This document shows, in pieces, positions 1-64,000 of a DNA stretch of 64,000 nucleotides (the stretch's first letter is position 1; every line of letters starts with the position of its first letter). The stretch lies in NCBI GenBank assembly GCA_049700215.1, contig JBNAVT010000006.1:1-64000 (forward strand), written 5' to 3'. A program made the translations under genes and the position numbers. Source of the DNA: Thermoproteota archaeon (GTDB lineage: Archaea > Thermoproteota > EX4484-205 > JAAOZP01). The notes beneath the pieces were generated by a model. It saw only the letters and a list, made by a program, of their open reading frames with translations. It had not been told where the DNA came from and searched no databases.

Positions 1-547
1 CAACCTCCTCCCCGTATTTAACCGGCTTCGGCTTCGCGCTAAGCCTTCCCTCGAATATTTCAACAGCCTTCTCCAGGAGTTTGAATATTCCTACGCCCTT
101 AACCGCGATCGTCGGAACAACCGGCACGCCCAGGATCTCCTCAAGCTTCTCAACGTCTATCCGGATTCCTTTCCTGCTCGCAACATCCACCTGGTTTAGG
201 GCGATGACCATCGGCGTCTCCAGCTCCATGAGCTGCAGGGTGAAGAACAGGTTTCTTTCAAGAACAGAGGCGTCGACAACGTTCACCACCACGTCAGGCT
301 TATCGACGGCGATGAACCTTCTCGAGATAGACTCCTCTATGGAATATGTGGAGAGCGAGTATATGCCGGGGAGGTCGACAACATCCACCGTGTACCCTTT
401 AAAGTGGAGCGTCCCCTCGGCTTTCTCAACAGTCTTCCCCGGCCAGTTGCCGATATGCTGGTGCAGCCTGGTTAAGTGGTTGAATATTACTGATTTGCCG
501 ACGTTCGCGTTTCCCGCGAGGGCTACAACCAGCTTCCCCCTGCTCAA
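1..547 (-). CDS. feoB: Ferrous iron transporter FeoB, N-terminal GTPase part (continues past window start)
   Basis: Manual translation from TTG at 547: MSRGKLVVALAGNANVGKSVIFNHLT...IGNWPGKTVEK...DLPGIYSLS (G1/G2/G3 motifs); directly downstream of feoA. Confidence 0.95.
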   Translation of the reverse strand, partial: MSRGKLVVALAGNANVGKSVIFNHLTRLHQHIGNWPGKTVEKAEGTLHFKGYTVDVVDLPGIYSLSTYSIEESISRRFIAVDKPDVVVNVVDASVLERNLFFTLQLMELETPMVIALNQVDVASRKGIRIDVEKLEEILGVPVVPTIAVKGVGIFKLLEKAVEIFEGRLSAKPKPVKYGEEV

Positions 548-561
548 CCCTGTTTCCCCAG

Positions 562-858
562 CTAAGTCTCGCTGCAGCCGGCCTGAGCCTCCTCCACTCT
601 CACGAGGACTCTTTCAGCCATCCCCCTGCCTATGGCGAGCCTGTATCCTCTGACGAGGATCTCCATCGGCCCGTGGAACGGGGCTGACTTGACAACCGTG
701 ATCCTTGTTCCCGGCGTTATGCCCATATCCATAAGCCTCTTCTTAAGCCCCCAAGCCCTCCCGTATCCTGACTTCACTGAGACGACGATCCCCGTCTCCC
801 CGTCTCTCAGCGTCGCCAAGGGTACTTCACGTCCCCCGGTGTCGGCGGCGGTGCTCAT
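562..858 (-). CDS. feoA: FeoA family protein
   Basis: KRLMDMGITPGTRITVVKSAPFHGPMEILVRGYRLAIGRGMAERVLV is a typical FeoA SH3-like sequence. Confidence 0.93.
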   Translation of the reverse strand: MSTAADTGGREVPLATLRDGETGIVVSVKSGYGRAWGLKKRLMDMGITPGTRITVVKSAPFHGPMEILVRGYRLAIGRGMAERVLVRVEEAQAGCSET

Positions 859-1538
859 TGCCCAACCCCTTTCACCCGTATCAGCAAGGCTAGGCTGAGG
901 CTCAGCACCTCCTTCTCCCCGTCTACCTCAACCCCGACCTGCTTGTCCGACGCCGGCTTCTCAACAATCCTAACCACGGCTCCCGGAACCATTCTAAGCC
1001 TTTTCAAACGGAGAAGGAGCTCAGGCTTCTCCTCGACAACTCTAACGATCACACCCTGCTCGCCCTCAGCGAGCTCCGACAATGGTTGCGTTTCCTCCTC
1101 GAAAACCTTTCCCTGCTCGTTTGGAATAGGGTTCCCATGCGGGCAGGTCCTCGGGTAGTTCAGCGCCTTCTCCAAATGTTCAACCACCTCCTCGGTTAGG
1201 CTGTGCTCCAGCCTGCACGCCGTCTCGTGAACCATGTCCCAGTCCATTTTCAGAAGATCCACGAGAAGCCTCTCCGACAGCCTGTGTCTCCTGACCACTT
1301 GAAGGGCTATTCTACGGCCCTTTTCAGTTAGCCTAACACCCCTGTAGGAGGAGTGCGTCACGAAGCCTTCTTCCTCAAGTCGCTCCACCGTGTTCGTAAC
1401 CGTGCCGGGGGCTACTCTAAGGGTTTTAACGATGCTGCTGGTTCTGGCTACTCCCTCCTTCTCCTGAAGCCTGTATATGCATTCCAAGTATTCTTCGACG
1501 GCCGGGGTTACTTCTTGGCTTACTGTTCTGCCGGGCAA
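855..1538 (-). CDS. DtxR/MntR family metal-dependent repressor with C-terminal FeoA-like domain
   Basis: EEYLECIY, RRHRLSERLL, CRLEH and CPHGNPIP motifs. Confidence 0.93.
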   Translation of the reverse strand: MPGRTVSQEVTPAVEEYLECIYRLQEKEGVARTSSIVKTLRVAPGTVTNTVERLEEEGFVTHSSYRGVRLTEKGRRIALQVVRRHRLSERLLVDLLKMDWDMVHETACRLEHSLTEEVVEHLEKALNYPRTCPHGNPIPNEQGKVFEEETQPLSELAEGEQGVIVRVVEEKPELLLRLKRLRMVPGAVVRIVEKPASDKQVGVEVDGEKEVLSLSLALLIRVKGVGQ

Positions 1539-1546
1539 TGCTGTTC

Positions 1547-1570
1547 AAAACTACGAGCAGTCGTAATTTT
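1547..1570. promoter_or_regulatory. Imperfect palindrome AAAACTACGA-N4-TCGTAATTTT, candidate DtxR operator
   Basis: Lies between a minus-strand TATA-like TTTTAAAA (1567-1574) and the DtxR start codon. Confidence 0.55.
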
Positions 1571-1929
1571 AAAACCTTTCTCTTAAGGGGTTCCTAAAAC
1601 CGACTGCTGAAAAACATTGGTTTTAAACAGGTTTAAGGCCGGGTTGCGCGGCGTGTTTGGACTGGTTGCTGAGAACCCGGGTACGCGTGGAATAGTTGTT
1701 TCCTCCAGCGATGCTTAGCCGAGTCCTTGGCGCGATGTTAAGAGGCCTGCTGGCGTGACGGCTTAATGTTTGACGCCGCTGATTCTCTTCGCGTCGGGAG
1801 GATGCTGCAGCCTAAGCATCGAGACGCTGTAAATCGTCACAATGCTTTGTAAAGCCTGTTGAATTGAAACAAGCATGGTTTCGACAGTATGCTGCACTAT
1901 GGTCGCCGGCGTGACTCTTGCGGCAAAGC

Positions 1930-1966
1930 TTTATATAGGTATTACTTAAACAGAAAAAAGTAATAC
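1930..1966 (+). promoter_or_regulatory. TATA box (TTTATATA) followed by NikR-type operator GTATTA-N16-TAATAC
   Basis: Half-sites at 1939-1944 and 1961-1966 with a 16-nt spacer, the geometry of the E. coli NikR operator GTATGA-N16-TCATAC. Confidence 0.65.
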
Positions 1967-1979
1967 TGGGTGATGCAGG

Positions 1980-2552
1980 ATGGCCTACTTCACTGTCCGC
2001 GACGTCGCCGCCGTAGCGCTTTTCGCAGCACTCTGGGGCGTGTTGAACGCCACGGTTTCCCCGATAATATTCACAATGTTCGGCATTCCTATTTTCTGCG
2101 ACATGATTGGCTTCGCGTCCCTGATTCTAGCAGTCTGGTGGGTGAGGAAGCCGGGGGCGGCGAGTACAGTTGGCTTCGTGGCGACGATCCTGAACTTCGT
2201 TTTCAGACCCGGTGCGACGCACTTCCTGGGCTTCACAGCGGCCAGCGTGGTTTTCGACTTTTTAACCTGGGTTTCCCGCTACGGGAACTGTTTTGGGAGG
2301 AGGCGCGTCGGAGCCCTGCTTCTACTGGCTGCTTCAGCCGCTTCAGCCGCGGTAGCCGGCTTTATAATAGGAGTTTTCTTCATGGCTGCTCCGCAGCTAG
2401 TCAGGTGGGGCGGGGTTCTCGGCTGGGTTTTGCTGCACGTGGCTGGCGGCGTAGTCGGCTGGGCAATAGGCGTGGCGCTGGTTTTAAGCCTAGAGGCCAG
2501 GGGCCTGCGTAAGCAGGGGGGGCATGTAGATGCTGACTCGTGTTCCACCTGA
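1980..2552 (+). CDS. ECF transporter S-component-like membrane protein
   Basis: 190 aa, about 5-6 TM helices, N-terminal FTVRDVAAVALFAAL and VRKPGAA motifs typical of S components. Confidence 0.7.
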   Translation: MAYFTVRDVAAVALFAALWGVLNATVSPIIFTMFGIPIFCDMIGFASLILAVWWVRKPGAASTVGFVATILNFVFRPGATHFLGFTAASVVFDFLTWVSRYGNCFGRRRVGALLLLAASAASAAVAGFIIGVFFMAAPQLVRWGGVLGWVLLHVAGGVVGWAIGVALVLSLEARGLRKQGGHVDADSCST

Positions 2553-2949
2553 TCTTTTAGAGAAGGCTGTCAGCCTGCATGGCCATTTAGGCCCGTTTCT
2601 TGTTCTAGGCTTGAAAATGGGTTTGAAGGTTGAGAGCACTCTCGGCAAGCCTGTTGCCTGCGAAATAGCCACCCCGGGTAGAAAGCCCTTCCTGTGCGTC
2701 GTCGACGGTTTGAAGACTGTCGTCGGCTGCAGCGTTGTTTTAAGAGAGGGAGAGAGCTTATCGGCCTGGTTCAGCAACACTAAAGGAGATGAGCTTGTCA
2801 TAAGGGTTAGGGCGAGCGTTGTAGGAAAGTATGCTGATAAGTACGTGGGGGCGCCGTGGGAGGGCTGTGAGAAGGACGCGTATGAAGTCCTGGAGAGCAG
2901 TGACGAGGAGCTTTTCGAACCTTGGGCTTCCGGAGAGCCCGCTGGCTGA
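2530..2949 (+). CDS. FmdE/FwdE family protein
   Basis: LHGHLGPFLVLGLKMG and CVVDGL motifs. Confidence 0.85.
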   Translation: MLTRVPPDLLEKAVSLHGHLGPFLVLGLKMGLKVESTLGKPVACEIATPGRKPFLCVVDGLKTVVGCSVVLREGESLSAWFSNTKGDELVIRVRASVVGKYADKYVGAPWEGCEKDAYEVLESSDEELFEPWASGEPAG

Positions 2950-3062
2950 TGGTTTATTTTTAAAGGCTTCTAACTATTGGAACCGCTTCCTCCATGAACA
3001 GGGCTTAAGACCCTTTTATCCCCGCCTTCAACATTCTCCTCGCCGACGTTTCCACGTGTAAC

Positions 3063-3380
3063 ACGCGCTCGCTAAACTCCGCCAGGTTAAACCTTCCGGA
3101 GGATGTACGCCTCTAGGAAAGAGGATGGACCAGTAGCTTGTCCTCGCTCCATCCGTGAAGCCATTCTCCTCTAGTTCCGCATTCCCACGTCCACATCCGC
3201 ATGAAGTTATGGTTGTGCCTCCTCATGAAGTCAAGGTAGGCTTTATAGTTGAAAGGCGAGCCGTCTTCAAACTCCTGCAGGCTGCTCCAAGTATGGGAAC
3301 CGGTTAGATAAACTGCTCTACCAGTTGAGTCGCAGAAATATCGTGGGTTAGCCGGATGGGTCTTTAAAGGGGCCAGGCAA
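3063..3380 (-). pseudogene. N-terminal remnant of a DUF6298-like (GH5-like TIM barrel) protein
   Basis: Manual translation HPANPRYFCDSTGRAVYLTGSHTWSSLQE...FNYKAYLDFMRRHNHNFMRMWTWE with frameshifts and a stop; ends at a degenerate GC palindrome. Confidence 0.65.
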
Positions 3381-3514
3381 GCTGGGTGAAACCATTCTCT
3401 CAGTAGGAGCCCCGTTAGTATTTAAAATTTAAGATGGTGTCGACTGGCAATGGAGGCCGGGTTTAAACCCGTATCTGTAAATAATGTTCTCCTTCGCGTC
3501 GGCTTACGCAGCGA

Positions 3515-3772
3515 TCAGTATGAAACAGTTATGGCTTTCAGTGGACAAGCTTTAACGCATTTGCCGCAGCGGGTGCAGAGCGAGAGCCATACTGGCGTTA
3601 TCTGCCAGTACTGCGGGTCGTAGGGATCATCCTCCTCCACGTTGAAAGCCATGTGTCGCACGAAGACCGCTGGGTCGCAGACCAGCAGGCACTTGCTGCA
3701 CTGCCTGGGGTCTATTCCCCCCGTCGCGTTCCCGCATTTAGAGTAGTCGATTACTATCTTCGTCTTCCCCAC
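3515..3772 (-). CDS. 4Fe-4S ferredoxin
   Basis: CSKCLLVCDP and CTRCGKCVKACP. Confidence 0.85.
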   Translation of the reverse strand: MGKTKIVIDYSKCGNATGGIDPRQCSKCLLVCDPAVFVRHMAFNVEEDDPYDPQYWQITPVWLSLCTRCGKCVKACPLKAITVSY

Positions 3773-3788
3773 CCGTGTTCACCCTGGG

Positions 3789-4658
3789 CTAATACTTTCC
3801 ACGTAGGAGAGGGTTCTCATCCCTCGGCACCAGCCTTATCGCGTCGTGTGGACACCTGTCCCTGCAGAGCCCGCATCCGAAGCACTTAGTCGGGTCTATC
3901 AGTACTCTTTTAAGAGTTGGGCTGAACCTTATCGCGCCGAACTGGCAGCTTGCAACACACGTCTTGCAGCCCTGGCAAAGATCCGGGTTTACTTCCGCGT
4001 AGTACTCAGCCTTGTAAACAGTGTGGAGGCCGAAGTCCATTCTTAAACGCAGGCCGCCGCACTGCGGTGTTTCACACGAGCATATTGCGCATATGTAGGG
4101 CACTGGCTGGAACCAGACTGTGGCCACCCGCCCCTTCCTGTTCTGCTCCTCCAGAGCCGCCGCCGCCTCATCCCGGCCTAAACGCACCTTCGTGTTCTCA
4201 GGGATGAACCTTGGCAGTTTCTCTATTACTGTCGAGAGGACTCCGAAGTTGATGCAGCACATGTCTTTAATGCCTTTCTGCATCATGCGGCACATGCAGT
4301 AGTTCTGAATAATGGGTTCGGCGGCGAGGTTGAGCATTATCAGCTTCGCCTCCTCAATAGGTATTACTTGGCCGAAGTGCCCGTCTGCCCTAACAGGGTT
4401 CCTGTTCCTGCTTTCAGAGTGAATCATCCCCTCGACTGTCCGCCGGATCACCCTGCCTATGATTGGCATTCTAAGCTTGTAGCCCAAGCCTATTGATGAC
4501 ATACCCATTATCTTCCTTATGTAGACCTGCTCGAAGTTTCTCCACTGCTCCTCCAAGTATGCTTGAAGATTCATGGCTTCAGCCAGCTCGTAAGAATAGT
4601 TCCTAGCGTTCAAATACCATTTTCCACCAGCGCCATGCTTCATGCACCAGTCGCACAT
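3789..4658 (-). CDS. Cys-rich protein with C-terminal 2x[4Fe-4S] domain
   Basis: CQGCKTCVASCQF and CFGCGLCRDRCP, plus extra CDWC, CMC, CC and CAICSC clusters. Confidence 0.85.
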   Translation of the reverse strand: MCDWCMKHGAGGKWYLNARNYSYELAEAMNLQAYLEEQWRNFEQVYIRKIMGMSSIGLGYKLRMPIIGRVIRRTVEGMIHSESRNRNPVRADGHFGQVIPIEEAKLIMLNLAAEPIIQNYCMCRMMQKGIKDMCCINFGVLSTVIEKLPRFIPENTKVRLGRDEAAAALEEQNRKGRVATVWFQPVPYICAICSCETPQCGGLRLRMDFGLHTVYKAEYYAEVNPDLCQGCKTCVASCQFGAIRFSPTLKRVLIDPTKCFGCGLCRDRCPHDAIRLVPRDENPLLRGKY

Positions 4659-4731
4659 GGTTAAACCCTTTTAAAACCATGCTTGTCAATATTTAAGTCT
4701 TCTCAGCCCACGCTGTTAATATTTAAATCGT

Positions 4732-7467
4732 TTGAGTCGTGTTGAAAACAGGTTCGTGTTGTCTTCGAAGAGCTACATTCTGGATTTGAGGAGCGTCAGC
4801 AGGAGAGACTGGGAGAAGGCAGGCGGCAAGGCTGCTAACCTTGGCGAGCTTAAGAGCCTCGGCTTCCCTGTTCCCGACGGCTTCGTAGTGACCACCGACG
4901 CCTATGATGATTTCATATCGTTCAACGGTCTTGAGGAGGTTATCGAGTCTTCACTCGCCGGGGTTGACTCTTCCAACCCTGCTTCGATGGAGGATTGCTC
5001 GGTGAGAATCAGGGAGGCTTTTGAGCTCTCCAGCCTGCCTCCGGGGCTGGCTGAGGATTTGAGGAGAGCCTGCGGGAAGCTGTCCGCTAAGAGTGTTGCA
5101 GTACGCTCATCAGCCACCGTGGAGGATTTGCCCCAGGAGTCTTTCGCAGGCCAGTTGGAAACCTTTCTCAACGTCAAGGGTTTCGAGAATGTTGCGAGAA
5201 GCATTATCCAGTGTTACGCTTCACTCTGGGGGAGCAGGGCCGTCGCGTACAGGGAGAGAAACAGGGTCCCGCACCGCGGGCTCAAGATGGCTGTGATTGT
5301 TCAGACAATGGTTCCGGCTAAGAGCGCCGGCGTGCTTTTCACGGTTGACCCTGTCTCCCCAGAGGGCTTGCACATGGTGGTTGAGTCTAACTTCGGCCTC
5401 GGAGAGACGGTTGTTTCAGGCCGGGCTATGCCCGACAGGTTCGTCATCCTCAGGCCCCCGGGCTCAGGCGGGGGATCGTTGAAAATAGTGAGCAGGGAGA
5501 TCGGGACTAAAAACTATGTTGCCAAGCCTGTCTCCGGGGAGACGGGTGTTGAACACGTTAAGGCTTCCCCAGAGGAGTGTCTTCAGCCCTCGCTCAGCGA
5601 GGAGCATGTTCTCAGGCTTGCTGAAATCGGCCTTGCTGTCGAGAAGGTTTTCGAGTGTCCGCAGGACGTGGAGTGGGCTGTCGATGCGGATAACAGTATT
5701 CTGATACTCCAGTCTAGGCCGGTGACCTCTCTCCCAAGGCAGGCTCCTGAGGACGAGGTTGTCTGGAGCAGGGGCTACTCGGACGACTACTGGAACGACC
5801 CTGTTACACCCTTGTTCTTCGAGCTCCTAGGCGACCAGCTTACGAACATTGTGAACATTGAGCTTAACAAGATAATGGGCTACTCTCAACCTGGCTCCAG
5901 GAAGACTGACCAGCTGCTGAAGCTTCACCACGCGCACGCCTACTTCAACCTTGAGGTTTTGAAGCGGAAGGTCGAGTACGAGATCCCCCCGTTTCTACGG
6001 AACGAGGATATTTTGAACTATTTCCCTGATGGAAGCGGGCCTTACGGTAAGGAGACGATTAGGAAGCTGCCTTTCAGGCTTAGGAAGCGGGTGATAGCTG
6101 AGCTCCGCGTAATGCTTCACGACCCTAACGGCTCCGTGACTAAGACAGCGTCAGCCTACGAGGAGTGGACCCGGAGGTTTTTCAACCCTTTCTGGGAGCA
6201 GTTTGAACAGAGGATGAGCAGCGTGACGGGGGTCGGCGGCTACGTTAAGCTGGCGGAGGAGCTTGACGAGCTGATGACCGGCCACTTCCGCCTAGTTAGG
6301 TACGGTATTCCGGTTCACAACATCGGCATGAATCTTCTCGCCCAATACTTGCTGAGGCGCTTCATAGGCGAGGACGAGGCTTTGAAAACCTATCCTGTTC
6401 TAATATCCGGCTTGAAGCATAAGACGAGTGAGACGAACGAGAGGATAAGCCTCCTCGCCTCCCTCGCATGCTCCGTGCCCGAGCTTAGGAAGATAATTCT
6501 GGAAACCCCTTCAGACAGGATCCTGGAGAAAATAGGCTTGCTTAACACTCCTGAAGCCCAAGGGTTCCTCAGGGAGTTCAACAGTTTCCTGGAGGAATTC
6601 GGATCCCGGGGCTTCACTAGGGAGCCTTACTACCCGAGATGGGGGGAGGCTCCTCAGTATGTCTTCGGCATTCTCAAGCCGCTTGTAGAGCAGGGTGTGA
6701 GCGCGACTGTGGAGCCTGAAGGCTTGAAGCAGGAGGAGGCTATGAGTATGGTTGAGCACAGGATCAGGCGTCTCCGGTTCGGCTGGTTTAAATGGAAGCT
6801 TTTCTCAACAATCCTGGGTTTCGCCCGCAGATACATTGTTTTCCGGGAGAACCAGCGTTTCAACCTTGACCGCTGGATTACGATGAACCGGAGGATCTTC
6901 CTGGGGATCGGGAGGGCTTTTCAGCGCCAAGGGGTTCTGAACGACCCGCAGGAAGTATTCTTCCTCACCAAGAGCGAGGTTAAGAGGCTTGCCTCAGAGC
7001 AGGCGTCTCTGGGCGAGATTGAGGAAATACGCTTGCTCGTTAAAAACCGTAGGCAGGACTTCCTGAAGTATGAGAACACTACTCCAGCTAAGTTCCTACA
7101 GGGCTCCAGGGAGTTCAACGATCCCCCGCCTGAGCCCGGGCTGGTTTTCAAAGGAATCCCCGCGAGCAAGGGTGTTCTCACAGCCCCAGTGAGGGTTTTG
7201 AAGAGCGTTGAGGATGTTTGGCAGGTGCGCGCGGGAGAAATCCTGGTTGTGCCTCGCACAGACCCAGGCTGGACACCGGTTTTCTGCAGGATCGGCGGCC
7301 TCATCGCGGAGACAGGCGGGATGCTTTCCCACGGTGCCGTAGTATCCAGGGAATACGGGATTCCGGCTGTCACGAATATTCCGAACGCCTGCATGGTTTT
7401 TAAGACAGGTCAGACGGTAACCATAGACGGGGACAATGGCATGGTCAGGATCGAGGGGGTGGCGTGA
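4732..7467 (+). CDS. PEP-synthase-like phosphotransferase with RPH architecture (ATP-grasp, substrate domain, His swivel domain)
   Basis: GGKAANLGEL, VAVRSSATVEDL...SFAGQ, QDVEWA, LQSRPVT; C-terminal TDPGWTP...GGMLSHGAVVSREYGIP; no pyruvate-binding TIM barrel. Confidence 0.88.
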   Translation: MSRVENRFVLSSKSYILDLRSVSRRDWEKAGGKAANLGELKSLGFPVPDGFVVTTDAYDDFISFNGLEEVIESSLAGVDSSNPASMEDCSVRIREAFELSSLPPGLAEDLRRACGKLSAKSVAVRSSATVEDLPQESFAGQLETFLNVKGFENVARSIIQCYASLWGSRAVAYRERNRVPHRGLKMAVIVQTMVPAKSAGVLFTVDPVSPEGLHMVVESNFGLGETVVSGRAMPDRFVILRPPGSGGGSLKIVSREIGTKNYVAKPVSGETGVEHVKASPEECLQPSLSEEHVLRLAEIGLAVEKVFECPQDVEWAVDADNSILILQSRPVTSLPRQAPEDEVVWSRGYSDDYWNDPVTPLFFELLGDQLTNIVNIELNKIMGYSQPGSRKTDQLLKLHHAHAYFNLEVLKRKVEYEIPPFLRNEDILNYFPDGSGPYGKETIRKLPFRLRKRVIAELRVMLHDPNGSVTKTASAYEEWTRRFFNPFWEQFEQRMSSVTGVGGYVKLAEELDELMTGHFRLVRYGIPVHNIGMNLLAQYLLRRFIGEDEALKTYPVLISGLKHKTSETNERISLLASLACSVPELRKIILETPSDRILEKIGLLNTPEAQGFLREFNSFLEEFGSRGFTREPYYPRWGEAPQYVFGILKPLVEQGVSATVEPEGLKQEEAMSMVEHRIRRLRFGWFKWKLFSTILGFARRYIVFRENQRFNLDRWITMNRRIFLGIGRAFQRQGVLNDPQEVFFLTKSEVKRLASEQASLGEIEEIRLLVKNRRQDFLKYENTTPAKFLQGSREFNDPPPEPGLVFKGIPASKGVLTAPVRVLKSVEDVWQVRAGEILVVPRTDPGWTPVFCRIGGLIAETGGMLSHGAVVSREYGIPAVTNIPNACMVFKTGQTVTIDGDNGMVRIEGVA

Positions 7468-8433
7468 ATGGAGCCGTTGAAGCATAGGCCGAAGAACCAT
7501 GTTGAGTGGAACGAGTCGTACTATTTTGTCTTCTATGATTTGAAGCATAGGCTCGGCGGAATGACTAGGCTGGGCTTCAAGCCGAACAAGAGGGAGGCCA
7601 TGACTTTCCTATTCCTCTTCCTGCCGGACGGCTCCGCAGCGGGCTACCAGGCTGTGGAGGAGACTGTTGACTACGGGCTTCAGGATCTGCGCGTCAGCAG
7701 GGTTGTTCACAATCCTCTTCCCGGGGGCGTTTGGAAATACTGTTTCGAGGGAAGCATGGTTGCGGCGAGGAAACCTGAGGACCTGCCTAGGGTAATGGGA
7801 ACCCCTTCCCTGGCTTCAGGCGTTTTACCAGTCAGGGTTGAGCTTTCCTTCACGCCGATTAGCGAGGTCTACGAGTATAGTGCACACATGGCTCCTGAGT
7901 CCCGGATGCTTGGGGAAAAGTCTGGGGACGAGCACTGGGAGCAGGTTGGCGTTGTAAACGGGGAGATTCGCGTAGGCGGGGAGACGTATATTGTTGAGCA
8001 GTCGATGAGCCAGCGCGACCATACTCACGGGGTGCGCGAGTGGACAAGCATAGACTACTGGCTCTACTATGTCATTTGGTTTTCAAGAGAGCTTGCAGTC
8101 AACCCTGCTGCAATAATAATGGGTGACGGCAGGGTTTCCACAGGAGGCTTCATTTTCGAGAAGGGGAGAAACATTCCGATTGAGAGAATCCGTGTTCTCG
8201 AACAGGAGTTTCGCAACGGGGTTCTGCCCGTGTACTCTAGGCTTGAATTGGCCGACGGCCTAGGTAGGAGGCACGTGCTGGAGGCTAGAGCAGGCCCAGT
8301 GATCCCGGTGCCTTTCACGGACAGCGAGGGCAATGTTTCAATACTTGCTCAGTCCTTCGGCATCTTTAAGCTGGACGGTGTTGAAGGAGGCTATGGTAGT
8401 TTCGAAACGCTTAGGAGGAGGCTGAGGAAATAA
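7468..8433 (+). CDS. CrtC/AttH/tocopherol-cyclase-like beta-barrel protein (DUF7064/7065-like)
   Basis: WNESYYFVFYD, HWEQVG and QRDHTHGVREW motifs. Confidence 0.65.
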   Translation: MEPLKHRPKNHVEWNESYYFVFYDLKHRLGGMTRLGFKPNKREAMTFLFLFLPDGSAAGYQAVEETVDYGLQDLRVSRVVHNPLPGGVWKYCFEGSMVAARKPEDLPRVMGTPSLASGVLPVRVELSFTPISEVYEYSAHMAPESRMLGEKSGDEHWEQVGVVNGEIRVGGETYIVEQSMSQRDHTHGVREWTSIDYWLYYVIWFSRELAVNPAAIIMGDGRVSTGGFIFEKGRNIPIERIRVLEQEFRNGVLPVYSRLELADGLGRRHVLEARAGPVIPVPFTDSEGNVSILAQSFGIFKLDGVEGGYGSFETLRRRLRK

Positions 8434-8449
8434 GGAAAACAGGCTGTTT

Positions 8450-9346
8450 TCACGAGAAGCTTGTGAACAGCCATTCCAGGAGCCCGGTTCCTGTTTCCCC
8501 GCTCTCCTCAAGACGGTGGAGAGCCATTGCTTCAACAAGCTCAGTCACGCCCCCTTGGAACCGGCGGGTGAACTTGACGAAGCTCGATGGGGATAATAGT
8601 TTCGAGCGGATAACGTACTCTTTTCCATCCAGGCAGGTTACTCTGGTTGCTGCCCCGCTGGGCGTAGCCTGGTCTCCGCCGTACTCGGCTTCAACCTCCA
8701 CGTTTAAAACAGGGGTGCTTCCCCCGGCTGTTGAAACCCCTCCTGAGACTGTTTTAACACCCTTGACGCTGTCCATTCTAAGCCCTATTGAGAATTCTCT
8801 GAACTGGGCGTGGAAAGCATACCAGTGGTCTATGTGCCAGTACCTCGGACCCCAGCTCTTATCCCTCTGCCCGTAGCCCTGAATATTCTTCTCAACCCCT
8901 CTGATTCTTACTACCCCTGACACTTTGCCGGATTGTTCAAAATGCCCCTCCCATGATGTTCCACTCCCCCGGCCGAAGCTGAACGCGGGGAACCTTCCTG
9001 CCCAGAGGATCTCCGCCTCAAGCCCGGGGCCTGAGAAAACTATGCGCCAGCTTTTCAAGGCTTCAACCAGCTGGAAGCGTAGACGCCCGTCGTCTAGGCA
9101 CTCGAGGGTTTCAAGGCTGAAAGGCGAGTCATGCTCCTGGTAGTAGAGATGCCTCTCACCCTCATGGAAGACAGCGAAGACGAACTCCCTCCTGGATAAA
9201 TTGGGGTAGAGGCCTATTGTTGCGAAGCCTGAAACCGTGTTTTCCAGGTCGACGAAGTTGAAATAGTAGCTTTCCCTCCAGTCTTTTCTCTCAGAAGGAT
9301 TATGGTTCTCCTCGTCGCTTGGGGAAGGGGTGCTCATCATTTTCAA
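8450..9346 (-). CDS. Second CrtC/AttH-like beta-barrel protein, paralogue of 7468-8433
   Basis: WRESYYFNFVD, HFEQSG and GQRDKSWGPRYW motifs. Confidence 0.68.
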   Translation of the reverse strand: MKMMSTPSPSDEENHNPSERKDWRESYYFNFVDLENTVSGFATIGLYPNLSRREFVFAVFHEGERHLYYQEHDSPFSLETLECLDDGRLRFQLVEALKSWRIVFSGPGLEAEILWAGRFPAFSFGRGSGTSWEGHFEQSGKVSGVVRIRGVEKNIQGYGQRDKSWGPRYWHIDHWYAFHAQFREFSIGLRMDSVKGVKTVSGGVSTAGGSTPVLNVEVEAEYGGDQATPSGAATRVTCLDGKEYVIRSKLLSPSSFVKFTRRFQGGVTELVEAMALHRLEESGETGTGLLEWLFTSFS

Positions 9347-9347
9347 A

Positions 9348-10529
9348 CTACTCCGGGAGATAGTAGAGCACCGGGTCCCTCTCCTTAAGGAAGGGGAGAA
9401 CCTTCATCTTCACCGCCTTCATCTTTATGCGGGCGAACGCCGGGTCCTCGTCGTGCGTCATGAAGTAGGGCAGGTACTCCTCCTGCACCTCCCGGGATAT
9501 TTTCCAGTCTACCTCATCCGTCACCCCAACCATGTCCGTGTACCTTGCGAAGCACCTCCAGTATGCTTCAGCCCCGGCTAGGAGCAGCTGCCTCCTATCC
9601 ATTTCCGCGAACCTCATGTAGAGCTCCATCTGAGCAGCGTCAGCAGCCTCAGCGTAGGCGGAGAGCTCGTCGAGCTGCAGCGGTACAACAGTATCGTTCC
9701 TCCTAGTGTATGCCGCTGTCCTCGTGACAAGCCTGCTGTAGTCCCCTGGCTCAACGATCATCGTGCCAATGTCGTTGAAGATTGCTCTAGCCCCGCGGAT
9801 GGTCATCGCAACCCCGAGGGTTGAGCTTGGCAACTTAGCCTCCGTCGCAGACCAGGGGAGCCAGGGCCGCCTGCCATCGTAGAGATTCGTATACTCTGAG
9901 ATAACGAGTATCTCGTTCTCCCCGAATAGGTATGGCCCGTGGTTAACTATTTTCGCGCGGGCCTCACACTCGTCTATGAAAGCGTAAAGGTCTACGGCGC
10001 CTATTGCCCGCCGCGCCTTGACAACCTGGTTCTCGCTAATCGGCTGAAGGTTCTCCTTAACCCAGTTTAAAGCATCCTGGTTGAGCGCGAGGTTTACTCC
10101 GCCTGAGGCGGCGACAGTCGGCTTCCCAGTGTTGAAGTAGCTTGTCGCCAGGCGGTACCATTGTTCAAGCATCCATCTCCACTGCTCCCTTTTCTCAGGA
10201 GGCTCCCTGGAAGGGTCTCCCCCGTGCTTATTGTATATTGTTCCCATTCTTGCAAGGGAATAGTAGAGCCAGAGGTAGGATATTGAAAGAGCCTGTATGG
10301 GGGAGAGCAGGGTCTTGCTTCTAGCAGCCAGCTCCTCCGGGGTTATTCTGCTCCAAACCCTTTTCATAACGTCGTAGAGATGGTGGTAAGTCTGGTAGAA
10401 GCCGACGCAGATATACGCGTTAACCGGGAAAAGTTTTGACTCCAGAAGGGTCCTCTGGGTCACGATGTTCAGGAAAACATTGCTGAGATGGGCTATCTGC
10501 TCATTTATCTCAGACACCCGCATGGACAT
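9348..10529 (-). CDS. Hypothetical protein (393 aa) in the PEP-utilizer cluster
   Basis: Long ORF 1 nt from the next gene; no family recognised. Confidence 0.75.
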   Translation of the reverse strand: MSMRVSEINEQIAHLSNVFLNIVTQRTLLESKLFPVNAYICVGFYQTYHHLYDVMKRVWSRITPEELAARSKTLLSPIQALSISYLWLYYSLARMGTIYNKHGGDPSREPPEKREQWRWMLEQWYRLATSYFNTGKPTVAASGGVNLALNQDALNWVKENLQPISENQVVKARRAIGAVDLYAFIDECEARAKIVNHGPYLFGENEILVISEYTNLYDGRRPWLPWSATEAKLPSSTLGVAMTIRGARAIFNDIGTMIVEPGDYSRLVTRTAAYTRRNDTVVPLQLDELSAYAEAADAAQMELYMRFAEMDRRQLLLAGAEAYWRCFARYTDMVGVTDEVDWKISREVQEEYLPYFMTHDEDPAFARIKMKAVKMKVLPFLKERDPVLYYLPE

Positions 10530-10627
10530 GGGGGATGGTTGTAACTAGGCTAATAAGTTTTTAACGCAAGACATATAGAACCGTCTTGCTTTCCAAAACC
10601 CAGCTGCCTAAGGGAGGGGGACGGGGC

Positions 10628-10978
10628 TTGAAAATAGTGGGCCGCGGCCTGATCACGATAAAGACGAGGGCTGAGGGGGAGCTGCGCTACGTTAGAAACG
10701 TGAGGGACGTGCTGGCCCTATTGAAAGAGGGGGCTGCGGGCAAGATAGTTATGGTTGACGACGCTGGAGTGACTTTGCTCGGGCCAGTGCTTTCGAAGCT
10801 GGCTGGAGTAGTATGCTTATCCGGAAGCCTTGGTTCTCACCTTGCTATTGTTAGCCGCGAATTCTCCATCCCGGCGCTGATGGATACGAGACTGGAGACA
10901 GCTGAGCCGATCCATGGGCGGAGAGTGATAATCCAGCCGCAGGACGGGAGCAACGGACTCCTGCTGCTTGAAGAGTAG
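10628..10978 (+). CDS. Stand-alone PEP-utilizing mobile (phospho-His swivel) domain protein
   Basis: GSLGSHLAIVSREFSIPALM; TTG start at 10628 preferred over 10586. Confidence 0.82.
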   Translation: MKIVGRGLITIKTRAEGELRYVRNVRDVLALLKEGAAGKIVMVDDAGVTLLGPVLSKLAGVVCLSGSLGSHLAIVSREFSIPALMDTRLETAEPIHGRRVIIQPQDGSNGLLLLEE

Positions 10979-11011
10979 CTGGAACAGGCCCAAGGCTTAA
11001 AGCGCGCGCTA

Positions 11012-11470
11012 GGCCCTCTTGGTCGGCCTCTCAACTACTGCTTGAAGGATTGAAAGACGACAGGAAAAGGCTGTGGCTTTGGGCCATTAATCTGTCCAAC
11101 CATGAAGACCCTTTCACCCGGAGGTATGCTTCAAGAGTTCTCGCTGGCTATGGGAGGATGATAGAAACAGGGTGGCACAGATGCTGATGTCTCTTGCAGA
11201 TGACGAGCACTGCTTGTTCGTGAAGAGGCTCATGCCGCTTGGGGTGAACTTTTCAGGGAGCATTCCGGCAAGTTTTCCCGATTCTCCAGAAATGGAGTAA
11301 ACATTCCTCCCCGAACCTTAGAAGATGAGTTGCAATCGCGCTGCGGAGTGCCGGAAACCTTGGGAAAGAAGAATGGGCTGAGCCCCTTCTCAGCGATAAG
11401 AATAGTTATGTTAGAAAGAACCTTGGGCCTTACGCGATAGGCGATGGCTGCTTCGCTGCTATCCGGAAAT
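11012..11470 (+). pseudogene. Fragment of a HEAT-repeat / AlkD-like protein
   Basis: Manual translation across frameshifts: FPILQKWSKHSSPNLRR*VAIALR...PLLSDKNSYVRKNLGPYAIGDG; begins right after AGCGCGCGCTA. Confidence 0.55.
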
Positions 11471-11526
11471 ATGGAGCATTGAGGAGCGGGGAAAATGTTT
11501 AAAAAATTCTTGACTCAGGGTAGGTC

Positions 11527-12564
11527 ATGAGCGTTAGGAAGGCGCGAATCGGTTTCATAGGCTGCGGCAGCCACGCCTCATCCTCTCTCTACCCTGTTAT
11601 TCACGCTATTCCACAGTTTGAGCTTGCCGCTGTCTGCGACCTGAAGGAGGAGCTTGCGAGGAGGAATGCTAGAAGCTTCGGAGCCCTGCGCTGGTATACT
11701 GATGTCAGGGAGATGCTTAGGAGGGAGGAGCTGGACGGCGCCATAATCGTCGGCCCTCCACAGATGCACTGCGAGCTTGGGAAGCTCTGCCTCGACGCCG
11801 GCCTACCAATCCTCGTTGAGAAGCCTTCAGCGGTTTCCTACAAGGAGGCTGTTGAGCTCGCGCAGCATGCTGAGGACGCTGGACTATGGGGTGCCGTCGC
11901 CTATATGAAGCGTTACGCAGTGTGCTACCGGATGGCGAGGAAAATAGCGTTCAGCCAGGAGTTTGGGGGTATTCACTGTCTTGAGGCAAGGTTTTCAAAC
12001 GGTCCATACCCGGCGATCTGGGGCATAAAGGACCCTGCTAAAGCATTCCTAATAGGGCAGGTTGTCCATATTTTCAACCTGGCCAGGTTCTTCTGCGGGG
12101 AGATTAAGGGCGTCTACGCTAAGCTCCACCGTCTTAACCCGAGCATGTTTGCCTACGCTATCGCCGGCGAGTTTGAGAGCAGCATCCCATTCGTCATGAA
12201 CCTGAACTCTCTGGAGGCTGGAGACTGGAAGATAAGCGAGAGGCTCGCCCTCTCTGGAGACGGCTGCTGGCTTGAGGTTGAGGACATGCTTCGCCTTCAC
12301 TATCATCCCAGGAGCCTTCCTCTGCAGGAGTTTAAAGTAGGCGGCAGGACGCAGACGGTGAGCTGGAGCCCAGAGTGGACTGAGCTCATGGCGACTAAGG
12401 CTGAAGGCGCCTTCGGCTACAGGGGTGAGATCGAAGCCTTCGCGCGAGCCTGCCTGGGGGAGGAGAAGCCGGAGAGCACGCTCTGGGATGGCGCTAGGGA
12501 TCTTCAAGTATCCGAGGCAGTATGGGAGAGTGCAACCCAGGACAGGCCTGTGCTTATACAGTGA
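11527..12564 (+). CDS. Gfo/Idh/MocA family oxidoreductase
   Basis: IGFIGCG Rossmann motif and LVEKP. Confidence 0.9.
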   Translation: MSVRKARIGFIGCGSHASSSLYPVIHAIPQFELAAVCDLKEELARRNARSFGALRWYTDVREMLRREELDGAIIVGPPQMHCELGKLCLDAGLPILVEKPSAVSYKEAVELAQHAEDAGLWGAVAYMKRYAVCYRMARKIAFSQEFGGIHCLEARFSNGPYPAIWGIKDPAKAFLIGQVVHIFNLARFFCGEIKGVYAKLHRLNPSMFAYAIAGEFESSIPFVMNLNSLEAGDWKISERLALSGDGCWLEVEDMLRLHYHPRSLPLQEFKVGGRTQTVSWSPEWTELMATKAEGAFGYRGEIEAFARACLGEEKPESTLWDGARDLQVSEAVWESATQDRPVLIQ

Positions 12565-12578
12565 GGAGGCTGGCGGGG

Positions 12579-13463
12579 ATGCTTAAAATAGGCATAGTCG
12601 GCGGCGCCAAGCATTGGCACACCAGGAGCTTCTCCGAGATGTTGAACGGTTATGACGAGGACTTGGCGAGGAGCAACGGTTTCCCGCTTTACAGGACTAG
12701 GCTTGACGGAGCAAGGGTGACGCACATCTGGGATCCTGAGAGGGAGCAGGCGGAGCTGGTTGCGAAAACATGCCGCATAGATAATGTTCTTCAAAACATG
12801 GAGGAAATGATCGGCAGTGTGGACGGGGTTATAGTTGCGGATGACACTACGATGCAGCATCAGAAAAGAGCCTTCCCTTTTCTTAATGCTGGCATGCCGA
12901 CCTTCGTCGACAAGCCTCTCTCACCCTCGATCGAGGAGGCTCAGCTGATTGTGGAGACTGCGAGGAAGCATAATGCTCCCTTCATGTCTTGCTCCGCCCT
13001 CCGCTACGCCAGGGAGGTTGAGGAGTTTCTCGCTGAAAAAGAGAGTCTTGGAGAAATACTCGCCGGCAGCAGTGTCTGCAGCGGGGACCTTGTTTTCTAT
13101 GGTGTCCACGCCCTGGAGCAGCTTTACGTCTGCGTGGGGGGAGGCGTGGAAAGCGTGCGGAACGTTGGCGAAGAAGGAAGGGACATCGTGGTCGTAACTA
13201 TGAGAGACGGGAGGAGGTTCGTGTTAACAGTCTACAGGGATATTCACTACCTTTTCCACATGAGCCTCTACGGGACAAGGGGGTGGAGGGAGGTTAGGGT
13301 TGAGGACAGCGACTACTTCTACTCCAACATGCTCCGCGCATTCCTGAGAATGGTTGAAACCAAGCAGCCACCGTTCCCGCCTGAGGAGACGCTGGAGATA
13401 ATCAGGACGCTTATTCTAGCAAGACGCTCCGCGCAGAATGGAGGAGTCATTCTCCATCCCTAA
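12579..13463 (+). CDS. Gfo/Idh/MocA family oxidoreductase
   Basis: MLKIGIVGG, FVDKPLS, SCSALRY, FYGVHALE; ATG at 12579 after GAGGAGG. Confidence 0.88.
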   Translation: MLKIGIVGGAKHWHTRSFSEMLNGYDEDLARSNGFPLYRTRLDGARVTHIWDPEREQAELVAKTCRIDNVLQNMEEMIGSVDGVIVADDTTMQHQKRAFPFLNAGMPTFVDKPLSPSIEEAQLIVETARKHNAPFMSCSALRYAREVEEFLAEKESLGEILAGSSVCSGDLVFYGVHALEQLYVCVGGGVESVRNVGEEGRDIVVVTMRDGRRFVLTVYRDIHYLFHMSLYGTRGWREVRVEDSDYFYSNMLRAFLRMVETKQPPFPPEETLEIIRTLILARRSAQNGGVILHP

Positions 13464-13876
13464 TTTAATGGGCTTGCGGAATTTAGATCGTTAAAATTGC
13501 ATTCCCGGGAGTAGATTCACATTCCTTGTAAAGTTGAAGATGAGTTTTTTAACCCAAGTATTCATGAAATTCTAGAAAACCATTATACGAGGAAGCCTTC
13601 GCGTGCAGAGGGAAAAATACTTCTATGCACCATTTCCTTCGTGATGAGTCCCTAAATGCTGAAGAAAATGTTGTTCAGACCTTAACCAAGCTACTATTTT
13701 TAGCATAGCGTGGCTTAAGGGTTATGCTTTAAAGGGTTTGGCTACATTTTTATGTGGCGAACCCTCAGCTTAAGAAGCGGCTCGTAGGTTCCTTATAATA
13801 CTCGAGCGCAGCTTTTCATCCCCATGTTTTTGTTGCGTCACATTCCTTTCCAACAAGCGCATACTCAGAGGATTTT

Positions 13877-14950
13877 TCAGACTGTTTGAACTGATGATGC
13901 TTTAAATGCCAAGTAGACTTTCAAGCCTATATTGAGTTGCATTTCATTGAATGATCGTTTAGTTATTTGAACTATGAAGTTTTTGTTTTCTGCAACCTTT
14001 ACCTTTAGCTTTACCACATGCCCTATTTCGGATATTTGAACTATTTTGCCTTCGAAGGTGTTTCTCGCGCTTGAGATGAGTGGGTGAGTTGATAAGATGA
14101 TGTCTTCAGGAGGCACATGCAACGTTACATCCCCAGCTTTCTTAAACGCAGCTTCCACCCGTAAGCCGCTTCCGATGTCCACAATAGATGTGCCTTCCGC
14201 TGTGATTTTTGAAACACCGTGGAAAACGTTCTCCAGCTCGGCGAAGCTTTTAATGGATCTCGACGATTTTTCGAAAAGCTCTTGAAAGGTGCCTGTCAGC
14301 TCTATTTTCCCCTCATTAAGAAAAGCCAGTCTATGTGCTAGATTTTCTGCTTGAAACATGTTATGGGTCGTCATAATTATTGTGGTTTTCCTTTCCCTAT
14401 TAACGTAGGAGAGAGCTCCCTCAACTATGGAGACATTTCTCGGATCGAGGTTTGCGGTGGGTTCGTCAAGAAGTAGCAGTTCAGGCCCTGTCACTAACGC
14501 TTGGGCTATGGCTACTCGCTGGGCTTCCCCGCCAGACAAAGCCAAAGCATTTTTGCGTTCAAACCCGTTCAGCTGAACTAATTCAAGCGTCTCTTTCACC
14601 TTTTGCTTAATATCGCGTTCGTTTTCACCCTTAACTTTCAATGGATAAGCCACGTTATCAAAGACGCTCATGTTGAAGAGAACTGTCTGCTGGAAAACCA
14701 TCCCTATTTTTCTGCGCAAAGCAACCCTGTCCTTCTTTGAAGAATAATCTACGATTTGCCCGTCGAACAATACTCTGCCACTTGTGGGTTCCTCAAGCAG
14801 ATCAATAATCCGTAAGAGCGTGGTTTTTCCAGCTCCATTGGGGCCTACAAGAACAAAAAGCTCTCCATTTTTAACGCTAAGGTTCACGCCCTTTAAAACT
14901 TGTCTCCCGGAGTATTCCTTACAGAGGTTTTGCACTTCTAAGGTGGGCAA
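13877..14950 (-). CDS. tupC: Tungstate ABC transporter ATP-binding protein with TOBE domain
   Basis: GPNGAGKTT, LSGGEAQR, LLLDEPT; C-terminal TOBE; operon context. Confidence 0.85.
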   Translation of the reverse strand: MPTLEVQNLCKEYSGRQVLKGVNLSVKNGELFVLVGPNGAGKTTLLRIIDLLEEPTSGRVLFDGQIVDYSSKKDRVALRRKIGMVFQQTVLFNMSVFDNVAYPLKVKGENERDIKQKVKETLELVQLNGFERKNALALSGGEAQRVAIAQALVTGPELLLLDEPTANLDPRNVSIVEGALSYVNRERKTTIIMTTHNMFQAENLAHRLAFLNEGKIELTGTFQELFEKSSRSIKSFAELENVFHGVSKITAEGTSIVDIGSGLRVEAAFKKAGDVTLHVPPEDIILSTHPLISSARNTFEGKIVQISEIGHVVKLKVKVAENKNFIVQITKRSFNEMQLNIGLKVYLAFKASSVQTV

Positions 14951-15637
14951 TTATCTCCTCGCCCCCTTAAATTGAACAATAGTTAACGCCAGATTTATCG
15001 CAAAAGCTATGAAAAGTAAAATGGCACCGAGAGTAAGCGCCATGGTAAAGTTGCCTAACTCTGTTTCAACAACTATGGCTGTTGTCAATGTCCGCGTCCA
15101 CCATCTAATGTTGCCCCCAGTAATCATTATGCCACCGACCTCAGATATCGCAGCGCCGAAGGCCACAATGATCGAGGTTAAAACGCCCATGCGGGCTTCC
15201 CTCAACACTAGCCATGCTGCTTGGGTTTCAGTCGCGCCAAGCGACAGTGCTCTTTCCCGGATTGATTCTTCAACGCTTCCCACAGCAGACATAGTCACGC
15301 CGATGATTATGGGAACAACCATTATCAGCTGCGTTATTATCATGGCTGTAGGCGTATACAATAGTGCTAACCAGCCGAGAGGACCAGACGCGGTCAACAG
15401 CAGGTAAACTACGAGACCCACAACGACGGGTGGCAAACCCATAAAAGTGTTTATTACGCTTTTCAGCATGACATCCATAAAGCGTATAAGCGTTCTCTTC
15501 CCTCTGAACCGCCTAAAACCCAGAAACGTTCCAACAGGTATGCCTATCGAAGCGCCAATTAAGACAGCTGTCCCTGAAACTCTCAGAGAGAGTAACGTTA
15601 TGCCCAAGACCTCCTCCCAAAAACTGTTTTCAATCAC
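14951..15637 (-). CDS. tupB: Tungstate ABC transporter permease
   Basis: TFMGLPPVVVGL, FGAAISEVG, GGNIRWWTRTLTTAI. Confidence 0.92.
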   Translation of the reverse strand: MIENSFWEEVLGITLLSLRVSGTAVLIGASIGIPVGTFLGFRRFRGKRTLIRFMDVMLKSVINTFMGLPPVVVGLVVYLLLTASGPLGWLALLYTPTAMIITQLIMVVPIIIGVTMSAVGSVEESIRERALSLGATETQAAWLVLREARMGVLTSIIVAFGAAISEVGGIMITGGNIRWWTRTLTTAIVVETELGNFTMALTLGAILLFIAFAINLALTIVQFKGARR

Positions 15638-15683
15638 CTGTTCTCACCCGCCGTAACCGTCAAGCTTCAAAAAGACCGTGTTT

Positions 15684-16622
15684 CTAGGGGTTTTGGGCAT
15701 CATACCACGCGATTTCCTCCTCTTGATCCTGAAATCCTAATTCACGGGCTTTATTAAAGTCTCGGGCTATGGGTTTGAACAGGGTTTCGCCTTCTTTTTT
15801 GAAGTTTGCTATAAGGCTTTGCCCTTCCTCTGAAATCATCCATTTGGTCAGCATAAGTGCTCCCTTATAGTTTCTTTGAGGATACTTTTCTGGGTTAACG
15901 AGGATTACAGCATATGGATTCAGTAGGATCACGTCGCCTTCAACCAGAGCCTTCAAGCTTTTCAATTGGTTTTTGAAGGATAGCCATGTAGCCCTATCTG
16001 TAAGCGTGTAAGCCTTTTTCTCGTTGGCCATGCGCAGCACTGCGCCCATCCCAGCTCCAGCCTCTATGTACCATGCTTGAGTCTTGTTGGAAGACTGTAT
16101 TCCAAGTTTTTCCCATATGCTTAGCTCCAGCATGTTTGTGCCAGACTTGTCCGCACGCGAAATAAACACCGTGTTACCTTTGGCACCCTCTTCTGCAATC
16201 CTGTGGAAGGCTTCTGTAGCGTTGCCTAAACTGTTTATTCCAGCAGGATCTTCCGTTGGGCCGATTATCAGGAAGTCGTTATACATTACGCCTACTCTAT
16301 GAACACCGTAAGTGCTGTTTACGAACTCAAGCTCAAGCTGCCTTGAATGCACGAGGACAAGGTCCGCATCTCCTCTCTTGGCGGTTTCTATGGCTTGGCC
16401 GGTGCCAACCGAAACTATGTGGACCTCAACGTTATATTTTTCCTGAAAGATCGGCATTAAATAGTCCAGCAATCCGGAATCGTAGGTGCTTGTGGTCGTC
16501 GCCAACACGATGATCAGCTTTCGAGCGCTCACATAGCGTTCGTAGGCGAACGCGCCGGCAACAGCTGCCACAAGCATGAGGATGGTAATCATGACTTTCA
16601 ACGACCTCGTTCTCAAATCCAA
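15684..16622 (-). CDS. tupA: Tungstate ABC transporter substrate-binding protein
   Basis: TupA signature ATTTSTYDSGLL, plus GTGQAI and SRADKSGT. Confidence 0.93.
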   Translation of the reverse strand: MDLRTRSLKVMITILMLVAAVAGAFAYERYVSARKLIIVLATTTSTYDSGLLDYLMPIFQEKYNVEVHIVSVGTGQAIETAKRGDADLVLVHSRQLELEFVNSTYGVHRVGVMYNDFLIIGPTEDPAGINSLGNATEAFHRIAEEGAKGNTVFISRADKSGTNMLELSIWEKLGIQSSNKTQAWYIEAGAGMGAVLRMANEKKAYTLTDRATWLSFKNQLKSLKALVEGDVILLNPYAVILVNPEKYPQRNYKGALMLTKWMISEEGQSLIANFKKEGETLFKPIARDFNKARELGFQDQEEEIAWYDAQNP

Positions 16623-16970
16623 TGTTATAGTGGGAGAGACCTCCTAATATAAATTGAGTGTTCAAACCCGGAAGCGAAATGGCTACCGATGCGGAAACTT
16701 GAAATTTCAGCAACTTGCCAAAAACCGCTTAACCCAGCTTTCTCAGGCAAGTGGCGCCGGAGGCTAGGTTTACACCCCCGTTTGAACCCTTAATCTGTAG
16801 AGAGATTTAAAAGACCTGTAATCCTTAGCGATCTGAAGCGTAGAAGTATTAAAAACCCGGCCCTTTCTAAAAACAGCCAAAACAACCCAATCCATCATTA
16901 ACTACCGGTTCCTAAATTGCAATTACGGCATATTTATTTTGCGCTGTCGCATCCAAATGCCCCCCATACC

Positions 16971-19391
16971 TTAAAGCTGGAGTCTTTTGAAAACCAGATA
17001 CTTGAAGGGGTCTATGATTCCGAGGGTGAATAAAGCTGAAAAGACTAGAGCAAAGAGAACATAATGCGGGGGAAGCGACGGGATGATTATGCCGTATATG
17101 CCTAATAATGTGAATCCAACAAGAGTGGCAATAATGGAGATGATAAGGCCTTTACCTGGTTTTGAAGACCAGAAACGCCTTCTTTCCCTAACGATGTATA
17201 CCCTAAATTGGCTGCAAAAGACAAGTGTTAACATTATAAATGTCTGGAGTTTTCCCCATTCAAGATGGAGGTAGATCCGACCTATTGCAAGCGCGACAAC
17301 GCCTTCAACGGACATTAACAAACCGATTACGAGAGACGCTAAAGCAATATTCTTGACGTTCCACTTGTTCGGGTTGCTTGTATGCTTCACGTTATCAGTG
17401 GCTAGTGACATTGTTGCAAAATCATTTGCGAAGATAAGAAGAGTCATGCCTAAGAGGCTAAGGATAATGTCGTGTAACCAGAAAAAGCCCACGACCAGTA
17501 AACCAACAAACTGTATTGTTTTAGTAACCTTGTTTACGACCCATGTTAACATCCGCTGATATATTTGCCTACTAATCCTTATTGCGCTTACCATTACATT
17601 TACACCTTCCTCGGTCAAAACTACGCTGGCAGACGCTTTCGCAACATCGGTTGAATTGCTCACGGCGATTCCCATCTCCGCTTGTTTAAGAGCGGGTGCG
17701 TCATTAACGCCGTCGCCAGTCATCCCCACCACATGCCCTTTAGACTGCAAAAGTTTCACAATCTCATACTTGTCCTCGGGATACACCTCAGCAAAACCAT
17801 CATAGGTCTCAACAACTTTAGCTTTTTCTACTTCGTTTAATGCCTTAAGTTCCGCTATGGGAATAATTCTCTCACCAATAGATGCTTGACGAGCTATTTC
17901 TTTAGCAATGCTAATATTATCGCCTGTAAGCATCATGGGCTTTATTCCAAGCCCTTTAATCTTCTCTATCACGGCTTTTGAGTCTGGTCTTATGGGATCA
18001 GCTAAAGCCAAAAGCCCCACAAGCTGGAGGTTGTTGAAATCCTCGTTTTCAGATTTAGCAACAGCCAAGGTTCTATATCCTTTTTGTGATAACTTGTCTA
18101 GCATTATGTTTGCTTCCTGACAGACGACATCAGCGTTTTTACATAAGTTCAAAATTGTTTGCGGCGCACCTTTTACAGCCTTAAAGCGCTTTCCATTGCC
18201 CTCAACTATGGATTCTGATCTTTTAATGGATGGATTGAACGGGGTGAAGGAAACTCGCTTATACGAGTCTAAATTAACCCCTAAAGATTTTGCATAACCT
18301 ATGACTGTTAAATCTATTATGTCTTTGCTTTCCCCTTCAGAAGCCAATGCAGCTGTCAACGCAACGTCTTCCTTCCCATATGGGGAGAATGGAATTACTT
18401 CGACAACCGATAACTTATTTTGAGTTATCGTGCCAGTTTTATCCAGACAGAGTACATCTATGGAAGCCGCGTCTTCAATTGAGTCAAGCCTTGTCACGAG
18501 GACTCCTTCTTTCGCGAGCTCCATAGCACCAACAGCTTGAACTATGGCGAGCACCGCTGGCAGCGCAACTGGAACAGCCCCCATAAGGAAAATAACAGTA
18601 AACGTCAATATTGACAAAATCCCCATATTCAGCAGCATGGCGTAAGCCGAAGTCAATATTAATGCTACCAAGCCGAAATACATCATATATTTGGTTATGG
18701 CCATCATTATTTCTTCTTGATGAGATTTCGGTTTAGCTTTCTTAACCAACTCGGCTGTTCGTCCAAAATACGTGTTCACTCCAGTGTTAACCACAACGCA
18801 CTTGGCCTCCCCCTGCGTAACAATTGAGCTTGAATAAACAATGTCTGATGAGCGCAAATTTACCGGTAAAGATTCTCCTGTTAAGGCTGACTGGTCAACG
18901 GAAATCTCTCCGCTAATTACCTTGGCATCTGCAGGTACCAAGTCACCTAGGCCTACGAGTATGATGTCTCCTGGGACAATCTCCCTAGCATCTTTAACCG
19001 CCCATTTTCCTTCACGCAAAGCCTTCGCCTTTACAGCAAGCCTCTTCTTCAAAAAATTAAGCACTTTTTGCGAGCGACTTGAATGCATAAAGCCTATAAC
19101 AACGTTTATGGTAAGTAAAACGAAAATTATGACAGCCTCGATGTAGTGCCCCAGCACGCATGAAAGCAGAATCGCTAGCTCCAGCAGCCAAGGCATAGGC
19201 CCCCAATAACGTGAGAAAAACTCAACCAGGGGATTTTTCTTTTCTTCTATTATCTCGTTGTATCCGAACTTTTCTATCCGGTTTTTTGCTTCAGACTCTG
19301 TAAGTCCAAGCATAGATGTCTCTAGCATCCTAAACGTTTCTTCTATAGAGAGCTGCTTAAATTCGGCTGTACTCTTTATCTTTGCAAACAT
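16971..19391 (-). CDS. P-type IIIA plasma-membrane proton-efflux ATPase
   Basis: DQSALTGES, AVPVALPA, CLDKTGTIT, KGAP, TGDGVNDAPALK, FANDF in TM6; ATG at 19391 preferred. Confidence 0.92.
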   Translation of the reverse strand: MFAKIKSTAEFKQLSIEETFRMLETSMLGLTESEAKNRIEKFGYNEIIEEKKNPLVEFFSRYWGPMPWLLELAILLSCVLGHYIEAVIIFVLLTINVVIGFMHSSRSQKVLNFLKKRLAVKAKALREGKWAVKDAREIVPGDIILVGLGDLVPADAKVISGEISVDQSALTGESLPVNLRSSDIVYSSSIVTQGEAKCVVVNTGVNTYFGRTAELVKKAKPKSHQEEIMMAITKYMMYFGLVALILTSAYAMLLNMGILSILTFTVIFLMGAVPVALPAVLAIVQAVGAMELAKEGVLVTRLDSIEDAASIDVLCLDKTGTITQNKLSVVEVIPFSPYGKEDVALTAALASEGESKDIIDLTVIGYAKSLGVNLDSYKRVSFTPFNPSIKRSESIVEGNGKRFKAVKGAPQTILNLCKNADVVCQEANIMLDKLSQKGYRTLAVAKSENEDFNNLQLVGLLALADPIRPDSKAVIEKIKGLGIKPMMLTGDNISIAKEIARQASIGERIIPIAELKALNEVEKAKVVETYDGFAEVYPEDKYEIVKLLQSKGHVVGMTGDGVNDAPALKQAEMGIAVSNSTDVAKASASVVLTEEGVNVMVSAIRISRQIYQRMLTWVVNKVTKTIQFVGLLVVGFFWLHDIILSLLGMTLLIFANDFATMSLATDNVKHTSNPNKWNVKNIALASLVIGLLMSVEGVVALAIGRIYLHLEWGKLQTFIMLTLVFCSQFRVYIVRERRRFWSSKPGKGLIISIIATLVGFTLLGIYGIIIPSLPPHYVLFALVFSALFTLGIIDPFKYLVFKRLQL

Positions 19392-19680
19392 ATTTCTTGA
19401 AACCAGTAAGCTATATAGTACCGTTATATAAGTATAGTTTTTACAAGAGAGCACGCGCTATCTGTTTTCGGTCCTTATACAGAAGTACTCGGTGCAACAA
19501 CATATTGCAAGCATAGGCGAGTTTTTAAGGATATGCTGCGAGGCTTATCAATGATATTGCAGCAGGCTATCTGGAGTCGAGTAAAGGATATTGACCCTTG
19601 ACTTTTACAGGCTATGTGCTTAACTTGTTGGCAGTTCCTTTGCTTGCTTTTTCTAGACGATGGCAGCTAGTCACACTCTT

Positions 19681-19953
19681 GATATTCTTAGAATAGGCAA
19701 CAAGTTTGAGTCTTGGATGTAGAAGCTTATCCGTTTGAGGGGGGAGACGTTTGTTGATGTTGGAGCGCGTGTTGGAAAGTATTCTGTTCAGGTTGCCAAA
19801 AGTTTTCACGCTTCACTGTCGTGGCCGTCGAAACATGCCCCGTAACCTTCGAGGTTCTACACAAGAACGCGGTCTTGAATAGGCTAGAGAGTGTTAGATC
19901 GCGTAATCTTGCTGCGTGGAACTGTGGAGGCCATGTCAGGTTCTATGTTGGAG
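19681..19953 (+). pseudogene. FkbM family methyltransferase fragment
   Basis: FESWM*KLIRLRGETFVDVGARVGKYS, frameshift, then VVAVETCPVTFEVLHKNAVLN...NLAAWN; truncated at AGCGCGCGCTA (19954). Confidence 0.7.
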
Positions 19954-20139
19954 AGCGCGCGCTAATACTTAGGATATGGAATATACGTTGGAAGGAAATG
20001 ATTGGCCAGTATCTTAATATTTAAGGTTGGGAAAATATTTCAAGGGTTCCTGGAAAATGCTTTAAGAGGGGCGATAAAGCACCTAAAAGGAGAAAATAGC
20101 AAAGATGATCCGAATTCCTCTTTCCCTAGGAATACGGAG

Positions 20140-20223
20140 CGCCGGGGAAGGGATTCGAACCCCTGCGGCCCGCATGGGCCACTGGCTCTCAAGGCCAGCG
20201 CATTACCGCTCTGCCACCCCGGC
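20140..20223 (-). tRNA. tRNA-Ser(TGA), intronless, CCA not encoded
   Basis: GCCGGGG/CCCCGGC acceptor stem, CTGGC-CTTGAGA-GCCAG anticodon arm, long variable arm, GGTTCGAATCC T-loop, discriminator G. Confidence 0.95.
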
Positions 20224-20306
20224 GGACAGCATCCCCTCCCGTTTAAATTAAATAAGCTTTTTCACCGAGTAACGTTTAAAAGCTGTTTTAAAACCGTTTC
20301 TTCAAC

Positions 20307-20717
20307 GTGGAATTGTTGTCTGAAGACAAGGAGCTGGAGCGCATCCTGGAGGAGAAGAGGAAACGCCTGCTGAACAGGCTTTCCCAGAGCAGTGAGAAGA
20401 GTGGGAAGACCGTTCCTGCGAAACCGGTTGACGATGTGGATAAAACGGTTTTAAGCCTCCTGGATGAGAAGGGTAGGGAGATACTTTCGCTCGCCGAGCA
20501 GGATTTTCCTGAGGAAACCAGGAAGGCTAAGCTCCTGCTCTACGCGCTTGTTAAGAAGGGCTATGTGGATGGGCCTGTTGACGCCGGGGACCTCTACAGG
20601 TTTCTAAGATACCTGGGGATCCCTGTTAGGTACGAGCCGCGCATAGTTGTCGCAGACGGGAAGGAGAGGAAGCCTCTTTCAGAAATCCTTTCAGAGAGAA
20701 TGTCTGAGCTCGAGTAG
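20307..20717 (+). CDS. PDCD5/TFAR19-like archaeal DNA-binding protein
   Basis: SEDKELERILEEKRKRL N-terminus and helical core resembling the archaeal dsDNA-binding family. Confidence 0.6.
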   Translation: MELLSEDKELERILEEKRKRLLNRLSQSSEKSGKTVPAKPVDDVDKTVLSLLDEKGREILSLAEQDFPEETRKAKLLLYALVKKGYVDGPVDAGDLYRFLRYLGIPVRYEPRIVVADGKERKPLSEILSERMSELE

Positions 20718-20749
20718 TCTTCGGAAACCCATAATAGGCCCGGGGCAGC

Positions 20750-21625
20750 ATGCCTCATGGAGGAGGGTTGCAGGTTTCAATACTGCTTCCAGCATCCGTC
20801 ATAGGCGTCTCAGACGACTTGAGGGTTAAAACGTTCAGAGCCGGCCTCGTTGGAAGGGCTGCAGCAATATTCATGGTCGACGAGATAATTATCTACCTCG
20901 ATAATCACGACTCTGAGTCCCTGGAGAACCAGAGGGTTTTCTCAAAGCTCCTCCACTACATGGTTATCCCCCAGTACTTGAGGAGGCTCGTCTTCAAGAA
21001 GCAGGAGGAGCTTAGGTTCGCAGGCCTCCTCCCTCCTTTGAAAATACCGTCGCACACCGTGCCCGCATCCCTTAAGCATGTTAAGCCCGGGGGCTTCAGG
21101 CTCGCCGCAGTGGTTAGGGCTGAGCGCGGCAGGATTGTTCTGGAGGCTGGGCTGGAGAAGACCCTTACTGCGCCTGCTCCCGAGCCCCCGCTTGAGGCTA
21201 GAGTAGGCAGCGTTGTCCTAGCCAGGGTTGAAGACCCTTCAAGGCTCTCCGCTAGGATAGTCAGCCCCGGGGAGTCGCCGTTCTACCTGGGCTACCGTGT
21301 TTCAACACCAAGGAAGATGCTTGGAGAATTTCTGAGGAGTGTTGACGCTGTTAAAATAGGTACTTCAAAGTATGGCGAGCCCGTTTGGAGAAAGATAGGG
21401 GAGCTTAGGAGGCTTTTCTCCGGGGGAGGGAGGATAATGGTGGCATTCGGCTCGCCTTCAATGGGGCTTAGGGAGATACTGGCTAGAGAAGGGTTGAGGG
21501 CTGAGGATGTTTGCAGCATCCTCGTCAACACGGTGGGGGAGCAGGGTGTTGAAACAGTGCGCACTGAAGAAGCCCTGTACATAACTCTCCCCCTGGTGGC
21601 TTCTTTAGCTAGGGGATACTGGTAA
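20750..21625 (+). CDS. SPOUT RNA methyltransferase (MTH1/SPOUT1, DUF171 family)
   Basis: GRAAAIFMVDEI, GLLPPLKIPSH, FGSP, NTVGEQGVETVRTEEA; usual archaeal position upstream of rpl3. Confidence 0.9.
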   Translation: MPHGGGLQVSILLPASVIGVSDDLRVKTFRAGLVGRAAAIFMVDEIIIYLDNHDSESLENQRVFSKLLHYMVIPQYLRRLVFKKQEELRFAGLLPPLKIPSHTVPASLKHVKPGGFRLAAVVRAERGRIVLEAGLEKTLTAPAPEPPLEARVGSVVLARVEDPSRLSARIVSPGESPFYLGYRVSTPRKMLGEFLRSVDAVKIGTSKYGEPVWRKIGELRRLFSGGGRIMVAFGSPSMGLREILAREGLRAEDVCSILVNTVGEQGVETVRTEEALYITLPLVASLARGYW

Positions 21626-21745
21626 GCATATGGCGTGTTTCCAAGGGAAACAGGCCTCCAACAGGTTTCATTCCCGCGGGGGAAAAGGTTAAAACGGGTT
21701 GCTCATTCCTTTGACAACCACGCTGATTAAAAGGGGATTACCGAG

Positions 21746-22756
21746 ATGGGTCACAGGAAACAAAGTGCTCCGAGACACGGTTCGCTCGCGTTCCGCCCTA
21801 GAGCACGGTTTAAACGGCTAACCCCCCGGATAAGGTTCTGGCCTGAGGTTGACGGTGAAACAAGGCTTCTAGGCTTCGCCGGCTACCGGGTGGGGATGAC
21901 TCACGGCTTCACGATAGACACTTCCGAGTCCTCGCCATTCAGGGGGAAGGAGGTTTTCACGCCGATCACGATTATTGAAACACCCCCTTTGAGCATCGTC
22001 GGAGTAAGGCTCTACGGCAACAGTCCCCAAGGCCTCAAAGTAGTATGGGAGGGGTGGGCGAAAACCGTTCCTGAGAACCTTAAGAGGAGGATAAACTCGC
22101 TGGGTAACCGTAAGGAGGCGGCTGATCCACGAGTTCCCGAGGGCGTTGCTGAGAAGACAAAGGAGGTCAGGGTCATAGCGGCGACGCAGCCACATCTCGC
22201 CGGCCTGGGGAAGAAGACGCCTGAGGTTTTTGAAATAGGCGTCGGCGGGGGGAGCGTGGGTGAGAGGATAGGCTACGCCATGTCGCTGCTCGGCAGGGAG
22301 GTTTACGCGAAGGATGTTCTGGAAGAAGGTGCCTACGTTGATGTTTTCGCAGTAACCAAGGGGAAGGGTTTCCAGGGTGTTGTTAAAAGGTTCCGGGTTA
22401 AGATTCTCGACAGGAAGAGTAACAAGACGAGGAGGGGTGTTGCCACACTGGGCCCGTGGAAGCCTGCTGGAGTAATGTACACGGTGCCGAGGCCCGGTCA
22501 AATGGGATACATGCAGAGGCTTGTCAGAAACCTGCAAGTCCTCAAGATTGTCGAGAGCCCCGGCGAGATTAATCCCGCCGGAGGGTTCCACAAGTACGGC
22601 GTTTTAAGGAGCTCCGCGGTTATTCTGAACGGGAGTGTCCCCGGCACGCCTAAGCGGCTTGTTAAAATAAGGGTTTCAGCCAGGAAGCTCGGCGAGAAGC
22701 CGAAGCAGCCGCCTGTTTTAACCCATGTCAACATCAGGAGGAGTGTTGCAGCATGA
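21746..22756 (+). CDS. rpl3: 50S ribosomal protein L3
   Basis: PRHGSLAFRPR, GYRVGMTH, TKGKGFQGVVKRF. Confidence 0.98.
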   Translation: MGHRKQSAPRHGSLAFRPRARFKRLTPRIRFWPEVDGETRLLGFAGYRVGMTHGFTIDTSESSPFRGKEVFTPITIIETPPLSIVGVRLYGNSPQGLKVVWEGWAKTVPENLKRRINSLGNRKEAADPRVPEGVAEKTKEVRVIAATQPHLAGLGKKTPEVFEIGVGGGSVGERIGYAMSLLGREVYAKDVLEEGAYVDVFAVTKGKGFQGVVKRFRVKILDRKSNKTRRGVATLGPWKPAGVMYTVPRPGQMGYMQRLVRNLQVLKIVESPGEINPAGGFHKYGVLRSSAVILNGSVPGTPKRLVKIRVSARKLGEKPKQPPVLTHVNIRRSVAA

Positions 22757-23550
22757 TGAGCCTGGAGCAGGTTAGAGTCAGGGTTCTGAACGAGAACGGT
22801 GAGGAGGATGGTGAAGCCTCAATACCGGGGTTTATCCTCCAGACTGAGGTTGAGGAGCATCTTGTGAGGAGAGCCTTCCTGGCGGCTCAGTCGAGAAGAC
22901 TCCAGCCACAGGGCAGGGACACGATGGCTGGCAAGAGGACCACTGCTGAAAGCTGGGGAGTCGGCTACGGCATAGCTAGGGTGCCGAGGACTGAGAGGGG
23001 GGTTGCGAGGCTCGCCCCGATGACTGTTAAAGGCAGGGTTACGCACCCGCCGCGTGTCGAGAAGAAGATTAGGAAGGAGATAAACAGGAAGGAGTATAGG
23101 AAGGCCTTCGCCTCAGCACTGTCAGCAGTCTTCAAGAAGGAGGTTGTTGAGAAGAGGGGTCACAGGCCCGGCTCAGCAAGCATCCCAATAGTCTTCACGA
23201 AGGAGTTTGAAAACATTTCTAAGACGCGCGAGCTCGTCACGCTTCTTGAGAAAATAGGCTTGGCTCAGGAGCTTGAAAGAATCTACGGCAGGCCGAGAGT
23301 CAGGTGTGGAAAATCAAGGTGGAGGGGTAGGAGGCTCAGGAGGAGAGTCGGCCCCCTGATAGTCGTCTCAAACCATGGGACCAGCGTTGTTAAAGCAGCC
23401 TCGGGAATACCCGGGGTGGATGTGAAAACCCCTGAGAAGCTTTCAATAATGGATCTCGCGCCGGGGGGAGTACCTGGGAGGCTGACCATATGGACGCTCC
23501 CAGCCTTCGAGAAGATTGTTGAAAGGGTGAGAAAATATGTCGCAGAGTAG
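22753..23550 (+). CDS. rpl3-linked rpl4: 50S ribosomal protein L4
   Basis: AGKRTTAESWGVGYGIARVPR, LAPGGVPGRLTIWT. Confidence 0.98.
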   Translation: MMSLEQVRVRVLNENGEEDGEASIPGFILQTEVEEHLVRRAFLAAQSRRLQPQGRDTMAGKRTTAESWGVGYGIARVPRTERGVARLAPMTVKGRVTHPPRVEKKIRKEINRKEYRKAFASALSAVFKKEVVEKRGHRPGSASIPIVFTKEFENISKTRELVTLLEKIGLAQELERIYGRPRVRCGKSRWRGRRLRRRVGPLIVVSNHGTSVVKAASGIPGVDVKTPEKLSIMDLAPGGVPGRLTIWTLPAFEKIVERVRKYVAE

Positions 23551-23797
23551 CATCATACTCAGGCCGGTTTCAACGGAAAAGTCCTTCAGGCTCATCGAGA
23601 GAGAGAACAAGCTGATTTTCATAGTGGACCCCAAGGCGGATAAAAACAGTGTTAAAGAGGCTGTTGAGAAGACTTTCAACGTTAAGGTTGAGAAAGTCAA
23701 CATTATAAGAAGCATAACCGGTGAGAAGAAGGCTGTGGTTAAGCTGGCTAAAGAATACAGCGCGATGGACCTTGCAAGCAAGCTTAAAATAGTATAG
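23537..23797 (+). CDS. rpl23: 50S ribosomal protein L23
   Basis: PVSTEKS, ENKLIFIVD, GEKKAVVKL. Confidence 0.98.
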   Translation: MSQSSIILRPVSTEKSFRLIERENKLIFIVDPKADKNSVKEAVEKTFNVKVEKVNIIRSITGEKKAVVKLAKEYSAMDLASKLKIV

Positions 23798-23813
23798 GGA
23801 GGATGATGGTTAA

Positions 23814-24545
23814 ATGGGCAAGAGGCCAATAGTAAGGAGGCGTGGCGTATCACCCAACTTCATGGCCCCAACCCACAGAAGAGTCGCACCAGCCAAATAC
23901 CCAACTCTAGCGAAAGGAGAGAGGCTTGAAGGAACCCTCGTCGCGCTACACCACGACCCCGGAAGAGGAGTACCGCTCGCGGAAATCAGGCTGGACAACG
24001 GGAAAGTCTTCCACACCGTGGCAGTAGAATCAATGTACGTCGGCCAGAGAATATCAATAGGACCTGGAAGCCCACTAGCAGTGGGAAACATAATCCCGCT
24101 CGGCGAAGCACCCGAAGGAATAATGCTCTCAAACATCGAGCGCAAACCCTCAGACGGCGGCGCGCTCTTTAGATCCTCAGGCAACTACGCAGTCCTCGTC
24201 GGAAAAACAAACGGAACAGCAATCCTACAAGACCCCAAAGCAAGAACATTCATCGTAGACGCAAACTCCCTCGGAACAATCGGAGTGACAGCGGGAGGAG
24301 GAAGAACAGAAAAACCATTCCTCAAAGCAGGAACAAAACGCAAACTCATGAAAAGCAAAGGAAGACGCTACCCAATAGTAAGAGGAGTAGCAATGATAAG
24401 TGTGTATCATCCCCACGGGGGAGGAAGACATCAGGGTCCGGGTCGCTCTACTTCGGTTAGTCGTAATGCTCCGCCTGGTGCTAAGGTTGGTTTGATCGCT
24501 CCGAGGAAGACCGGTAGGAAGAAAGCTAGAAGAGTATCCGGATAA
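23814..24545 (+). CDS. rpl2: 50S ribosomal protein L2
   Basis: HDPGRGVPLA, GGRTEKPFLKAG, VRGVAM...HPHGGGRHQ, PPGAKVGLIAPRKTG. Confidence 0.98.
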   Translation: MGKRPIVRRRGVSPNFMAPTHRRVAPAKYPTLAKGERLEGTLVALHHDPGRGVPLAEIRLDNGKVFHTVAVESMYVGQRISIGPGSPLAVGNIIPLGEAPEGIMLSNIERKPSDGGALFRSSGNYAVLVGKTNGTAILQDPKARTFIVDANSLGTIGVTAGGGRTEKPFLKAGTKRKLMKSKGRRYPIVRGVAMISVYHPHGGGRHQGPGRSTSVSRNAPPGAKVGLIAPRKTGRKKARRVSG

Positions 24546-24662
24546 ACATATTTAGAAATCTAGTGGCAGGAACGCGTATGCTATATTTATCAAGAAACTT
24601 GTTACTCAATAGAACCAGATAAAGCGCGCGCTAAAGAGGTAGCCGAGATACGTGGAAATAGA

Positions 24663-26500
24663 GTGGTGAACAATGTAGATAAAGTTGCATTCATAAGCGC
24701 GCGCGCTGCTGAGAATGGGCTTATGCTTTTCGAAACCTACCTTGACGCTAGGAAAGATTATGGTAAGGAGATTGCTGACACCTTTTTAAACAGCGTCGCT
24801 AAGCATCCTGAGCTGTTAAGCCTCTGGAGCGGAGCCGTGGAGGGCGGGGTCGCAATATTCATCGGAGCATCCCATGAACCGGATAGGATATCTTTACCCG
24901 AGGGTATTCGCGAGAGTGTTTACCGCGTCATCATACAGGATTCCGAGGGCGAGAACATCCTGATAGACGGCTTCAGGAGGATCGGCAGCGGGCAGGAGAC
25001 AATCCGCTTCTCCTCTGAGGACACTGCCGGCAGGATAAGGGGAGGCGAGAAATACCTGGTTATTCTTAAGGCTGCAACCCCGGGTGACTTTCTCGAGAAA
25101 TACCCGTCGAGGTTCGTTGAGGCAGCTGGTGGAAACGCCTATCTGGTGGATACTGAGAAAAGCAGGGTCGTCGAGGGATTGGTTGGGGAGCTGGATGAGT
25201 ACGGGGGCTTCGCTTTCATCAGGTTCATGGTTACGGATGCTGACGGAAAACAGGTTGAGCTCAGGCTGACCCAGAGAGGGAGGCTGATGCTGATCTCCGG
25301 CGAAGGGAGAACCATGATAGGCGGGGTGGAGCTGAAAACCGTGTGGGACGATTCTGGAGGCGAGGTGGCTAGGCTCCTGTTCCTGCAGGAGGAGGGCTTA
25401 GACAGGTACGGTGGGATAATTGTTCTAAGCAGGAGGATTCCCTCGAGACCCGTGCTGCTCCTGAGCAACGAGGAGCACGTTATAGAGATAGAGCCAGACC
25501 AGAAATACCTTGATGTAAGCGGGATGCTTAAGAGAATCATTGGTGGCGAAGAATATTTGAGGCTCAGCAGGGAAATGGGCAGCGGGGACGCGGTCCTGGG
25601 GGTTGCTTACCTTAAGCAGGATGGTGAAATAGATTCCGCGTGGACCCAGAGCGCTGACGCGGAGTTCAAGATTAAGGAGGCTGAGGACGTGCTCAGCCTA
25701 ATTATCGTAAGGAAGAACGGGCTTAGCGCGGTGAGCCCAGACGGGGGTGTTAGAGCAGAGCTTTCCGGAGAGTACTTAAAGTTTTACGGCGTCAAGGGGA
25801 TGGGCGAGGGAGCCGCGTTCAGGGTGAGCGAAGCGGGTACGGCCGATTCTCGAGATGACTCTGCCGAGCGGCGAGGCAATCCTGTTCCGAGTTGACGTAG
25901 CCGGAGACGGTAAAACAGTATCCTCGAAGCTGGCCTTAGCAGTAGAAAGGTATGCGCCTGATATAAACCTGGTTGAATACTACGGCGAGCTAAAGATTAT
26001 GCTGAGCGAGCGGTCAAGCGTTCGAGTATACTCTGAGAGACTTGATGGTCGTCGAGTATGAGGACAGCAGGGGAGTCCATAGAACTGCGGTTGGCTTAAG
26101 CGAACCCCTCCCGGATAAAGTGTTGAAGGAACCTCAACACGTCGCCACTAAGCTGTTCACGAAAAGCCTCTTAGAAAAACTGGGATATAGGATTCTGGAG
26201 GAGGAAAAACACTTTGAATGGCAAGGTGAGGATGTATTCTTTGATTTTCATGCAGAAAAACCGGATGAAAAAGTGGCAGTAGTCGAATGTAAGCATGGTG
26301 ATGAAACCGTCAGTAAAATAGATCAAGCCGACAAATATTTTAGAATTGCTAGAGAGAACGGTTGGAGGCTGCTTTATAGTTTTCTGAATGCTCCTCAAAC
26401 CTCTGAAGCTAAAGAGTTACTTAACCACTTAATTGAGCTTATGAGGCAGTATCCAGACACAGTGGAGGTTTTTATAAGTGGAGAGAAATATGGGAGGTAG
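24663..26500 (+). pseudogene. Frameshifted large protein ending in a PD-(D/E)xK nuclease domain (polymorphic-toxin-like)
   Basis: Three overlapping ORFs (24663-25895, 25855-26061, 26042-26500); C-terminal E...FDFHAEK...VVECKHG motif. Confidence 0.6.
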
Positions 26501-26506
26501 GGAAGA

Positions 26507-26976
26507 ATGACTGAATACTGGATGGTGGTCAAGCCCGCGTCAAAAACCCCGAGAAAGATAAGAGAAAGGCTAAGAAGGACCCATACGTTTCATACTTGAT
26601 GAGCAGGGTGGAGGTTTTGATTAGGAAGTGTCGAGACAACATAAGAGTTAACCCCAAAACCCCTGGGCCGGATTTAAAGATTTTCAGGCCCGTCGAAGTC
26701 TTGAATATTGAGGAGGTAAGGAACGAGCTGGAGGTACTGCTTACTAAAAATCTGTTTTCAAAGGATAATCCTGAGGATAGACGGATAGCGGAGGAAGATA
26801 TCAAAAGAACTGGTCTGGCCATTGGGGAGGAAAAGATGGAGCCTGAATAACGTATCGATTCTCGCATCGATTTCATGAATGAGAATGCAAAGGCGTGGGG
26901 CAAGTTCTTAAAGGAAGTATATGACATTCATAGGCAGTATAATGTTAAAATGTGGTTCCACATCGAGGGTGTATAA
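26507..26976 (+). pseudogene. Putative immunity protein, broken by one frameshift and an in-frame TAA
   Basis: ATG at 26507 six nt after the nuclease stop; frameshift near 26550; frame stays open past the TAA at 26848 to ...WFHIEGV* at 26976. Confidence 0.5.
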
Positions 26977-27163
26977 GTACGGGGGAGTAAGATAGTAGTA
27001 TAGGAGTATTGCTCTACTTCTCTTTACTAAGATTCGTTAAACTCTCATGTCCGCTATATAATTCCGCCTCGCTACCTTCAATTCTCTTTGTCGAGATAAC
27101 TACCTTAGCGTGCACCACATAAGCCCGATGCTACAAAGTCTCATAGCGTCGTTAGGCCAAGTA

Positions 27164-27613
27164 CTAACGCAGCAGGACGCTGTCAACCCCTTCTTTGACG
27201 GCTATTTCATGCACCTTCTCATCCCCCGTGTACAGCGTATCGGCTTCGACATGTTTCGCCGTAACCACTTGCAGCGCATCCGCCTCGCAAACATGGTACT
27301 CCTCTATAAGCCGCCAAGCCTGAGCTAGAAGCCTAGCTTTTAATGGGACAACAGTCAGCAGCCTCAGCCTAAGAAGCCTCAGTGTTTCGCCGATGAATTG
27401 GCTTCTAGCAGACGAATACCCCTGAGCATCAAGCCACCCCCTCTTATTGTACCTGTCAAGCACTCCCAGGACTTCACCTATGTTCCAGGAGGAGAACGAA
27501 ACTGCAAGCTTCCCGATTAAAGCTCCCTCATAGACTTTGCTAACCTCCTCGCTACCCGCTTCCTGCACATATCGTTTCACGGTTGCGCTTGAATCCAAGT
27601 AAACCACCAGCAC
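27164..27613 (-). CDS. vapC: VapC-like PIN domain toxin
   Basis: VYLDSSATVKRY, E, DALQVVTA and TGD acidic motifs. Confidence 0.9.
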   Translation of the reverse strand: MLVVYLDSSATVKRYVQEAGSEEVSKVYEGALIGKLAVSFSSWNIGEVLGVLDRYNKRGWLDAQGYSSARSQFIGETLRLLRLRLLTVVPLKARLLAQAWRLIEEYHVCEADALQVVTAKHVEADTLYTGDEKVHEIAVKEGVDSVLLR

Positions 27614-27617
27614 AGCT

Positions 27618-27893
27618 CTATAACCCCCTGGTTTCCCTGAGCTCTCTCAACACCCTACCTGCATCCACTGGCACTAGAGGCCTAACAGGAGTAACCGTCA
27701 ACGGCGACTCTACACAAGCGCCAAGCATCTTAGAAAGCTCTTCTGCAAACACTAAATCAACCACTTCCTCCTCAATCGCCTCCTCCACTGCCCGGCTCAG
27801 AGCCCTCAACCTTCCGCCCCCTCCAATCCTAGACTTGAACTCTTCCCACAATCTTCGATCGATGAGTATGCTTGTCTTCACCTTATCCCTCAA
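27618..27893 (-). CDS. Ribbon-helix-helix antitoxin (VapB-like)
   Basis: KVKTSILIDRRLWEEFK; directly upstream of the PIN gene. Confidence 0.82.
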   Translation of the reverse strand: MRDKVKTSILIDRRLWEEFKSRIGGGGRLRALSRAVEEAIEEEVVDLVFAEELSKMLGACVESPLTVTPVRPLVPVDAGRVLRELRETRGL

Positions 27894-27907
27894 TACCTTT
27901 CACCCTA

Positions 27908-27925
27908 ATTACTCCATGGAGTAAT
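27908..27925. promoter_or_regulatory. Perfect 18-bp palindrome ATTACTCCATGGAGTAAT, probable antitoxin operator
   Basis: Between a minus-strand TATA-like element (27931-27938) and the antitoxin start. Confidence 0.65.
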
Positions 27926-28066
27926 ACTTCTTTATAAGCCTTGCATCGTTAAACCATCTCATTAACAACACCAGTGGCGTGTGCTGAAATTAGTGAAACT
28001 TGCTGCACACTGATCTGTAGGAGGGTTTATAAAGGGTGGTGGAAAACCAGGCTTATTTTCCTCCTC

Positions 28067-28465
28067 TTATTTTGTTACGTATTTTCTAGCAATTCCTTTA
28101 AGTTCATCATCGAATGTTAAAATCTCCGCTTTGTTGTTTTTAGCAATAGCTAGAAGCAGGCAATCATTAAAGGCACTTGCAGGCATCTTTTCCCTCTTCA
28201 TAATTAGGAGAGCAAGCTTTACATCATCTTCTGTCTCGCAGTAAAAATTTACTCTAGCGTCAGAACGATACTCGGAAACTTTTTCCACCAGAAAATCCGG
28301 CGGGGCCTTCACCCTTTTCAACATTACCCAAACGTACTCCAGTAAAACAACCCTAGGCAATATTATAGTCTCAGACTCGTCGAAAAGCTTTGTCGCTAGC
28401 GTATGCCTCTCCGAATCCTCCAGTGTTTCATCCACGAGTATGTTAGTGTCAAAGAGTTGCTTCAT
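28067..28465 (-). CDS. vapC: VapC-like PIN domain toxin
   Basis: FDTNILV, E, FNDCLLLA, TFDDEL. Confidence 0.9.
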   Translation of the reverse strand: MKQLFDTNILVDETLEDSERHTLATKLFDESETIILPRVVLLEYVWVMLKRVKAPPDFLVEKVSEYRSDARVNFYCETEDDVKLALLIMKREKMPASAFNDCLLLAIAKNNKAEILTFDDELKGIARKYVTK

Positions 28466-28688
28466 CGAGCGACTCTTCCACCGTTTTCTCGATCTCCTCG
28501 ACGGAAATCTTGAAGCCCGCCTTATAGGTAAGCCTTCTCTTCTTTACAGGGAAGAGTAAAAGCTTGTCGTTTTCTAGGACGAACTTAACGAGATCTCCCT
28601 CCTTTATGCCCAATAACTCTCTTATCCTGGAAGGAATGGTGACTTGAAAATTTCTAGTAACCTTGGCGGATTCCTCTACGGGATTCAT
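28449..28688 (-). CDS. AbrB/MazE/SpoVT family antitoxin
   Basis: KVTRNFQVTIPSRIRELLGIKEGD. Confidence 0.92.
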   Translation of the reverse strand: MNPVEESAKVTRNFQVTIPSRIRELLGIKEGDLVKFVLENDKLLLFPVKKRRLTYKAGFKISVEEIEKTVEESLDEATL

Positions 28689-28858
28689 AGTAAAAAATTG
28701 GTATTAGTAGCATATAAATTTTTCTAGTAGCGCGCTAAAATGCTTTTTCAATTCTCTTTACCAAGACTTTATAGAACAGAGCTTTACGCTCAGCCTGTCT
28801 TCCACAAACCTTCTGAAAGACGACTCCATTATCCGCGCGAAGTTTCGCAGAGCTGGCT

Positions 28859-29770
28859 TCAGGTTTCAAACAACCCTGTGCTTAAATACTTCTCGCCGCT
28901 ATCTGGCAGAACCGCGACTATTATCCTACCTTCCCCCAGCTCCCTCGCCTTTCTCAGCGCCACAAACATAATGGTCCCGGAACTCATCCCGATTAACAAC
29001 CCCTCTTTCCTAGCTATTTCCCTAGCGACTCTGAAAACCTCCTTCTTATCCTCCTCTCCAATCTCAACTATCTCGTCGAACCATTCCTTCCTGAAAAGCT
29101 GAGTTGGATATTGCTCACCCGGGTTTCTCAATCCTTGAATGCTTACACCAAGCCTTGGGGTGACGCCAACCACCTTTATCCCGGGGTTAAACTTTTTCAC
29201 CCGCATCGACACTCCAACCCCGGTTCCAGCCGTCCCTATTCCTACCACAACCATATCGACTCTCCCATGGGTCTGCTCAAGGATCTCTCTCCCAGTAGTC
29301 TGGTAATGAGCCAAGATGTTTGCAGGATCCTTAAACTGATCCAGGTCAACGTATTTCTCAGGGTTTTCCCTAAGGATTTTCTGCTTCAACTCTATCGCGC
29401 CGCCAGTCCCCTTTTCGCCGGGTGAGAGAACTAGGTCTGCGCCGTAAGCCCTTATTATCTTCCTCCTTTCAATGCTCACTGACTCGGGCATTACTATCGT
29501 GATCCTGTAGCCCTTGGCTGCTGCAAGCATCGCCAGAGCTATCCCAGTGTTCCCGGAGGTCGCTTCAAGAATAATCTTGTCCCTGCTGAGCCTTCCCGAG
29601 GATTCCGCATACTCCATGAGGTAGAGCGCCATCCTGTCTTTAACCGACCCGCCTATGTTGTACCATTCCAGCTTAGCGTATACCGTCGCGTCTCCAGGCT
29701 GAGTAAGCTTGTTTATCCTGACCATGGGGGTCCTCCCTATTAGGCCGGTGATGTCGCTTGCAACCTTCAT
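28859..29770 (-). CDS. cysK: Cysteine synthase family PLP enzyme (CysK/CysM)
   Basis: GGSVKDR, EATSGNTGIALA, GIGTAGT, PDSGEKYLST. Confidence 0.9.
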   Translation of the reverse strand: MKVASDITGLIGRTPMVRINKLTQPGDATVYAKLEWYNIGGSVKDRMALYLMEYAESSGRLSRDKIILEATSGNTGIALAMLAAAKGYRITIVMPESVSIERRKIIRAYGADLVLSPGEKGTGGAIELKQKILRENPEKYVDLDQFKDPANILAHYQTTGREILEQTHGRVDMVVVGIGTAGTGVGVSMRVKKFNPGIKVVGVTPRLGVSIQGLRNPGEQYPTQLFRKEWFDEIVEIGEEDKKEVFRVAREIARKEGLLIGMSSGTIMFVALRKARELGEGRIIVAVLPDSGEKYLSTGLFET

Positions 29771-30024
29771 TTCTTGTAAAAGGCAGCTTTTATAATAGGG
29801 TTATATTAAGCTTTCCCACGAACAGTTAGGCGCTACTGGTTATTTTTTCTCCGGTTATTGAATATTGTGCTAATAAACCAATTGACGGTTTTAGCGCGCG
29901 AAGATTCTAGCATCAATTCTGTTTAAGATGCTTATTATCCTCTAACGATTCTTAGCAAATCCCACTTTACATCAAACTTTTGCGGTAAGTCCTGTCCATG
30001 TTTTTGATGCAGCCAGCGCGCGCG

Positions 30025-30648
30025 CTATTTTTGAGAACTGATTTCCCTTAAGATCTTATCCTTAATCTTTCTGACTTCCCTGAGGTTTTTTATGCCGAGA
30101 TACTCGAACTCGATCCTAGCAGACCTTATGATCTCCAACAGCCTTCTTTCATACTCCTCAACTCTAAACTTTCTAACCAACTGTTTATAATGTTTCCAAC
30201 TCACCTTACCGCTTTTAGCTAGGCAGATTATGTCCACTCTGTCTTTCTGCCCCTTTACGCTGTTCCTTCTTTGCAGCTCAGCCTGCTGCTTCAATATTAG
30301 CAGTATCTCAGGCTTGGGAATCCTAAAATTTTCGATTCTAACCGTGTTTTGGAGGATCTCCTCTGGTGGAATAGTGAATTCCGAATAATATGGAACATAA
30401 ATGTCTATAGATACTCCCTCCACTTCAGCCTGGTATTTTTTCAGAGACTCGTTCTTTTGAATTCCGATGCTTGTTTTAAGCCTGGTTAAATCCTTGAAAT
30501 CAACTATGATGTCTACATCCTTGGATTTTATGGCTTTCGTCAAAAAGTAGACGGCCCATCCGCCTATCAAAACGAAATCGATTTCCCTCCTTAGCTCCTG
30601 CAGTATTTTGAAGCTTCTGTCTATTGCTATCTCATTCCAGAACTCCAT
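30025..30648 (-). CDS. Nucleotidyltransferase, AbiEii/MenT-like (type IV TA toxin candidate)
   Basis: LIGGWAV...SKDVDI and a C-terminal KGQKDRVD motif. Confidence 0.7.
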   Translation of the reverse strand: MEFWNEIAIDRSFKILQELRREIDFVLIGGWAVYFLTKAIKSKDVDIIVDFKDLTRLKTSIGIQKNESLKKYQAEVEGVSIDIYVPYYSEFTIPPEEILQNTVRIENFRIPKPEILLILKQQAELQRRNSVKGQKDRVDIICLAKSGKVSWKHYKQLVRKFRVEEYERRLLEIIRSARIEFEYLGIKNLREVRKIKDKILREISSQK

Positions 30649-31219
30649 CTATAATCTCCTCTATTTCCCTAAGAAAATCCTTAGCATACCAAGACCTCAG
30701 GTTCCACAGGTCGACAAAGATCTGAGCAATTGGAGCAATCTTAAACCTCAATAGATGCTCATCAAGATTTAAAACTATCAGGTTCGGCTTTAACCGCGTG
30801 TTCTCTTTCCCAAATCTTCTTTCAAAATCACGCGCCACACCATAGACAACGACCTCACTGTACTCCGAGGGAACTCTTTTAAACCTGAATTTGAAAGCCG
30901 AGTACGCGGTGAAAACAGAATTCGCAGGAACCTCGCTTTCGATTCTATCAACAGGCTCCTCAACATAGGTTTGATAAACAATCTCTTTCTCCAACCCTCT
31001 GACAGACGCCCAATAAAGCAAGATCTTCTTCGGATCCAGCACGGTAAAGCCAAGCCTCTTTTTCTCCAGAGCGTTCATTCGTTCCAACGGTCTTAGAGCA
31101 TAGTTTACAGTGCTCAAGGACAGTTTACAGACCCTGCTAAGCTCAAGCTGCTTGAAGACTCTGTTTCTTTCTTCAAGCACGCCATACAGGATTTCCCTAT
31201 AAACACGTTCCTTTTTCAT
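30632..31219 (-). CDS. Winged-HTH protein, AbiEi-like antitoxin candidate
   Basis: N-terminal HTH (QLELSRVCKLSLSTVN), TAYSA and QIFVDLWN; overlaps the NTase start. Confidence 0.7.
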   Translation of the reverse strand: MKKERVYREILYGVLEERNRVFKQLELSRVCKLSLSTVNYALRPLERMNALEKKRLGFTVLDPKKILLYWASVRGLEKEIVYQTYVEEPVDRIESEVPANSVFTAYSAFKFRFKRVPSEYSEVVVYGVARDFERRFGKENTRLKPNLIVLNLDEHLLRFKIAPIAQIFVDLWNLRSWYAKDFLREIEEIIDGVLE

Positions 31220-31709
31220 ATTTCTGTTCTAAATGTATTTTCTTTATAAAGCTTTCGACAAAATTCGAAAATACTATGGAAACATTATTTTAAACGACAA
31301 GGAGCGCGCGCTAGAGTTATTTTAGTTACGTATGCTTCTGAAGCTGCTGACGAACCGGTTCTCAGGAAGGCAGTGGGAAAATTCGGATTATCGCCTAGCC
31401 TACTTAAAAGACTCGTTTCTACGACTTTTTTACGATGTTATTTTCACTCAGAAGACTGCTAGGCAGAAGATCTTCCTGCCTCTCAAACACATCGCGGCGA
31501 AAACTGTTTATCGACTTGAATAAACTGCTTGTAAAACATTCCTCCTATGAACCCCCGCGCGCTGAAGGAAGCTCTTGGTACGGTTGAGGGCGAACCCACG
31601 GTAATCCTTTAAGTTTCGTCGATCCCGGGGAAAAGACCCGAGATGCAGGGTGGACAAATACATGATTTTCATAACCTTAAAAAGGCAGCGCGCACGGCAC
31701 TAATTAAAA

Positions 31710-33482
31710 ATGAAAGAGAAAATTGGCGTACGTGCTCTAATTTTAGTAGCTGTAATACAGCTTTCACTTTTCAGCTTTCTTGTCGCCTCAACGTTCGTGA
31801 GAGCAGCTAATGAAAACTATTCATATCCAAAGATAGTACCTGAGCCAAAATTTTTGAACTTCAGTGGAAGGTGGTTTCAGTTTAACGGGTTTAGCAATTT
31901 TCCTAGCTTTTTGGGAGAAGCCTTTAACGTTGCAAGAGGGAGCTGGAAGATCGTTAATACAACTCTACCAGGCTCGTTTACGAGTTATGTGAGAGTAAAA
32001 AACGGAATGGTTGAAGTTTCAGGAGACTTTAATGTTGCCTATGCTTCTATTCTACAATTAATAAGGCAAAGACTCGGCTACCTACCGGAAATTGAAATTG
32101 GCGAGTTTCTTAACTTTCAGTTTAGAGGCTTCCACTTAGATGTAGCAAGGGGAGGGGTTCCGAAAGTTGAGGCTTTCAAAGATCTTTTAAGATTTCTTTT
32201 CCTGCTTAAGTATAACTGCTTGGGGATTTATCTTGAAGACCTTTTTCCATGGGAAAACTACCCTGAGATAGGTGCGGGCAGAGGTAAATTTACGAGAGAA
32301 GAGCTCTTAGAAATCATTAGCTATGGGGAAAAGCTTGGAATTGATGTTTTCCCCTCGCTTGAACTTTCAGGACATATGAATAACATACTTTCCATTCCAA
32401 GCCTTTCAAAGTATAGCTTAAACGGCAACACTTTTCAACTGGACCTTAGCAGCAAAGAAGCAAGAAACCTTGGTTACAGTCTTTTAAACGAGGTGATTAA
32501 TTTTTGGCCTTCTAGTTACGTTCACATTGGAGGCGATGAGAACCAGCTTAGCGGTGTCAGCGATGCGCCGAAGCTTTACGAAGGCTATTATGAGCACCTC
32601 ATCGAGATTGTTAAAAGTAAAGGGAAAAAACCAATAATGTGGGGCGATGTCTTACTTTGGACGTGGCCCAGCCTTATCGACAATGCAACTTGGAAAAACG
32701 TTGTTATTGCTAACTGGGACTATGGCACCGCTTCGAAGGAACACTTTGCAGGCAACATTCGATTTTTCAAAGAGAGAAACATAACTCAAATAATCTCTCC
32801 AGCCCTCTGGAACTGGAACGCATTTTACCCCTCATTCGATGCTGCTCTTATGAACCTAGATTCATCGTTAACTGCCGCCAGAGAAGAAAAGATCCCCGGG
32901 TTTCTGATAACTGCTTGGGGAGATGATGGGTGTGAGTGCTTACTCTCTTACCTCCATCCCTTAATACTAGTATCAATGGAGATTGCTGAAGGCAAAGGCA
33001 ATTGGGATAAAATTTGGTTGGACAAGTGGATTGCGTTAACAGGGGAAAGCAAAGAAGTTGCAGAAGTAAGAATAAGGCTGGGAAGCGCAATAATTTTTAG
33101 AAACTTAAAGCCCCTTCTCTTTAAGGGCAATACCTTTGACAGCGAAGCGATTTCCCGTATGAAGAGTATTTTAGATAACATAAGCAGGGTTGATTTACCT
33201 GATGATTTATCCTTCATTAGAGCTATTTTAGGCGCAGCCATTAAGAGGAGCGAGGGGAAACTAACTCGAGAAGATATTTCAAACTTAGAAAAGGTATACA
33301 TGAGTCTTTGGCTGAAAGAAAGAAAGCCAGATGGCTTAGACTATAACTTGCAGAAGTTCCAAAACGCGGCTGAGCAGATAAGATTGGAAAACCTACGTCA
33401 AACAACAGTTTTGATTTCTATATTTATGATAGTAGTGATTGCTCTTGCAATTGGATTAAAGTTGTTTTATTCAAGGCGGTAG
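31710..33482 (+). CDS. Membrane-anchored GH20 beta-N-acetylhexosaminidase
   Basis: FRGFHLDVARG, HIGGDE catalytic motif, TAWGDDG; N-terminal signal and C-terminal TM helix. Confidence 0.9.
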   Translation: MKEKIGVRALILVAVIQLSLFSFLVASTFVRAANENYSYPKIVPEPKFLNFSGRWFQFNGFSNFPSFLGEAFNVARGSWKIVNTTLPGSFTSYVRVKNGMVEVSGDFNVAYASILQLIRQRLGYLPEIEIGEFLNFQFRGFHLDVARGGVPKVEAFKDLLRFLFLLKYNCLGIYLEDLFPWENYPEIGAGRGKFTREELLEIISYGEKLGIDVFPSLELSGHMNNILSIPSLSKYSLNGNTFQLDLSSKEARNLGYSLLNEVINFWPSSYVHIGGDENQLSGVSDAPKLYEGYYEHLIEIVKSKGKKPIMWGDVLLWTWPSLIDNATWKNVVIANWDYGTASKEHFAGNIRFFKERNITQIISPALWNWNAFYPSFDAALMNLDSSLTAAREEKIPGFLITAWGDDGCECLLSYLHPLILVSMEIAEGKGNWDKIWLDKWIALTGESKEVAEVRIRLGSAIIFRNLKPLLFKGNTFDSEAISRMKSILDNISRVDLPDDLSFIRAILGAAIKRSEGKLTREDISNLEKVYMSLWLKERKPDGLDYNLQKFQNAAEQIRLENLRQTTVLISIFMIVVIALAIGLKLFYSRR

Positions 33483-33827
33483 CCTAGTTAACAGTAGCCC
33501 GCGCTAGGATTAAGTTAATCTCACCGTCTAAAAATGATTCGTCGACCTTGCCAATAGATTATGATCAACATAAAGGAGCTCCCTGTGTCTAGAAGACAGT
33601 TCGAGAATGAAGCTCGGCATCTGGAATGGGCAAAGGGGACGCTGCTTAAGCAAGATTGTTGGAGGCGTTGACAACTGGGATGACGTGAGGCTGAACCCCT
33701 ACAAGCTTGCAAACCCTCGTAGAGAAGGCTTTGTAGGAAGAGACTTAATGTTAAAACTACTATTCAGAATAACTTTAGACCCAAGCTTAAAGAAGTCGAG
33801 ATGGCAGCTCATTTAACCTTTTAATTC

Positions 33828-34685
33828 TCACGCAACTGTCTTCTGCGCGCACTCATGCTCCGTGTTAATAGTTTTCGCAACTAGGTTCAACTCTGTCCAG
33901 GGACTGAACTGTTGTCTCGTAGCCAGGTTCCCATATGTTGCGACGGTTTCCCAACCTGCTTCCCTCAGCATTGATGCGAGCTCGCTTACGCTATAGACGT
34001 ATATGTCGAACACGATTCTGTCGATAAACCTCAGGTCGTCACCATTCTTCACATAGAAAGACCACGTGGTTCTAAGCCTAGAGGTGAGCGCATCCCATCT
34101 CGCTTCCTCAACTAGAACAATATCCTCATGAAGCGTGAATGATGAAGGGCAGAATCTCAGGTTTAGGGAATCCCTATGGACTGTCTCAGCTATGAACAGT
34201 ACCCCCCCTTCTCTTGTTAACCGTCTCGCCTGCTTGAAAACCGCGAGGTCTTCACTCTTATCGTAATAGCCTATTGATGTCCAGACGCTGGTTACTACGT
34301 CGAAACACGCATCCCTAGGCACAAGGCTGAGGAGTCTCCGCGCATCACCGCATATGAAGCTGGCCCTCTTGGAGACACCTAGCTCCCTCGCCCTCTCTCT
34401 AGCGTCTTCAATAAAAACGGGAGAAAAGTCTATGCCTACGGCTCTGAAACCTTTTTTAGCGAAGGATATTGCAACCCTCCCGTTTCCGCAGCAAAGATCC
34501 AGGATCCTCCCGCTTTCGATGTTGAAATCCTTAAGCAGCCTTATCATTCCGTCGACGAGAGCCTCTGTTTTAAGCCATCTCTCGTTCATAATTTTAAGAA
34601 AAAGATCGGCTCGCTCTATGAAAATTCTCCTAGTCCAGTCTTCCATGATTACTGGGGGAAAAACGCCTTCTGATTTAAAAAACAT
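33828..34685 (-). CDS. Class I SAM-dependent methyltransferase
   Basis: ILDLCCGNGR, GDAR, WTSIGYY. Confidence 0.9.
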   Translation of the reverse strand: MFFKSEGVFPPVIMEDWTRRIFIERADLFLKIMNERWLKTEALVDGMIRLLKDFNIESGRILDLCCGNGRVAISFAKKGFRAVGIDFSPVFIEDARERARELGVSKRASFICGDARRLLSLVPRDACFDVVTSVWTSIGYYDKSEDLAVFKQARRLTREGGVLFIAETVHRDSLNLRFCPSSFTLHEDIVLVEEARWDALTSRLRTTWSFYVKNGDDLRFIDRIVFDIYVYSVSELASMLREAGWETVATYGNLATRQQFSPWTELNLVAKTINTEHECAQKTVA

Positions 34686-34836
34686 TTATTGAGGATTTGT
34701 TAGCACGCTGAACGCGATGCTTCTGCAGATGCGGCAGGCTGCTCGCCATATTTGCGGAAGCATGTTTAACATCGCGGTAAGGGCTGAAAAAGAGTATTCC
34801 GATCGGGTTTGCAAGGGGAAACTCTTAAATAAGGTT

Positions 34837-35535
34837 TCAAACGGTTGGAGGTGGAGGCGGGGGTGGGGGGAGCAGGGTTTTCTCAACAGCGTCTGAGTAG
34901 AAGAGTGTTGCAGCCCTGACTAGAAAGGTTGCGAGCAGGGGTGATGCGACTAAGGCTATGAGCCAGCCGATCAGCGGCACTGTGCCTACTAGGCCCACTA
35001 TGAATGCTATGATGGCTGCCACAACCACCCAGATAACATGGTTGGCGAAGCCAACGCTGTTTATCACCGCCATTATCTGTTGAAAGGAAAACCCTTTAGC
35101 TATTTCCCCAGTCTTAGCGGTGAGAAGGACGCCTATTACCCCAAATATTCCTACGCATATGCCGGCTAGGAGTGCTATTAGTATGGCGATGATTAACGTG
35201 GCCCCGAGTCGGGCGAAACTAAGCCCGCCGCCGATCCAGTACCAAGGCACGGTTAAGGCAAACGCTGCCACCAGTATTATTATCGGCACTAATGCCCATA
35301 ATAGTACTACAACGAATATCTTTAACCCGTCCCCAAAGAGTTCTCCGAAGTTCTCGAACTTCGGCGGCTCATCCTTGGCGGGTCCCTCCTTAAAAATCTT
35401 GACGCAATAGCCCAGGAAGATGAAGTTGACTATCGGAATTATGTTCACTATTATCATTACTATGAACTCCGCTCCTCTTGACAACAGCTTCGAAACGTAG
35501 TCAACAGACTTAGAGAAACTCTCGAATATCTCCAA
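34837..35535 (-). CDS. DUF4013 family membrane protein with C-terminal polyproline
   Basis: IIPIVNFIFLGY, PPKFENFGELFGDGLK. Confidence 0.8.
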   Translation of the reverse strand: MEIFESFSKSVDYVSKLLSRGAEFIVMIIVNIIPIVNFIFLGYCVKIFKEGPAKDEPPKFENFGELFGDGLKIFVVVLLWALVPIIILVAAFALTVPWYWIGGGLSFARLGATLIIAILIALLAGICVGIFGVIGVLLTAKTGEIAKGFSFQQIMAVINSVGFANHVIWVVVAAIIAFIVGLVGTVPLIGWLIALVASPLLATFLVRAATLFYSDAVEKTLLPPPPPPPPTV

Positions 35536-35914
35536 CTTTCACCAGCATTTATTTACGATTGTATTATTTAAGCTTTAATAGTAGCATGCTGTTTATTTCT
35601 CCCGCTATCAATAACGGGAGGCTTCCTCCCGCTCATGATTCGCATGGTTTTCTCAATGGGCTTCGACAAGCTGGTGGTGCAAAAGCGTGGAAGGGTTCTT
35701 GAGAAGAATGTTTTTCACGGTTTCCGCAGTAGGAGGGTTGTTCGGATTCCTCCTGAGGATGCTCCTCCCCGCCATAAGACTAGGAAAACTTATTTCTGTC
35801 TTCCGTCATACGGTGCCATCGCATTAACGCTTTTACCCTCGTTGTTTCAGCCGGCTTCTGATTTTCATAAGGTTAATAAAGCAATATTTGTAAAAACTGG
35901 TTGAGTGTCCGGGC

Positions 35915-36145
35915 TTGAGCAGTGATAAGGCTGGCTTCGTGCTCGTGGTTTTTCTCGCAATATTATTCATCGGGATTATTTGGCCGATCGTGCAAACACT
36001 CGGAGATTCTGTCTCCTCTGCTGCTAATAATCATTGGGCTGACTGGAATCATTATTTTTTTACCTTTACAGGAGAATCACGGGTGATTAACAATTCGCGC
36101 GTTTACTGGTTGCGTACGACAGGGCTGTGCACTACTATCACTTGA
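35915..36145 (+). CDS. Small protein with an N-terminal hydrophobic helix (pilin-like or truncated secreted protein)
   Basis: MSSDKAG followed by about 20 hydrophobic residues. Confidence 0.35.
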   Translation: MSSDKAGFVLVVFLAILFIGIIWPIVQTLGDSVSSAANNHWADWNHYFFTFTGESRVINNSRVYWLRTTGLCTTIT

Positions 36146-36201
36146 AAACTAGCGGCGTGATGCTTGTTTTTCAACCTTACTCGTGGGTCTCGTAAGCAAT
36201 T

Positions 36202-36231
36202 ATGGGAAAATAATGGGAGTAAGCTTTATAT
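36202..36231 (+). promoter_or_regulatory. Promoter with tandem ATGGGA repeats and TATA (TTTATAT)
   Basis: AATGGGAGTAAGCTTTATAT is identical at 36212-36231 and 40466-40485, at the same distance from both start codons. Confidence 0.7.
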
Positions 36232-36253
36232 TTACAGATGAGAATTATTTTCT

Positions 36254-36442
36254 GCGTGAAAAGGTGAAAGAAGGTTGGGAGAATCAGTCCCAAAGGAAAG
36301 AGTTAAGCCTTCTGGCCTGAAAACATGGATCATAATCTCAGCAATACTAATACCCCCAGTAGGATACTTCCTAAACCTGGTTATGCAGGGCTTCGGAGCC
36401 TGGTGGAACTACCCGTTAATATTCCCGTTGCCATTCTTCTGG
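36254..36442 (+). repeat. 189-bp exact direct repeat, copy 1 (copy 2 at 40508-40696)
   Basis: Base-by-base identity over 21 nt of leader and the first 56 codons; offset 4254. Confidence 0.92.
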
Positions 36443-38284
36443 CACATCGTAACATTCTACTTGCTGTCCAAGGTTTCTAAAAGTTTCAGGCTCTCTCCGC
36501 AGGAGCTAACCCTGTTCTTCGTAATCTGTTTCATAACTGCAGGTGGAATGTATGCCGCGTACGGGTTTGGTTATTGGACCACCTGCCCGCTTCCACACTG
36601 GAATATTGGCTTCGCTACCTCAGGATTAAACAGTGAGGCTTACCAAAGCGTCTTCTACGAGAAAGTTCCTCCCTTCATTGTTCCTAAAGACCCTGTGGTG
36701 ATGCGTGCCTTCTGGTATGGCGGAGCCTTCGACCTGGGTCCATGGCTGGTTCCAGCCCTATTCTGGATAGTCTGGGGAATAGGAGAGTTCATAGGAATGG
36801 CGATATGGGGCTACTTCCTGAGAAAACCTTTAGTAGAAACCGAGAAACTACCCTTCCCAGGCATAGCTCCTCACACATACCTTGTGAAATATTATATAGA
36901 AGAGGAGGAGGGCACTCCGATTCTTTTCAACTTTAGACTCAGGTTGACGAAGCTTTTCTGGATTGGCTTCGTAATAGGAATGCTTCTGGCGATTCCAGGT
37001 CAGGTGATAAACTTCTGGCCGCTGGCGTTCGGAGGCAACGCGCTTACTAACTGGCCGGTAAACCTCCTAAGCATAACTGAGGGCCCATTACCCGGGGCCT
37101 TGACCTCCGGCAACCTTTACGTTACTGATGTTTTTGTAGCACAGTTCATACCTCTGGACGCACTAGTTACGGCGGTTCTCTACTGGTTTGTCTTCGGCGT
37201 AATCTATCAAACTTTGGCGGTTAGAACCGGTTTGGCTCCATTCACGCCCGGAGCGGGCAACGAGGACCAATATCCTTGGAGCCTGGGGCCGTTTAAATGG
37301 ATGCAGTTTTCCTGGATAGGACTCTCCTTAGGCTTGGCTGCCACCGTCGTAGTTAGATATAGGAGTCACATTCTTGAGATCTTCAAGAAGGGGTTGAGGG
37401 GTGAAAAGGCTGAGGACGATGGGGTTTCCTACAGACTCCTCGCCTGGGGAGCCTTAGGCACGTACCTGCTTCAGGTTGTCCTGTTCGCCGTTACGGGTTC
37501 GCCGATAATCATGGCTATAATCATACCCCTGTTCTTCATATTCTACATGTTCGGATGGACGAGGATGATGGGTGAGGTTGAAGAGTTCATGCCGAGCGTA
37601 GATACTTATTCATACCTAGTGTTTGACGCTGGCACTTTCCTAGGGCAGTGGGGCCCGAGGCCATCTCCAGGAGCTTTCAACACGATACTGATGTACTACA
37701 GCTATGGCACAGGGGTTAGAATGAGCTCCATGGCGATGCACCACGGATTCAAATCCTACAAGATGGCTTACGAGACCAACACTTCAGGAAAGGAAGTTCT
37801 CTACATCACCATAATATCGCTGCTCTCAACACTCGTCGCGGTCTACTTCATATGGCCATGGTTCATGACGAGCTTCGGAGGATACTCGAGGATCAACTCG
37901 ATAAGCTACAACGACTGGAGCCTCCCAGGGATATATAACTGGACATACGGAACTCCTCCTGCCCTAACCGTGGAAGAAACCTGGGGCTATGCCATACTCG
38001 GAATAATCGTCACACCAATAATCTACTTCTTAAGAGCCAGGTTCACATGGTTCTTCATAAACCCAATAGGCATGCTGATGCTTCCAAACGGATGGTGGCC
38101 AACCTGGCTAGTAGCCTTCGTCATAAAGTACGCGGTCCTCAAGTTCGGCGGCTCCAGAGTGTTCGAGGAAAGATGGCTGCCAATGGCAACGGGAGTCTGC
38201 ATAGGCTTCGGCGGTTTAGTGCTCTTCGGCTCCTTGATAACTTTCTTCGGCACAGCTTTGCCTGCGTGGTTAGCTAGGTTCTAG
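36275..38284 (+). CDS. OPT-superfamily / DUF6785-like polytopic transporter, paralogue 1
   Basis: 669 aa, many TM helices, LSPQEL, ETEKLPFP, WFFINPIG, KYAVLKFGG motifs. Confidence 0.78.
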   Translation: MGESVPKERVKPSGLKTWIIISAILIPPVGYFLNLVMQGFGAWWNYPLIFPLPFFWHIVTFYLLSKVSKSFRLSPQELTLFFVICFITAGGMYAAYGFGYWTTCPLPHWNIGFATSGLNSEAYQSVFYEKVPPFIVPKDPVVMRAFWYGGAFDLGPWLVPALFWIVWGIGEFIGMAIWGYFLRKPLVETEKLPFPGIAPHTYLVKYYIEEEEGTPILFNFRLRLTKLFWIGFVIGMLLAIPGQVINFWPLAFGGNALTNWPVNLLSITEGPLPGALTSGNLYVTDVFVAQFIPLDALVTAVLYWFVFGVIYQTLAVRTGLAPFTPGAGNEDQYPWSLGPFKWMQFSWIGLSLGLAATVVVRYRSHILEIFKKGLRGEKAEDDGVSYRLLAWGALGTYLLQVVLFAVTGSPIIMAIIIPLFFIFYMFGWTRMMGEVEEFMPSVDTYSYLVFDAGTFLGQWGPRPSPGAFNTILMYYSYGTGVRMSSMAMHHGFKSYKMAYETNTSGKEVLYITIISLLSTLVAVYFIWPWFMTSFGGYSRINSISYNDWSLPGIYNWTYGTPPALTVEETWGYAILGIIVTPIIYFLRARFTWFFINPIGMLMLPNGWWPTWLVAFVIKYAVLKFGGSRVFEERWLPMATGVCIGFGGLVLFGSLITFFGTALPAWLARF

Positions 38285-38296
38285 CCTAAAACAATC

Positions 38297-38304
38297 TTTT
38301 TTTT
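38297..38304 (+). terminator. Oligo-T archaeal terminator
   Basis: T8 run 12 nt after the stop codon. Confidence 0.5.
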
Positions 38305-38501
38305 AAAAAAATGCAACAAGCGTATACTAGGAATGGTTTTTGTTAAACCTTAGTGTGTAGCGCAATAGTTCTCGCGCTCTAGGATAACCGTGCCATGCAA
38401 TATGATGCAATTAGAGAGCGTTGAGGCATATCCTTATCTAATGCACTGGTGTGCGTATAAAAAGTAAGATTTATATTCCATGAAATTTTTTCTGGGGTGA
38501 A

Positions 38502-39527
38502 TTGAGTAACTTGGGTGTTGCTGTTATCGGTTGTGGAAATATAGGTCATGTTCACATTGACCGTTGGAAATCTGTAAGCGGTGCGGAGCTTTTAGTATGC
38601 GTGGATGTAGAAGTGGAGAGGGCTAGGCAACTGAGTGAAAAATATCATGTACCGAATTTTTACGGGAGTCTCGACCCGGTTTTGAGAGATGACTCCGTGG
38701 ACATATTAGACGTATGCACTCCGACTTACACGCATAAGGAGATCGTAGAAACTGCACTAGAATACGGGAAGAATGTTATAGTTGAAAAACCAATAGCGTT
38801 GAAACTTAAAGATGCTGAAAGCATGATTAACAAGGCTAGGAGTGCTGGAAGGAAGCTTATGGTTGCTCATGTTCTCAGATTCTGGGCTGAATACATGATG
38901 ACTAGGAGTTTTATAACTGGTGATGAGATTGGGACACCTGTTTTTGCTAAAGCCAGTCGGCTAATCGCTCATAATTTTTCCGTCTGGAAAGATTGGCATA
39001 ATGATCCTAATAAGGGAGGTGGTGTTTTTATAGACACCAGTATTCACGACCTTGACTTCTTCATATGGACTTTTGGGAACGCTGAAGAAATATTTGCTCA
39101 AGGCGGAACACTAGTGAGAAAGGCTGATTCGCATGACCATACCAGAGCCTTCGTCTCGTTTAAAAACAAGCTGGACGCTTATGTGGAAGGAAGTTGGATA
39201 ATGCCTGAGGGCTATCCTTTCAGCTATAGTCTGGAGGTTATCGGCACTAGAGGTTTGATTCGGATAGGTAGTGATAATCCTAAACAAATCGATATGTTCT
39301 TAACCGGAGGCTCGGTGAAAAGGCAGAAAATTGTTTTGGAAACCAAGGATCCCTACTTGCTTGAGCTCAATGCTTTTAAAGAATGTGTAAAACAGGACAA
39401 GCCTGTCCCTGTGTCCGGCGAAGATGGGAAAAAGGCATTAGAATTAGCTATAGCTGGAGTCATTTCTGTCCTAAGAAGGAAACCAGTTAGGCTACCTCTA
39501 GAAGAGGATTTTCCAGCACTTATATAG
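38502..39527 (+). CDS. Gfo/Idh/MocA family oxidoreductase
   Basis: VIGCGNIG, IVEKPIA, GGGVFIDTSIHDLD. Confidence 0.92.
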   Translation: MSNLGVAVIGCGNIGHVHIDRWKSVSGAELLVCVDVEVERARQLSEKYHVPNFYGSLDPVLRDDSVDILDVCTPTYTHKEIVETALEYGKNVIVEKPIALKLKDAESMINKARSAGRKLMVAHVLRFWAEYMMTRSFITGDEIGTPVFAKASRLIAHNFSVWKDWHNDPNKGGGVFIDTSIHDLDFFIWTFGNAEEIFAQGGTLVRKADSHDHTRAFVSFKNKLDAYVEGSWIMPEGYPFSYSLEVIGTRGLIRIGSDNPKQIDMFLTGGSVKRQKIVLETKDPYLLELNAFKECVKQDKPVPVSGEDGKKALELAIAGVISVLRRKPVRLPLEEDFPALI

Positions 39528-39547
39528 TCTCTAAAACGAGTATTTAG

Positions 39548-40060
39548 CTATATACTTTTCCTCCTGTACTCCTCAATCAGCTTTTCATCAATCGGGTAAA
39601 CACCGTGCTTCCTTGCCAGTTTCAACATTAGCAGGTAGTTCGACGGTTTCACAGCTGGATGAATACTGTTACTCGATGCTATGATGTGCCCTCCGCCTGG
39701 GGAGGCCTTTGCGATTGTTTCTTTTACTGCTTCTTCAACTTCCCACTAACTTCCGAAAGTAAGAACATAGGAGCAATCAACATTTCCAACAACAGCTATC
39801 CTTCTATCATATTTTTCCTTTACCTCTCCTATATCCATTCCAGCTATTGGCTCTAGTGGGTCAAGGGCGTCGATTCCAGAGTCTATGATCATACCTATGA
39901 TTGGCCAAAGGTTTCCGTCGGTATGTTTTATAAACGGTATTCCATGCCTCTTCACGGTTTGAACAGCTCTTCTTAAGTAGGGTAACACAAACTCTTCAAA
40001 CTGTTTCCCAGACATAAGCGGCGCCTTCCTGTTAGCATAGTCGTCTCCAGTCAACACCAC
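39548..40060 (-). pseudogene. C-terminal remnant of a uroporphyrinogen-decarboxylase/MtaA family protein
   Basis: GDDYA...HTDGNL...DPLEPIAGMD...GNVDC...FGS*WEVEEAVK...GGGHIIASSNSIH; 5' end cut at TAGCGCGCGCTA (40062-40073). Confidence 0.85.
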
Positions 40061-40061
40061 G

Positions 40062-40073
40062 TAGCGCGCGCTA
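40062..40073. repeat. Perfect palindrome TAGCGCGCGCTA, representative of a dispersed repeat family
   Basis: AGCGCGCGCT at 11001, 19954, 24623, 31303, 40063 and 52843; (GC)5 forms at 24696 and 30015; variants at 3063, 19450, 28728, 29892, 31556, 31687, 33495, 49515, 56913 and 59245. Confidence 0.85.
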
Positions 40074-40507
40074 AGGTTCCTCTCTAGCCAGAGCCTTCAA
40101 AAATCTCTCTCTAGAATTCATGTTCGCAGCCTTCATCATCAAGTATAAAAACTTTTATAATGGTTCTATTTTCGATTCTGGACAATAATGCCTGCTTAAA
40201 AAGTCTCTTGAAGTTAAAACGGGCTTGAAAGGCAACGGCTTCTGCGAAACGTCACCATTTTTCAAGAAAACCGATTTGAAACTAAATTAGACTAATCGTT
40301 ATTATTCGACCTTTTTATGAATACGAAAAGTCGAGGGGCTAGTGGAAATCCTGTTTTGTAACCACAGCCAGCTTTAACATATTATTGTCAACACATATCT
40401 CCTTTTCGCTTCCCGTAAGAAGCGGCTTGCTTCAGATTATCGACAAAAATATAATGGGGAAAAACAATGGGAGTAAGCTTTATATGTTTGTAAAATTGCG
40501 TCGTAAC

Positions 40508-40696
40508 GCGTGAAAAGGTGAAAGAAGGTTGGGAGAATCAGTCCCAAAGGAAAGAGTTAAGCCTTCTGGCCTGAAAACATGGATCATAATCTCAGCAATA
40601 CTAATACCCCCAGTAGGATACTTCCTAAACCTGGTTATGCAGGGCTTCGGAGCCTGGTGGAACTACCCGTTAATATTCCCGTTGCCATTCTTCTGG
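40508..40696 (+). repeat. 189-bp exact direct repeat, copy 2
   Basis: Identical to 36254-36442. Confidence 0.92.
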
Positions 40697-42538
40697 AATC
40701 TGATAATAATTTACCTGCTCTCTAAACTCTCCGGAAGGCTCAGGCTCTCCCCGCAGGAGCTAACCCTGTTCTTCGTAATCTGCTATATCACTGCTGGCAG
40801 TTACTATGCTGCACAGGGAATAGGCTACTGGACTACTACGCCAATAACAAATTGGAGCATCGCACATGTAACAACAGGTCTAAACACAGAAACATACAAA
40901 ACGGTTTTCTACGAGAAAGTTCCGCCTTTCCTGGTGCCAAAAGATCCGATTGTGATGAACGCGTTCTGGTACGGTGGCGTCTTCAATCTGGATCCATGGA
41001 TCGTGCCAATTCTCTTCTGGATAGTCTGGTCAGTCGTTGAATTCTCAACCTTATGGTTCTGGGGCACTATGCTTATAAAGCCATTAATGGAAGTAGAAAG
41101 ACTACCGTTTCCATGGGTTATGCCAGTAAGCTTCATGATAAACAATTTCACCTCTACGAGTAATGGGAAGCCAAACCTGTTCAACCTGCGAATCGGCAGC
41201 ATAAAGTTCTTCTACATAGGGCTGGTCATAGGCATGCTGCTTTCAGTACCCGGACAGGTTATAAACTTCTGGCCGCTGGCGTTCGGAGGCAACGCACTAG
41301 CCAACTGGCCGGTAAACCTCTTGAGTATAACCTCTGGCCCACTGCCAGGAGCGCTGCTCGTCGGCAATTTTTATGTTATCGATGCTTTTTCCATAGGACA
41401 GCTGATCCCGTTGGACGTGTTAGCAACGGCTACTCTCTGGTGGTTCATCTGGGGGGTTCTCTTCCAAACAGCGGCTGTCAGACTGGGGATAAACCCATTC
41501 ACACCTGGCGCTGGAAATGAGACTGCATATCCATACTCGCTCGGCGTATTTAAGTGGGCTCAGTTTGACGCTCTTGTTTCTGTTGGCATAGCCTTATACG
41601 TAGTTTTCAAGTACTACAAGTATATTCTGGAAGTTCTTAGAAAAGGCTTTTCCGGGGAAGGCGGAGACGTAGGTGGGATTTCATATAGGCTTATGGCTTT
41701 CGGCGCCTTAGGAACGTTACTGATACAAATTGTACTCTTCGCCATAGCTGGAACACCTATAGTGATGGCAGTATTCATCCCGTTATTCTATGTTTTAATC
41801 ATGTTCGCTTGGATAAGAATGATGGGGGAGCAACACTTCTATCCTTATGGTGGCTCTTACCAAGGTATAGTTTTCGACGTAGGTACTTTTCTCGGCCAAT
41901 GGGGTGGAAGACCATCTCCAGAAGCATTCAACGCCATTTTGATGTACACCTCTCTAGGGTTAGCGGGTTCCAGGATGAGTCCGATGAACATACACTGGGG
42001 CTTCATGTCTTTCAAAATAGGTGAGGCGACTAATACAAGCTACAGGGAAATACTCTACATCGCGTTGATCTCTATAGTAACTACTGCTGTTGCTGCCTAC
42101 TTCATATGGCCATGGTTCATGACCAGTTTCGGCGGGTACTCTAGGATCAATTCAATACAATATGACATTTGGATGCTGCCAACGATTTACAGTTATACTT
42201 ACGGTACGCCACCGGCTGTAACCGTTGCGGAGACATGGATCTACACTATAGTAGGCACGATCTTCGTCTTCGCATGCTATACTCTTAGGTCAAGGTTCAG
42301 GTGGTTCTTCATAAATCCAGTAGGTCTAATGATGCTGCCCGAGGGCTTCTGGCCCGCTTGGCTCGTAGCCTTTATCGTAAAATATGCTGTGCTTAAATTC
42401 GGTGGTTCAAGGGTGTTCGAAGAAAAGTGGATGCCGTTAGCGATGGGGATTGGTATAGGCTTCGGCGCTCTAGTGCTGTTCGGAGCTTTGATAACCTTCT
42501 TCAACGTATCGTTACCAACGTGGCTCGGCCGATTTTAA
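40529..42538 (+). CDS. OPT-superfamily / DUF6785-like polytopic transporter, paralogue 2
   Basis: 669 aa, same motifs as paralogue 1 (EVERLPFP). Confidence 0.78.
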   Translation: MGESVPKERVKPSGLKTWIIISAILIPPVGYFLNLVMQGFGAWWNYPLIFPLPFFWNLIIIYLLSKLSGRLRLSPQELTLFFVICYITAGSYYAAQGIGYWTTTPITNWSIAHVTTGLNTETYKTVFYEKVPPFLVPKDPIVMNAFWYGGVFNLDPWIVPILFWIVWSVVEFSTLWFWGTMLIKPLMEVERLPFPWVMPVSFMINNFTSTSNGKPNLFNLRIGSIKFFYIGLVIGMLLSVPGQVINFWPLAFGGNALANWPVNLLSITSGPLPGALLVGNFYVIDAFSIGQLIPLDVLATATLWWFIWGVLFQTAAVRLGINPFTPGAGNETAYPYSLGVFKWAQFDALVSVGIALYVVFKYYKYILEVLRKGFSGEGGDVGGISYRLMAFGALGTLLIQIVLFAIAGTPIVMAVFIPLFYVLIMFAWIRMMGEQHFYPYGGSYQGIVFDVGTFLGQWGGRPSPEAFNAILMYTSLGLAGSRMSPMNIHWGFMSFKIGEATNTSYREILYIALISIVTTAVAAYFIWPWFMTSFGGYSRINSIQYDIWMLPTIYSYTYGTPPAVTVAETWIYTIVGTIFVFACYTLRSRFRWFFINPVGLMMLPEGFWPAWLVAFIVKYAVLKFGGSRVFEEKWMPLAMGIGIGFGALVLFGALITFFNVSLPTWLGRF

Positions 42539-42614
42539 TCAGAAAACCTTAAAAATCCTTTTTTTATCCTAAACAACTCGTGGTTAAGGTGACTAGAAGA
42601 GGTGGATATCTCTA

Positions 42615-45600
42615 ATGGTAACCCGTAAAGATGAGCGAGAAGGCTGGAGATATGTTCTTACACTCCTCATTCTGGTTTTAACTGGTGCAAACCTGCTCTC
42701 TGATGCGAAGGCCTTCTCGAAGGCGGAAGCCCAGCCTAGTGACGAAGGCTTCGTAGCAATCCTTTCCGACTTTGATAAGTCTAGGCTTATTGAGCATTTG
42801 GAATTCTTTTCATCCTTGGGGTCAAGAGTAACCGGTTATCCAGGTTTCTATAAGGCCTCGAATTACATAACTGATAGGTTTAAAGAATTAGGGTTAAAAG
42901 TAATAATTCAGAATTACACCGCGGTATGCCCGGTAGATGGCGACGATTACGTTGTTTTGAAAACTAAGGATCGCTCTTACAGGGTCAAGGCCTTCTCAGT
43001 ATGGCCGAATCTCGTACAAGCCTGTAAGACTCCACCGGAAGGTGTTTCCGGTAAACTGTTTTACATAGGGAGTGGGGGCTATCAAGCCCTTAAAGGTAAG
43101 CCGGTGAACGGGTCGATCGTCCTGATGGATTTTAACAGTGGGAATAATTGGATTCAGGCCGCTGCGCTTGGAGCGAAAGGAGTTATCTTCATAGAGCCTG
43201 AGGAGAGCAACTATGCAGAAGCTAGGTCGAAGTTCCTGCTTACCCCCATATACTTGCCGAGGCTTTACGTTTCAAGAAAGGATGCTTTACTCATTCTAAA
43301 CATACTTGAAGAGAATAATGGCGAAGTGGATGCTACAATCGTGAACAATATGGCTCTCAAAAATGTTGTCGGCCAAAACATAATTGGCATACTAGAGGGC
43401 ACGGATTATCCGAATGATGTAATCGTTGTTTCAACTCACTACGACACGTGGTCAGTCGTTCCTGCAATAGCCTCTTCGAAAGACGAGGCAACATCGATTT
43501 CAGCCTTATTAGAATTCGCGAGAGTTTTCTCAGGTCAGAAGCCTAAAAGGACGATCTGGTTCGTTGCGTTTTCCGGCCACTACCAGGCCCTAGCGGGCTC
43601 CAGGGCCTTTGTGGACGAGTTCTTCTATAATAATAGTGTTGTCGAGGGTCATACGAAGATTTGGCTGCAAATCAACATGGATTTTTCAACAAGCTCGAAG
43701 AGCATATCTTTCCTCAGCCAGGGCTTCTTCTATAGGTATGGGAGCACAACCGTTCAAGCAAGATGGACTGGATGGTTGCAGACAAAGCTTATGGATGTAG
43801 TGGATGCTTTTAGCAGGGAAGTAAGCCCCGTTGAAGTGATTTACGGTTTTCCCACTAATGCTTGGTGGGGTACTCAAGTGGCCCCCTACATCCTGGATTC
43901 TGAGCCATTATCTATGGCCCATGGATTAGGGTTCACGATAAAGACGGGTAGAACTCTAAACTTCTTCTGGGGCTTGCCCTTGAGCCAGGATGTGAACTAT
44001 GATAATCTTTGGCCTCAGGCTTACCTGAGCCTAGCTATAATCCATGAGCTTTCAAACTCGAAAGACTGGGGAATCAGGTGGGATCAAGTGTCCCCAGCCG
44101 TCTCAGGTAAGAGTAGAACACTTATAGCAGCTGGGGCTACAGATGTGGCTGGGTTTATCAGAGTATACGGCAGGACGTTAACGTTCAATATTACTAAGGG
44201 ATGGTATACTCCGCTTCCGAACGCAACAGTCGTAGTATTACCCGGAGGCCTAGGCTACACTAATTATCCTTTCCAGATCATCTACGTTTTTTCAGACTCT
44301 CAAGGTAAGTTTGAAGTAAGGGGATTAGGCTACGGCTTGGCCCCATGTCTTGGCGCATATACGTTCCTAGCGTTTAGGCTGAACGGAGAAACCGGTCTGA
44401 TAGAATATGCTCCGGATTTCGGCCAGTATGGTGCACAATACCTTCCAAACTACTATCAGTTAAACACGGAGCCCTATAACGTAACCACAATAGCGTTCAG
44501 GTCTAACACGGTCGTGTTCTTCAATGTCTTCGATTATCAAGGCTTAAGACCACTAATCTTCAGGGATCCGCGTGTACCTACGAACGTTTGGCTCCAATCC
44601 ATTCCCTCTGTTCAACTGCTTAACGCTAAATCTCTAGGTCCTGACATATCTTGGGGAGTTTTCCTCCAGCCCGATGATAAAATCCTAGTCGCTTTCGTTC
44701 AGCCTCACACTTATTTCGTGAGCTTCATAACCATAGGGTCTACAAGAGTGCTTGAAGTTCTATTAACAAACACCTCTGTAGCTTCAATACCGCCATACGA
44801 CTTTTATGGATACGGTTCAAAGGATAACGAGGAGATTCATGTAAACGCCTTGCTTGAGTCCGCGAAAAATATTTACACTACTTCGCTAAACAGATACGTT
44901 GGGCTGCGCGATTTAAACATATGGAATCCATTAATCCAGGATTCTTTGAATAATGCTTTATTCTACAAGAATCTCCTCTCCGATTCTTTAAGAACCCTTG
45001 ACTATTTGACGATGCTTCAATCAGCAACCTCTTTAAATTCCATCGTAGTTAGGTCCTACGGGGGGGTTATGGGTTTAATCAACGATATACCAACAACCTC
45101 TATCTTCCTGATAATCATACTTGCATCATTCTCATTCCTAGCGCCCGCTGTCTTCATTAGAGCCCAGGGGAAGATAGTGGCAATATCTTCAGCCGTGCTC
45201 TTCATCGTAATGATGCTTCTTTTATACTATGTAAATCCAATATTTAAACTCGCAGCTAATTTCATCATGGCTCCTCTCAGCGTGATCGTAGTAGTGTTCT
45301 TCGTGCTTGTAACCTTCTTATTCTCTTCCGAAGCCCTGGGCACTTTGAAAACGATAAGGACTAAGACGCTTGGGGCTCACTTTGCGGAGAAAAGTCTTAC
45401 CTCATTTACGCTAGTCATTTTCCCGTACACGATAGAGCATATGAAAAGACGTAAACTGAGAACTTCCCTAGTCATGCTTTCGATAGCTTCCGTGGTTTTC
45501 GCATTCGTATCTCTTACTTCCGTCTCGATTTACCAGGCTCCTATGCCGTCCTCGATCCCAGAGGGTAAAGTCAACTATATGGGTGTCTGCGTAAAGACGA

Positions 45601-47114
45601 ATATTCGACAGCAACCGAGTGGAGCATTCGACTATGATTTGATCAACGTGTTAAAGCAGGAGCGGTTCGCCGATTTGGCGTCAATAATTGCTCCAAGATG
45701 CTGGTGGTATCCTGAAGCGATCGAAGGTAGAGACGTTTACACCTTCATAAAGTCAAACACCTCCTCCACCACTATCAAAGCCGTCATAGGGCTAACTCCT
45801 GAAGAATACCACGTGTATGATTATTCGAAAGCTTTGATCCAAGGTAGATGGTTTAACTCTGAAGACTACTACTCTGCAATCCTTCCCCTTAACATCGCTA
45901 AAGATTTGTCGGTTAAGGTTAATGACACAATCGTTTTCGAAGGCTTAAAGCTTAAAGTAGTTGGGGTCGTGAATTCTTCTACTTTAAACAGTTTTGTCGA
46001 CTTCGATGGATACATCGATACTCCGTTATACCCTATCCTACCGTCTATAGTCCTTGGGACGGTTCAGGAGCCGCAGTACGCTCCGACACCATGGAGCATG
46101 ATGCTAATATTGCCTTACGAGCTAGTGAAGGATATGGGTGGCTATTTGGCGAGTGTTTCTATAGTGACGAAGAGCTATGATGATGCTGCAGCCCTCGCTG
46201 AAAGAATTGCAAACGTATTTAGTATTCCGATTTACGTTTCCTCTCCCGAGGGAGCGATCTATTATAGTCCAATAGTCTCCTTCACTCCTTCAGGCCTCTC
46301 CTTCGCTCTACCCTTGATAGTCATAGGCGCCGCATCGATTTCCGTAGCAGTATTAGGCTCAGTAAAGGAGAGGAGGGGCGATATCTTTGTGTATAGCGCC
46401 GTCGGCCTTCCGCCTTCCGGCTCAGCAATAATGTTGATTATAGAGGCGGTTACATATTCGATCTTGTCTGTGGTTCCCGCCTATTTCTTGGGGGTAGTGG
46501 CAAACTCGTTTTTGATCTCCGGCAGATTCCTGCCGGAAAGCTTTTCTCTAAACGCTACGTCCCTCTCCATAGCCCTTGCGATCTTCGCAGGCATTTTATC
46601 AACCTTATTGGCGATGATCTACCCCATTCGAATGGCTTCAAAGCTAATTACGCCTTCGCTTGAAAGGAAATGGAAGATTCCGACGAAGCCAAAGGGCAAC
46701 CTGTGGGATATCCCACTACCGTTTTCGCTAACCGAGGAAAGGGAGGTTGAGGCGGTTTACTTATTCTTGGAAGAGTTCTTTAAAGCACATACTTCCGAGA
46801 CCCCTGATCCGTTCATAGTCAGGAGTATAAAGACGGATATTAAAGAGAAAATGCAGGAGCTTTTAGTTTCCTTAATGCCTCTGGATTCAGGAGTCTACCA
46901 GAGGGCCTTAATAAATTCAAAGTTTTACGAGGATACGAGGAGATACGACTTCATGCTTAGACTGGAAAGAATAGAGGGTACTCCGGACACTTGGGTTGCT
47001 TTAAACTACGGCTTTATAGATGCTGTTAGGAAGCAACTATTAACTTGGAAGATGCTTTCAGACAGTGATAAAAGCAGGTATATAGAGTTGGTGGATAAAG
47101 GAGGTGCGAGTTAA
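42615..47114 (+). CDS. Large membrane protein: M28-peptidase-like ectodomain fused to MacB/FtsX-like permease domains
   Basis: Signal peptide; SRVTGYPG, PA insert, STHYDT, FSGHYQALAGS; KRRKLRTSL; GSVKERRGDIFVYSAVGLPP (FtsX). Confidence 0.85.
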   Translation: MVTRKDEREGWRYVLTLLILVLTGANLLSDAKAFSKAEAQPSDEGFVAILSDFDKSRLIEHLEFFSSLGSRVTGYPGFYKASNYITDRFKELGLKVIIQNYTAVCPVDGDDYVVLKTKDRSYRVKAFSVWPNLVQACKTPPEGVSGKLFYIGSGGYQALKGKPVNGSIVLMDFNSGNNWIQAAALGAKGVIFIEPEESNYAEARSKFLLTPIYLPRLYVSRKDALLILNILEENNGEVDATIVNNMALKNVVGQNIIGILEGTDYPNDVIVVSTHYDTWSVVPAIASSKDEATSISALLEFARVFSGQKPKRTIWFVAFSGHYQALAGSRAFVDEFFYNNSVVEGHTKIWLQINMDFSTSSKSISFLSQGFFYRYGSTTVQARWTGWLQTKLMDVVDAFSREVSPVEVIYGFPTNAWWGTQVAPYILDSEPLSMAHGLGFTIKTGRTLNFFWGLPLSQDVNYDNLWPQAYLSLAIIHELSNSKDWGIRWDQVSPAVSGKSRTLIAAGATDVAGFIRVYGRTLTFNITKGWYTPLPNATVVVLPGGLGYTNYPFQIIYVFSDSQGKFEVRGLGYGLAPCLGAYTFLAFRLNGETGLIEYAPDFGQYGAQYLPNYYQLNTEPYNVTTIAFRSNTVVFFNVFDYQGLRPLIFRDPRVPTNVWLQSIPSVQLLNAKSLGPDISWGVFLQPDDKILVAFVQPHTYFVSFITIGSTRVLEVLLTNTSVASIPPYDFYGYGSKDNEEIHVNALLESAKNIYTTSLNRYVGLRDLNIWNPLIQDSLNNALFYKNLLSDSLRTLDYLTMLQSATSLNSIVVRSYGGVMGLINDIPTTSIFLIIILASFSFLAPAVFIRAQGKIVAISSAVLFIVMMLLLYYVNPIFKLAANFIMAPLSVIVVVFFVLVTFLFSSEALGTLKTIRTKTLGAHFAEKSLTSFTLVIFPYTIEHMKRRKLRTSLVMLSIASVVFAFVSLTSVSIYQAPMPSSIPEGKVNYMGVCVKTNIRQQPSGAFDYDLINVLKQERFADLASIIAPRCWWYPEAIEGRDVYTFIKSNTSSTTIKAVIGLTPEEYHVYDYSKALIQGRWFNSEDYYSAILPLNIAKDLSVKVNDTIVFEGLKLKVVGVVNSSTLNSFVDFDGYIDTPLYPILPSIVLGTVQEPQYAPTPWSMMLILPYELVKDMGGYLASVSIVTKSYDDAAALAERIANVFSIPIYVSSPEGAIYYSPIVSFTPSGLSFALPLIVIGAASISVAVLGSVKERRGDIFVYSAVGLPPSGSAIMLIIEAVTYSILSVVPAYFLGVVANSFLISGRFLPESFSLNATSLSIALAIFAGILSTLLAMIYPIRMASKLITPSLERKWKIPTKPKGNLWDIPLPFSLTEEREVEAVYLFLEEFFKAHTSETPDPFIVRSIKTDIKEKMQELLVSLMPLDSGVYQRALINSKFYEDTRRYDFMLRLERIEGTPDTWVALNYGFIDAVRKQLLTWKMLSDSDKSRYIELVDKGGAS

Positions 47115-47115
47115 A

Positions 47116-49044
47116 ATGAGCCAGACCATTGAGTTCAAAAGTGGAATAACTTGGAGGGTGATATTCGCCCTCTTCTTTGCTTCAATAGTTCTACTACCGG
47201 TCTCGATATATTTGAGCTTGGTTTCAGGAGCGGCAATAGCCGGAGCCTTCAGTTACATTGTCGTAATCCTTTTCCTAGAGGTGGGTTCTTTAATGAATAT
47301 TCGCCTGTCTAAGCAAGAGCTTTTCATCATGTTCATAATGATAGGGGTTGCTGCATCCACACCCATGACGGACTTCATATACCGTCACTACTTGGTAACA
47401 GGGCCTGTTGGATGGTCGTTCATAGACCCATTTACTAATCTACCTCTTCCAGAGGTTATTCCTACTTTCTATGTTCCGTACTGGAGGGATATACAATTCA
47501 GCAGAACTCTGCTTTCAAGCACTTGGCTTCTCCCAATGTTTCTCTCCACTTTACAATTCGGCATTCTGTTCATCGTCGCAGAAATCTCGTTAACCATTAT
47601 CTGCTCTCAACTCTTTCTAGAGACGGAGAAACTGCCTTTTCCGTTTGCAGACATCTCTGCACAGATGATAAACACGCTGACTGATAGGCCTGCGGACAGG
47701 ATGGAGGTCTTCATTATCTCTGCAGCAATTGGAGCATTTTACTCGTTTTTCCTGTACGGGATAAATACGATTAGCCTAGGGCTTTGGGGTACAAACATAC
47801 AAATCATTCCTGTCCCATGGTGGGATTTGACAACCGGATTGCTTGGGATAGAGCGGCTCCTTCCAGGAGCTGCCCTTGGCATTGCAACCGACCCTCTAAC
47901 TTGGATAGGCGGCTTCCTAATCCCGTTTAACACAGTAGCCTATATGTTTGCCAGCTCAATCCTAGTGTGGGTAATAGGAAACAATCTCGCCCTCTCCTTT
48001 TTCAGCGGCTACTTTCCATTGTGGAAAGAGGAATGGACTTTCGGCATGAGTCTAAGTTTGGTGTGGCAAAGGTCTATGCTCAGGGTCTGGCTAATACCGC
48101 AGATTGGATTCATGCTAGCCATTTCAATACTGGCGTTGGCGCAGAATTGGAGAGTGATAGTTAGGGGGATTCGTTCCCTGTGGAGGCTTTCAGCCCAGAG
48201 CAAGGCAGCCGGCTACCCGTCTTTAAAGGTTCTTCTAGCCCTCTACTTTGCTTCCATCATTGCTTCAGTTCTTATCTTCAATCATTTCATACCGGATTTT
48301 CCAGTATTGCCTGCTCTCGCTGTCTCGCTCGGCGTTTCGTTTCTGAACGCGGTAATAGGCACGAGGGCCGTTGGTGAAACTGGTTACGCTGTAAGCATAC
48401 CGTATGCGTGGGCTTTTACGATCATGCTCTCAGGCTACCAGAAAATCGATGCTTGGTTCTTCAGCCCAGTAATAGGCGGTGGGTCGGCTCCTTCATGGGT
48501 TCAAAGCATGAAAGTCGCTTATCTGACTGAAACAAAACCGATTGATTTCCTTAAAGCTTTCATTATTGCCTTTATACTTTACACAATATTTGGTGTAGTA
48601 TACGCCAGCGTATTCTGGATGATCGCCCCAATCCCCTCTTCGGCTTATCCGAACACGCTTATCTCGTGGCCAGTTCAAGCTATAAACCAACTAATGTGGG
48701 CTACTAGACAGGTCTTCACCTTAAACTTGACTGTTCTTTTATTCTTCTTCTCCCTAGCCATAGGCCTCGGTATAGTGGGTTCACTCTTAACCAAGCTTGC
48801 TTCAATACCATTTAGCCTAATGGGTATCGCTACTGGTATGTCAACGCTCCCAGCGTTCACGATTCCCATGTTCCTAGCCGCGCTAATCGGAAGATACTTG
48901 ATGCCGCGCTTCCTTGGAAGAGAGTGGTGGGAAAAATACAAAACAGTTGTGGCTGCAGGCATTGCAACGGGGGAAGGCGTGCTTGTTGGCTTAGTAATAG
49001 GCATAGTACTTCTCTCCAAGGTAGGATGGATACTTCCGTTTTAA
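47116..49044 (+). CDS. OPT family oligopeptide-transporter-like protein
   Basis: SGITWRV, LSKQEL, ETEKLPFP, AAGIATGEG; ATG at 47116. Confidence 0.82.
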   Translation: MSQTIEFKSGITWRVIFALFFASIVLLPVSIYLSLVSGAAIAGAFSYIVVILFLEVGSLMNIRLSKQELFIMFIMIGVAASTPMTDFIYRHYLVTGPVGWSFIDPFTNLPLPEVIPTFYVPYWRDIQFSRTLLSSTWLLPMFLSTLQFGILFIVAEISLTIICSQLFLETEKLPFPFADISAQMINTLTDRPADRMEVFIISAAIGAFYSFFLYGINTISLGLWGTNIQIIPVPWWDLTTGLLGIERLLPGAALGIATDPLTWIGGFLIPFNTVAYMFASSILVWVIGNNLALSFFSGYFPLWKEEWTFGMSLSLVWQRSMLRVWLIPQIGFMLAISILALAQNWRVIVRGIRSLWRLSAQSKAAGYPSLKVLLALYFASIIASVLIFNHFIPDFPVLPALAVSLGVSFLNAVIGTRAVGETGYAVSIPYAWAFTIMLSGYQKIDAWFFSPVIGGGSAPSWVQSMKVAYLTETKPIDFLKAFIIAFILYTIFGVVYASVFWMIAPIPSSAYPNTLISWPVQAINQLMWATRQVFTLNLTVLLFFFSLAIGLGIVGSLLTKLASIPFSLMGIATGMSTLPAFTIPMFLAALIGRYLMPRFLGREWWEKYKTVVAAGIATGEGVLVGLVIGIVLLSKVGWILPF

Positions 49045-49172
49045 AGGTGCGTCGTTTATTTTTAATGAAGCTTAGAGGCATATTTATACATGTTGTCTTC
49101 ACGTTCTTCAAGATGCGTACAGCTGGTTTCGCCAACCTCGAAGGTCAGCCTTATGCAGCATAAGGTAGGTGA

Positions 49173-49539
49173 CTATGTTGTCGGAAAACAGTTGTAGCAC
49201 GCGTGCTCCAAAACGGGTTCCAACAGGGGGGAAAGTCTATTTATGAAGTTCTGCATCTCGCCTGGAAGAGGTGCATAGACTGGTGTCGCTAACACAAGTA
49301 TATCAGCCTCGCGCAGCTTGGGGTAAAGCAACCGCATATCGTCAGAAATGATGCAATCCCCAGGCTTATCATACCTGCAAGAAAAGTCTCCGATGCAAGG
49401 CCTGATGTTGAGGCATTTTACATAGAAAAGCTCGACTGTCGCGCCTGCCTCCCTCATGCCGTTGAGAAACGGTTCCATGATCATTGTTGTGTCACTATTC
49501 TCCATGCGGGTGCGAGCGCGCTGCTACTACTTTGGTCAA
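49173..49539 (-). pseudogene. Flavodoxin-like / NADPH-dependent FMN reductase fragment
   Basis: MTKVVA, frameshift at AGCGCGCT, then RMENSDT...PCIGDFSC...DDM...LATPVY; 3' truncated. Confidence 0.7.
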
Positions 49540-49731
49540 CCATTATCTCAAAGTCCGCTAAACCGTTTCCATATAAGTATTTGCATTATAAGCAACAAAC
49601 GTAATTCATTTTGAACGTTTGAATCAACCTGTCTGCTTGAAAAACGGTGGGAGGAGCTTGTCCAGGAACGGCTTATTCACCTAGCTTTTCCTGAAAAAAG
49701 TTAAGTACTAGTTAAGGGGTTAAGTAATTGT

Positions 49732-51023
49732 ATGAAGTGCAGGGAATCCCTCCTGAAAGTTCTACCTGTTGTAGTATGTAGGGAGGAAGAGATGAAGGAA
49801 GTAGAGTTTAAGAAAAGCATGGAGGAACTGAAGAAAAATATTTCAAAAATATTTCAAAAATATTTCAGATTCTGGAAGAGTGTGTCATCAACGGCGAAAA
49901 GGATCTCGTTAAGCTTGAAAAACGTGTTCCTGAGGCTGACGTAATCCTCCTTTATAAACCAAGATTGGGGCTGGGGAGTTATGTGGCCAAAATCGTCGAG
50001 TCAAACCTTCCTGTGATTCTCTTCAACAAGGAGGGCTCTGTTTGGACTCCACTCGACGCCTTGGAATATGTTTATCCGAGAAACAATGTTTGGGTTGCTG
50101 TTGACCATGAGGATATAGGTTTTCGGCTGAAGATCCTTGAGGCGAAGAAAAGAATAAGCAACACGAAACTGCTTGTTTTAAACGCGAATTACCCTCATTG
50201 GGGGAGATTCCTCACCCGTATCTCCGGAGGGTTGAACATGGTTAAAGAGAGGCTTGGAATAAAGGTTGAGTATGTTCGGAGTGAAGAAGTTTTGAAAAGA
50301 TGGGAAGAAGTAGGAGAGGAAAGAGTAAGAGAGGTTGTTGAGAAATGGATGGGCCAGGCAGAGAAGATAATCGAGCCTTCGAGAAGCGACGTTGAGAAGG
50401 CTGCGAGACTATATCTTGTGATGAAGGATCTTTTGAGCGAGAAGGATGCTCAAGGGTTGACTATGGCTTACGGCGATAACCCTTTACCCGTTCCCTGTTT
50501 CGCATACGTTACGCTGAGGGATGAGGGAGTACCTGCCGCATGCGAGGCAGACATAATCTCCCTGCTTTCTATGATTGTTCTGCATTATCTCACCGGTAAA
50601 CCCTGCTTCATGGGCAATATTTTCATCGACCTGGAGAACAACATGCTTATGATTAGTCATTGTGTTGCTCCAACGAAGATGGCTGGCTACGATGAACCCG
50701 CCCTCCCCTATGTTTTAAGGAATCAGCACTGGGGTTTGCCAGCCGGTGTTTTAAGCGCCTTCGTCCCGATGAACCCTGAACAGGAGGTTACAGTTTGCCG
50801 TTTAGACGGCGAGTTGAAGAATATGCTAATTACTAAAGGAGTTATTGAAGAATGTCAGGATCTGGAAGAATATTGTCGCAACACGGTTAGTATAAGAATT
50901 AGCGATGTGAAGAAGTTTATCCACAGCACATCAGGCAACCATCACGTTATGGTTTATGGCGATCATAGGAAAGAGATTAGAGAACTGAATAAATTATTCG
51001 GCATCAATACAATCGAAGTGTGA
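49732..51023 (+). pseudogene. L-fucose/L-arabinose isomerase-like protein, frameshifted by an 11-bp repeat expansion
   Basis: PAACEADI, SHCVAP, CRN and GNHHVMVYGD motifs; removing one repeat unit joins 49732 to the 49965 frame. Confidence 0.8.
49834..49866 (+). repeat. Tandem repeat (AAAAATATTTC)x3
   Basis: Three exact 11-bp units at 49834, 49845 and 49856. Confidence 0.95.
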
Positions 51024-51024
51024 G

Positions 51025-51630
51025 GTGACTGATAAACTGGGCTTAAAGAAGAGAAAGGTTCTAGGCGTGTCGTTCAGCGCAAGAAAAGAGGGGAACTGCT
51101 TAAGATTAGTAACTTATTGTCTGAATAAGTTTAGGGAGCAAGGTTTTGAAACAGAAGTTTTGAATGCTTACGAGCATGAAATCATCCCCTGCAGCCATTG
51201 CAATTACGAGTGTTTCAACGATAAGGAGTGCCCCCTTAAAGATGATGCCCCACTAATATACCAGAAGTGTGTGTCCGCTGATATTTTAATCTTCAGTATC
51301 CCGACTTACGGGGGGCATCTTTCGTCCCTATATTTCGCTTTCGCGGAACGTTCGCAGGCAGTTTTCAAAAGTTTTCAAGAATGTAAGGAAAAGCTGTTGA
51401 AAAAAATTAACTTTATAATCATCGGTAATCTTTCAGCCGGAGGCGACATGGCTCTTCACGAGGCGCTCTATAGCTTCGTAAACCTTAGTTTCTGGCCTGA
51501 AACACTCCTATTCCCTGCGAGAGAATACGGGAGGAGCTCGATCAAAGGCGATTTGATCAACGACCCTGAGGTGAAGAAAAGGCTCGACAGGTTTGTGGAA
51601 ATCATGCTGAAAAAAGCTGAGAAGCAGTAG
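51025..51630 (+). CDS. Flavodoxin family / iron-sulfur flavoprotein-like protein
   Basis: SFSARKEGN, CSHCNYEC...CPLKDD, IPTYGG. Confidence 0.85.
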   Translation: MTDKLGLKKRKVLGVSFSARKEGNCLRLVTYCLNKFREQGFETEVLNAYEHEIIPCSHCNYECFNDKECPLKDDAPLIYQKCVSADILIFSIPTYGGHLSSLYFAFAERSQAVFKSFQECKEKLLKKINFIIIGNLSAGGDMALHEALYSFVNLSFWPETLLFPAREYGRSSIKGDLINDPEVKKRLDRFVEIMLKKAEKQ

Positions 51631-51789
51631 GAGGCAGAGTTATGCGAATATTGGGAACGCGGTGAAAAGAACCATAGGGATTCGTTTTTCAAGCATTACA
51701 CACAGCGGGTTTCGTTCGTTTCTTCTTTCAAGAAACATTTTACACCCTTCTTCGAACGCGCAGGGCCATCCTTGCCCTCGCTTTACTAC

Positions 51790-52461
51790 CTATACCTTCC
51801 CACGAACACCTTGTTCTTCGTATTGGGAATTTCTGGGCAAACCTTTGATGAAGGGGTTGGCGGTGAGGGAAGGGGCTTGGTCCCGGGATGGCATAAAAAC
51901 GTTATACGCTTTATATTCGGCCCCGAACTCGCGTAAAGTCTTTAAAACGATTTCCGTGTTCTCACGTGGTACAATAGTTACTCCACGACCTATCTTGCAG
52001 CCACCGGCACGAACTATTACTCCCTTTCTACCGTGCAACCTGTATTCCAATTTTAACTTCTTTCGCTGAGTCAGCTTGTCCAACCTATACTCTATTATAG
52101 ACATTGCTTTAAGTGGACCTGCAAAGGCAGAGGTTGTGACTGGATATCTCTGGTAAAGCACTACGCCTTCTTCGAATACTGTCTTTACAAAGTCGGCATT
52201 CAATTTATCGATTTCCTCCAACGCTACAGGCATAGCCTGGATGAAGAAACCAGTTTTATTAGTAGTCTCATAGAGTTTTTCTAGGCTTTTTAACATCTCC
52301 TCCCTATTCTCGAAAACTATGAGGAGATCATAGTCCGAATACGCATCGTATTCCTTCCTCGCTCTGCTCCCAAAGAGTATGCAAAGCACTATGCCCTCTA
52401 TGCTTGCCAGTGCCCTTGCGATCCTATTTAAGTCTGATTCGAGTCTTAGATGCAACTTCAT
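51790..52461 (-). CDS. Minimal nucleotidyltransferase (MNT) with an extra C-terminal domain
   Basis: LFGSRARKEYDAYSDYDLLIV; about 70-aa extension IIEYRLDKL...GGCKIGRGVTIVP. Confidence 0.82.
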   Translation of the reverse strand: MKLHLRLESDLNRIARALASIEGIVLCILFGSRARKEYDAYSDYDLLIVFENREEMLKSLEKLYETTNKTGFFIQAMPVALEEIDKLNADFVKTVFEEGVVLYQRYPVTTSAFAGPLKAMSIIEYRLDKLTQRKKLKLEYRLHGRKGVIVRAGGCKIGRGVTIVPRENTEIVLKTLREFGAEYKAYNVFMPSRDQAPSLTANPFIKGLPRNSQYEEQGVRGKV

Positions 52462-52792
52462 TCATGATCACCTCCATCGCCTCCACTACCTTCGCGGCAC
52501 GTTCCCCATCGATGCCGTCATAACCTAAGAGGCCGTAAGATCCCCATAGCAGGTCGTAGGTGGCTCCGATTCCCGGAAAGTTCCGCTTCAGCCAAGCAGC
52601 TCTTTCGGCATGTGCGCTTCTAGGGTTCTTGTGGAAATGGAGACCATTACGCGAGGCTGCTGCCTCTATCGCCTGTTCCACCGCTTTTAACGCTAGGTCA
52701 GCTACGTTCGAGAACCTTCCCTTTCCAAGCTCGTCGATTGCCCCCTCTCTTTTCTCCCTCGCGATTCTTGCGTGATATTCTGCATCACCCAT
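52424..52792 (-). CDS. HEPN domain protein (HEPN-MNT TA module)
   Basis: Helical protein with LKAVEQAIEAA, overlapping the MNT gene. Confidence 0.75.
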   Translation of the reverse strand: MGDAEYHARIAREKREGAIDELGKGRFSNVADLALKAVEQAIEAAASRNGLHFHKNPRSAHAERAAWLKRNFPGIGATYDLLWGSYGLLGYDGIDGERAAKVVEAMEVIMNEVASKTRIRLK

Positions 52793-52880
52793 CCTTACGT
52801 CATATAATATGAAAATATCATACTATATTAACTTTACGCAGAAGCGCGCGCTACGCTTGGTGAAGCGGGGGGACCTCTAA

Positions 52881-54593
52881 TTATTCCTCACCCATTCTCT
52901 TGGCCCAGTCTTCCAGCTTCATGCCCTCGCTAATGTGTGTAACACCCGCCCTACGGGCTATCTTGAGAAACCTGCGTAGCAACTCTAATCGTTCCTTGTC
53001 TTTAACCCGGTTCGTCGCCAGCTTGACGTACCAGACTGGTAGGCGGGCTACCTGCACGCGGAAACGGGTCTCCTCGCTGTCAGCCAGCCGCTCCGCCTCG
53101 TCAAAAAGTTTTTCAGCCTCCTCCAGAAACTCGTCGTCCAGGAACGGGGATGTCGGCGGGTCGTAAATGTGAACGTGAACGCCCTTCTCCCTAGCCTTCC
53201 TGTGCAACAGCTTTATGTAGGCTCTGACAGCATTCGCCGCTCCACCGTAATAGCCTTCTAGAAAATCGTCAACATGCTTCTGCAGGTCAGTGTCAGGGTT
53301 CCAGAGTAGCTTCGCCAGCAGGTATGCTCTCAGCGGCGCCATCTCCCCGTTTCCACCGGGAGAATAGTTGCCCTGTTCAAACAAGCCTTTGACACCGTGT
53401 TTGACGAAAAACCTTACGTTCGCCTGAAGGACTTCGATGTTTGGGAAGGGCTGAACGTAATGGGCGAAGTTAGTCGTATAATCCCAGACGTAAAGCACTG
53501 GGGAAACCAGCTGCCAGGCTTCAATGTCTCTGCGGAAACTCTTGTTCTCCTCCGACGGGCAGCTTTCCAACGGGTGGGAGAAGCAGCACTCAATGGAGCA
53601 GAGCCTGATTATAACGTTTCCCCGGGGGCGAAGGGTTTTCGGAGGCTTACGGCTATACTGGTAGGCGAGTGTCTCCACGCGAACGTTCGGGTAATCGTGT
53701 TCAACGGATTCAGCGATCTTGTTTACGAACATGATGAGCGACGCGGCTGGGCTCTCCTCCGCCTCGTCGAATGCTTTGCATTCTGGGCACTGACACCAGT
53801 TGCCAGTGTCGTTCTGCGAAACATCGATGATGGTCGCGTCAGGGTGTTCTTCCAACCATTTCCGCACACGTTCAACCGCGATTTCAACAAGCTCAGGGTT
53901 GGATAAGCATCTTTGAACATACCCGCTGACACGTTTGCCATCTACCATAGGCCAGAACTCCGGGTGTTGCTCGCAGATTTCACGGGGTATTAACTGGTCT
54001 AAACTGTGTACAAAAGGATGGAATACGGCCGCCCGTCCACCGTGTTTCTCAGTTAAACGGTAATGGTGCCCGTTCAACCTATGGCGGGCGGCGAAATCAG
54101 CGTCCCGCAGCATCTCCGTCCAGAAGACTTCGCGATACTCTAAAACCGGTTTCTGCATCTCGTCTAGGGAAGGGATTTCGATACGCGTCATATTGGGCAC
54201 ATGCTCCACTTCAGGAGTGAGCCAGCGGACGCCGAGCTTCTCCTCCAGCAGGGCGTAGACACCGTAAAGCGTTCCACGGGGCCTGCCGCCAACTATCACC
54301 AGATGATTGCTGAATGTTCTAAGCAGGAAGCCTTCTGAGCCAAGTTTAGACAGGTCAACACGCAATCCTAAGCTTTGCAGATGCTTGTTGTCGCCAAGCA
54401 TTATTTCATGGCTTACCATCGGCTGGTCGTCTGCAGTAATAGGGAGTTTCACGCCGCTGATGCGCTCAAAGTATTTCTGTAGCTCTTCAGCAGCATAGTG
54501 CTCCGACGGGATTGCGTCCACAGGTATGATGATGCGGTAGGGGCTTTCACCTTCATCCACCAACACGATCCGCTGTGGTATAGCATGCATCAT
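52881..54593 (-). CDS. DUF4838 domain protein (putative glycoside hydrolase, GH67/GH20-like N-domain)
   Basis: AAEELQKYF, RGTLYGVY...LGVRW, SQND...WCQCPEC, LAYQY, WDY, LLWNP. Confidence 0.85.
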   Translation of the reverse strand: MMHAIPQRIVLVDEGESPYRIIIPVDAIPSEHYAAEELQKYFERISGVKLPITADDQPMVSHEIMLGDNKHLQSLGLRVDLSKLGSEGFLLRTFSNHLVIVGGRPRGTLYGVYALLEEKLGVRWLTPEVEHVPNMTRIEIPSLDEMQKPVLEYREVFWTEMLRDADFAARHRLNGHHYRLTEKHGGRAAVFHPFVHSLDQLIPREICEQHPEFWPMVDGKRVSGYVQRCLSNPELVEIAVERVRKWLEEHPDATIIDVSQNDTGNWCQCPECKAFDEAEESPAASLIMFVNKIAESVEHDYPNVRVETLAYQYSRKPPKTLRPRGNVIIRLCSIECCFSHPLESCPSEENKSFRRDIEAWQLVSPVLYVWDYTTNFAHYVQPFPNIEVLQANVRFFVKHGVKGLFEQGNYSPGGNGEMAPLRAYLLAKLLWNPDTDLQKHVDDFLEGYYGGAANAVRAYIKLLHRKAREKGVHVHIYDPPTSPFLDDEFLEEAEKLFDEAERLADSEETRFRVQVARLPVWYVKLATNRVKDKERLELLRRFLKIARRAGVTHISEGMKLEDWAKRMGEE

Positions 54594-54712
54594 CCTTGAA
54601 ACTGTAATTCTAACTATAAAAGCCTTACGAGGTTTCTTGTAAGATGAATGGGAGAAAATGAGGATGAAAAATTTAAATTCTCCGTTTTAGGCCGGCACCC
54701 CTACAGGATCTT

Positions 54713-55962
54713 ATGGGTCTGCTCAGAAGGATGATCAACAGGCTTTCGGATTACCTGGTTTTAGACGAAAATCTTCGCGTTCTCTCATTCGTCAACGCCG
54801 TTATGAGTTTCGCCGGTAGCCTTTATGGGTCTCTGCTCGGTCTCTATATCACAGGTACTTTAGGCGTCTCCATTCTCGTATTCGGTTTCATGAACACTGC
54901 TAGGGATTTAGTGTCAAGCCTAGCCAGCTTCCCATCCGGTGTAGTCTCAGACATCTTTGGAATGAAGAAAATGATGTTGCTGGCTATTGTCTTCTCCATT
55001 TTAACTCTACTCCTTCTCTTCTTATTCAAGGATCCTTTCTGGCTGCTCATAGCACTGGTCTTCCAAGGCTTGAGCACGAGCTTCATGGGTCCTTCCAGCA
55101 GCTCGTATGTCATAGATGTGGTGCCTAAAGAGAAAAGAGGCAAGGCCTATGCGACACTCGCTTTCCTGCAGAGCCTTAGCAGCATCATTGCAACATCCAT
55201 CGCTGGCATAATAGCCGTATTACTTGGCTTTTACTGGCTTTTCGCGGTAGCTTTGATTCTTGAGTCGGCCACCTTATGCGGCACCATGCTTTTCTTAAAA
55301 GAATCCTTAGGCTCCGCGTTAGAAAGGGTTGAGGAGAGGCGAAGGGACGGTTTATCCTTCATGAATTTTAAGAATGGCTTGAGTAGTCTGAAAAACCCGT
55401 TACTGTTCGCAGTCTTACTAGGCATAATGTTTCACACATTGGGATTAGGTATTCAGGGTCCTTACCTAGCCATATATGCTGAAGATGTTTTAGCGTTCTC
55501 CCTGCCTACCATAAGCTTGATGCTCAGCGCGGAGCAGCTGGGCATCTTGATCGGCCACTTGCCGAGTGGAAAGATAGTTGACAAGCATGGGGGAGAGATA
55601 TCTTTCGCCTTCCACATAGCTGCAACCTCTCCATGCATGATTCTCTTCACGATTTCGAAAAACCCTTTCTGGCGAGCGCAATCCTACTCCTCTGGGGCTT
55701 AACGTTCGGGCTGGACAACGTAAGCAGGCAGAGCCTTATAGCTAAGTATCGGTCGCAAGCCGGTGTTGCCACGGCATACGGAATAATTAACCTGATATCC
55801 GGGATGGTGGCCCTGATCTCGCCGGCGATCGGAGGATTAATTTGGACCCAATTCTCGCCGCAGGCAGTATTCTACGCTTCCGCGGCAATAAACGTGCTGG
55901 GCTCCCTACCCCTGTTTATGCTCTGGCTGCGTAACAGGAAGCGTTACAATCATTACGACTAA
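54713..55962 (+). pseudogene. MFS transporter split by a single frameshift near 55665
   Basis: SDIFGMKK motif A and EKRGKAYA; ORF 55633-55962 supplies the last TM helices. Confidence 0.8.
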
Positions 55963-56014
55963 TCGCCTTTATCCACGTATCTATGTGGTAAAGAGGGGTG
56001 AAATAGGTCTTCCT

Positions 56015-56920
56015 TTACATTATTTTTAGAATCTCCTTAATCCGGCATATGCAAGACTCCTCGGCTTTCCGCGCTTCACGAAGCGCTTCCGTCTTCGCAT
56101 CGTCGGCAAGCTCCTCGCCTCTAGCCTTGTCAAGCAGCCTAGCAATTTTTCCGTATTCACTACTCAGCTCTCTTGCTGTTTCTGAAACAGCGCCTTTCAT
56201 TTTTCAACGGGATCTCCATGAAGCAGCTGGACGCCATTTCCATGCACTCGGCTCATACTGTTCCGTTCCACCAGTCCCCGTGGCTCGACCCTAAACCCTA
56301 GTTCACGGCTTTCACCCACGTGTCATAAGCCAAGACCAACATAATAGTGCTTGAACATCCATTTTCCAGGATTCTCAACCATGTCAAGCGCGCATGACGG
56401 TTCTTTCATCAGCCTTCTCCGTCTTACTGAAGCTGAAGAAGGTCACATGAGTTTCATCCCCAGTTCCTTCCACATTTCAAACGTGAGAGTCTTGCATGTA
56501 ATAGTTAGGTCGACGGAGGGCCACGGCTGCTTCAATAAGAAACGCTTGTCATCATACCCTGTGATCAACTGGCTCTCCATGTTTAGCATGGAGCAGGGCA
56601 TGCATGCGTCAATGCTCCTCCTCAGAACGCTCTCGACCCTCCTACGCTCCTCTAGAGTACTCTTGGCATGGAAGAACCCGAGGTCCGTCATACCTATACC
56701 AAGGTTCTCCACCAGCCTGTAGAAGGTTTCATAGTTCCAAGCATATGGACCGCTTGGACAGATCTGGAGAGGGGAGAGAGGTTCTCCCTTGAAGTTCCAA
56801 AACACTCTTTTTATCATCCAGCTTTTAAGATCGTAGCTTGCGTGAAAGCTGACAACGGGCTTACTTTCGTCAAACGCCTTATACGATGTCCACTTGTAGC
56901 CTGCGATGAGGAAGCGCGCG
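56015..56920 (-). pseudogene. Fragmented, possibly chimeric hypothetical gene(s)
   Basis: Short ORFs 56443-56817 and 56015-56200; the reading frame begins at the GC palindrome (56913-56921) with no start codon. Confidence 0.45.
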
Positions 56921-56953
56921 CCAGCTACGACGGCTAATGCAGCACGTATCCCG

Positions 56954-57724
56954 TCAAAGTATTATGCAGAAGGGACCCAGTATTGAAGCTAAAACGTTCT
57001 CCTCGGGAAACGGGTGGCCCCTGTGCTGGCGGAAAGCTTCCGCATACTTCCTTCCGACCTCCGAGCCTCTCTCCATGGCCCACCGTCTCATCTGAAGTAT
57101 GTATTCATCTATGCCGTGCTGCGCGCGCAACCATTCTCTCTGGCTTCTGTGTTGAGCAAGCATTCTCTCTTTAACTCTGATCGTCGAGCCTATATCCACG
57201 TAGAAACCCGCGTGAACCTTCTCGCCAAACCTGTTCCTGCCTCCAATGGCGTCCGCGTAGAACAGGAATGGTATTCTACTAGTCGGCTTCGCAGGGTTAG
57301 CATGGTTCGTCACGTAGTTGGGTATCGACGCGTTGAAGCAAGCGTCCCACATGAGGTCTGCAGTCAACTGGTGGTCTATCATGTAGTCCTCCGGCGAGTG
57401 AGTTATGACGATGTCCGGGTTAACTCTTCTCATAAGCTCCACTGCTTTGAAACGAGTCCTGTTTTCAAAAACCAGATGCAGGTCTGATTCTCCGAGACAC
57501 GCGTAGGGTGCGTCGAGAATTCTCGCGGCTTTCTCGGCCTCTCTGAACCTGATGCTGGCGATCTCCTGGCTCCTAAGCTTTATTGACCCCATGTCTCCTG
57601 TGCAAACCGTCGCGATGAAAATCCTCCATCCTTTTCTACGGAGGAGAGCAAGAGTGCCCGCCATTAAAAACTCAACATCATCAGGGTGCGCGCCCACTGC
57701 TAGCACAATCCTGTTTCTCTCCAA
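56954..57724 (-). CDS. PIG-L/LmbE family deacetylase
   Basis: GAHPDDVE, DYMIDH, HRSQ, AEAF. Confidence 0.92.
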   Translation of the reverse strand: MERNRIVLAVGAHPDDVEFLMAGTLALLRRKGWRIFIATVCTGDMGSIKLRSQEIASIRFREAEKAARILDAPYACLGESDLHLVFENRTRFKAVELMRRVNPDIVITHSPEDYMIDHQLTADLMWDACFNASIPNYVTNHANPAKPTSRIPFLFYADAIGGRNRFGEKVHAGFYVDIGSTIRVKERMLAQHRSQREWLRAQHGIDEYILQMRRWAMERGSEVGRKYAEAFRQHRGHPFPEENVLASILGPFCIIL

Positions 57725-57852
57725 CCTTGGCTGCTACAACTCAATAGAAACTTATAAGGTTGCCTGCATGAACCACAGTATGGCTCCGCTTGGAGGAGAA
57801 CACATATAAGCTTAAGCAGGTTAATCATGTGCAAGCCGGATGGTGAACAAGT

Positions 57853-59223
57853 TTGGCTAGCAGGCTGAGCCAAAGGGAAATAAGCTTTATCGCCGCCGAG
57901 ATAATCGAGGAAACCAGGCCCAAGATAAACCTTGGCCTCAGAATAACCAGGGAGGAGTATGAGAAAAGATGGAGTATTCTTCAAAACAGGATGAGCTTGA
58001 AAGGCTACGGCCTCGCGTACGCGTGCGGCAGCGAGCTCGACAGGTCTGACATCGCTTGGCTCGCTGGTGTCTTCGACCCAATAATAGAGCGCTATGGTAT
58101 TCTTATTCCCTCTGAAGGCAGGCCGGTTGTACTTGCTGGCCCAGAGGGTGGTCATGTCATAGAGGAGGCAGTCGAGGAGTCGGGTGCAGACATCGTTTTC
58201 CTGAGAGAGTTCCAGATTTCTGACGAGGACTATAGGCACGCCCGCTTCACTTCTCTCCGAGAGGTTTTGAAACGCATAGGGGTTTCAGAGGACAGTCGCG
58301 TAGCAATTCTGTCAAGCCCGCAAGCCGTACCATACGGGCAGGTTATGCTGCTCCACAGGGTTTTCGGCGTAAACAAGGTTTTTTTCGACGAGGAGCTTCT
58401 GCAGCGCATAAAATACGAGAAGTCCGACAGGGAGCTAGCAATATGCGAGATGGCTAACGTCATTGCTGACGCTGCCTTCAGGGCTATGCTGGCTGTTTCA
58501 ACACCAGGGATGAGGGAGCTTGAGGTCGCCGGCGTCGGGGAATACGTTATGAGGGAGCTGGGTGCACGCAGAACCGGCTTCCCAACCATAGTGACATCCG
58601 GCGAAAGAAACTATACTGTAATAGGCCCGGCGACGAACAGGGTTATCCAGAGGGGTGACATGGTCTCCATGGGTGTCAGCCCGACTTTCAACGGTTACCA
58701 TGGAGTAATAAGGAGGACCTTCAGGGTTGGCGAGCCGATGACCAAGGGCCAGAGAGATTTCCACAATGCTGTGGAGGGGCTTTACATCGTCGTGATGGAG
58801 GCGGTTAAGACGGCAGCCAGGGAGGGCTTGCCCTCGAACTATATTGACCGGCAGGGGAAGCAGTATCTTGAAAGACTGAGGCTCACGGGTTTTAACGGGG
58901 TTTCAACACCGGTTGAGCCGTACACGTTTATCCATAACACTGGCTGCTCAGAGTGTCAAGAGGGGTATGGGGCTGTAACGCCTTATACTACACAGCCACT
59001 GGGCAGTCAGGCTGCTCTCATGATCGACGTTGCCCTGCTTGGCTTCAGGCAGAGGGGGAAACCACTCTTCGAAACCATTTACGACGTTATTGAGGACGCG
59101 TTCTGGAAGAAGGGCGGGGAAGTCGGGGTTTACAATAGGCTGCCGTTGAACGTGGAGCATCTTGTTGGGAACACGGAGCCTCTGGGCTCCAACCTGAACC
59201 CTTACCACAAGAGTTTCGCCTAG
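57853..59223 (+). CDS. M24 (Xaa-Pro peptidase/creatinase fold) protein
   Basis: KSDRELA, GMRELEVA, GYHGVIRRT, FIHNTG, IED. Confidence 0.85.
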   Translation: MASRLSQREISFIAAEIIEETRPKINLGLRITREEYEKRWSILQNRMSLKGYGLAYACGSELDRSDIAWLAGVFDPIIERYGILIPSEGRPVVLAGPEGGHVIEEAVEESGADIVFLREFQISDEDYRHARFTSLREVLKRIGVSEDSRVAILSSPQAVPYGQVMLLHRVFGVNKVFFDEELLQRIKYEKSDRELAICEMANVIADAAFRAMLAVSTPGMRELEVAGVGEYVMRELGARRTGFPTIVTSGERNYTVIGPATNRVIQRGDMVSMGVSPTFNGYHGVIRRTFRVGEPMTKGQRDFHNAVEGLYIVVMEAVKTAAREGLPSNYIDRQGKQYLERLRLTGFNGVSTPVEPYTFIHNTGCSECQEGYGAVTPYTTQPLGSQAALMIDVALLGFRQRGKPLFETIYDVIEDAFWKKGGEVGVYNRLPLNVEHLVGNTEPLGSNLNPYHKSFA

Positions 59224-59257
59224 CAACCGTATCTTAATGGTTTGAGCGCGCGCGGTC

Positions 59258-60073
59258 TCAGCCGGTTGAGGGTTTTTTCTTCTTCGCAACGATATGGAGG
59301 TGACCCCCATAGCCTACTATGGAGGGCTCCTCGCAAAGCATCAGCTCCAGCTCCAGGAGTTTCTCAGCCTTCTCCTCATCCTGGAGAAGCGCCACGGTTT
59401 CAGGCCTGGAGACGTAGGCCACGGTCTTGCCGACTATCTTAACGACTTCTAAACCCTTCTTCTCAAAGAGGCTCCTAAGGTCGGATGGTGAAAAAGCCCA
59501 GCAGTAGAAACCCCATGCTTCCGCGAAAAACCTTCTCTCCTTAAGGATTTTGAAGGCCTCCTCCGGCCCCTTGCGAACCAGCATGCCCCTTACAACGCTG
59601 AACAGGCTGTCGAATCCAGCAGCCATGAAGCACCCGGGTTTAAGAACCCTAGCCAGTTCCTCGACTGCTTTATCAGGATTGCTGCAATAAGATATTGGGT
59701 CTCCCTCGGCGAGGACAAAGTCGAAACTATCGTCGGGAAAATCTATCTCGCATATATCGCCCTCCTTAAAGACAACCATGTTTTCAAGGCTTTTCTCAAC
59801 GATCTTGCGCCTAGCCACGTTCAACATTTCCCTAGATATGTCGTAGAGAACCGCTTTCAAGCCTTTTTCAACGATGGGGATGGTCCACTTTCCAGTGCCC
59901 CCGCCCGCATCCAGCATGACGCCCGACTCCGGGAGATACGGCTCTATATAGCGCCAAGTAATCTTGTCATACAGCTTCTTAAAGTATGGTGTTTCATACT
60001 CCTTATCATATTCTTCAGCAGTCTTCTCATAGTATTTTATAACGTTGCGCTCCTGCTCCCCTGTAGCCTTCAT
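59258..60073 (-). CDS. Class I SAM-dependent methyltransferase
   Basis: LDAGGGTG, GDICEIDFPDDSFD, RVLKPG. Confidence 0.92.
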   Translation of the reverse strand: MKATGEQERNVIKYYEKTAEEYDKEYETPYFKKLYDKITWRYIEPYLPESGVMLDAGGGTGKWTIPIVEKGLKAVLYDISREMLNVARRKIVEKSLENMVVFKEGDICEIDFPDDSFDFVLAEGDPISYCSNPDKAVEELARVLKPGCFMAAGFDSLFSVVRGMLVRKGPEEAFKILKERRFFAEAWGFYCWAFSPSDLRSLFEKKGLEVVKIVGKTVAYVSRPETVALLQDEEKAEKLLELELMLCEEPSIVGYGGHLHIVAKKKKPSTG

Positions 60074-60135
60074 GCTTAGCCAATCAGGCGGATTCTGGAT
60101 TTGTTATATATGTTTTTCAGCAAACTGAATAGAAT

Positions 60136-60723
60136 CTAGCTGCTCGGCGACGCCAGTTTTCTAAGGTCTTCCTCGCCTTCAGCATACCCGAAGGCTATTA
60201 GAACATCTCCGGCATCAATCTTTAAGTCCGGCTTGGGCCTCACGTATTTTTCTCCTCTTTTCACCGCGAGAACCCACATACCGGTTTCCTCAGGTATTCT
60301 TGCCTCCCAGAGAGTCTTGTTGACTAGTGGCGAGCCCTCGGAAACAGGCACGTATGTCACGGTTTCATCAGCCTCCTCTATGACTAGTCTAACTACCGGG
60401 TGCGGCTCTATGCCTCTCAAAACTACTTCAGCTATTTCAGCCGCGGCGTCAGCTATCTCCTCCGTAACCACGCCAAGCCTTATTAGGCCGAGGATCCCCT
60501 TCGCCTCCTCCTCTTTAAACCTGCTTAAGAGTACTGCCATCTCGTATTCTGTGTGAAGCTTGTCAACATACTCCTCAAGCCTCTGCACTTCTTCAGCCAA
60601 CTCCCTGTTGTTCAACAATAGTGCCGAATAGGCTAGGTCAATCATAAGCTCTGAAGTGTTTTTAAGCTCGACGAATTTTTCAACAATTTTGTCGAAACCT
60701 TCGCTACCGCCTTGCTGCTGCAT
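60136..60723 (-). CDS. PhoU-like plus TrkA-C (RCK_C) domain protein
   Basis: ELKNTSELMIDLAYSA, EEIADAA, GMWVLAVKRG; ATG at 60723. Confidence 0.85.
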   Translation of the reverse strand: MQQQGGSEGFDKIVEKFVELKNTSELMIDLAYSALLLNNRELAEEVQRLEEYVDKLHTEYEMAVLLSRFKEEEAKGILGLIRLGVVTEEIADAAAEIAEVVLRGIEPHPVVRLVIEEADETVTYVPVSEGSPLVNKTLWEARIPEETGMWVLAVKRGEKYVRPKPDLKIDAGDVLIAFGYAEGEEDLRKLASPSS

Positions 60724-61333
60724 TGTCAACCCCTGTTCTCCTCCTTCTTCCCTCCGCAAGCTCCTTGAACAGGTTAATCCCCGCCGGGGCTCCCCTCACA
60801 ATAAGAATGTCCTCACGCATAAGTTTCTCCTCGTCCTCAGGCTTCACTATCCATTCTTTGCCCCGCCTTATAGCTATCAGGTTAACGCCCATTTTTGCAG
60901 CCAGGTTAAGTTTACCGATCTTTTTACCTATTAGTATTGATTTTCCCTCAACCCTGACTCTCGCAATATGCTCCTCAACCCTTTCAAAAATCTCGGCGAC
61001 AATGGGATGTATGCCTATGCCCTGCTTAACTATCGCGGCAATATCTCCGGCGGCATCTGATATTTTATCGGTTGCCCCAGCTACTTTCGCAACCCCGGCT
61101 AGAGCCTCAGCGTCCTCAGCGTTCCTCGCAGCTATCATGATCGTCATGTCTAAAAGGTATGCAAGCGTATCGATTCTTCTCTCAAGCTCCAGAACCTCTT
61201 CAGCCAGGTCCTTATCGTTAAAAAGGGCTGCGGAGTAAGCCAGGTCTATCATGAGTTCGGAGAGGTTTTTCATCTCCAGAAGCAATTCCCGAACCGGTTT
61301 AGGCCTGTATTCTATCTTCTCAAACTCAGGCAT
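60704..61333 (-). CDS. PhoU-like plus TrkA-C (RCK_C) domain protein
   Basis: EMKNLSELMIDLAYSA, DKISDAA, NLIAIRRG. Confidence 0.85.
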   Translation of the reverse strand: MPEFEKIEYRPKPVRELLLEMKNLSELMIDLAYSAALFNDKDLAEEVLELERRIDTLAYLLDMTIMIAARNAEDAEALAGVAKVAGATDKISDAAGDIAAIVKQGIGIHPIVAEIFERVEEHIARVRVEGKSILIGKKIGKLNLAAKMGVNLIAIRRGKEWIVKPEDEEKLMREDILIVRGAPAGINLFKELAEGRRRRTGVDNAAARR

Positions 61334-61401
61334 TTGCCTTTATCTCTTGAAGGAGAGTGGCAGGGAATGTTTTAAATCTTATTCTCGTAAGTAACTCTTC
61401 C

Positions 61402-62712
61402 TTAGCCTACTATAAAGAGGGAAATAAGCAGGGCTATGGAAGTCAGGCTGTCAGCCAGGGAGCTTTCAATCGGTATTTCGAAGTTGTCAGGGTCAAACCC
61501 CTTCTGGTAAGTTAGGATTGCGACCGAGTATGATACTAGTATTATGCATGACGCGGCTATCGTGTTCGCGATGAGCAGTAAAGCGGTGAAACTCAGGAAA
61601 TTAGGCAGGGTGAAAATACCTTGAACAATTAGAGACAGAATCGAGTAGACGCAGTACATTATCAGCGAGGCTGCCCACGCGCTGGAAACCTCTAAAAAAT
61701 GATGTTTTATTGAAGAGAAGGTGGGTTTGAGAATGCCTAGGGCAAGCTTCGTCGTGGCGGTTGAGCCTACGACAGACCCAACGTCCCCAATCGTGTCTAT
61801 TAACGCTGGATAAACAGTATATATCTCTCTTCTTTCCTCGACGACCTCCGATATTTTTCCGAAGGTTGATCCAGCTATGTTTATGATGATGGATACTAGA
61901 ATTATCGTCAGAAGAGACTCCTTCAAGGTTTTTACGAACTCCCTCTCCCTAAGGTTTCGAATAGTGAAATATATTGTGCAAAAAAGCAGTGTTAAACTTA
62001 TTGAAGCCAGTATGTATTGCCCTTCTAAACCGTTGGAAGCGTAAACGGTTAACACCCCGACGTAGAGTAGGGTTATTAGCAGATCAGCTATTGTCGACTC
62101 CACAGGGTACAGCACGATATCCGGGTTCAAGCCGTGTTTGAAGGAAAGGATGGACGCTACTATTGCGAGCGGGGAGATTACTATCAGTGATAAGGCCATC
62201 GTCGATGTCACGACGATCAGAATGCTGAAGAATTCCAGCGTCAAGCTGCTGCGGGACAAGGTGAATAGAGCTGCGGCGATAAGCCCCATGAGTATGCTGG
62301 CTTCAAAGGTTAGGACGACCGTCGCATGGAGCAGCAGGTGGAAGCTTCGAGTGTTTTTTGAAAAGCGTGGCTGCACGGTTCCTAGGTGTAGCCCTGTGCT
62401 CAGACGGCCGCAGAATAATCCTCCTATGACTCCCCTTGCACTAAGTATCGGAGGGTAGATGATGAAAGCCCATGGGAAGCTTTGAAAAATCCCGAGGAAG
62501 TAGGCGACAATCGTGCCCGCCGCTATTCCGAAGACGTTGAAGGCATACGCTATTAAAGACTGTCTTAGGGCACTGGTAAACTCGTGTTTGAAGCCCGCTG
62601 GCTTTTCAACCGTGTTGCCCAACGCGAGGAAGCGCGTGGAGGAATAGTATGGGATTGAACCCGTGTCTGTGTGAAAGCCTTGTAGAATGTTGGTTGGTCT
62701 CATCTGAAGCAC
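61402..62712 (-). CDS. MgtE/SLC41-like divalent cation transporter (two MgtE membrane repeats)
   Basis: RLSTGLHLG, GLNPDIVLYPVESTIAD, GFDPDNFEIPIESSLAD; start uncertain. Confidence 0.85.
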   Translation of the reverse strand: MLQMRPTNILQGFHTDTGSIPYYSSTRFLALGNTVEKPAGFKHEFTSALRQSLIAYAFNVFGIAAGTIVAYFLGIFQSFPWAFIIYPPILSARGVIGGLFCGRLSTGLHLGTVQPRFSKNTRSFHLLLHATVVLTFEASILMGLIAAALFTLSRSSLTLEFFSILIVVTSTMALSLIVISPLAIVASILSFKHGLNPDIVLYPVESTIADLLITLLYVGVLTVYASNGLEGQYILASISLTLLFCTIYFTIRNLREREFVKTLKESLLTIILVSIIINIAGSTFGKISEVVEERREIYTVYPALIDTIGDVGSVVGSTATTKLALGILKPTFSSIKHHFLEVSSAWAASLIMYCVYSILSLIVQGIFTLPNFLSFTALLLIANTIAASCIILVSYSVAILTYQKGFDPDNFEIPIESSLADSLTSIALLISLFIVG

Positions 62713-62905
62713 CTTCCGTCTCCTCCTGGTCGTCCACGCTTCCCCACCCTATGCTTAGGCTGCAAAACGTTCAACTGTTTAAATACTTTTCTGCAACATA
62801 ATCCTTGTCGAGCCAAAACCAGGACGAGGTGGGGAAATGAGGGGCTGCCTCCGGGTTTTCAGCTTCTAGCCTGAAGCCTATGGGAACAACCGTTCCTTTA
62901 ATCTA

Positions 62906-63385
62906 TCAGAACCTCTTGACGTGGAAGTGGCAATACGGTTTTCCACCAGTCTTCCCGTAATAGTCTTGATGATGCTCTTCAGCCGGCCAAAAAACACCGG
63001 CTTCCCTGAGCTGAGTCGCAACCCTATACCCCTTGCCTTCAAGTTTAGACACAAGTTCCTGAGCAATCCTTTTCTGATCCCCATCCAGGTAGAAAATTGC
63101 CGACTGATACTGTTCTCCAACGTCCGGCCCTTGGCGATTAACCTGAGTAGGATCATGGATTTCAAAAAACAGCTTCGCAAGCTCTTCAAAGCTTGTTTCC
63201 TCAGGGTTGTAAACAACCTCCACCGTCTCCAGGTGCCCAGTGGCTCCGCTGCAGACTTCTTCATAAGTAGGGTTCTCCTTTTTCCCACCCATGTAGCCGA
63301 CTCTCGTCGAAACCACTCCCTTAGCCCTCTTGAAGAAGTATTCGACACCCCAGAAGCATCCTCCGGCAAAATAGGCTGTCTTCAT
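62906..63385 (-). CDS. msrA: Peptide-methionine (S)-S-oxide reductase
   Basis: FAGGCFWGVE, PTYEEVC, HDPTQVNRQGPDVGEQY, AEEHHQDY. Confidence 0.96.
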   Translation of the reverse strand: MKTAYFAGGCFWGVEYFFKRAKGVVSTRVGYMGGKKENPTYEEVCSGATGHLETVEVVYNPEETSFEELAKLFFEIHDPTQVNRQGPDVGEQYQSAIFYLDGDQKRIAQELVSKLEGKGYRVATQLREAGVFWPAEEHHQDYYGKTGGKPYCHFHVKRF

Positions 63386-63456
63386 CGTGGAAGCCTCGGA
63401 AAACCAGCGTCTTTTCGGCTTAAAAGTTTTTTCCACCTCAGGTGTCAATAATCGCT

Positions 63457-64000
63457 TCAACACGCTTTCAAAGCATAAATGTCAGCATCCCGCATCCTTA
63501 AGCGTAGGCGAACAACCCTGCCTGAGAGCCTGCTTACGTCTGAGCCGGATTTCCAGCAGACCTCGCCCTCAATCTCGTCGCCATAAAGCTCTTCACACTC
63601 CTTCATCGTGAAGCCTGGAACAGGGTTACCATCCTCGCCCAGAATCTCCGTCTTCACTTCTCCCGCGGCCGACGTGGAGTAGTTAAGCAATAGTCTTCGC
63701 CCGTTGAAAACAAGCGGGCGGGTGACGAGCTCGCCTCCAGAGTAAGGCGCGTGGACAGAGGCGAAGCCGTCTATTCGAAGCGTGAAGCGGCGGAGACGGT
63801 TGCCGGCAGTATAGTAGCCCTCGCTCGAGTAGAGTGAAAGCTCGACCAGAGCATTCGTGAGCCCGGATTCAGTAGCCAGCATTCCCCATGCAGTCATATT
63901 GTTACGGTTGATCCAGCGCTCAGGCATTGGTCCAGGCCGAATGAATGCTTCAGTCCACCGGCGCCAATGTAGACCGTCGCGGCTACTCATGAGTAAAGTG
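63457..64000 (-). CDS. C-terminal part of a putative beta-propeller glycoside-hydrolase-like protein (starts beyond window end)
   Basis: SRDGLHW, LRIDGFASV, GELVTRPL, LLLNYSTSAAG, DIYA. Confidence 0.7.
   Translation of the reverse strand, partial: TLLMSSRDGLHWRRWTEAFIRPGPMPERWINRNNMTAWGMLATESGLTNALVELSLYSSEGYYTAGNRLRRFTLRIDGFASVHAPYSGGELVTRPLVFNGRRLLLNYSTSAAGEVKTEILGEDGNPVPGFTMKECEELYGDEIEGEVCWKSGSDVSRLSGRVVRLRLRMRDADIYALKAC

Follow-up and report, generated by a model that had tools for sequence, protein, structure and literature searches.

Fillers at repaired DNA breaks are known from several systems, the closest to our case being the primase-polymerase (AEP) domains of LigD type (PolDom) in bacteria and archaea, the pAgo-associated PrimPol AgaPP, IEE of E. 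coli and polymerase theta of animals. To our knowledge, the fillers that end joining leaves are either random or copied from nearby DNA. The alternating G/C tracts described here, found in a 64,000-nt stretch (hereafter, the window) of the chromosome of a hot-spring archaeon, resemble such fillers in that deletions of variable length are joined via a few added nucleotides, with a probable 1-2 nt overlap of the ends, and in that the enzyme put forward as a candidate shows an AEP fold and matches PolDom in size. Unlike those fillers, the tracts show the same defined sequence in hundreds of events, namely a self-complementary (GC)3-5 between A and T. They also depart from canonical end-joining systems, as no Ku was found and the partner gene of the AEP encodes a paralogue of RadA, not a ligase or Ku.

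Further parallels exist. The N and P nucleotides of V(D)J recombination (TdT) are enzyme-added, G/C-biased and random in sequence, and occur at programmed breaks in vertebrate immune loci; the tracts share with them the presence of G/C nucleotides at break junctions, but their sequence is defined and palindromic. Excision of Tc1/mariner and hAT elements leaves short palindromic, TA-flanked footprints where DNA has left. The tracts are likewise short TA-flanked palindromes at sites of DNA loss, but no parent element was found for them, the missing DNA is unrelated host sequence of up to 2 kb, and their length varies in steps of 2. The mobile GC clusters of yeast mitochondria, structured elements of 30-40 bp in AT-rich organelle DNA, are also GC-rich palindromic spacer insertions at deletion or recombination breakpoints, whereas the unit here is 8-12 bp long, alternating, and carried by a chromosome of 49% GC. 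Finally, HIP1 (GCGATCGC) and the alternate HIPs are, like the tracts, GC-rich palindromic octamers, lineage-specific and in tens-fold genome-wide excess. Cyanobacterial HIPs are described as tied to cognate methyltransferases (PMC4390886). For the tracts, unlike HIPs, no C5 methylase was found; they are intergenic insertions at indel junctions and are not conserved at orthologous positions, so that the likeness to HIP1 proposed in an earlier reading of the window (the sequence-only reading) stands for the statistics, and not for a cognate cytosine methylase or orthologous-site conservation. No published description of such GC-repeat scars was found in the literature.

In the window, AGCGCGCGCT occurs 6 times where 0.05 copies are expected, and 0 of 100 dinucleotide shuffles reached this number. 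The six exact coordinates listed by the sequence-only reading are right (11001, 19954, 24623, 31303, 40063 and 52843), as are its two (GC)5 forms (24697-24706 and 30016-30025), for which it gave the position of the preceding A. In all, 26 alternating G/C runs of at least 6 bases were counted in the window, about 14 of which form the tract family; the others are ordinary, mostly coding sequence that the relatives keep (7227, 24160, 31688, 57121, 57688). The over-representation extends to the whole source genome (G000, 2.09 Mb) when measured against an order-3 Markov background: GCGCGCGC, with 339 copies against 11.2 expected, is the most over-represented 8-mer, and AGCGCGCGCT, with 118 against 1.1, ranks among the top 10-mers. 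The unit measures 10-12 bp, [T]A(GC)3-5T[A]; the flanks beyond are random, and no instance-specific palindromy was found around the tracts of G000. Genome-wide, A is found at -1 in 92% of the tracts and T at +1 in 84%, and 35 copies are perfect palindromes with TA on both sides. Within the window, as the sequence-only reading remarked, the right-hand TA is better kept than the left; over the whole genome this asymmetry vanishes, 57% of the tracts having T at -2 and 56% having A at +2. CpG-transition variants of the tract are 8-16 times over expectation, while most other variants at inner positions (3-5) are found at 0.5-1.3 times expectation, and one at 3.7 times. Tracts decay via CpG transitions.

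We compared G000 with 1.34 Mb of its relative G002 (~61% of the G002 genome). Flanks could be located in G002 for 95 of the 243 G000 tract sites, and 7 of these 95 were undisturbed and collinear, versus 381 of 584 control spacers (Fisher p=3.6e-28), which upholds the claim that the palindrome stands where modules meet. Length differences of at least 200 bp were present at 13 of 35 collinear tract sites, versus 7 of 441 controls, and the tract-bearing genome was the shorter one in 13 cases out of 13. At 20 of the 24 well-anchored G000 sites, the tract replaces from 1-2 up to 2123 nt kept by G002; the other 4 have no A..T flanks and are coding substitutions. Reciprocally, tract sites of G002 correspond to deletions of 1751, 204, 51 and 30 nt relative to G000. 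In clean collinear cases, DNA (1 to ~2100 bp) has invariably been lost from the tract-bearing genome: the ends of the lost, dispensable stretch or of the small replaced patch are joined by 8-10 bp of alternating G/C, usually bounded by A and T, and this tract is new DNA, absent from the orthologous site of the relative. Near-pure insertions with 0-3 nt lost also occur, and in G002 a pure insertion lies between duplicated 6-bp sequences, as might equally result from a staggered cut or from a step resembling transposition. Outgroups gave the polarity of the window events only: a tract-free state is common to several relatives at 11001, 24697, 30016, 40062, 56914 and 59246. In roughly half of the events the flanking A or TA appears to be ancestral, and in the rest it would be new. 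Junctions without (GC)n filler were also seen (3054-3067 in the window, and ~13549-13556 of contig C29 of G000), and one block is inverted in G008.

Within the window, homology with the relatives halts at the tracts 11001, 24697, 31303, 31556, 33845, 40062 and 56914, none of which is spanned by an alignment, and genes truncated by a tract are found in G000 (24697, 40062) as well as in G008. The A(GC)4T at 11001..11010 lies directly past the stop of the gene at 10586-10978, with a 5′-truncated gene fragment on its right. Homology with G002, G009 and G007 ends there; beyond the equivalent point, G002, G009, G013 and G007 share another downstream sequence, mutually conserved, and the right flank of the tract matches the interior of a gene in G003. 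The exact A(GC)4T copy at 19954..19963 is located in a G000-specific spacer, ~185 nt from a tRNA-Ser (20139-20223); homology of no relative reaches it, and the region 13448-20137 has no match among the five relatives searched. Past the ribosomal protein L2 gene (23814-24545), the A(GC)4T at 24623..24632 sits in a variable spacer where the homology of 16 out of 16 genus relatives stops at ~24545-24557, and G002 carries a (GC)4 of its own that adjoins the L2 stop and precedes 4.7 kb of different DNA. This tract and the A(GC)5T at 24696..24707 enclose a 65-bp remnant. The latter is the 5′ truncation point of the gene at 24663-25895, as homology with G002, G008 and G007 begins at 24709 and their reading frame extends further upstream.

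The TA(GC)3TA at 28728..28737 is one border of a single-gene segment, containing a PALP enzyme gene (Pfam assignment, 28859-29770) whose homologues lie at other loci in the relatives, with borders devoid of tracts. Between this segment and a two-gene segment (30025-31219) lies the variant TA(GC)3G (29892..29901), the site of a break in a Logan contig from the source run; ~20 nt further right, the contiguous G007 homologue of 29922-31303 starts. At the stop codon of the gene at 30025-30648, the A(GC)5T of 30015..30026 is a small in-place replacement: the (GC)5 (10 nt) of G000 at 30016 faces GTCCT (5 nt) in G006, both flanks being alignable, and a contig of an independent sample (X2) spans the tract unchanged. 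The two-gene segment ends with the A(GC)4T at 31303..31312, and the G007 homology ends exactly at 31303. The C(GC)3 variant at 31556..31562 forms the left end of a block common to G002 and G008, which both have (GC)3 at the same block end, next to a different left neighbour; it is an older scar common to the three species. The (GC)3 at 33845..33850, adjoining the 3′ end of the gene at 33828-34685, is a breakpoint next to which homology of the relatives begins (33853), and G011 has its own (GC)4 in the same spacer, ~30 nt off. As for TAGCGCGCGCTA at 40062..40073, it replaces ~493 bp kept by G002 and truncates the gene at 39746-40060; its flanks are collinear in G002 (contig C57), with blocks ending at 40060 and resuming at 40074. 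The A(GC)4T at 52843..52852 lies in a non-homologous spacer, ~30 nt past the stop of the gene at 52881-54593, and on its right the homology of the relatives starts at 52877-52881. The (GC)4 at 56914..56921 replaces ~610 bp of G009 and ~566 bp of G002; compared to G009, the left block runs to 56913 and the right one starts from 56923, with flanks collinear on one contig. Between convergent genes, the (GC)4G at 59246..59254 is another small in-place replacement, with GCGCGCGC facing GGCG (4 nt) in G002 and a similar sequence in G008, and flanks 94-95% identical. Lastly, the 14-nt junction ACGTGTAACACGCG (3054..3067) replaces 941 bp of G002, where homology on contig C43 stops at 71985 and resumes at 72927; it contains no clean (GC)n, and its membership in the family is uncertain.

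As the palindrome sits where DNA was lost or replaced, it has the look of a scar of unusual break repair, not of a signal or mobile element, and we consider it reasonably probable that the tracts are filler junction scars of error-prone DNA-break repair. Among the origins put forward by the sequence-only reading, filler DNA added during end joining is the one that fits, given that the tract is absent at the orthologous site of relatives, replaces 1 to ~2100 bp and truncates genes. Each broken 3′ end would gain a short tail, (T)A-GCGC..., and because (GC)n is self-complementary, the two tails could anneal to each other before fill-in and ligation. Such a GC-rich "synthetic microhomology" would be stable at hot-spring temperature, annealing out of register would produce n=3 or 5 around the mode n=4, and ends already finishing in A or TA would provide 1-2 nt of overlap. 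We infer this tailing-and-annealing step from the junction sequences. Canonical NHEJ is not involved, since no Ku was found in 17 genus genomes. It was also proposed that the palindrome may drive the shuffling of accessory genes; the tract marks deletions and rearrangement junctions as a product of these events, and nothing shows that it is their cause.

Which enzyme might make the tail? Known end-joining polymerases include AEP enzymes of a size similar to that of an uncharacterised PriS-like primase-polymerase of ~270 aa, which is our tentative candidate. Its gene lies outside the window, directly after that of a second, full-length RadA (end of contig C59 and C17:241-1062 of G000). The AF2 model has the AEP fold (pLDDT 82.7), with PriS as top structural match; the matches also include the NHEJ polymerase of Methanocella and the PolDom of LigD. 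For AEP primase-polymerases, terminal-transferase and microhomology end-joining activities are described in PMC11724360 and PMC9943667. Only six of the genus genomes yielded the RadA2+AEP pair, namely G000, G002, G008, G007, G006 and G013, which have 118, 70, 88, 32, 18 and 6 copies of AGCGCGCGCT, respectively. It was not found in G011 (3 copies) or in 8 tract-poor genomes (0-3 copies). Counter-evidence comes from G009 (33 copies), where the pair exists only as fragments with stops, and from G010 (16 copies), where it was not found. Likewise, no intact member of the AEP family was found in the tract-rich phylum genomes G142, G389, G105 and G395, G142 having only a stop-containing fragment. Distant homologues (37-48% identical) are carried by 46 dereplicated contigs from other metagenomes, which contain 99 GCGCGCGC in 221 kb, versus a median of 2 for G/C-only 8-mers; the phylum background is mostly 0-20 per genome. 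At least one tract is present in 26 of these 46 contigs (51 tracts of n=4, 20 of n=5 and 2 of n=7), whereas the other 20, as a point against the link, have none; tract flanks in this contig set differ, some being AT(GC)nAT. The link between AEP and tracts is a correlation; inside the genus, one or two evolutionary events underlie it.

Other origins were weighed against filler scars. Alternating GC is a classic Z-DNA former, and (GC)n tracts already in place might be fragile non-B sites (Z-DNA or cruciform) that provoke deletions, the tract being then cause and not product. This we regard as unlikely. The tracts are clustered (15 neighbouring pairs less than 100 bp apart, versus 2.6 expected), several independent events affect the same spacers, and 2 of 21 collinear A..T-flanked sites have the same length in G000 and G002, a low sharing that suggests fast turnover. 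However, this leaves the origin of the tract unexplained, and near-pure insertions exist, as do polarised cases in which several relatives have neither tract nor deletion. Fragility may well add to turnover once a tract is formed. A cut-and-paste element of Tc1/IS630 type, transposon or MITE, that duplicates a TA target and ends in GCGC... would leave excision footprints that account for the 35 perfect copies, as TA, two end remnants and TA yield TAGCGCGCGCTA, and for the 6-bp duplication; G000 also contains 5 matches to TnpB-type fragments, mostly truncated. Still, 3 of these 5 have no adjoining tract, G000 has no IS-type multi-copy gene family, the 145 inter-tract segments contain no common repeat family, and no parent element was found, an absence that is not proof as MAGs can lose multi-copy elements. 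Moreover, the outer T/A is present in only ~57%, nothing is conserved past 12 bp, and the "empty" site of relatives is rarely a single TA, with up to 2 kb missing. The excision scar of the sequence-only reading is thus unsupported, and we hold such a footprint to be quite improbable.

The recombination site that it also envisaged, i.e. the core crossover site of an integron-like system moving gene cassettes, would explain the tract-bounded one- and two-gene segments (28728-29901 and 30015-31312), the end tract that the block from 31556 has in three species next to different neighbours, and the inversion in G008. Yet binding arms are lacking, conservation stops at 12 bp, the same genes lie at other loci in relatives without tracts, and most events are simple collinear deletions, with tracts of variable length. 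Nor did a search for recombinases of the tyrosine family (PF00589) give any match in G000, the genome richest in tracts and 94.6% complete. It is very unlikely that the tracts are such sites. We give just as little credit to a HIP1-like palindrome, maintained by methylation-linked mismatch repair or by a selected function (terminator, protein-binding or uptake site). The genome-wide excess of at least 30-fold and the methyltransferase link of the cyanobacterial HIPs speak for it, and methylated cytosines would fit decay by CpG transitions; but no C5 methylase (PF00145) was found in any tract-rich genome, N4/N6 methylases are alike in genomes with and without tracts, and tracts arise via insertion/deletion, not substitution. 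Nor are they retained at orthologous positions or placed in a constant manner relative to genes. An assembly, library or binning artefact is close to negligible. All genomes are MAGs, and contig ends are enriched in tracts (18 within 200 bp, versus 4.3 expected), but tracts are crossed without change by contigs of a second sample, scars recur between species in shared and decayed form, the tract is far shorter than k=55, the other subclade of the genus has 0-3 copies per genome, and 18 AGCGCGCGCT, versus 0 for the reversed control, were counted in 8 close loci of 6 metagenome records that bear different names. The footprint, integron-like, HIP1-like and artefact explanations all fit worse than a filler scar.

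By our own, crude gene calls, 85.5% of G000 is coding, and 176 of its 264 runs of (GC)≥4 lie between genes, 13 cross the edge of an ORF and 75 are inside ORFs, 47 of the latter being at most 40 nt from the 3′ end or at most 60 nt from a possibly over-extended 5′ end. The initial remark that copies are intergenic or at gene ends is therefore correct. Spacers with tracts are divergent (40), convergent (38) or tandem (72), and tracts in G000 spacers keep neither a constant distance from genes nor a constant orientation to them. Arrays of collinear remnants lie between tracts in G000, and tracts coincide with forks of the k=55 assembly graph. Like the clustering of tracts and their enrichment at contig ends, these features are in keeping with filler scars. 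The scars accumulate in spacers, pseudogenes and accessory regions, and arrays of short gene remnants are left behind. Because they pile up in such regions, leave remnant arrays and decay, they coincide with synteny breakpoints and with forks of the assembly graph.

All six exact copies of the 10-mer A(GC)4T (AGCGCGCGCT) that the sequence-only reading had listed for the window were recovered at their positions, where 0.05 would be expected, and none of 100 dinucleotide shuffles contained six or more. The strong excess held genome-wide. In the source assembly (G000; 2,089,643 bases, 85 contigs, 49% GC), whose contig C6 supplies the window as its first 64 kb, no 8-mer is more over-represented than (GC)4 (GCGCGCGC), with 339 copies where an order-3 Markov model predicts 11.2; AGCGCGCGCT occurs 118 times (1.1 expected), and the 12-mer TA(GC)4TA (TAGCGCGCGCTA) 35 times. 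Maximal runs of four units (166) are more frequent than those of three (156), and 51 runs have five. The run is preceded by A in 92% of cases and followed by T in 84%; the second pair is less strict, with an outward T on the left in 57% and an outward A on the right in 56%. Past this second pair the flanks are random sequence, and no private palindromy of individual copies was seen beyond the core. A longer element is therefore ruled out, and the unit is a palindrome of only 10-12 bp, [T]A(GC)nT[A], not the core of something larger. Single-base variants of the 10-mer are mostly CpG transitions, found at 8 to 16 fold expectation, while most other variants at the inner tract positions (3-5) occur at 0.5 to 1.3 fold, with one at 3.7 fold. 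This means that copies are born perfect and decay later.

An artefact of library or assembly is countered by three observations. Logan contigs, both from the source run and from a second sample, run through tracts without change; eight close loci, which come from six metagenome records with different names, contain 18 copies of AGCGCGCGCT and none of the reversed control; and tracts common to several species are present in decayed form. The sequencing runs in which the sequence was found are hot-spring metagenomes; runs X3 and X4 contain other species and no strains of the G000 species. Among close relatives, record titles read Candidatus Brockarchaeota or Thermoproteota archaeon.

To describe the distribution across the phylum, 401 genomes were scanned for AGCGCGCGCT, with the reversed word as a control. 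Counts of motif and control were 118/1 in G000, 88/2 in G008 and 70/1 in G002, its richest congeners, then 33/1 in G009, 32/1 in G007, 18/3 in G006, 16/0 in G010, 6/1 in G013 and 3/1 in G011. In a distant subclade of the genus (eight members, 71-75% identical in the shared block), only 0-3 copies were found. Four genomes of other families are also tract-rich (G142, 30/0; G389, 35/1; G105, 22/0; G395, 14/1), and the habit of an A before the run was seen again in the 16 loci inspected in them. When G395 was compared with 5 congeners, its tract lay within a G395-specific region, beyond a tRNA-like repeat of 80 nt, and the comparison revealed no junction. The background of GCGCGCGC is mostly 0-20 per phylum genome. 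Four further genomes (G057, G267, G285 and G351) have hundreds of copies, but in them the reversed word CGCGCGCG is present at a similar frequency (lower in G285); this looks like a composition effect, unlike the asymmetric excess of G000.

The window was compared with 16 genus relatives, five of them in detail. Alignments end exactly at the tracts at 11001, 24697, 31303, 31556, 33845, 40062 and 56914, sites that no alignment spans, whereas runs lacking the A and T flanks (7227, 24160, 31688, 57121 and 57688) are ordinary conserved sequence, mostly coding. At 40062-40073, a copy of TAGCGCGCGCTA truncates a gene, and G002 has about 493 bp instead, between collinear flanks. Two 669-aa paralogues (DUF6785 + DUF6784; 36275-38284 and 40529-42538) lie on either side of this site, with the truncated gene remnant between them. 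At 56914, G009 has about 610 bp in place of a (GC)4 run. At 11001, four relatives (G002, G009, G013 and G007) have one common downstream sequence, and what stands to the right of the tract in G000 is a gene fragment, internal to a gene in G003. At 24697, the (GC)5 tract marks where a gene is truncated at its 5′ end, the gene being longer in G002, G008 and G007. Smaller exchanges are found at 30016, where 10 nt of GC replace 5 nt of the relatives, and at 59246, where 8 nt replace 4. The relatives have private tracts at breakpoints of their own, directly after the L2 stop in G002 and truncating a GH20 gene in G008. The junction at 31556 is common to three species, hence some scars are old.

Two other regions of the window were characterised. 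The ribosomal-protein cluster at 20307-24545 (L3, L4, a small ORF and L2 by Pfam) is conserved in all 16 genus relatives, and in all 16 homology stops at the L2 stop; beyond it the DNA is variable and lineage-specific, containing PIN-domain genes and small modules of two genes, and the usual continuation of the operon past L2 must lie elsewhere. The segment 16971-19454 encodes a proton P-type ATPase of the plasma-membrane type (TIGR01647, 767 bits). The 6.7 kb around it (13448-20137) have a lower GC content (44-49%) and no match in the five relatives searched, and are therefore probably acquired DNA. The search for RNA families in the window returned one tRNA only.

We then extended the comparison to the whole genome, using 1.34 Mb of G002, the closest relative (94% identical in the shared block). 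In G000, 243 runs of at least four units were testable, 1033 spacer midpoints served as controls, and a flank match required at least 80% identity. Among tract sites, 148 had no flank match, 55 matched on one flank, 35 were collinear and 5 split; the corresponding numbers for the controls were 449, 128, 441 and 15. Counting only sites with any match, and taking a gap within 3 nt as undisturbed collinearity, 7 of 95 tract sites were undisturbed, versus 381 of 584 controls (Fisher p=3.6e-28), which bears out the placement of the palindrome at breakpoints. Length differences of at least 200 bp were found at 13 of the 35 collinear tract sites versus 7 of the 441 controls, and in all 13 cases the tract-bearing genome was the shorter one. 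Of the collinear sites with an A(GC)nT tract of at least four units, 19 show a length difference and 2 show none. Of 24 well-anchored G000 sites, 20 are replacements, the tract being absent from G002, which keeps 1-2, 2, 3, 4, 7, 9, 11, 16, 16, 18, 21, 48, 282, 320, 324, 493, 692, 784 or 2123 nt at such sites. The remaining 4 lack the A and T flanks and are coding substitutions.

The reciprocal test, with 83 G002 sites against the entire G000 (14 well anchored), gave deletions of 1751, 204, 51 and 30 nt on the G002 side, together with small replacements and a single pure insertion of 8 bp; a few sites were shared and differed by transitions or by four versus three units. By our reading of the alignments, the A or TA next to the tract pre-exists in the relative for about half of the events and is new in the rest, a pattern that looks like an overlap of 1-2 nt with a TAGCGCGCGCTA-like unit. 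The pure insertion of GCGCGCGC (G002 C16:104749, a stitched piece) has a 6-bp direct duplication, GTCAAA, on its flanks, single-copy in G000, a hint that at least some of the events involve a staggered cut. The tract is DNA added at the junction of a deletion or replacement. The pattern is real and lies far beyond chance; what was found is a lineage-specific, sequence-defined scar of deletions and rearrangements.

Relative to our own, crude gene calls (1967 ORFs, 85.5% of G000 bases), the 264 runs of at least four units fall between genes in 176 cases, across an ORF edge in 13 and within ORFs in 75, 47 of these last at most 40 nt from the 3′ end or at most 60 nt from the called start. Tracts occupy divergent (40), convergent (38) and tandem (72) spacers, and no fixed distance between tract and gene was found across them, which argues against a promoter or terminator role. 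They are clustered, with 15 neighbouring pairs less than 100 bp apart (2.6 expected). Some loci are arrays in which pieces of 25-400 bp are separated by tracts (C56:1002-1671, C54:96-667 and C19:27698-28896); those that could be compared with G002 are collinear remnants of a longer sequence. Nucleotide BLAST revealed no repeat family among 145 inter-tract segments. Tracts are also enriched within 200 bp of contig ends (18 versus 4.3 expected). Contigs of G000 overlap by 55 nt, the signature of an assembly graph, and at three forks the paths diverge exactly at a tract (C28/C10 and C67/C58) or by a transition inside it (C69/C41). This fork structure suggests that the population is polymorphic for tract events. 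For those who work with metagenome-assembled genomes (MAGs), the tracts account for one class of contig breaks in these organisms.

Several known systems resemble the tract in part. HIP-type palindromes arise and persist by substitution at orthologous positions. The tract is likewise a short GC-rich palindrome in strong genome-wide excess, but it is an insertion or replacement absent from G002 at 20 of the 24 well-anchored sites, only 4 being substitutions. PMC4390886 reports a cognate DNA methyltransferase where a HIP-type palindrome is frequent. Here a C5 methylase (PF00145) was found in none of the nine tract-bearing genus genomes, and in the genus only in G001 and G004; N4/N6 methylases (PF01555) are present in all five genomes tested, tract-bearing or not. 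A footprint of cut-and-paste transposition would fit the single case with a 6-bp duplication, but the relatives carry 1-2123 nt of unrelated sequence, not a single copy of the target duplication. No parent transposon with matching terminal inverted repeats and no IS-like multi-copy family was found by all-vs-all protein clustering, a search to be read with the incompleteness of MAGs in mind, and BLAST between tracts gave no IS or MITE repeat family either. Five TnpB-type zinc-ribbon matches exist in G000 (C46:10430-10630, C49:225-425, C11:57094-57288, C19:10071-10262 and C60:4003-4188), of which four occupy short open frames and three are close to a contig end; they are degraded IS200/IS605-type elements. 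TnpB was rejected as a source, no tract lying beside the fragments in 3 of the 5 cases. Integron attC sites are structured, imperfect inverted repeats tens of bp long that come with an integrase; the tract has no conservation past 12 bp, and no tyrosine recombinase (PF00589) was found in G000. REP/RAYT elements are imperfect palindromes of 20-40 nt with a conserved head and a Y1 transposase, whereas the unit here has 10-12 bp and random flanks; CRISPR arrays have repeats of at least 24 nt and uniform spacers, whereas the "repeats" here are of 8-12 bp and separate collinear gene remnants of 25-400 bp. Existing tracts may be fragile and add to turnover, but this does not explain their origin. 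The gene-family searches and the insertion-plus-deletion events speak against HIP-like, integron-like and footprint readings, and so against a recombination site or the excision scar of a mobile element, two of the origins that the sequence-only reading had offered. Its third, filler added during end joining, fits: the tract is absent at the relatives' sites and stands in place of DNA that they keep.

Among known end-joining systems, Ku/LigD NHEJ shares with these genomes an AEP-fold polymerase: a small, putative PriS-like primase-polymerase (hereafter AEP) is encoded in 6 of the 17 genus genomes. It differs in that Ku (PF02735) was found in none of the 17, while the same search detects it in B. 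subtilis, and in that no dedicated ligase is linked to AEP. Nearly every genus genome has two ATP-dependent ligases, irrespective of tract count, none of them adjoining AEP, and ligase number was rejected as a discriminator of tract-rich from tract-poor genomes. In AgaPP/IEE-like microhomology end joining, an AEP acts as a terminal transferase and joins 3′ overhangs, with an associated helicase domain or gene; here the neighbours are a second RadA (RadA2) and a zinc-ribbon protein, and AEP shows only a modelled fold and putative catalytic motifs (DxD, sGxGFHxH). In the tract-rich genus genomes, no match was found to reverse transcriptase, to the PolX palm (G000 has a sub-threshold match only) or to the Prim-Pol family PF09250 (G142 only).

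AEP, located outside the window, is a plausible but unproven candidate for the enzyme that makes the scar. When genomes were scanned for the primase small-subunit family, a small additional copy turned up in tract-rich ones alone. The G000 copy is a 273-aa ORF (C17:241-1062) directly after RadA2, itself full-length and running from the end of C59 into C17 (C59:5562-6308 and C17:3-257), and 50% identical to the housekeeping RadA (C1:936-1865), also full-length. Only six genus members (G000, G002, G008, G007, G006 and G013) encode both AEP and RadA2 at full length, AEP always following RadA2. In G009, AEP is represented by fragments containing stops, and G010 and G011 lack it. Additional AEP fragments exist in all of the six but G013, two of those in G000 being cut off at tracts. 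In G002, tyrosine integrase genes (C5:11677-12006 and C63:8115-8582) lie no more than a few kb from extra broken AEP copies, and part of the family may travel on integrated elements. AEP retains the catalytic motifs DxD and SGxRGFHxHV and a Cys/His cluster, and diverges fast: it is 57-81% identical between species whose RadA2 are 85-92% identical. The family numbers 42 proteins among 5.8 billion, all hypothetical where named, and searches of PADLOC and PHROGs returned nothing. The AlphaFold model (pLDDT 82.7) has archaeal PriS as its top Foldseek match, and LigD polymerase domains and the NHEJ polymerase of M. paludicola are also among the matches.

As an independent check, 72 metagenome contigs with AEP homologues of 37-48% identity were collected; 46 remained after crude dereplication (221 kb, 45% GC). 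They contain 99 copies of GCGCGCGC, the median for a G/C-only 8-mer being 2. At least one tract is present in 26 of the 46, with the same length spectrum (51 runs of four units, 20 of five and 2 of seven). Flanks vary by lineage in these distant contigs: at five loci (L288, L290, L291, L295 and L301) the tract stands between AT and AT, as in CAT(GC)7ATG, not TA and TA, and such flanks may be lineage- or enzyme-specific. Three facts count against the link with the enzyme: no intact family member was found in G142, G389, G105 or G395, 20 of the 46 distant contigs have no tract, and the correlation within the genus rests on very few evolutionary events. Clustering of neighbours at 77 AEP loci gave no conserved neighbour outside the close group.

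A mechanism can be outlined. The 3′ ends of a break would be extended by a tail of the form (T)A(GC)k; being self-complementary, a pair of these tails could anneal into a GC-only duplex stable at high temperature, and fill-in and ligation would yield A(GC)nT. A slipped register would produce three or five units, and ends finishing in A or TA would overlap the unit. More speculatively, four units might be the shortest tail stable at the growth temperature. It is possible, if rather doubtful, that some thermophilic archaea have an undescribed break-repair pathway of this kind, in which a stand-alone AEP, paired with RadA2 in this genus, writes a self-complementary (GC)n tail as a heat-stable synthetic microhomology joining any two ends, each repair leaving an 8-10 bp bar-code, a countable and datable record of deletion. 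We found no description of the tract in print: searches for the motif match only primers, oligonucleotides and unrelated uses, and the search took in the accessible parts of the HIP literature and of the Brockarchaeota paper PMC8065059.

If this reading is right, it would be, to our knowledge, the first case of end joining that leaves a sequence-defined scar. Deletion and rearrangement junctions would be legible from one genome, without comparison, and datable by the decay of CpG in the scar, so that gene loss in uncultured archaea would become measurable. The rare, unannotated AEP family and the second RadA would gain a function, and an enzyme able to add a defined, self-annealing tail to the ends of DNA could serve as a tool. 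The reading would also point to an answer, concrete and open to testing, to the question of how DNA ends are joined at high temperature in archaea that lack Ku, and in these lineages the pathway would be a major driver of the loss of genes and the turnover of islands.

Follow-up and report, generated by a model that had tools for sequence, protein, structure and literature searches.

A self-complementary TA(GC)4TA unit in a subclade of hot-spring archaea points to a possible mode of DNA rejoining without earlier description

In one Thermoproteota archaeon, a URO-D gene is broken in two beside a short palindrome of alternating G and C, which raises the question of whether the palindrome preceded the break, as a fragile, recombinogenic or regulatory site, or was added to the DNA when the joint was formed. 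We addressed this question in a 64-kb stretch (hereafter the window), which is contig C6 of a genome of 2.09 Mb in 85 contigs (G000), and in the genomes of its relatives. An earlier note on the same DNA had proposed that several truncated genes break at this palindrome and that the motif arises at the deletion junction and is not a transcription-factor site. The URO-D locus consists of three features:

40062-40073, no strand: the TAGCGCGCGCTA unit, sealing a ~490-bp deletion within the URO-D gene (codons 31-193 replaced); homology blocks stop at 40060-40074
39557-40060, minus strand: URO-D C-terminal remnant, amino acids 194-361 of the 369-aa protein of the relative G002 (tblastn, Pfam PF01208 and translation)
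40065-40154, minus strand: the first 30 URO-D codons (tblastn), in a frame that differs from that of the C-terminal remnant

That the remnant begins beside the motif, as the note had claimed, is borne out by Pfam and tblastn. It aligns to positions 209-295 of the 346 positions of the Pfam URO-D family, to which the intact G002 protein matches with an E value of 3e-35. The two pieces of the gene are offset by 94 nt (40154-40060), which is not a multiple of 3, and the remnant carries an additional in-frame stop at 39746-39748. In three congeneric genomes that are 85-91% identical here (G002, G006, and G010), the URO-D gene is whole and motif-free. In the alignment of this locus (A1), the window reads CACCACGT, then AGCGCGCGCTA, then AGGTTCC, and the three relatives have about 485-500 bp of coding sequence between identical flanks, with neither the motif nor a partial motif at either end of the segment deleted in the window. 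The junction was checked against independently assembled contigs of public runs, all four of them (X1, X2, X4, and X5) labelled hot springs metagenome. A 3148-nt contig from X1, possibly the source sample, and a 536-nt contig from X2, which represents another sample and another study, both span the junction with 0 differences; a contig of a ~90%-identical relative (X5) has 501 nt where the window has 16 (40057-40074), and the X4 contig diverges from the window at 40074. Because independent contigs span the junction and the relatives are intact, we conclude that the junction is real DNA and that the intact URO-D form is the ancestral one. We also considered whether the unit had been copied together with its flank from another motif copy, and rejected this, as the 23-nt flank common to the URO-D junction and to position 13475 of contig C29 is host sequence in both places. 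The C29 gene was likewise rejected as a URO-D paralogue; the corresponding 492-aa ORF of G002 matches 0 Pfam families.

The 10-mer AGCGCGCGCT occurs in six exact copies in the window (at 11001, 19954, 24623, 31303, 40063, and 52843) and in 118 copies in the genome, where it is the joint-commonest 10-mer; its reversed-order control word occurs once. Allowing up to one mismatch, TAGCGCGCGCTA has 7 matches in the window versus 0.07 expected, a number reached in 0 of 100 shuffles, and AGCGCGCGCT has 15 matches, representing 13 distinct places, versus 2.23 expected. For GCGCGCGC the window has 13 matches versus 0.74 expected, while the 8-mer AGCGCGCT stays within chance (2 versus 1.31 expected, with 2 reached in 41 of 100 shuffles). 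Length variants of the form A(GC)5T lie at 24696 and 30015, and variants by one base (a single transition or transversion) at 19450 and 33496. Genome-wide, the phase is strongly biased, with 166 maximal (GC)4 runs versus 10 of (CG)4 and 51 maximal (GC)5 runs versus 4 of (CG)5, and 118 of the 166 (GC)4 runs are flanked by A and T. Just outside these 118 copies, T precedes 70 and A follows 69, with both present in 35 and neither in 14; past the resulting 12-mer, there is no flank conservation among the 118 copies. Copies of TA(GC)nTA number 22, 10, 35, 9, and 2 for n = 2, 3, 4, 5, and 6, respectively, and palindromes of other phase or other flanks with n of at least 3 have only 0-1 copies each. 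Copies with n = 2 are inside ORFs in 19 of 22 cases, like the background, compared with 1 of 10 for n = 3, 6 of 35 for n = 4 and 1 of 9 for n = 5. We considered TAGCTA and TAGCGCTA as shorter members of the series and rejected them, since they lie mostly inside ORFs, again like background. From these genome-wide counts of phase, length, and flanks, the unit is the 12-mer TAGCGCGCGCTA, often one base shorter on a side and varying in length by one GC step. It avoids coding sequence: by ORF-based gene calls, ORFs of at least 120 aa cover 82% of the genome and hold 19 of the 118 copies, leaving 84% of copies outside. Half-units are not in excess (TAGCGC O/E of 1.12 after masking), and copies are therefore rarely split. 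Avoidance of GCGC-type restriction sites was not seen in the genome (O/E of 0.90 for GCGC and 0.85 for AGCGCT). Motif density is high on short contigs.

The other sites considered in the window, together with the island that holds two of them, are as follows (none carries a strand):

3054-3067: GC-rich degenerate filler of 14 nt, not a motif copy, at a 941-bp deletion that cuts a 463-aa gene
11000-11011: AAGCGCGCGCTA unit; homology to G002 and G007 stops at 11001 and is followed by 477 nt for which no homologue was found
13448-20137: low-GC island of 6.7 kb adjoining tRNA-Ser (20139-20223); G002 has 175 bp instead
19450-19459: AGCACGCGCT, a one-transition variant of the unit, within the 6.7-kb island
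19953-19964: GAGCGCGCGCTA unit close to the tRNA-proximal end of the island; no comparator
24622-24633: AAGCGCGCGCTA unit in a hypervariable gap separating two conserved genes
24696-24707: A(GC)5T unit; homology to G002, G008, and G007 begins 2-4 bp downstream (24709-24711)
28729-28736: A(GC)3T (TAGCGCGCTA) in accessory DNA; no comparator
30015-30026: A(GC)5T standing for ~4 nt of G007; homology to G006 begins at 30026
31302-31313: GAGCGCGCGCTA unit; homology to G006 and G007 stops at 31296-31303
31555-31563: CCGCGCGCT, an old copy common to G002 and G008 (AGCGCGCT there); the left side is replaced in G000 and homology begins at 31557
33495-33506: TAGCCCGCGCTA, a decayed copy common to G002 (TAGCACGCGCTA there), aligned at the orthologous place
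33844-33851: TGCGCGCA, possibly a trimmed unit, just ahead of the start of G002 homology at 33853
49515-49522: AGCGCGCT at the N-terminal break of an FMN_red remnant; a weak case, the 8-mer being within chance, with no comparator
52842-52853: AAGCGCGCGCTA unit, 29 nt beyond the stop of a DUF4838 gene; homology to relatives begins at 52877-52879
56913-56922: AGCGCGCGCC, the unit trimmed on one side; homology to G010 and G007 begins at 56926
59245-59254: AGCGCGCGCG; G002 has GAGGCGGA at the orthologous place

Several of these places had been named in the earlier note, with mixed outcomes. The start-less frames at 31303 and 56913 do lie at or close to the limits of homology blocks, and the break at 11011 is real, with homology stopping exactly at 11001; the HEAT assignment of the remnant did not hold, since the stretch 11011-11500 has 0 Pfam matches in the 4 frames tried, and four relatives lack a homologue of this stretch at the corresponding place. 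The remnant end placed at 3063-3074 belongs to a genuine deletion whose filler is, however, not the motif. Both sites said to bracket an FkbM remnant, 19450 and 19954, exist, the former as a one-mismatch variant, but the FkbM label is backed by nothing beyond sub-threshold methyltransferase matches (E of 0.006-0.024). These two sites have no orthologous comparators because both sit in the 6.7-kb island beside tRNA-Ser, whose outer borders lack the motif. The supposed flavodoxin frameshift at 49515 is an FMN_red remnant missing profile positions 1-11 and 98-152, and the site is on weak ground because AGCGCGCT is not beyond chance. At the decayed copy at 33496, G000 and G002 are each mutated at one common base, to different letters. 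Because G002 has GAGGCGGA at the place of the 59245 copy, we read the latter as a local expansion of a GC tract or an insertion. A one-mismatch match at 45140 was rejected as a motif site; the stretch is ordinary coding DNA, and three relatives have it letter for letter. No Rfam match to the motif was found in the window, the single Rfam match being the tRNA. Junction copies cluster in hypervariable gaps, e.g., 24546-24709.

When the syntenic regions of five relatives were aligned to the window, and block ends that are mere locus ends were set aside, there were 102 block ends in 51 clusters. A homology end lies within 12 bp of the motif (0-12 bp) at 6 of the 14 real window sites, versus about 0.4 expected; with the rejected 45140 match included, the figure is 7 of 15, whereas 20,000 random trials averaged 0.43 and never exceeded 5. 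The note's expectation that homology ends near the motif is thus upheld, though a motif lies near only 7 of the 51 breakpoint clusters, most breakpoints being unrelated to it. Across the loci of six genomes, homology to at least one comparator stops at the motif for 11 of 16 A(GC)≥4T sites, the remaining 5 sites have no alignable flank, and 0 are read through by all comparators, in contrast to sites of the CGCGCG phase, of which 18 of 21 are read through and 0 show breaks; these contrast sites are in genes, and many are orthologous. Relative to random positions, motif sites are depleted inside G000-G002 alignments and enriched at block edges. Inside the alignments fall 7 of 38 motif sites of G002 and 15 of 67 of G000, versus 74% and 64% of control positions, respectively, and at block edges fall 7 of 38 and 9 of 67, versus <2% of random-position controls.

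For a wider view of the events themselves, we compared G000 with about 597 kb of its nearest relative G002 (~27% of G002), the one genome pair that was widely sampled; this included up to 20 kb from the start of each of 40 further G002 contigs, and chained best alignments cover 439 kb. Collinear blocks are separated by 51 gaps, about 18 of which are bordered in one genome by a (GC)≥3 tract. The comparison yielded 16 events in which the unit in one genome faces ordinary sequence free of the motif, 0 to about 1750 bp long, in the other, with losses of 0, ~4, ~4, 5, 6, ~19, ~19, 20, ~70, 122, ~165-198, 298, 320, ~490, ~1100, and 1750 nt; variable resection at single breaks would give such a continuous spectrum. 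The smallest is a pure 10-bp insertion at C4:31517 without target duplication. Small replacements were found at G002 L011:3803 (~4 nt), window position 30015 (~4), C29:13474 (5), C7:25220 (6), C4:33283 (20), C4:72970 (~19), C1:53563 (~19), and C16:17917 (~70). Clean large indels, defined as one allele of at most 25 nt facing another of at least 100 nt, number 15 after exclusion of one probable N-gap, and the short allele is the unit in 5 of them (6 if the degenerate filler at 3054 is counted):

Window, 40062-40073: URO-D, ~490 nt
C29:7192: 320 nt
C16:10769: 122 nt
C17:19799: 298 nt (decayed copy)
G002 L034:12286: 1750 nt in G000

In all five, the motif is absent from both ends of the long allele, so that the intact allele lacks it at URO-D in three relatives and at four further clean G000-G002 deletions. 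Outgroups have the long allele for three events, URO-D included; that of C29:7192 is present in G010 and G007 and partly in G006 and G008, and that of C17:19799 in G009, G010, and G008. The polarity of the small events comes from one comparator. Overall, for at least 5 large and 9 small events the ancestral allele lacks the GC tract. Overlaps of 3-29 nt or a few odd bases characterize the 9-10 unit-less clean large indels, which are mostly of microhomology type. The reading of the motif as a deletion junction is supported with two qualifications: the motif is not confined to deletions, occurring also as the pure insertion, in 4-70-nt replacements, and at the joints of mosaic accessory DNA, and, because 10 of the 15 clean large indels are without it, unit joining is not the sole joining route.

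At the borders of these events, host sequence often supplies the outer T/A or a GC, i.e., 0-2 nt of microhomology with a TA-ended unit; at C29:7192, for example, the unit GCGCGCGC stands between ...CTTA and TAATG..., with a host TA dinucleotide on either side. No flank is copied with the unit genome-wide, as the histogram of shared flanks (6, 4, and 1 at lengths 7, 8, and 9) resembles the control (7 and 3 at lengths 7 and 8). One dead gene, which in G002 is the intact 492-aa ORF, has three units within 170 nt, and between them survive original fragments of 41 and 51 nt in their original order. Turnover is rapid: G000-G002 alignments contain 9 copies of 10-12 nt, of which 7 are missing from the other genome and 2 are shared but decayed in G000, leaving 0 that are intact on both sides and showing the unit to be recent, species-specific, and decaying by point mutation. 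Because the other genome has ordinary motif-free sequence in all 16 events, one of them a pure insertion, the motif is added sequence rather than a target site or a regulator. The alignment of the URO-D remnant to its homologues gives the same answer, and on this central point the earlier note stands.

The motif is restricted phylogenetically. The 10-mer has 118 copies in G000, 88 in G008, 70 in G002, 33 in G009, 32 in G007, 18 in G006, 16 in G010, and 6 in G013, and 0-3 copies in the other nine congeners; seven species genomes are thus motif-abundant (16-118 copies) versus 0-3 copies of the reversed control. Nine genomes from other genera of the class have 0-9 copies, with the reversed control similar. 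The relatives' loci, which were retrieved via a neighbouring gene, belong to records whose titles name a Candidatus Brockarchaeota, Thermoproteota, Bathyarchaeota, or Nitrososphaerota archaeon.

What these data require is a single-step event in which 0 to ~1750 nt are removed and the fixed palindrome is written. We put at roughly 0.5 the probability that break repair peculiar to this lineage places a fixed self-complementary unit at the joint, making the palindrome (T)A(GC)4T(A) a repair scar, and we favor break repair with tails or a captured duplex because the other routes considered fit the observations less well. In this scheme, one subclade of a hot-spring archaeal genus would rejoin some of its broken DNA without homology, the joint gaining the 10-12-bp unit while 0 to about 1750 bp of original sequence is lost. 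Both ends may be tailed alike with a short GC-rich tail, or one preformed palindromic duplex may be captured, and the parts would then be joined through 0-2 nt of TA or GC microhomology; an 8-bp overlap made entirely of G:C pairs should keep the synapse stable at hot-spring temperature. The spread of lengths, symmetric around n = 4, fits slippage or self-complementary tails annealing in different registers. Similar joining appears to stitch unrelated fragments together in accessory regions, and selection would leave the scars in intergenic DNA and dead genes. Several observations weigh against this reading. No fitting enzyme emerged from family searches over 17 genomes of the genus, all of them incomplete (57-95%), for which absence means "not found": Ku (PF02735), the PolX thumb (PF14791), and the reverse transcriptase RVT_1 (PF00078) were found in 0 of 17 and Prim-Pol (PF09250) in 1 of 17 (G002). 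An untemplated polymerase would not readily produce so sharply fixed a 12-mer, and therefore a template or a sequence-specific protein must be postulated. The two-thirds of clean large indels that lack the unit also count against it, as does the old copy at 31555, whose re-use as a junction would equally fit a breakage hot spot. The single comparator behind the polarity of the small events and the restriction of the wide comparison to about 597 kb of one relative are further weaknesses. The fuller proposal, a dedicated sequence-writing end-joining in Ku-less thermophilic archaea in which a TA(GC)n tail or preformed duplex is attached to the ends, the overlap holds them at high temperature, and foreign or ectopic fragments are stitched in, we offer tentatively, as a possibility that we consider somewhat doubtful.

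The unit could instead derive from a cut-and-paste mobile element with TAGCGC...GCGCTA termini, as its footprint or minimal form, the insertion, adjacent deletion, and excision of the element leaving fused ends. The excision footprints of known cut-and-paste transposons are likewise short, constant, and near-palindromic, and the pure insertion at C4:31517 and the preference for T/A at the outer flanks would suit such an origin; being repetitive, the full element would have dropped out of these metagenome-assembled genomes, in which repeats are poorly assembled, and the high density of the motif on short contigs suggests poorly assembled variable regions. We nevertheless judge this explanation unlikely. 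TA is present on both sides in merely 35 of 118 copies and there is therefore no regular target duplication, and flanking losses of 4-1750 nt beside an intact footprint are unlike imprecise excision. In G000, self-BLAST revealed no repeated element at ≥85% identity beyond a few paralogues, the single match to an element with AGCGC inverted ends is merely two motif copies, and no motif-linked paralogous gene family was found. The IS630-type transposase DDE_3 and Y1_Tnp (PF01797, RAYT) were found in 0 of 17 genomes, although control genomes did match Y1_Tnp. Among five genomes (G000, G002, G008, G003, and G004), DDE_Tnp_1 has one match, in G000, and TnpB-like matches number 5, 0, 1, 1 (below cut-off), and 0, respectively, i.e., none in motif-rich G002. 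None of the searched families tracks the motif across genomes. A link to CRISPR was also considered and dropped, a simple k-mer scan of G000 having found no array.

That the palindrome is instead a pre-existing fragile or recombinogenic site, Z-DNA-prone or the target of a nuclease or recombinase as with HIP1, with deletions and swaps occurring at or between copies, would agree with the old copy common to G000, G002, and G008 (31555, L012:11452), one side of which differs in G000, with the grouping of junction copies in gaps such as 24546-24709, and with the statement in PMC4390886 that evidence ties HIP1 to site-specific recombination. It is an improbable account, as at least 5 large deletions have ancestral alleles without a copy at either end, losses of 0-20 nt are impossible by recombination between two copies, half-units are not enriched, and 0 of 9 aligned copies are intact in both G000 and G002; moreover, C5 methyltransferase (PF00145) was found in two motif-free genomes and in none of the motif-rich ones. 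A selected protein-binding regulatory or terminator site in intergenic DNA would explain the symmetry of the sequence and its 84% intergenic placement. It would not explain copies inside dead genes and at homology breaks, copies that are not conserved between species at 90-95% identity, and positions that are not fixed relative to genes, and with no Rfam family matching the motif in the window we give it very little credence. Least credible of all is an artefact of assembly or scaffolding, e.g., a fixed word filling gaps: the unit's 10 nt do resemble a short scaffold gap, and the genome has ~15 N-runs elsewhere (1540 N), but the X1 and X2 contigs cross the URO-D junction unchanged, the motif abounds in seven species genomes, the loci of close relatives come from records with contig names in the styles of several assemblers, and copies differ in length, accumulate point mutations, and recur at orthologous sites.

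A literature search whose coverage excluded supplementary files found no description of this phenomenon, and the TA(GC)4TA scar points to a rejoining mode without earlier description. How the chromosomes of Ku-less archaea are rejoined is poorly known, and joints marked by a fixed word would make every such event visible in genome sequence, allowing direct measurement of the rates, sizes, and targets of illegitimate joining, of gene decay, and of fragment capture in uncultured thermophiles. Under the fuller proposal above, the scars would preserve each illegitimate joining event in readable form, and the joining would be among the main forces behind the lineage's gene loss and gain. Such joints would further implicate an enzyme able to write or capture defined DNA at ends, whose biochemistry would be new and which might serve as a tool. 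In annotation, the word marks pseudogenes and mosaic joints in this lineage.

Among known systems, the fillers left by end joining have a random sequence, a sequence taken from the vicinity, or one palindromic to the local end (N/P nucleotides, polymerase-theta-type joining, captured DNA). The scars described here resemble NHEJ fillers in having extra nucleotides at a deletion joint, variable loss, and 0-2 nt of border microhomology, and differ in being one fixed 10-12-bp palindrome at >100 unrelated sites with no flank copied; Ku-dependent NHEJ with filler also requires Ku and a LigD/PolX-type polymerase, of which the genus yielded the counts given above. Footprints of Tc1/mariner-IS630 and P elements are similarly short, constant, near-palindromic insertions derived from two termini, but here TA duplication is irregular, neither a parent element nor an IS630-type transposase was found, and, unlike transposon footprints, the scars are coupled to loss of host DNA. 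REP/BIME sequences with RAYT are many-copy extragenic palindromes able to bridge deletions, as the unit is, but REPs are longer, imperfect hairpins accompanied by a Y1 transposase gene, whereas the unit is a perfect 10-12-mer and the genus lacks Y1_Tnp matches. Recombination sites of the attC, dif, or lox kind differ in that here intact alleles have no copy and no arms are conserved past the 12-mer. Phage telomere sites have an alternating-CG centre to which the unit can be likened, but protelomerase of the ResT/TelK type (PF16684), which a telomere-resolvase junction would involve, was found in 0 of 17 genomes, and the same count for PF00078 speaks against telomerase- or retron-like templated addition. 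Unlike a Z-DNA fragile site, the tract is absent before the event, save for the one re-used old copy at 31555. HIP1 of cyanobacteria (GCGATCGC) is likewise a short GC-rich palindrome heavily over-represented in one lineage; it is described as linked to site-specific recombination (PMC4390886), as reaching >1 copy per gene (PMC5861425), and as conserved (PMC13756078). HIP1 is, however, tied to cognate methyltransferases, of which the C5 type was not found in the motif-rich genomes, and the unit, unlike HIP1, lies mostly outside ORFs, arises by insertion or indel rather than by substitution, and turns over fast. Finally, thermophilic DNA polymerases together with nicking enzymes make short repeated palindromes template-free in vitro (PMC10520511, section 4.7). 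As that section presents it, the synthesis is a side reaction giving long tandem arrays with no tie to chromosomal joints, and our analysis identified no cognate nuclease, but the reaction yields a defined sequence without a template and so offers a possible source for the unit.

Deletion of the small GNAT acetyltransferase gene in G000, the genome to which the window belongs, carries the junction unit, the fixed palindrome found at joints of DNA loss (loci L081, on contig C18 of the relative G009, and L045, 1181-1502). The same gene has been independently shortened in G009 and in a second relative, G008, both times without the unit, and in a third, G010, a TAGCGCGCGA-type tract is present at this locus but at another border. 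The intergenic gap between two conserved genes at window 24546-24709 is a hypervariable slot, measuring 162 bp here, whereas the relative G002 has 4.8 kb at this place and G008 has about 3.1 kb; the window, G002, and G008 alike contain motif copies there, with borders that differ by genome.

The URO-D locus, where the unit replaces coding sequence, lies between two paralogous genes:

36275-38284, paralogous gene, 669 aa
40529-42538, paralogous gene, 669 aa

These share about 72% DNA identity, and the same array in relatives holds 2-3 copies of the gene.

With GC tracts masked, the most over-represented 6-mer in G000 was TAGCTA (337 copies, observed/expected 1.7; 338 copies unmasked). Because about 80% of its copies fall within ORFs, the TAGCTA excess does not seem to be related to the junction unit. 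Outside the window, a tRNA-like gene of G000 (contig C69, about 1150-1210) has 16 nt extra relative to G002, an insert which is probably an intron confined to one species and which creates AGCGCGCT by chance. Also outside the window, TnpB-like (Cas12f1-like_TNB) matches number five in G000 (contigs C60, C46, C49, C19, and C11); four of these lie in open frames of just 104-219 aa, so most copies look truncated. The same search of G002 returned no matches.

Finally, the window contains a 6.7-kb low-GC island (13448-20137), with 175 bp at the corresponding place in G002. Its relevant features are:

Somewhere inside 13448-20137, P-type ATPase-like ORF, 827 aa
20139-20223, tRNA-Ser, whose 3' end adjoins the island

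In its placement against the tRNA-Ser 3' end, the island (13448-20223 with the tRNA) resembles an integrative element.
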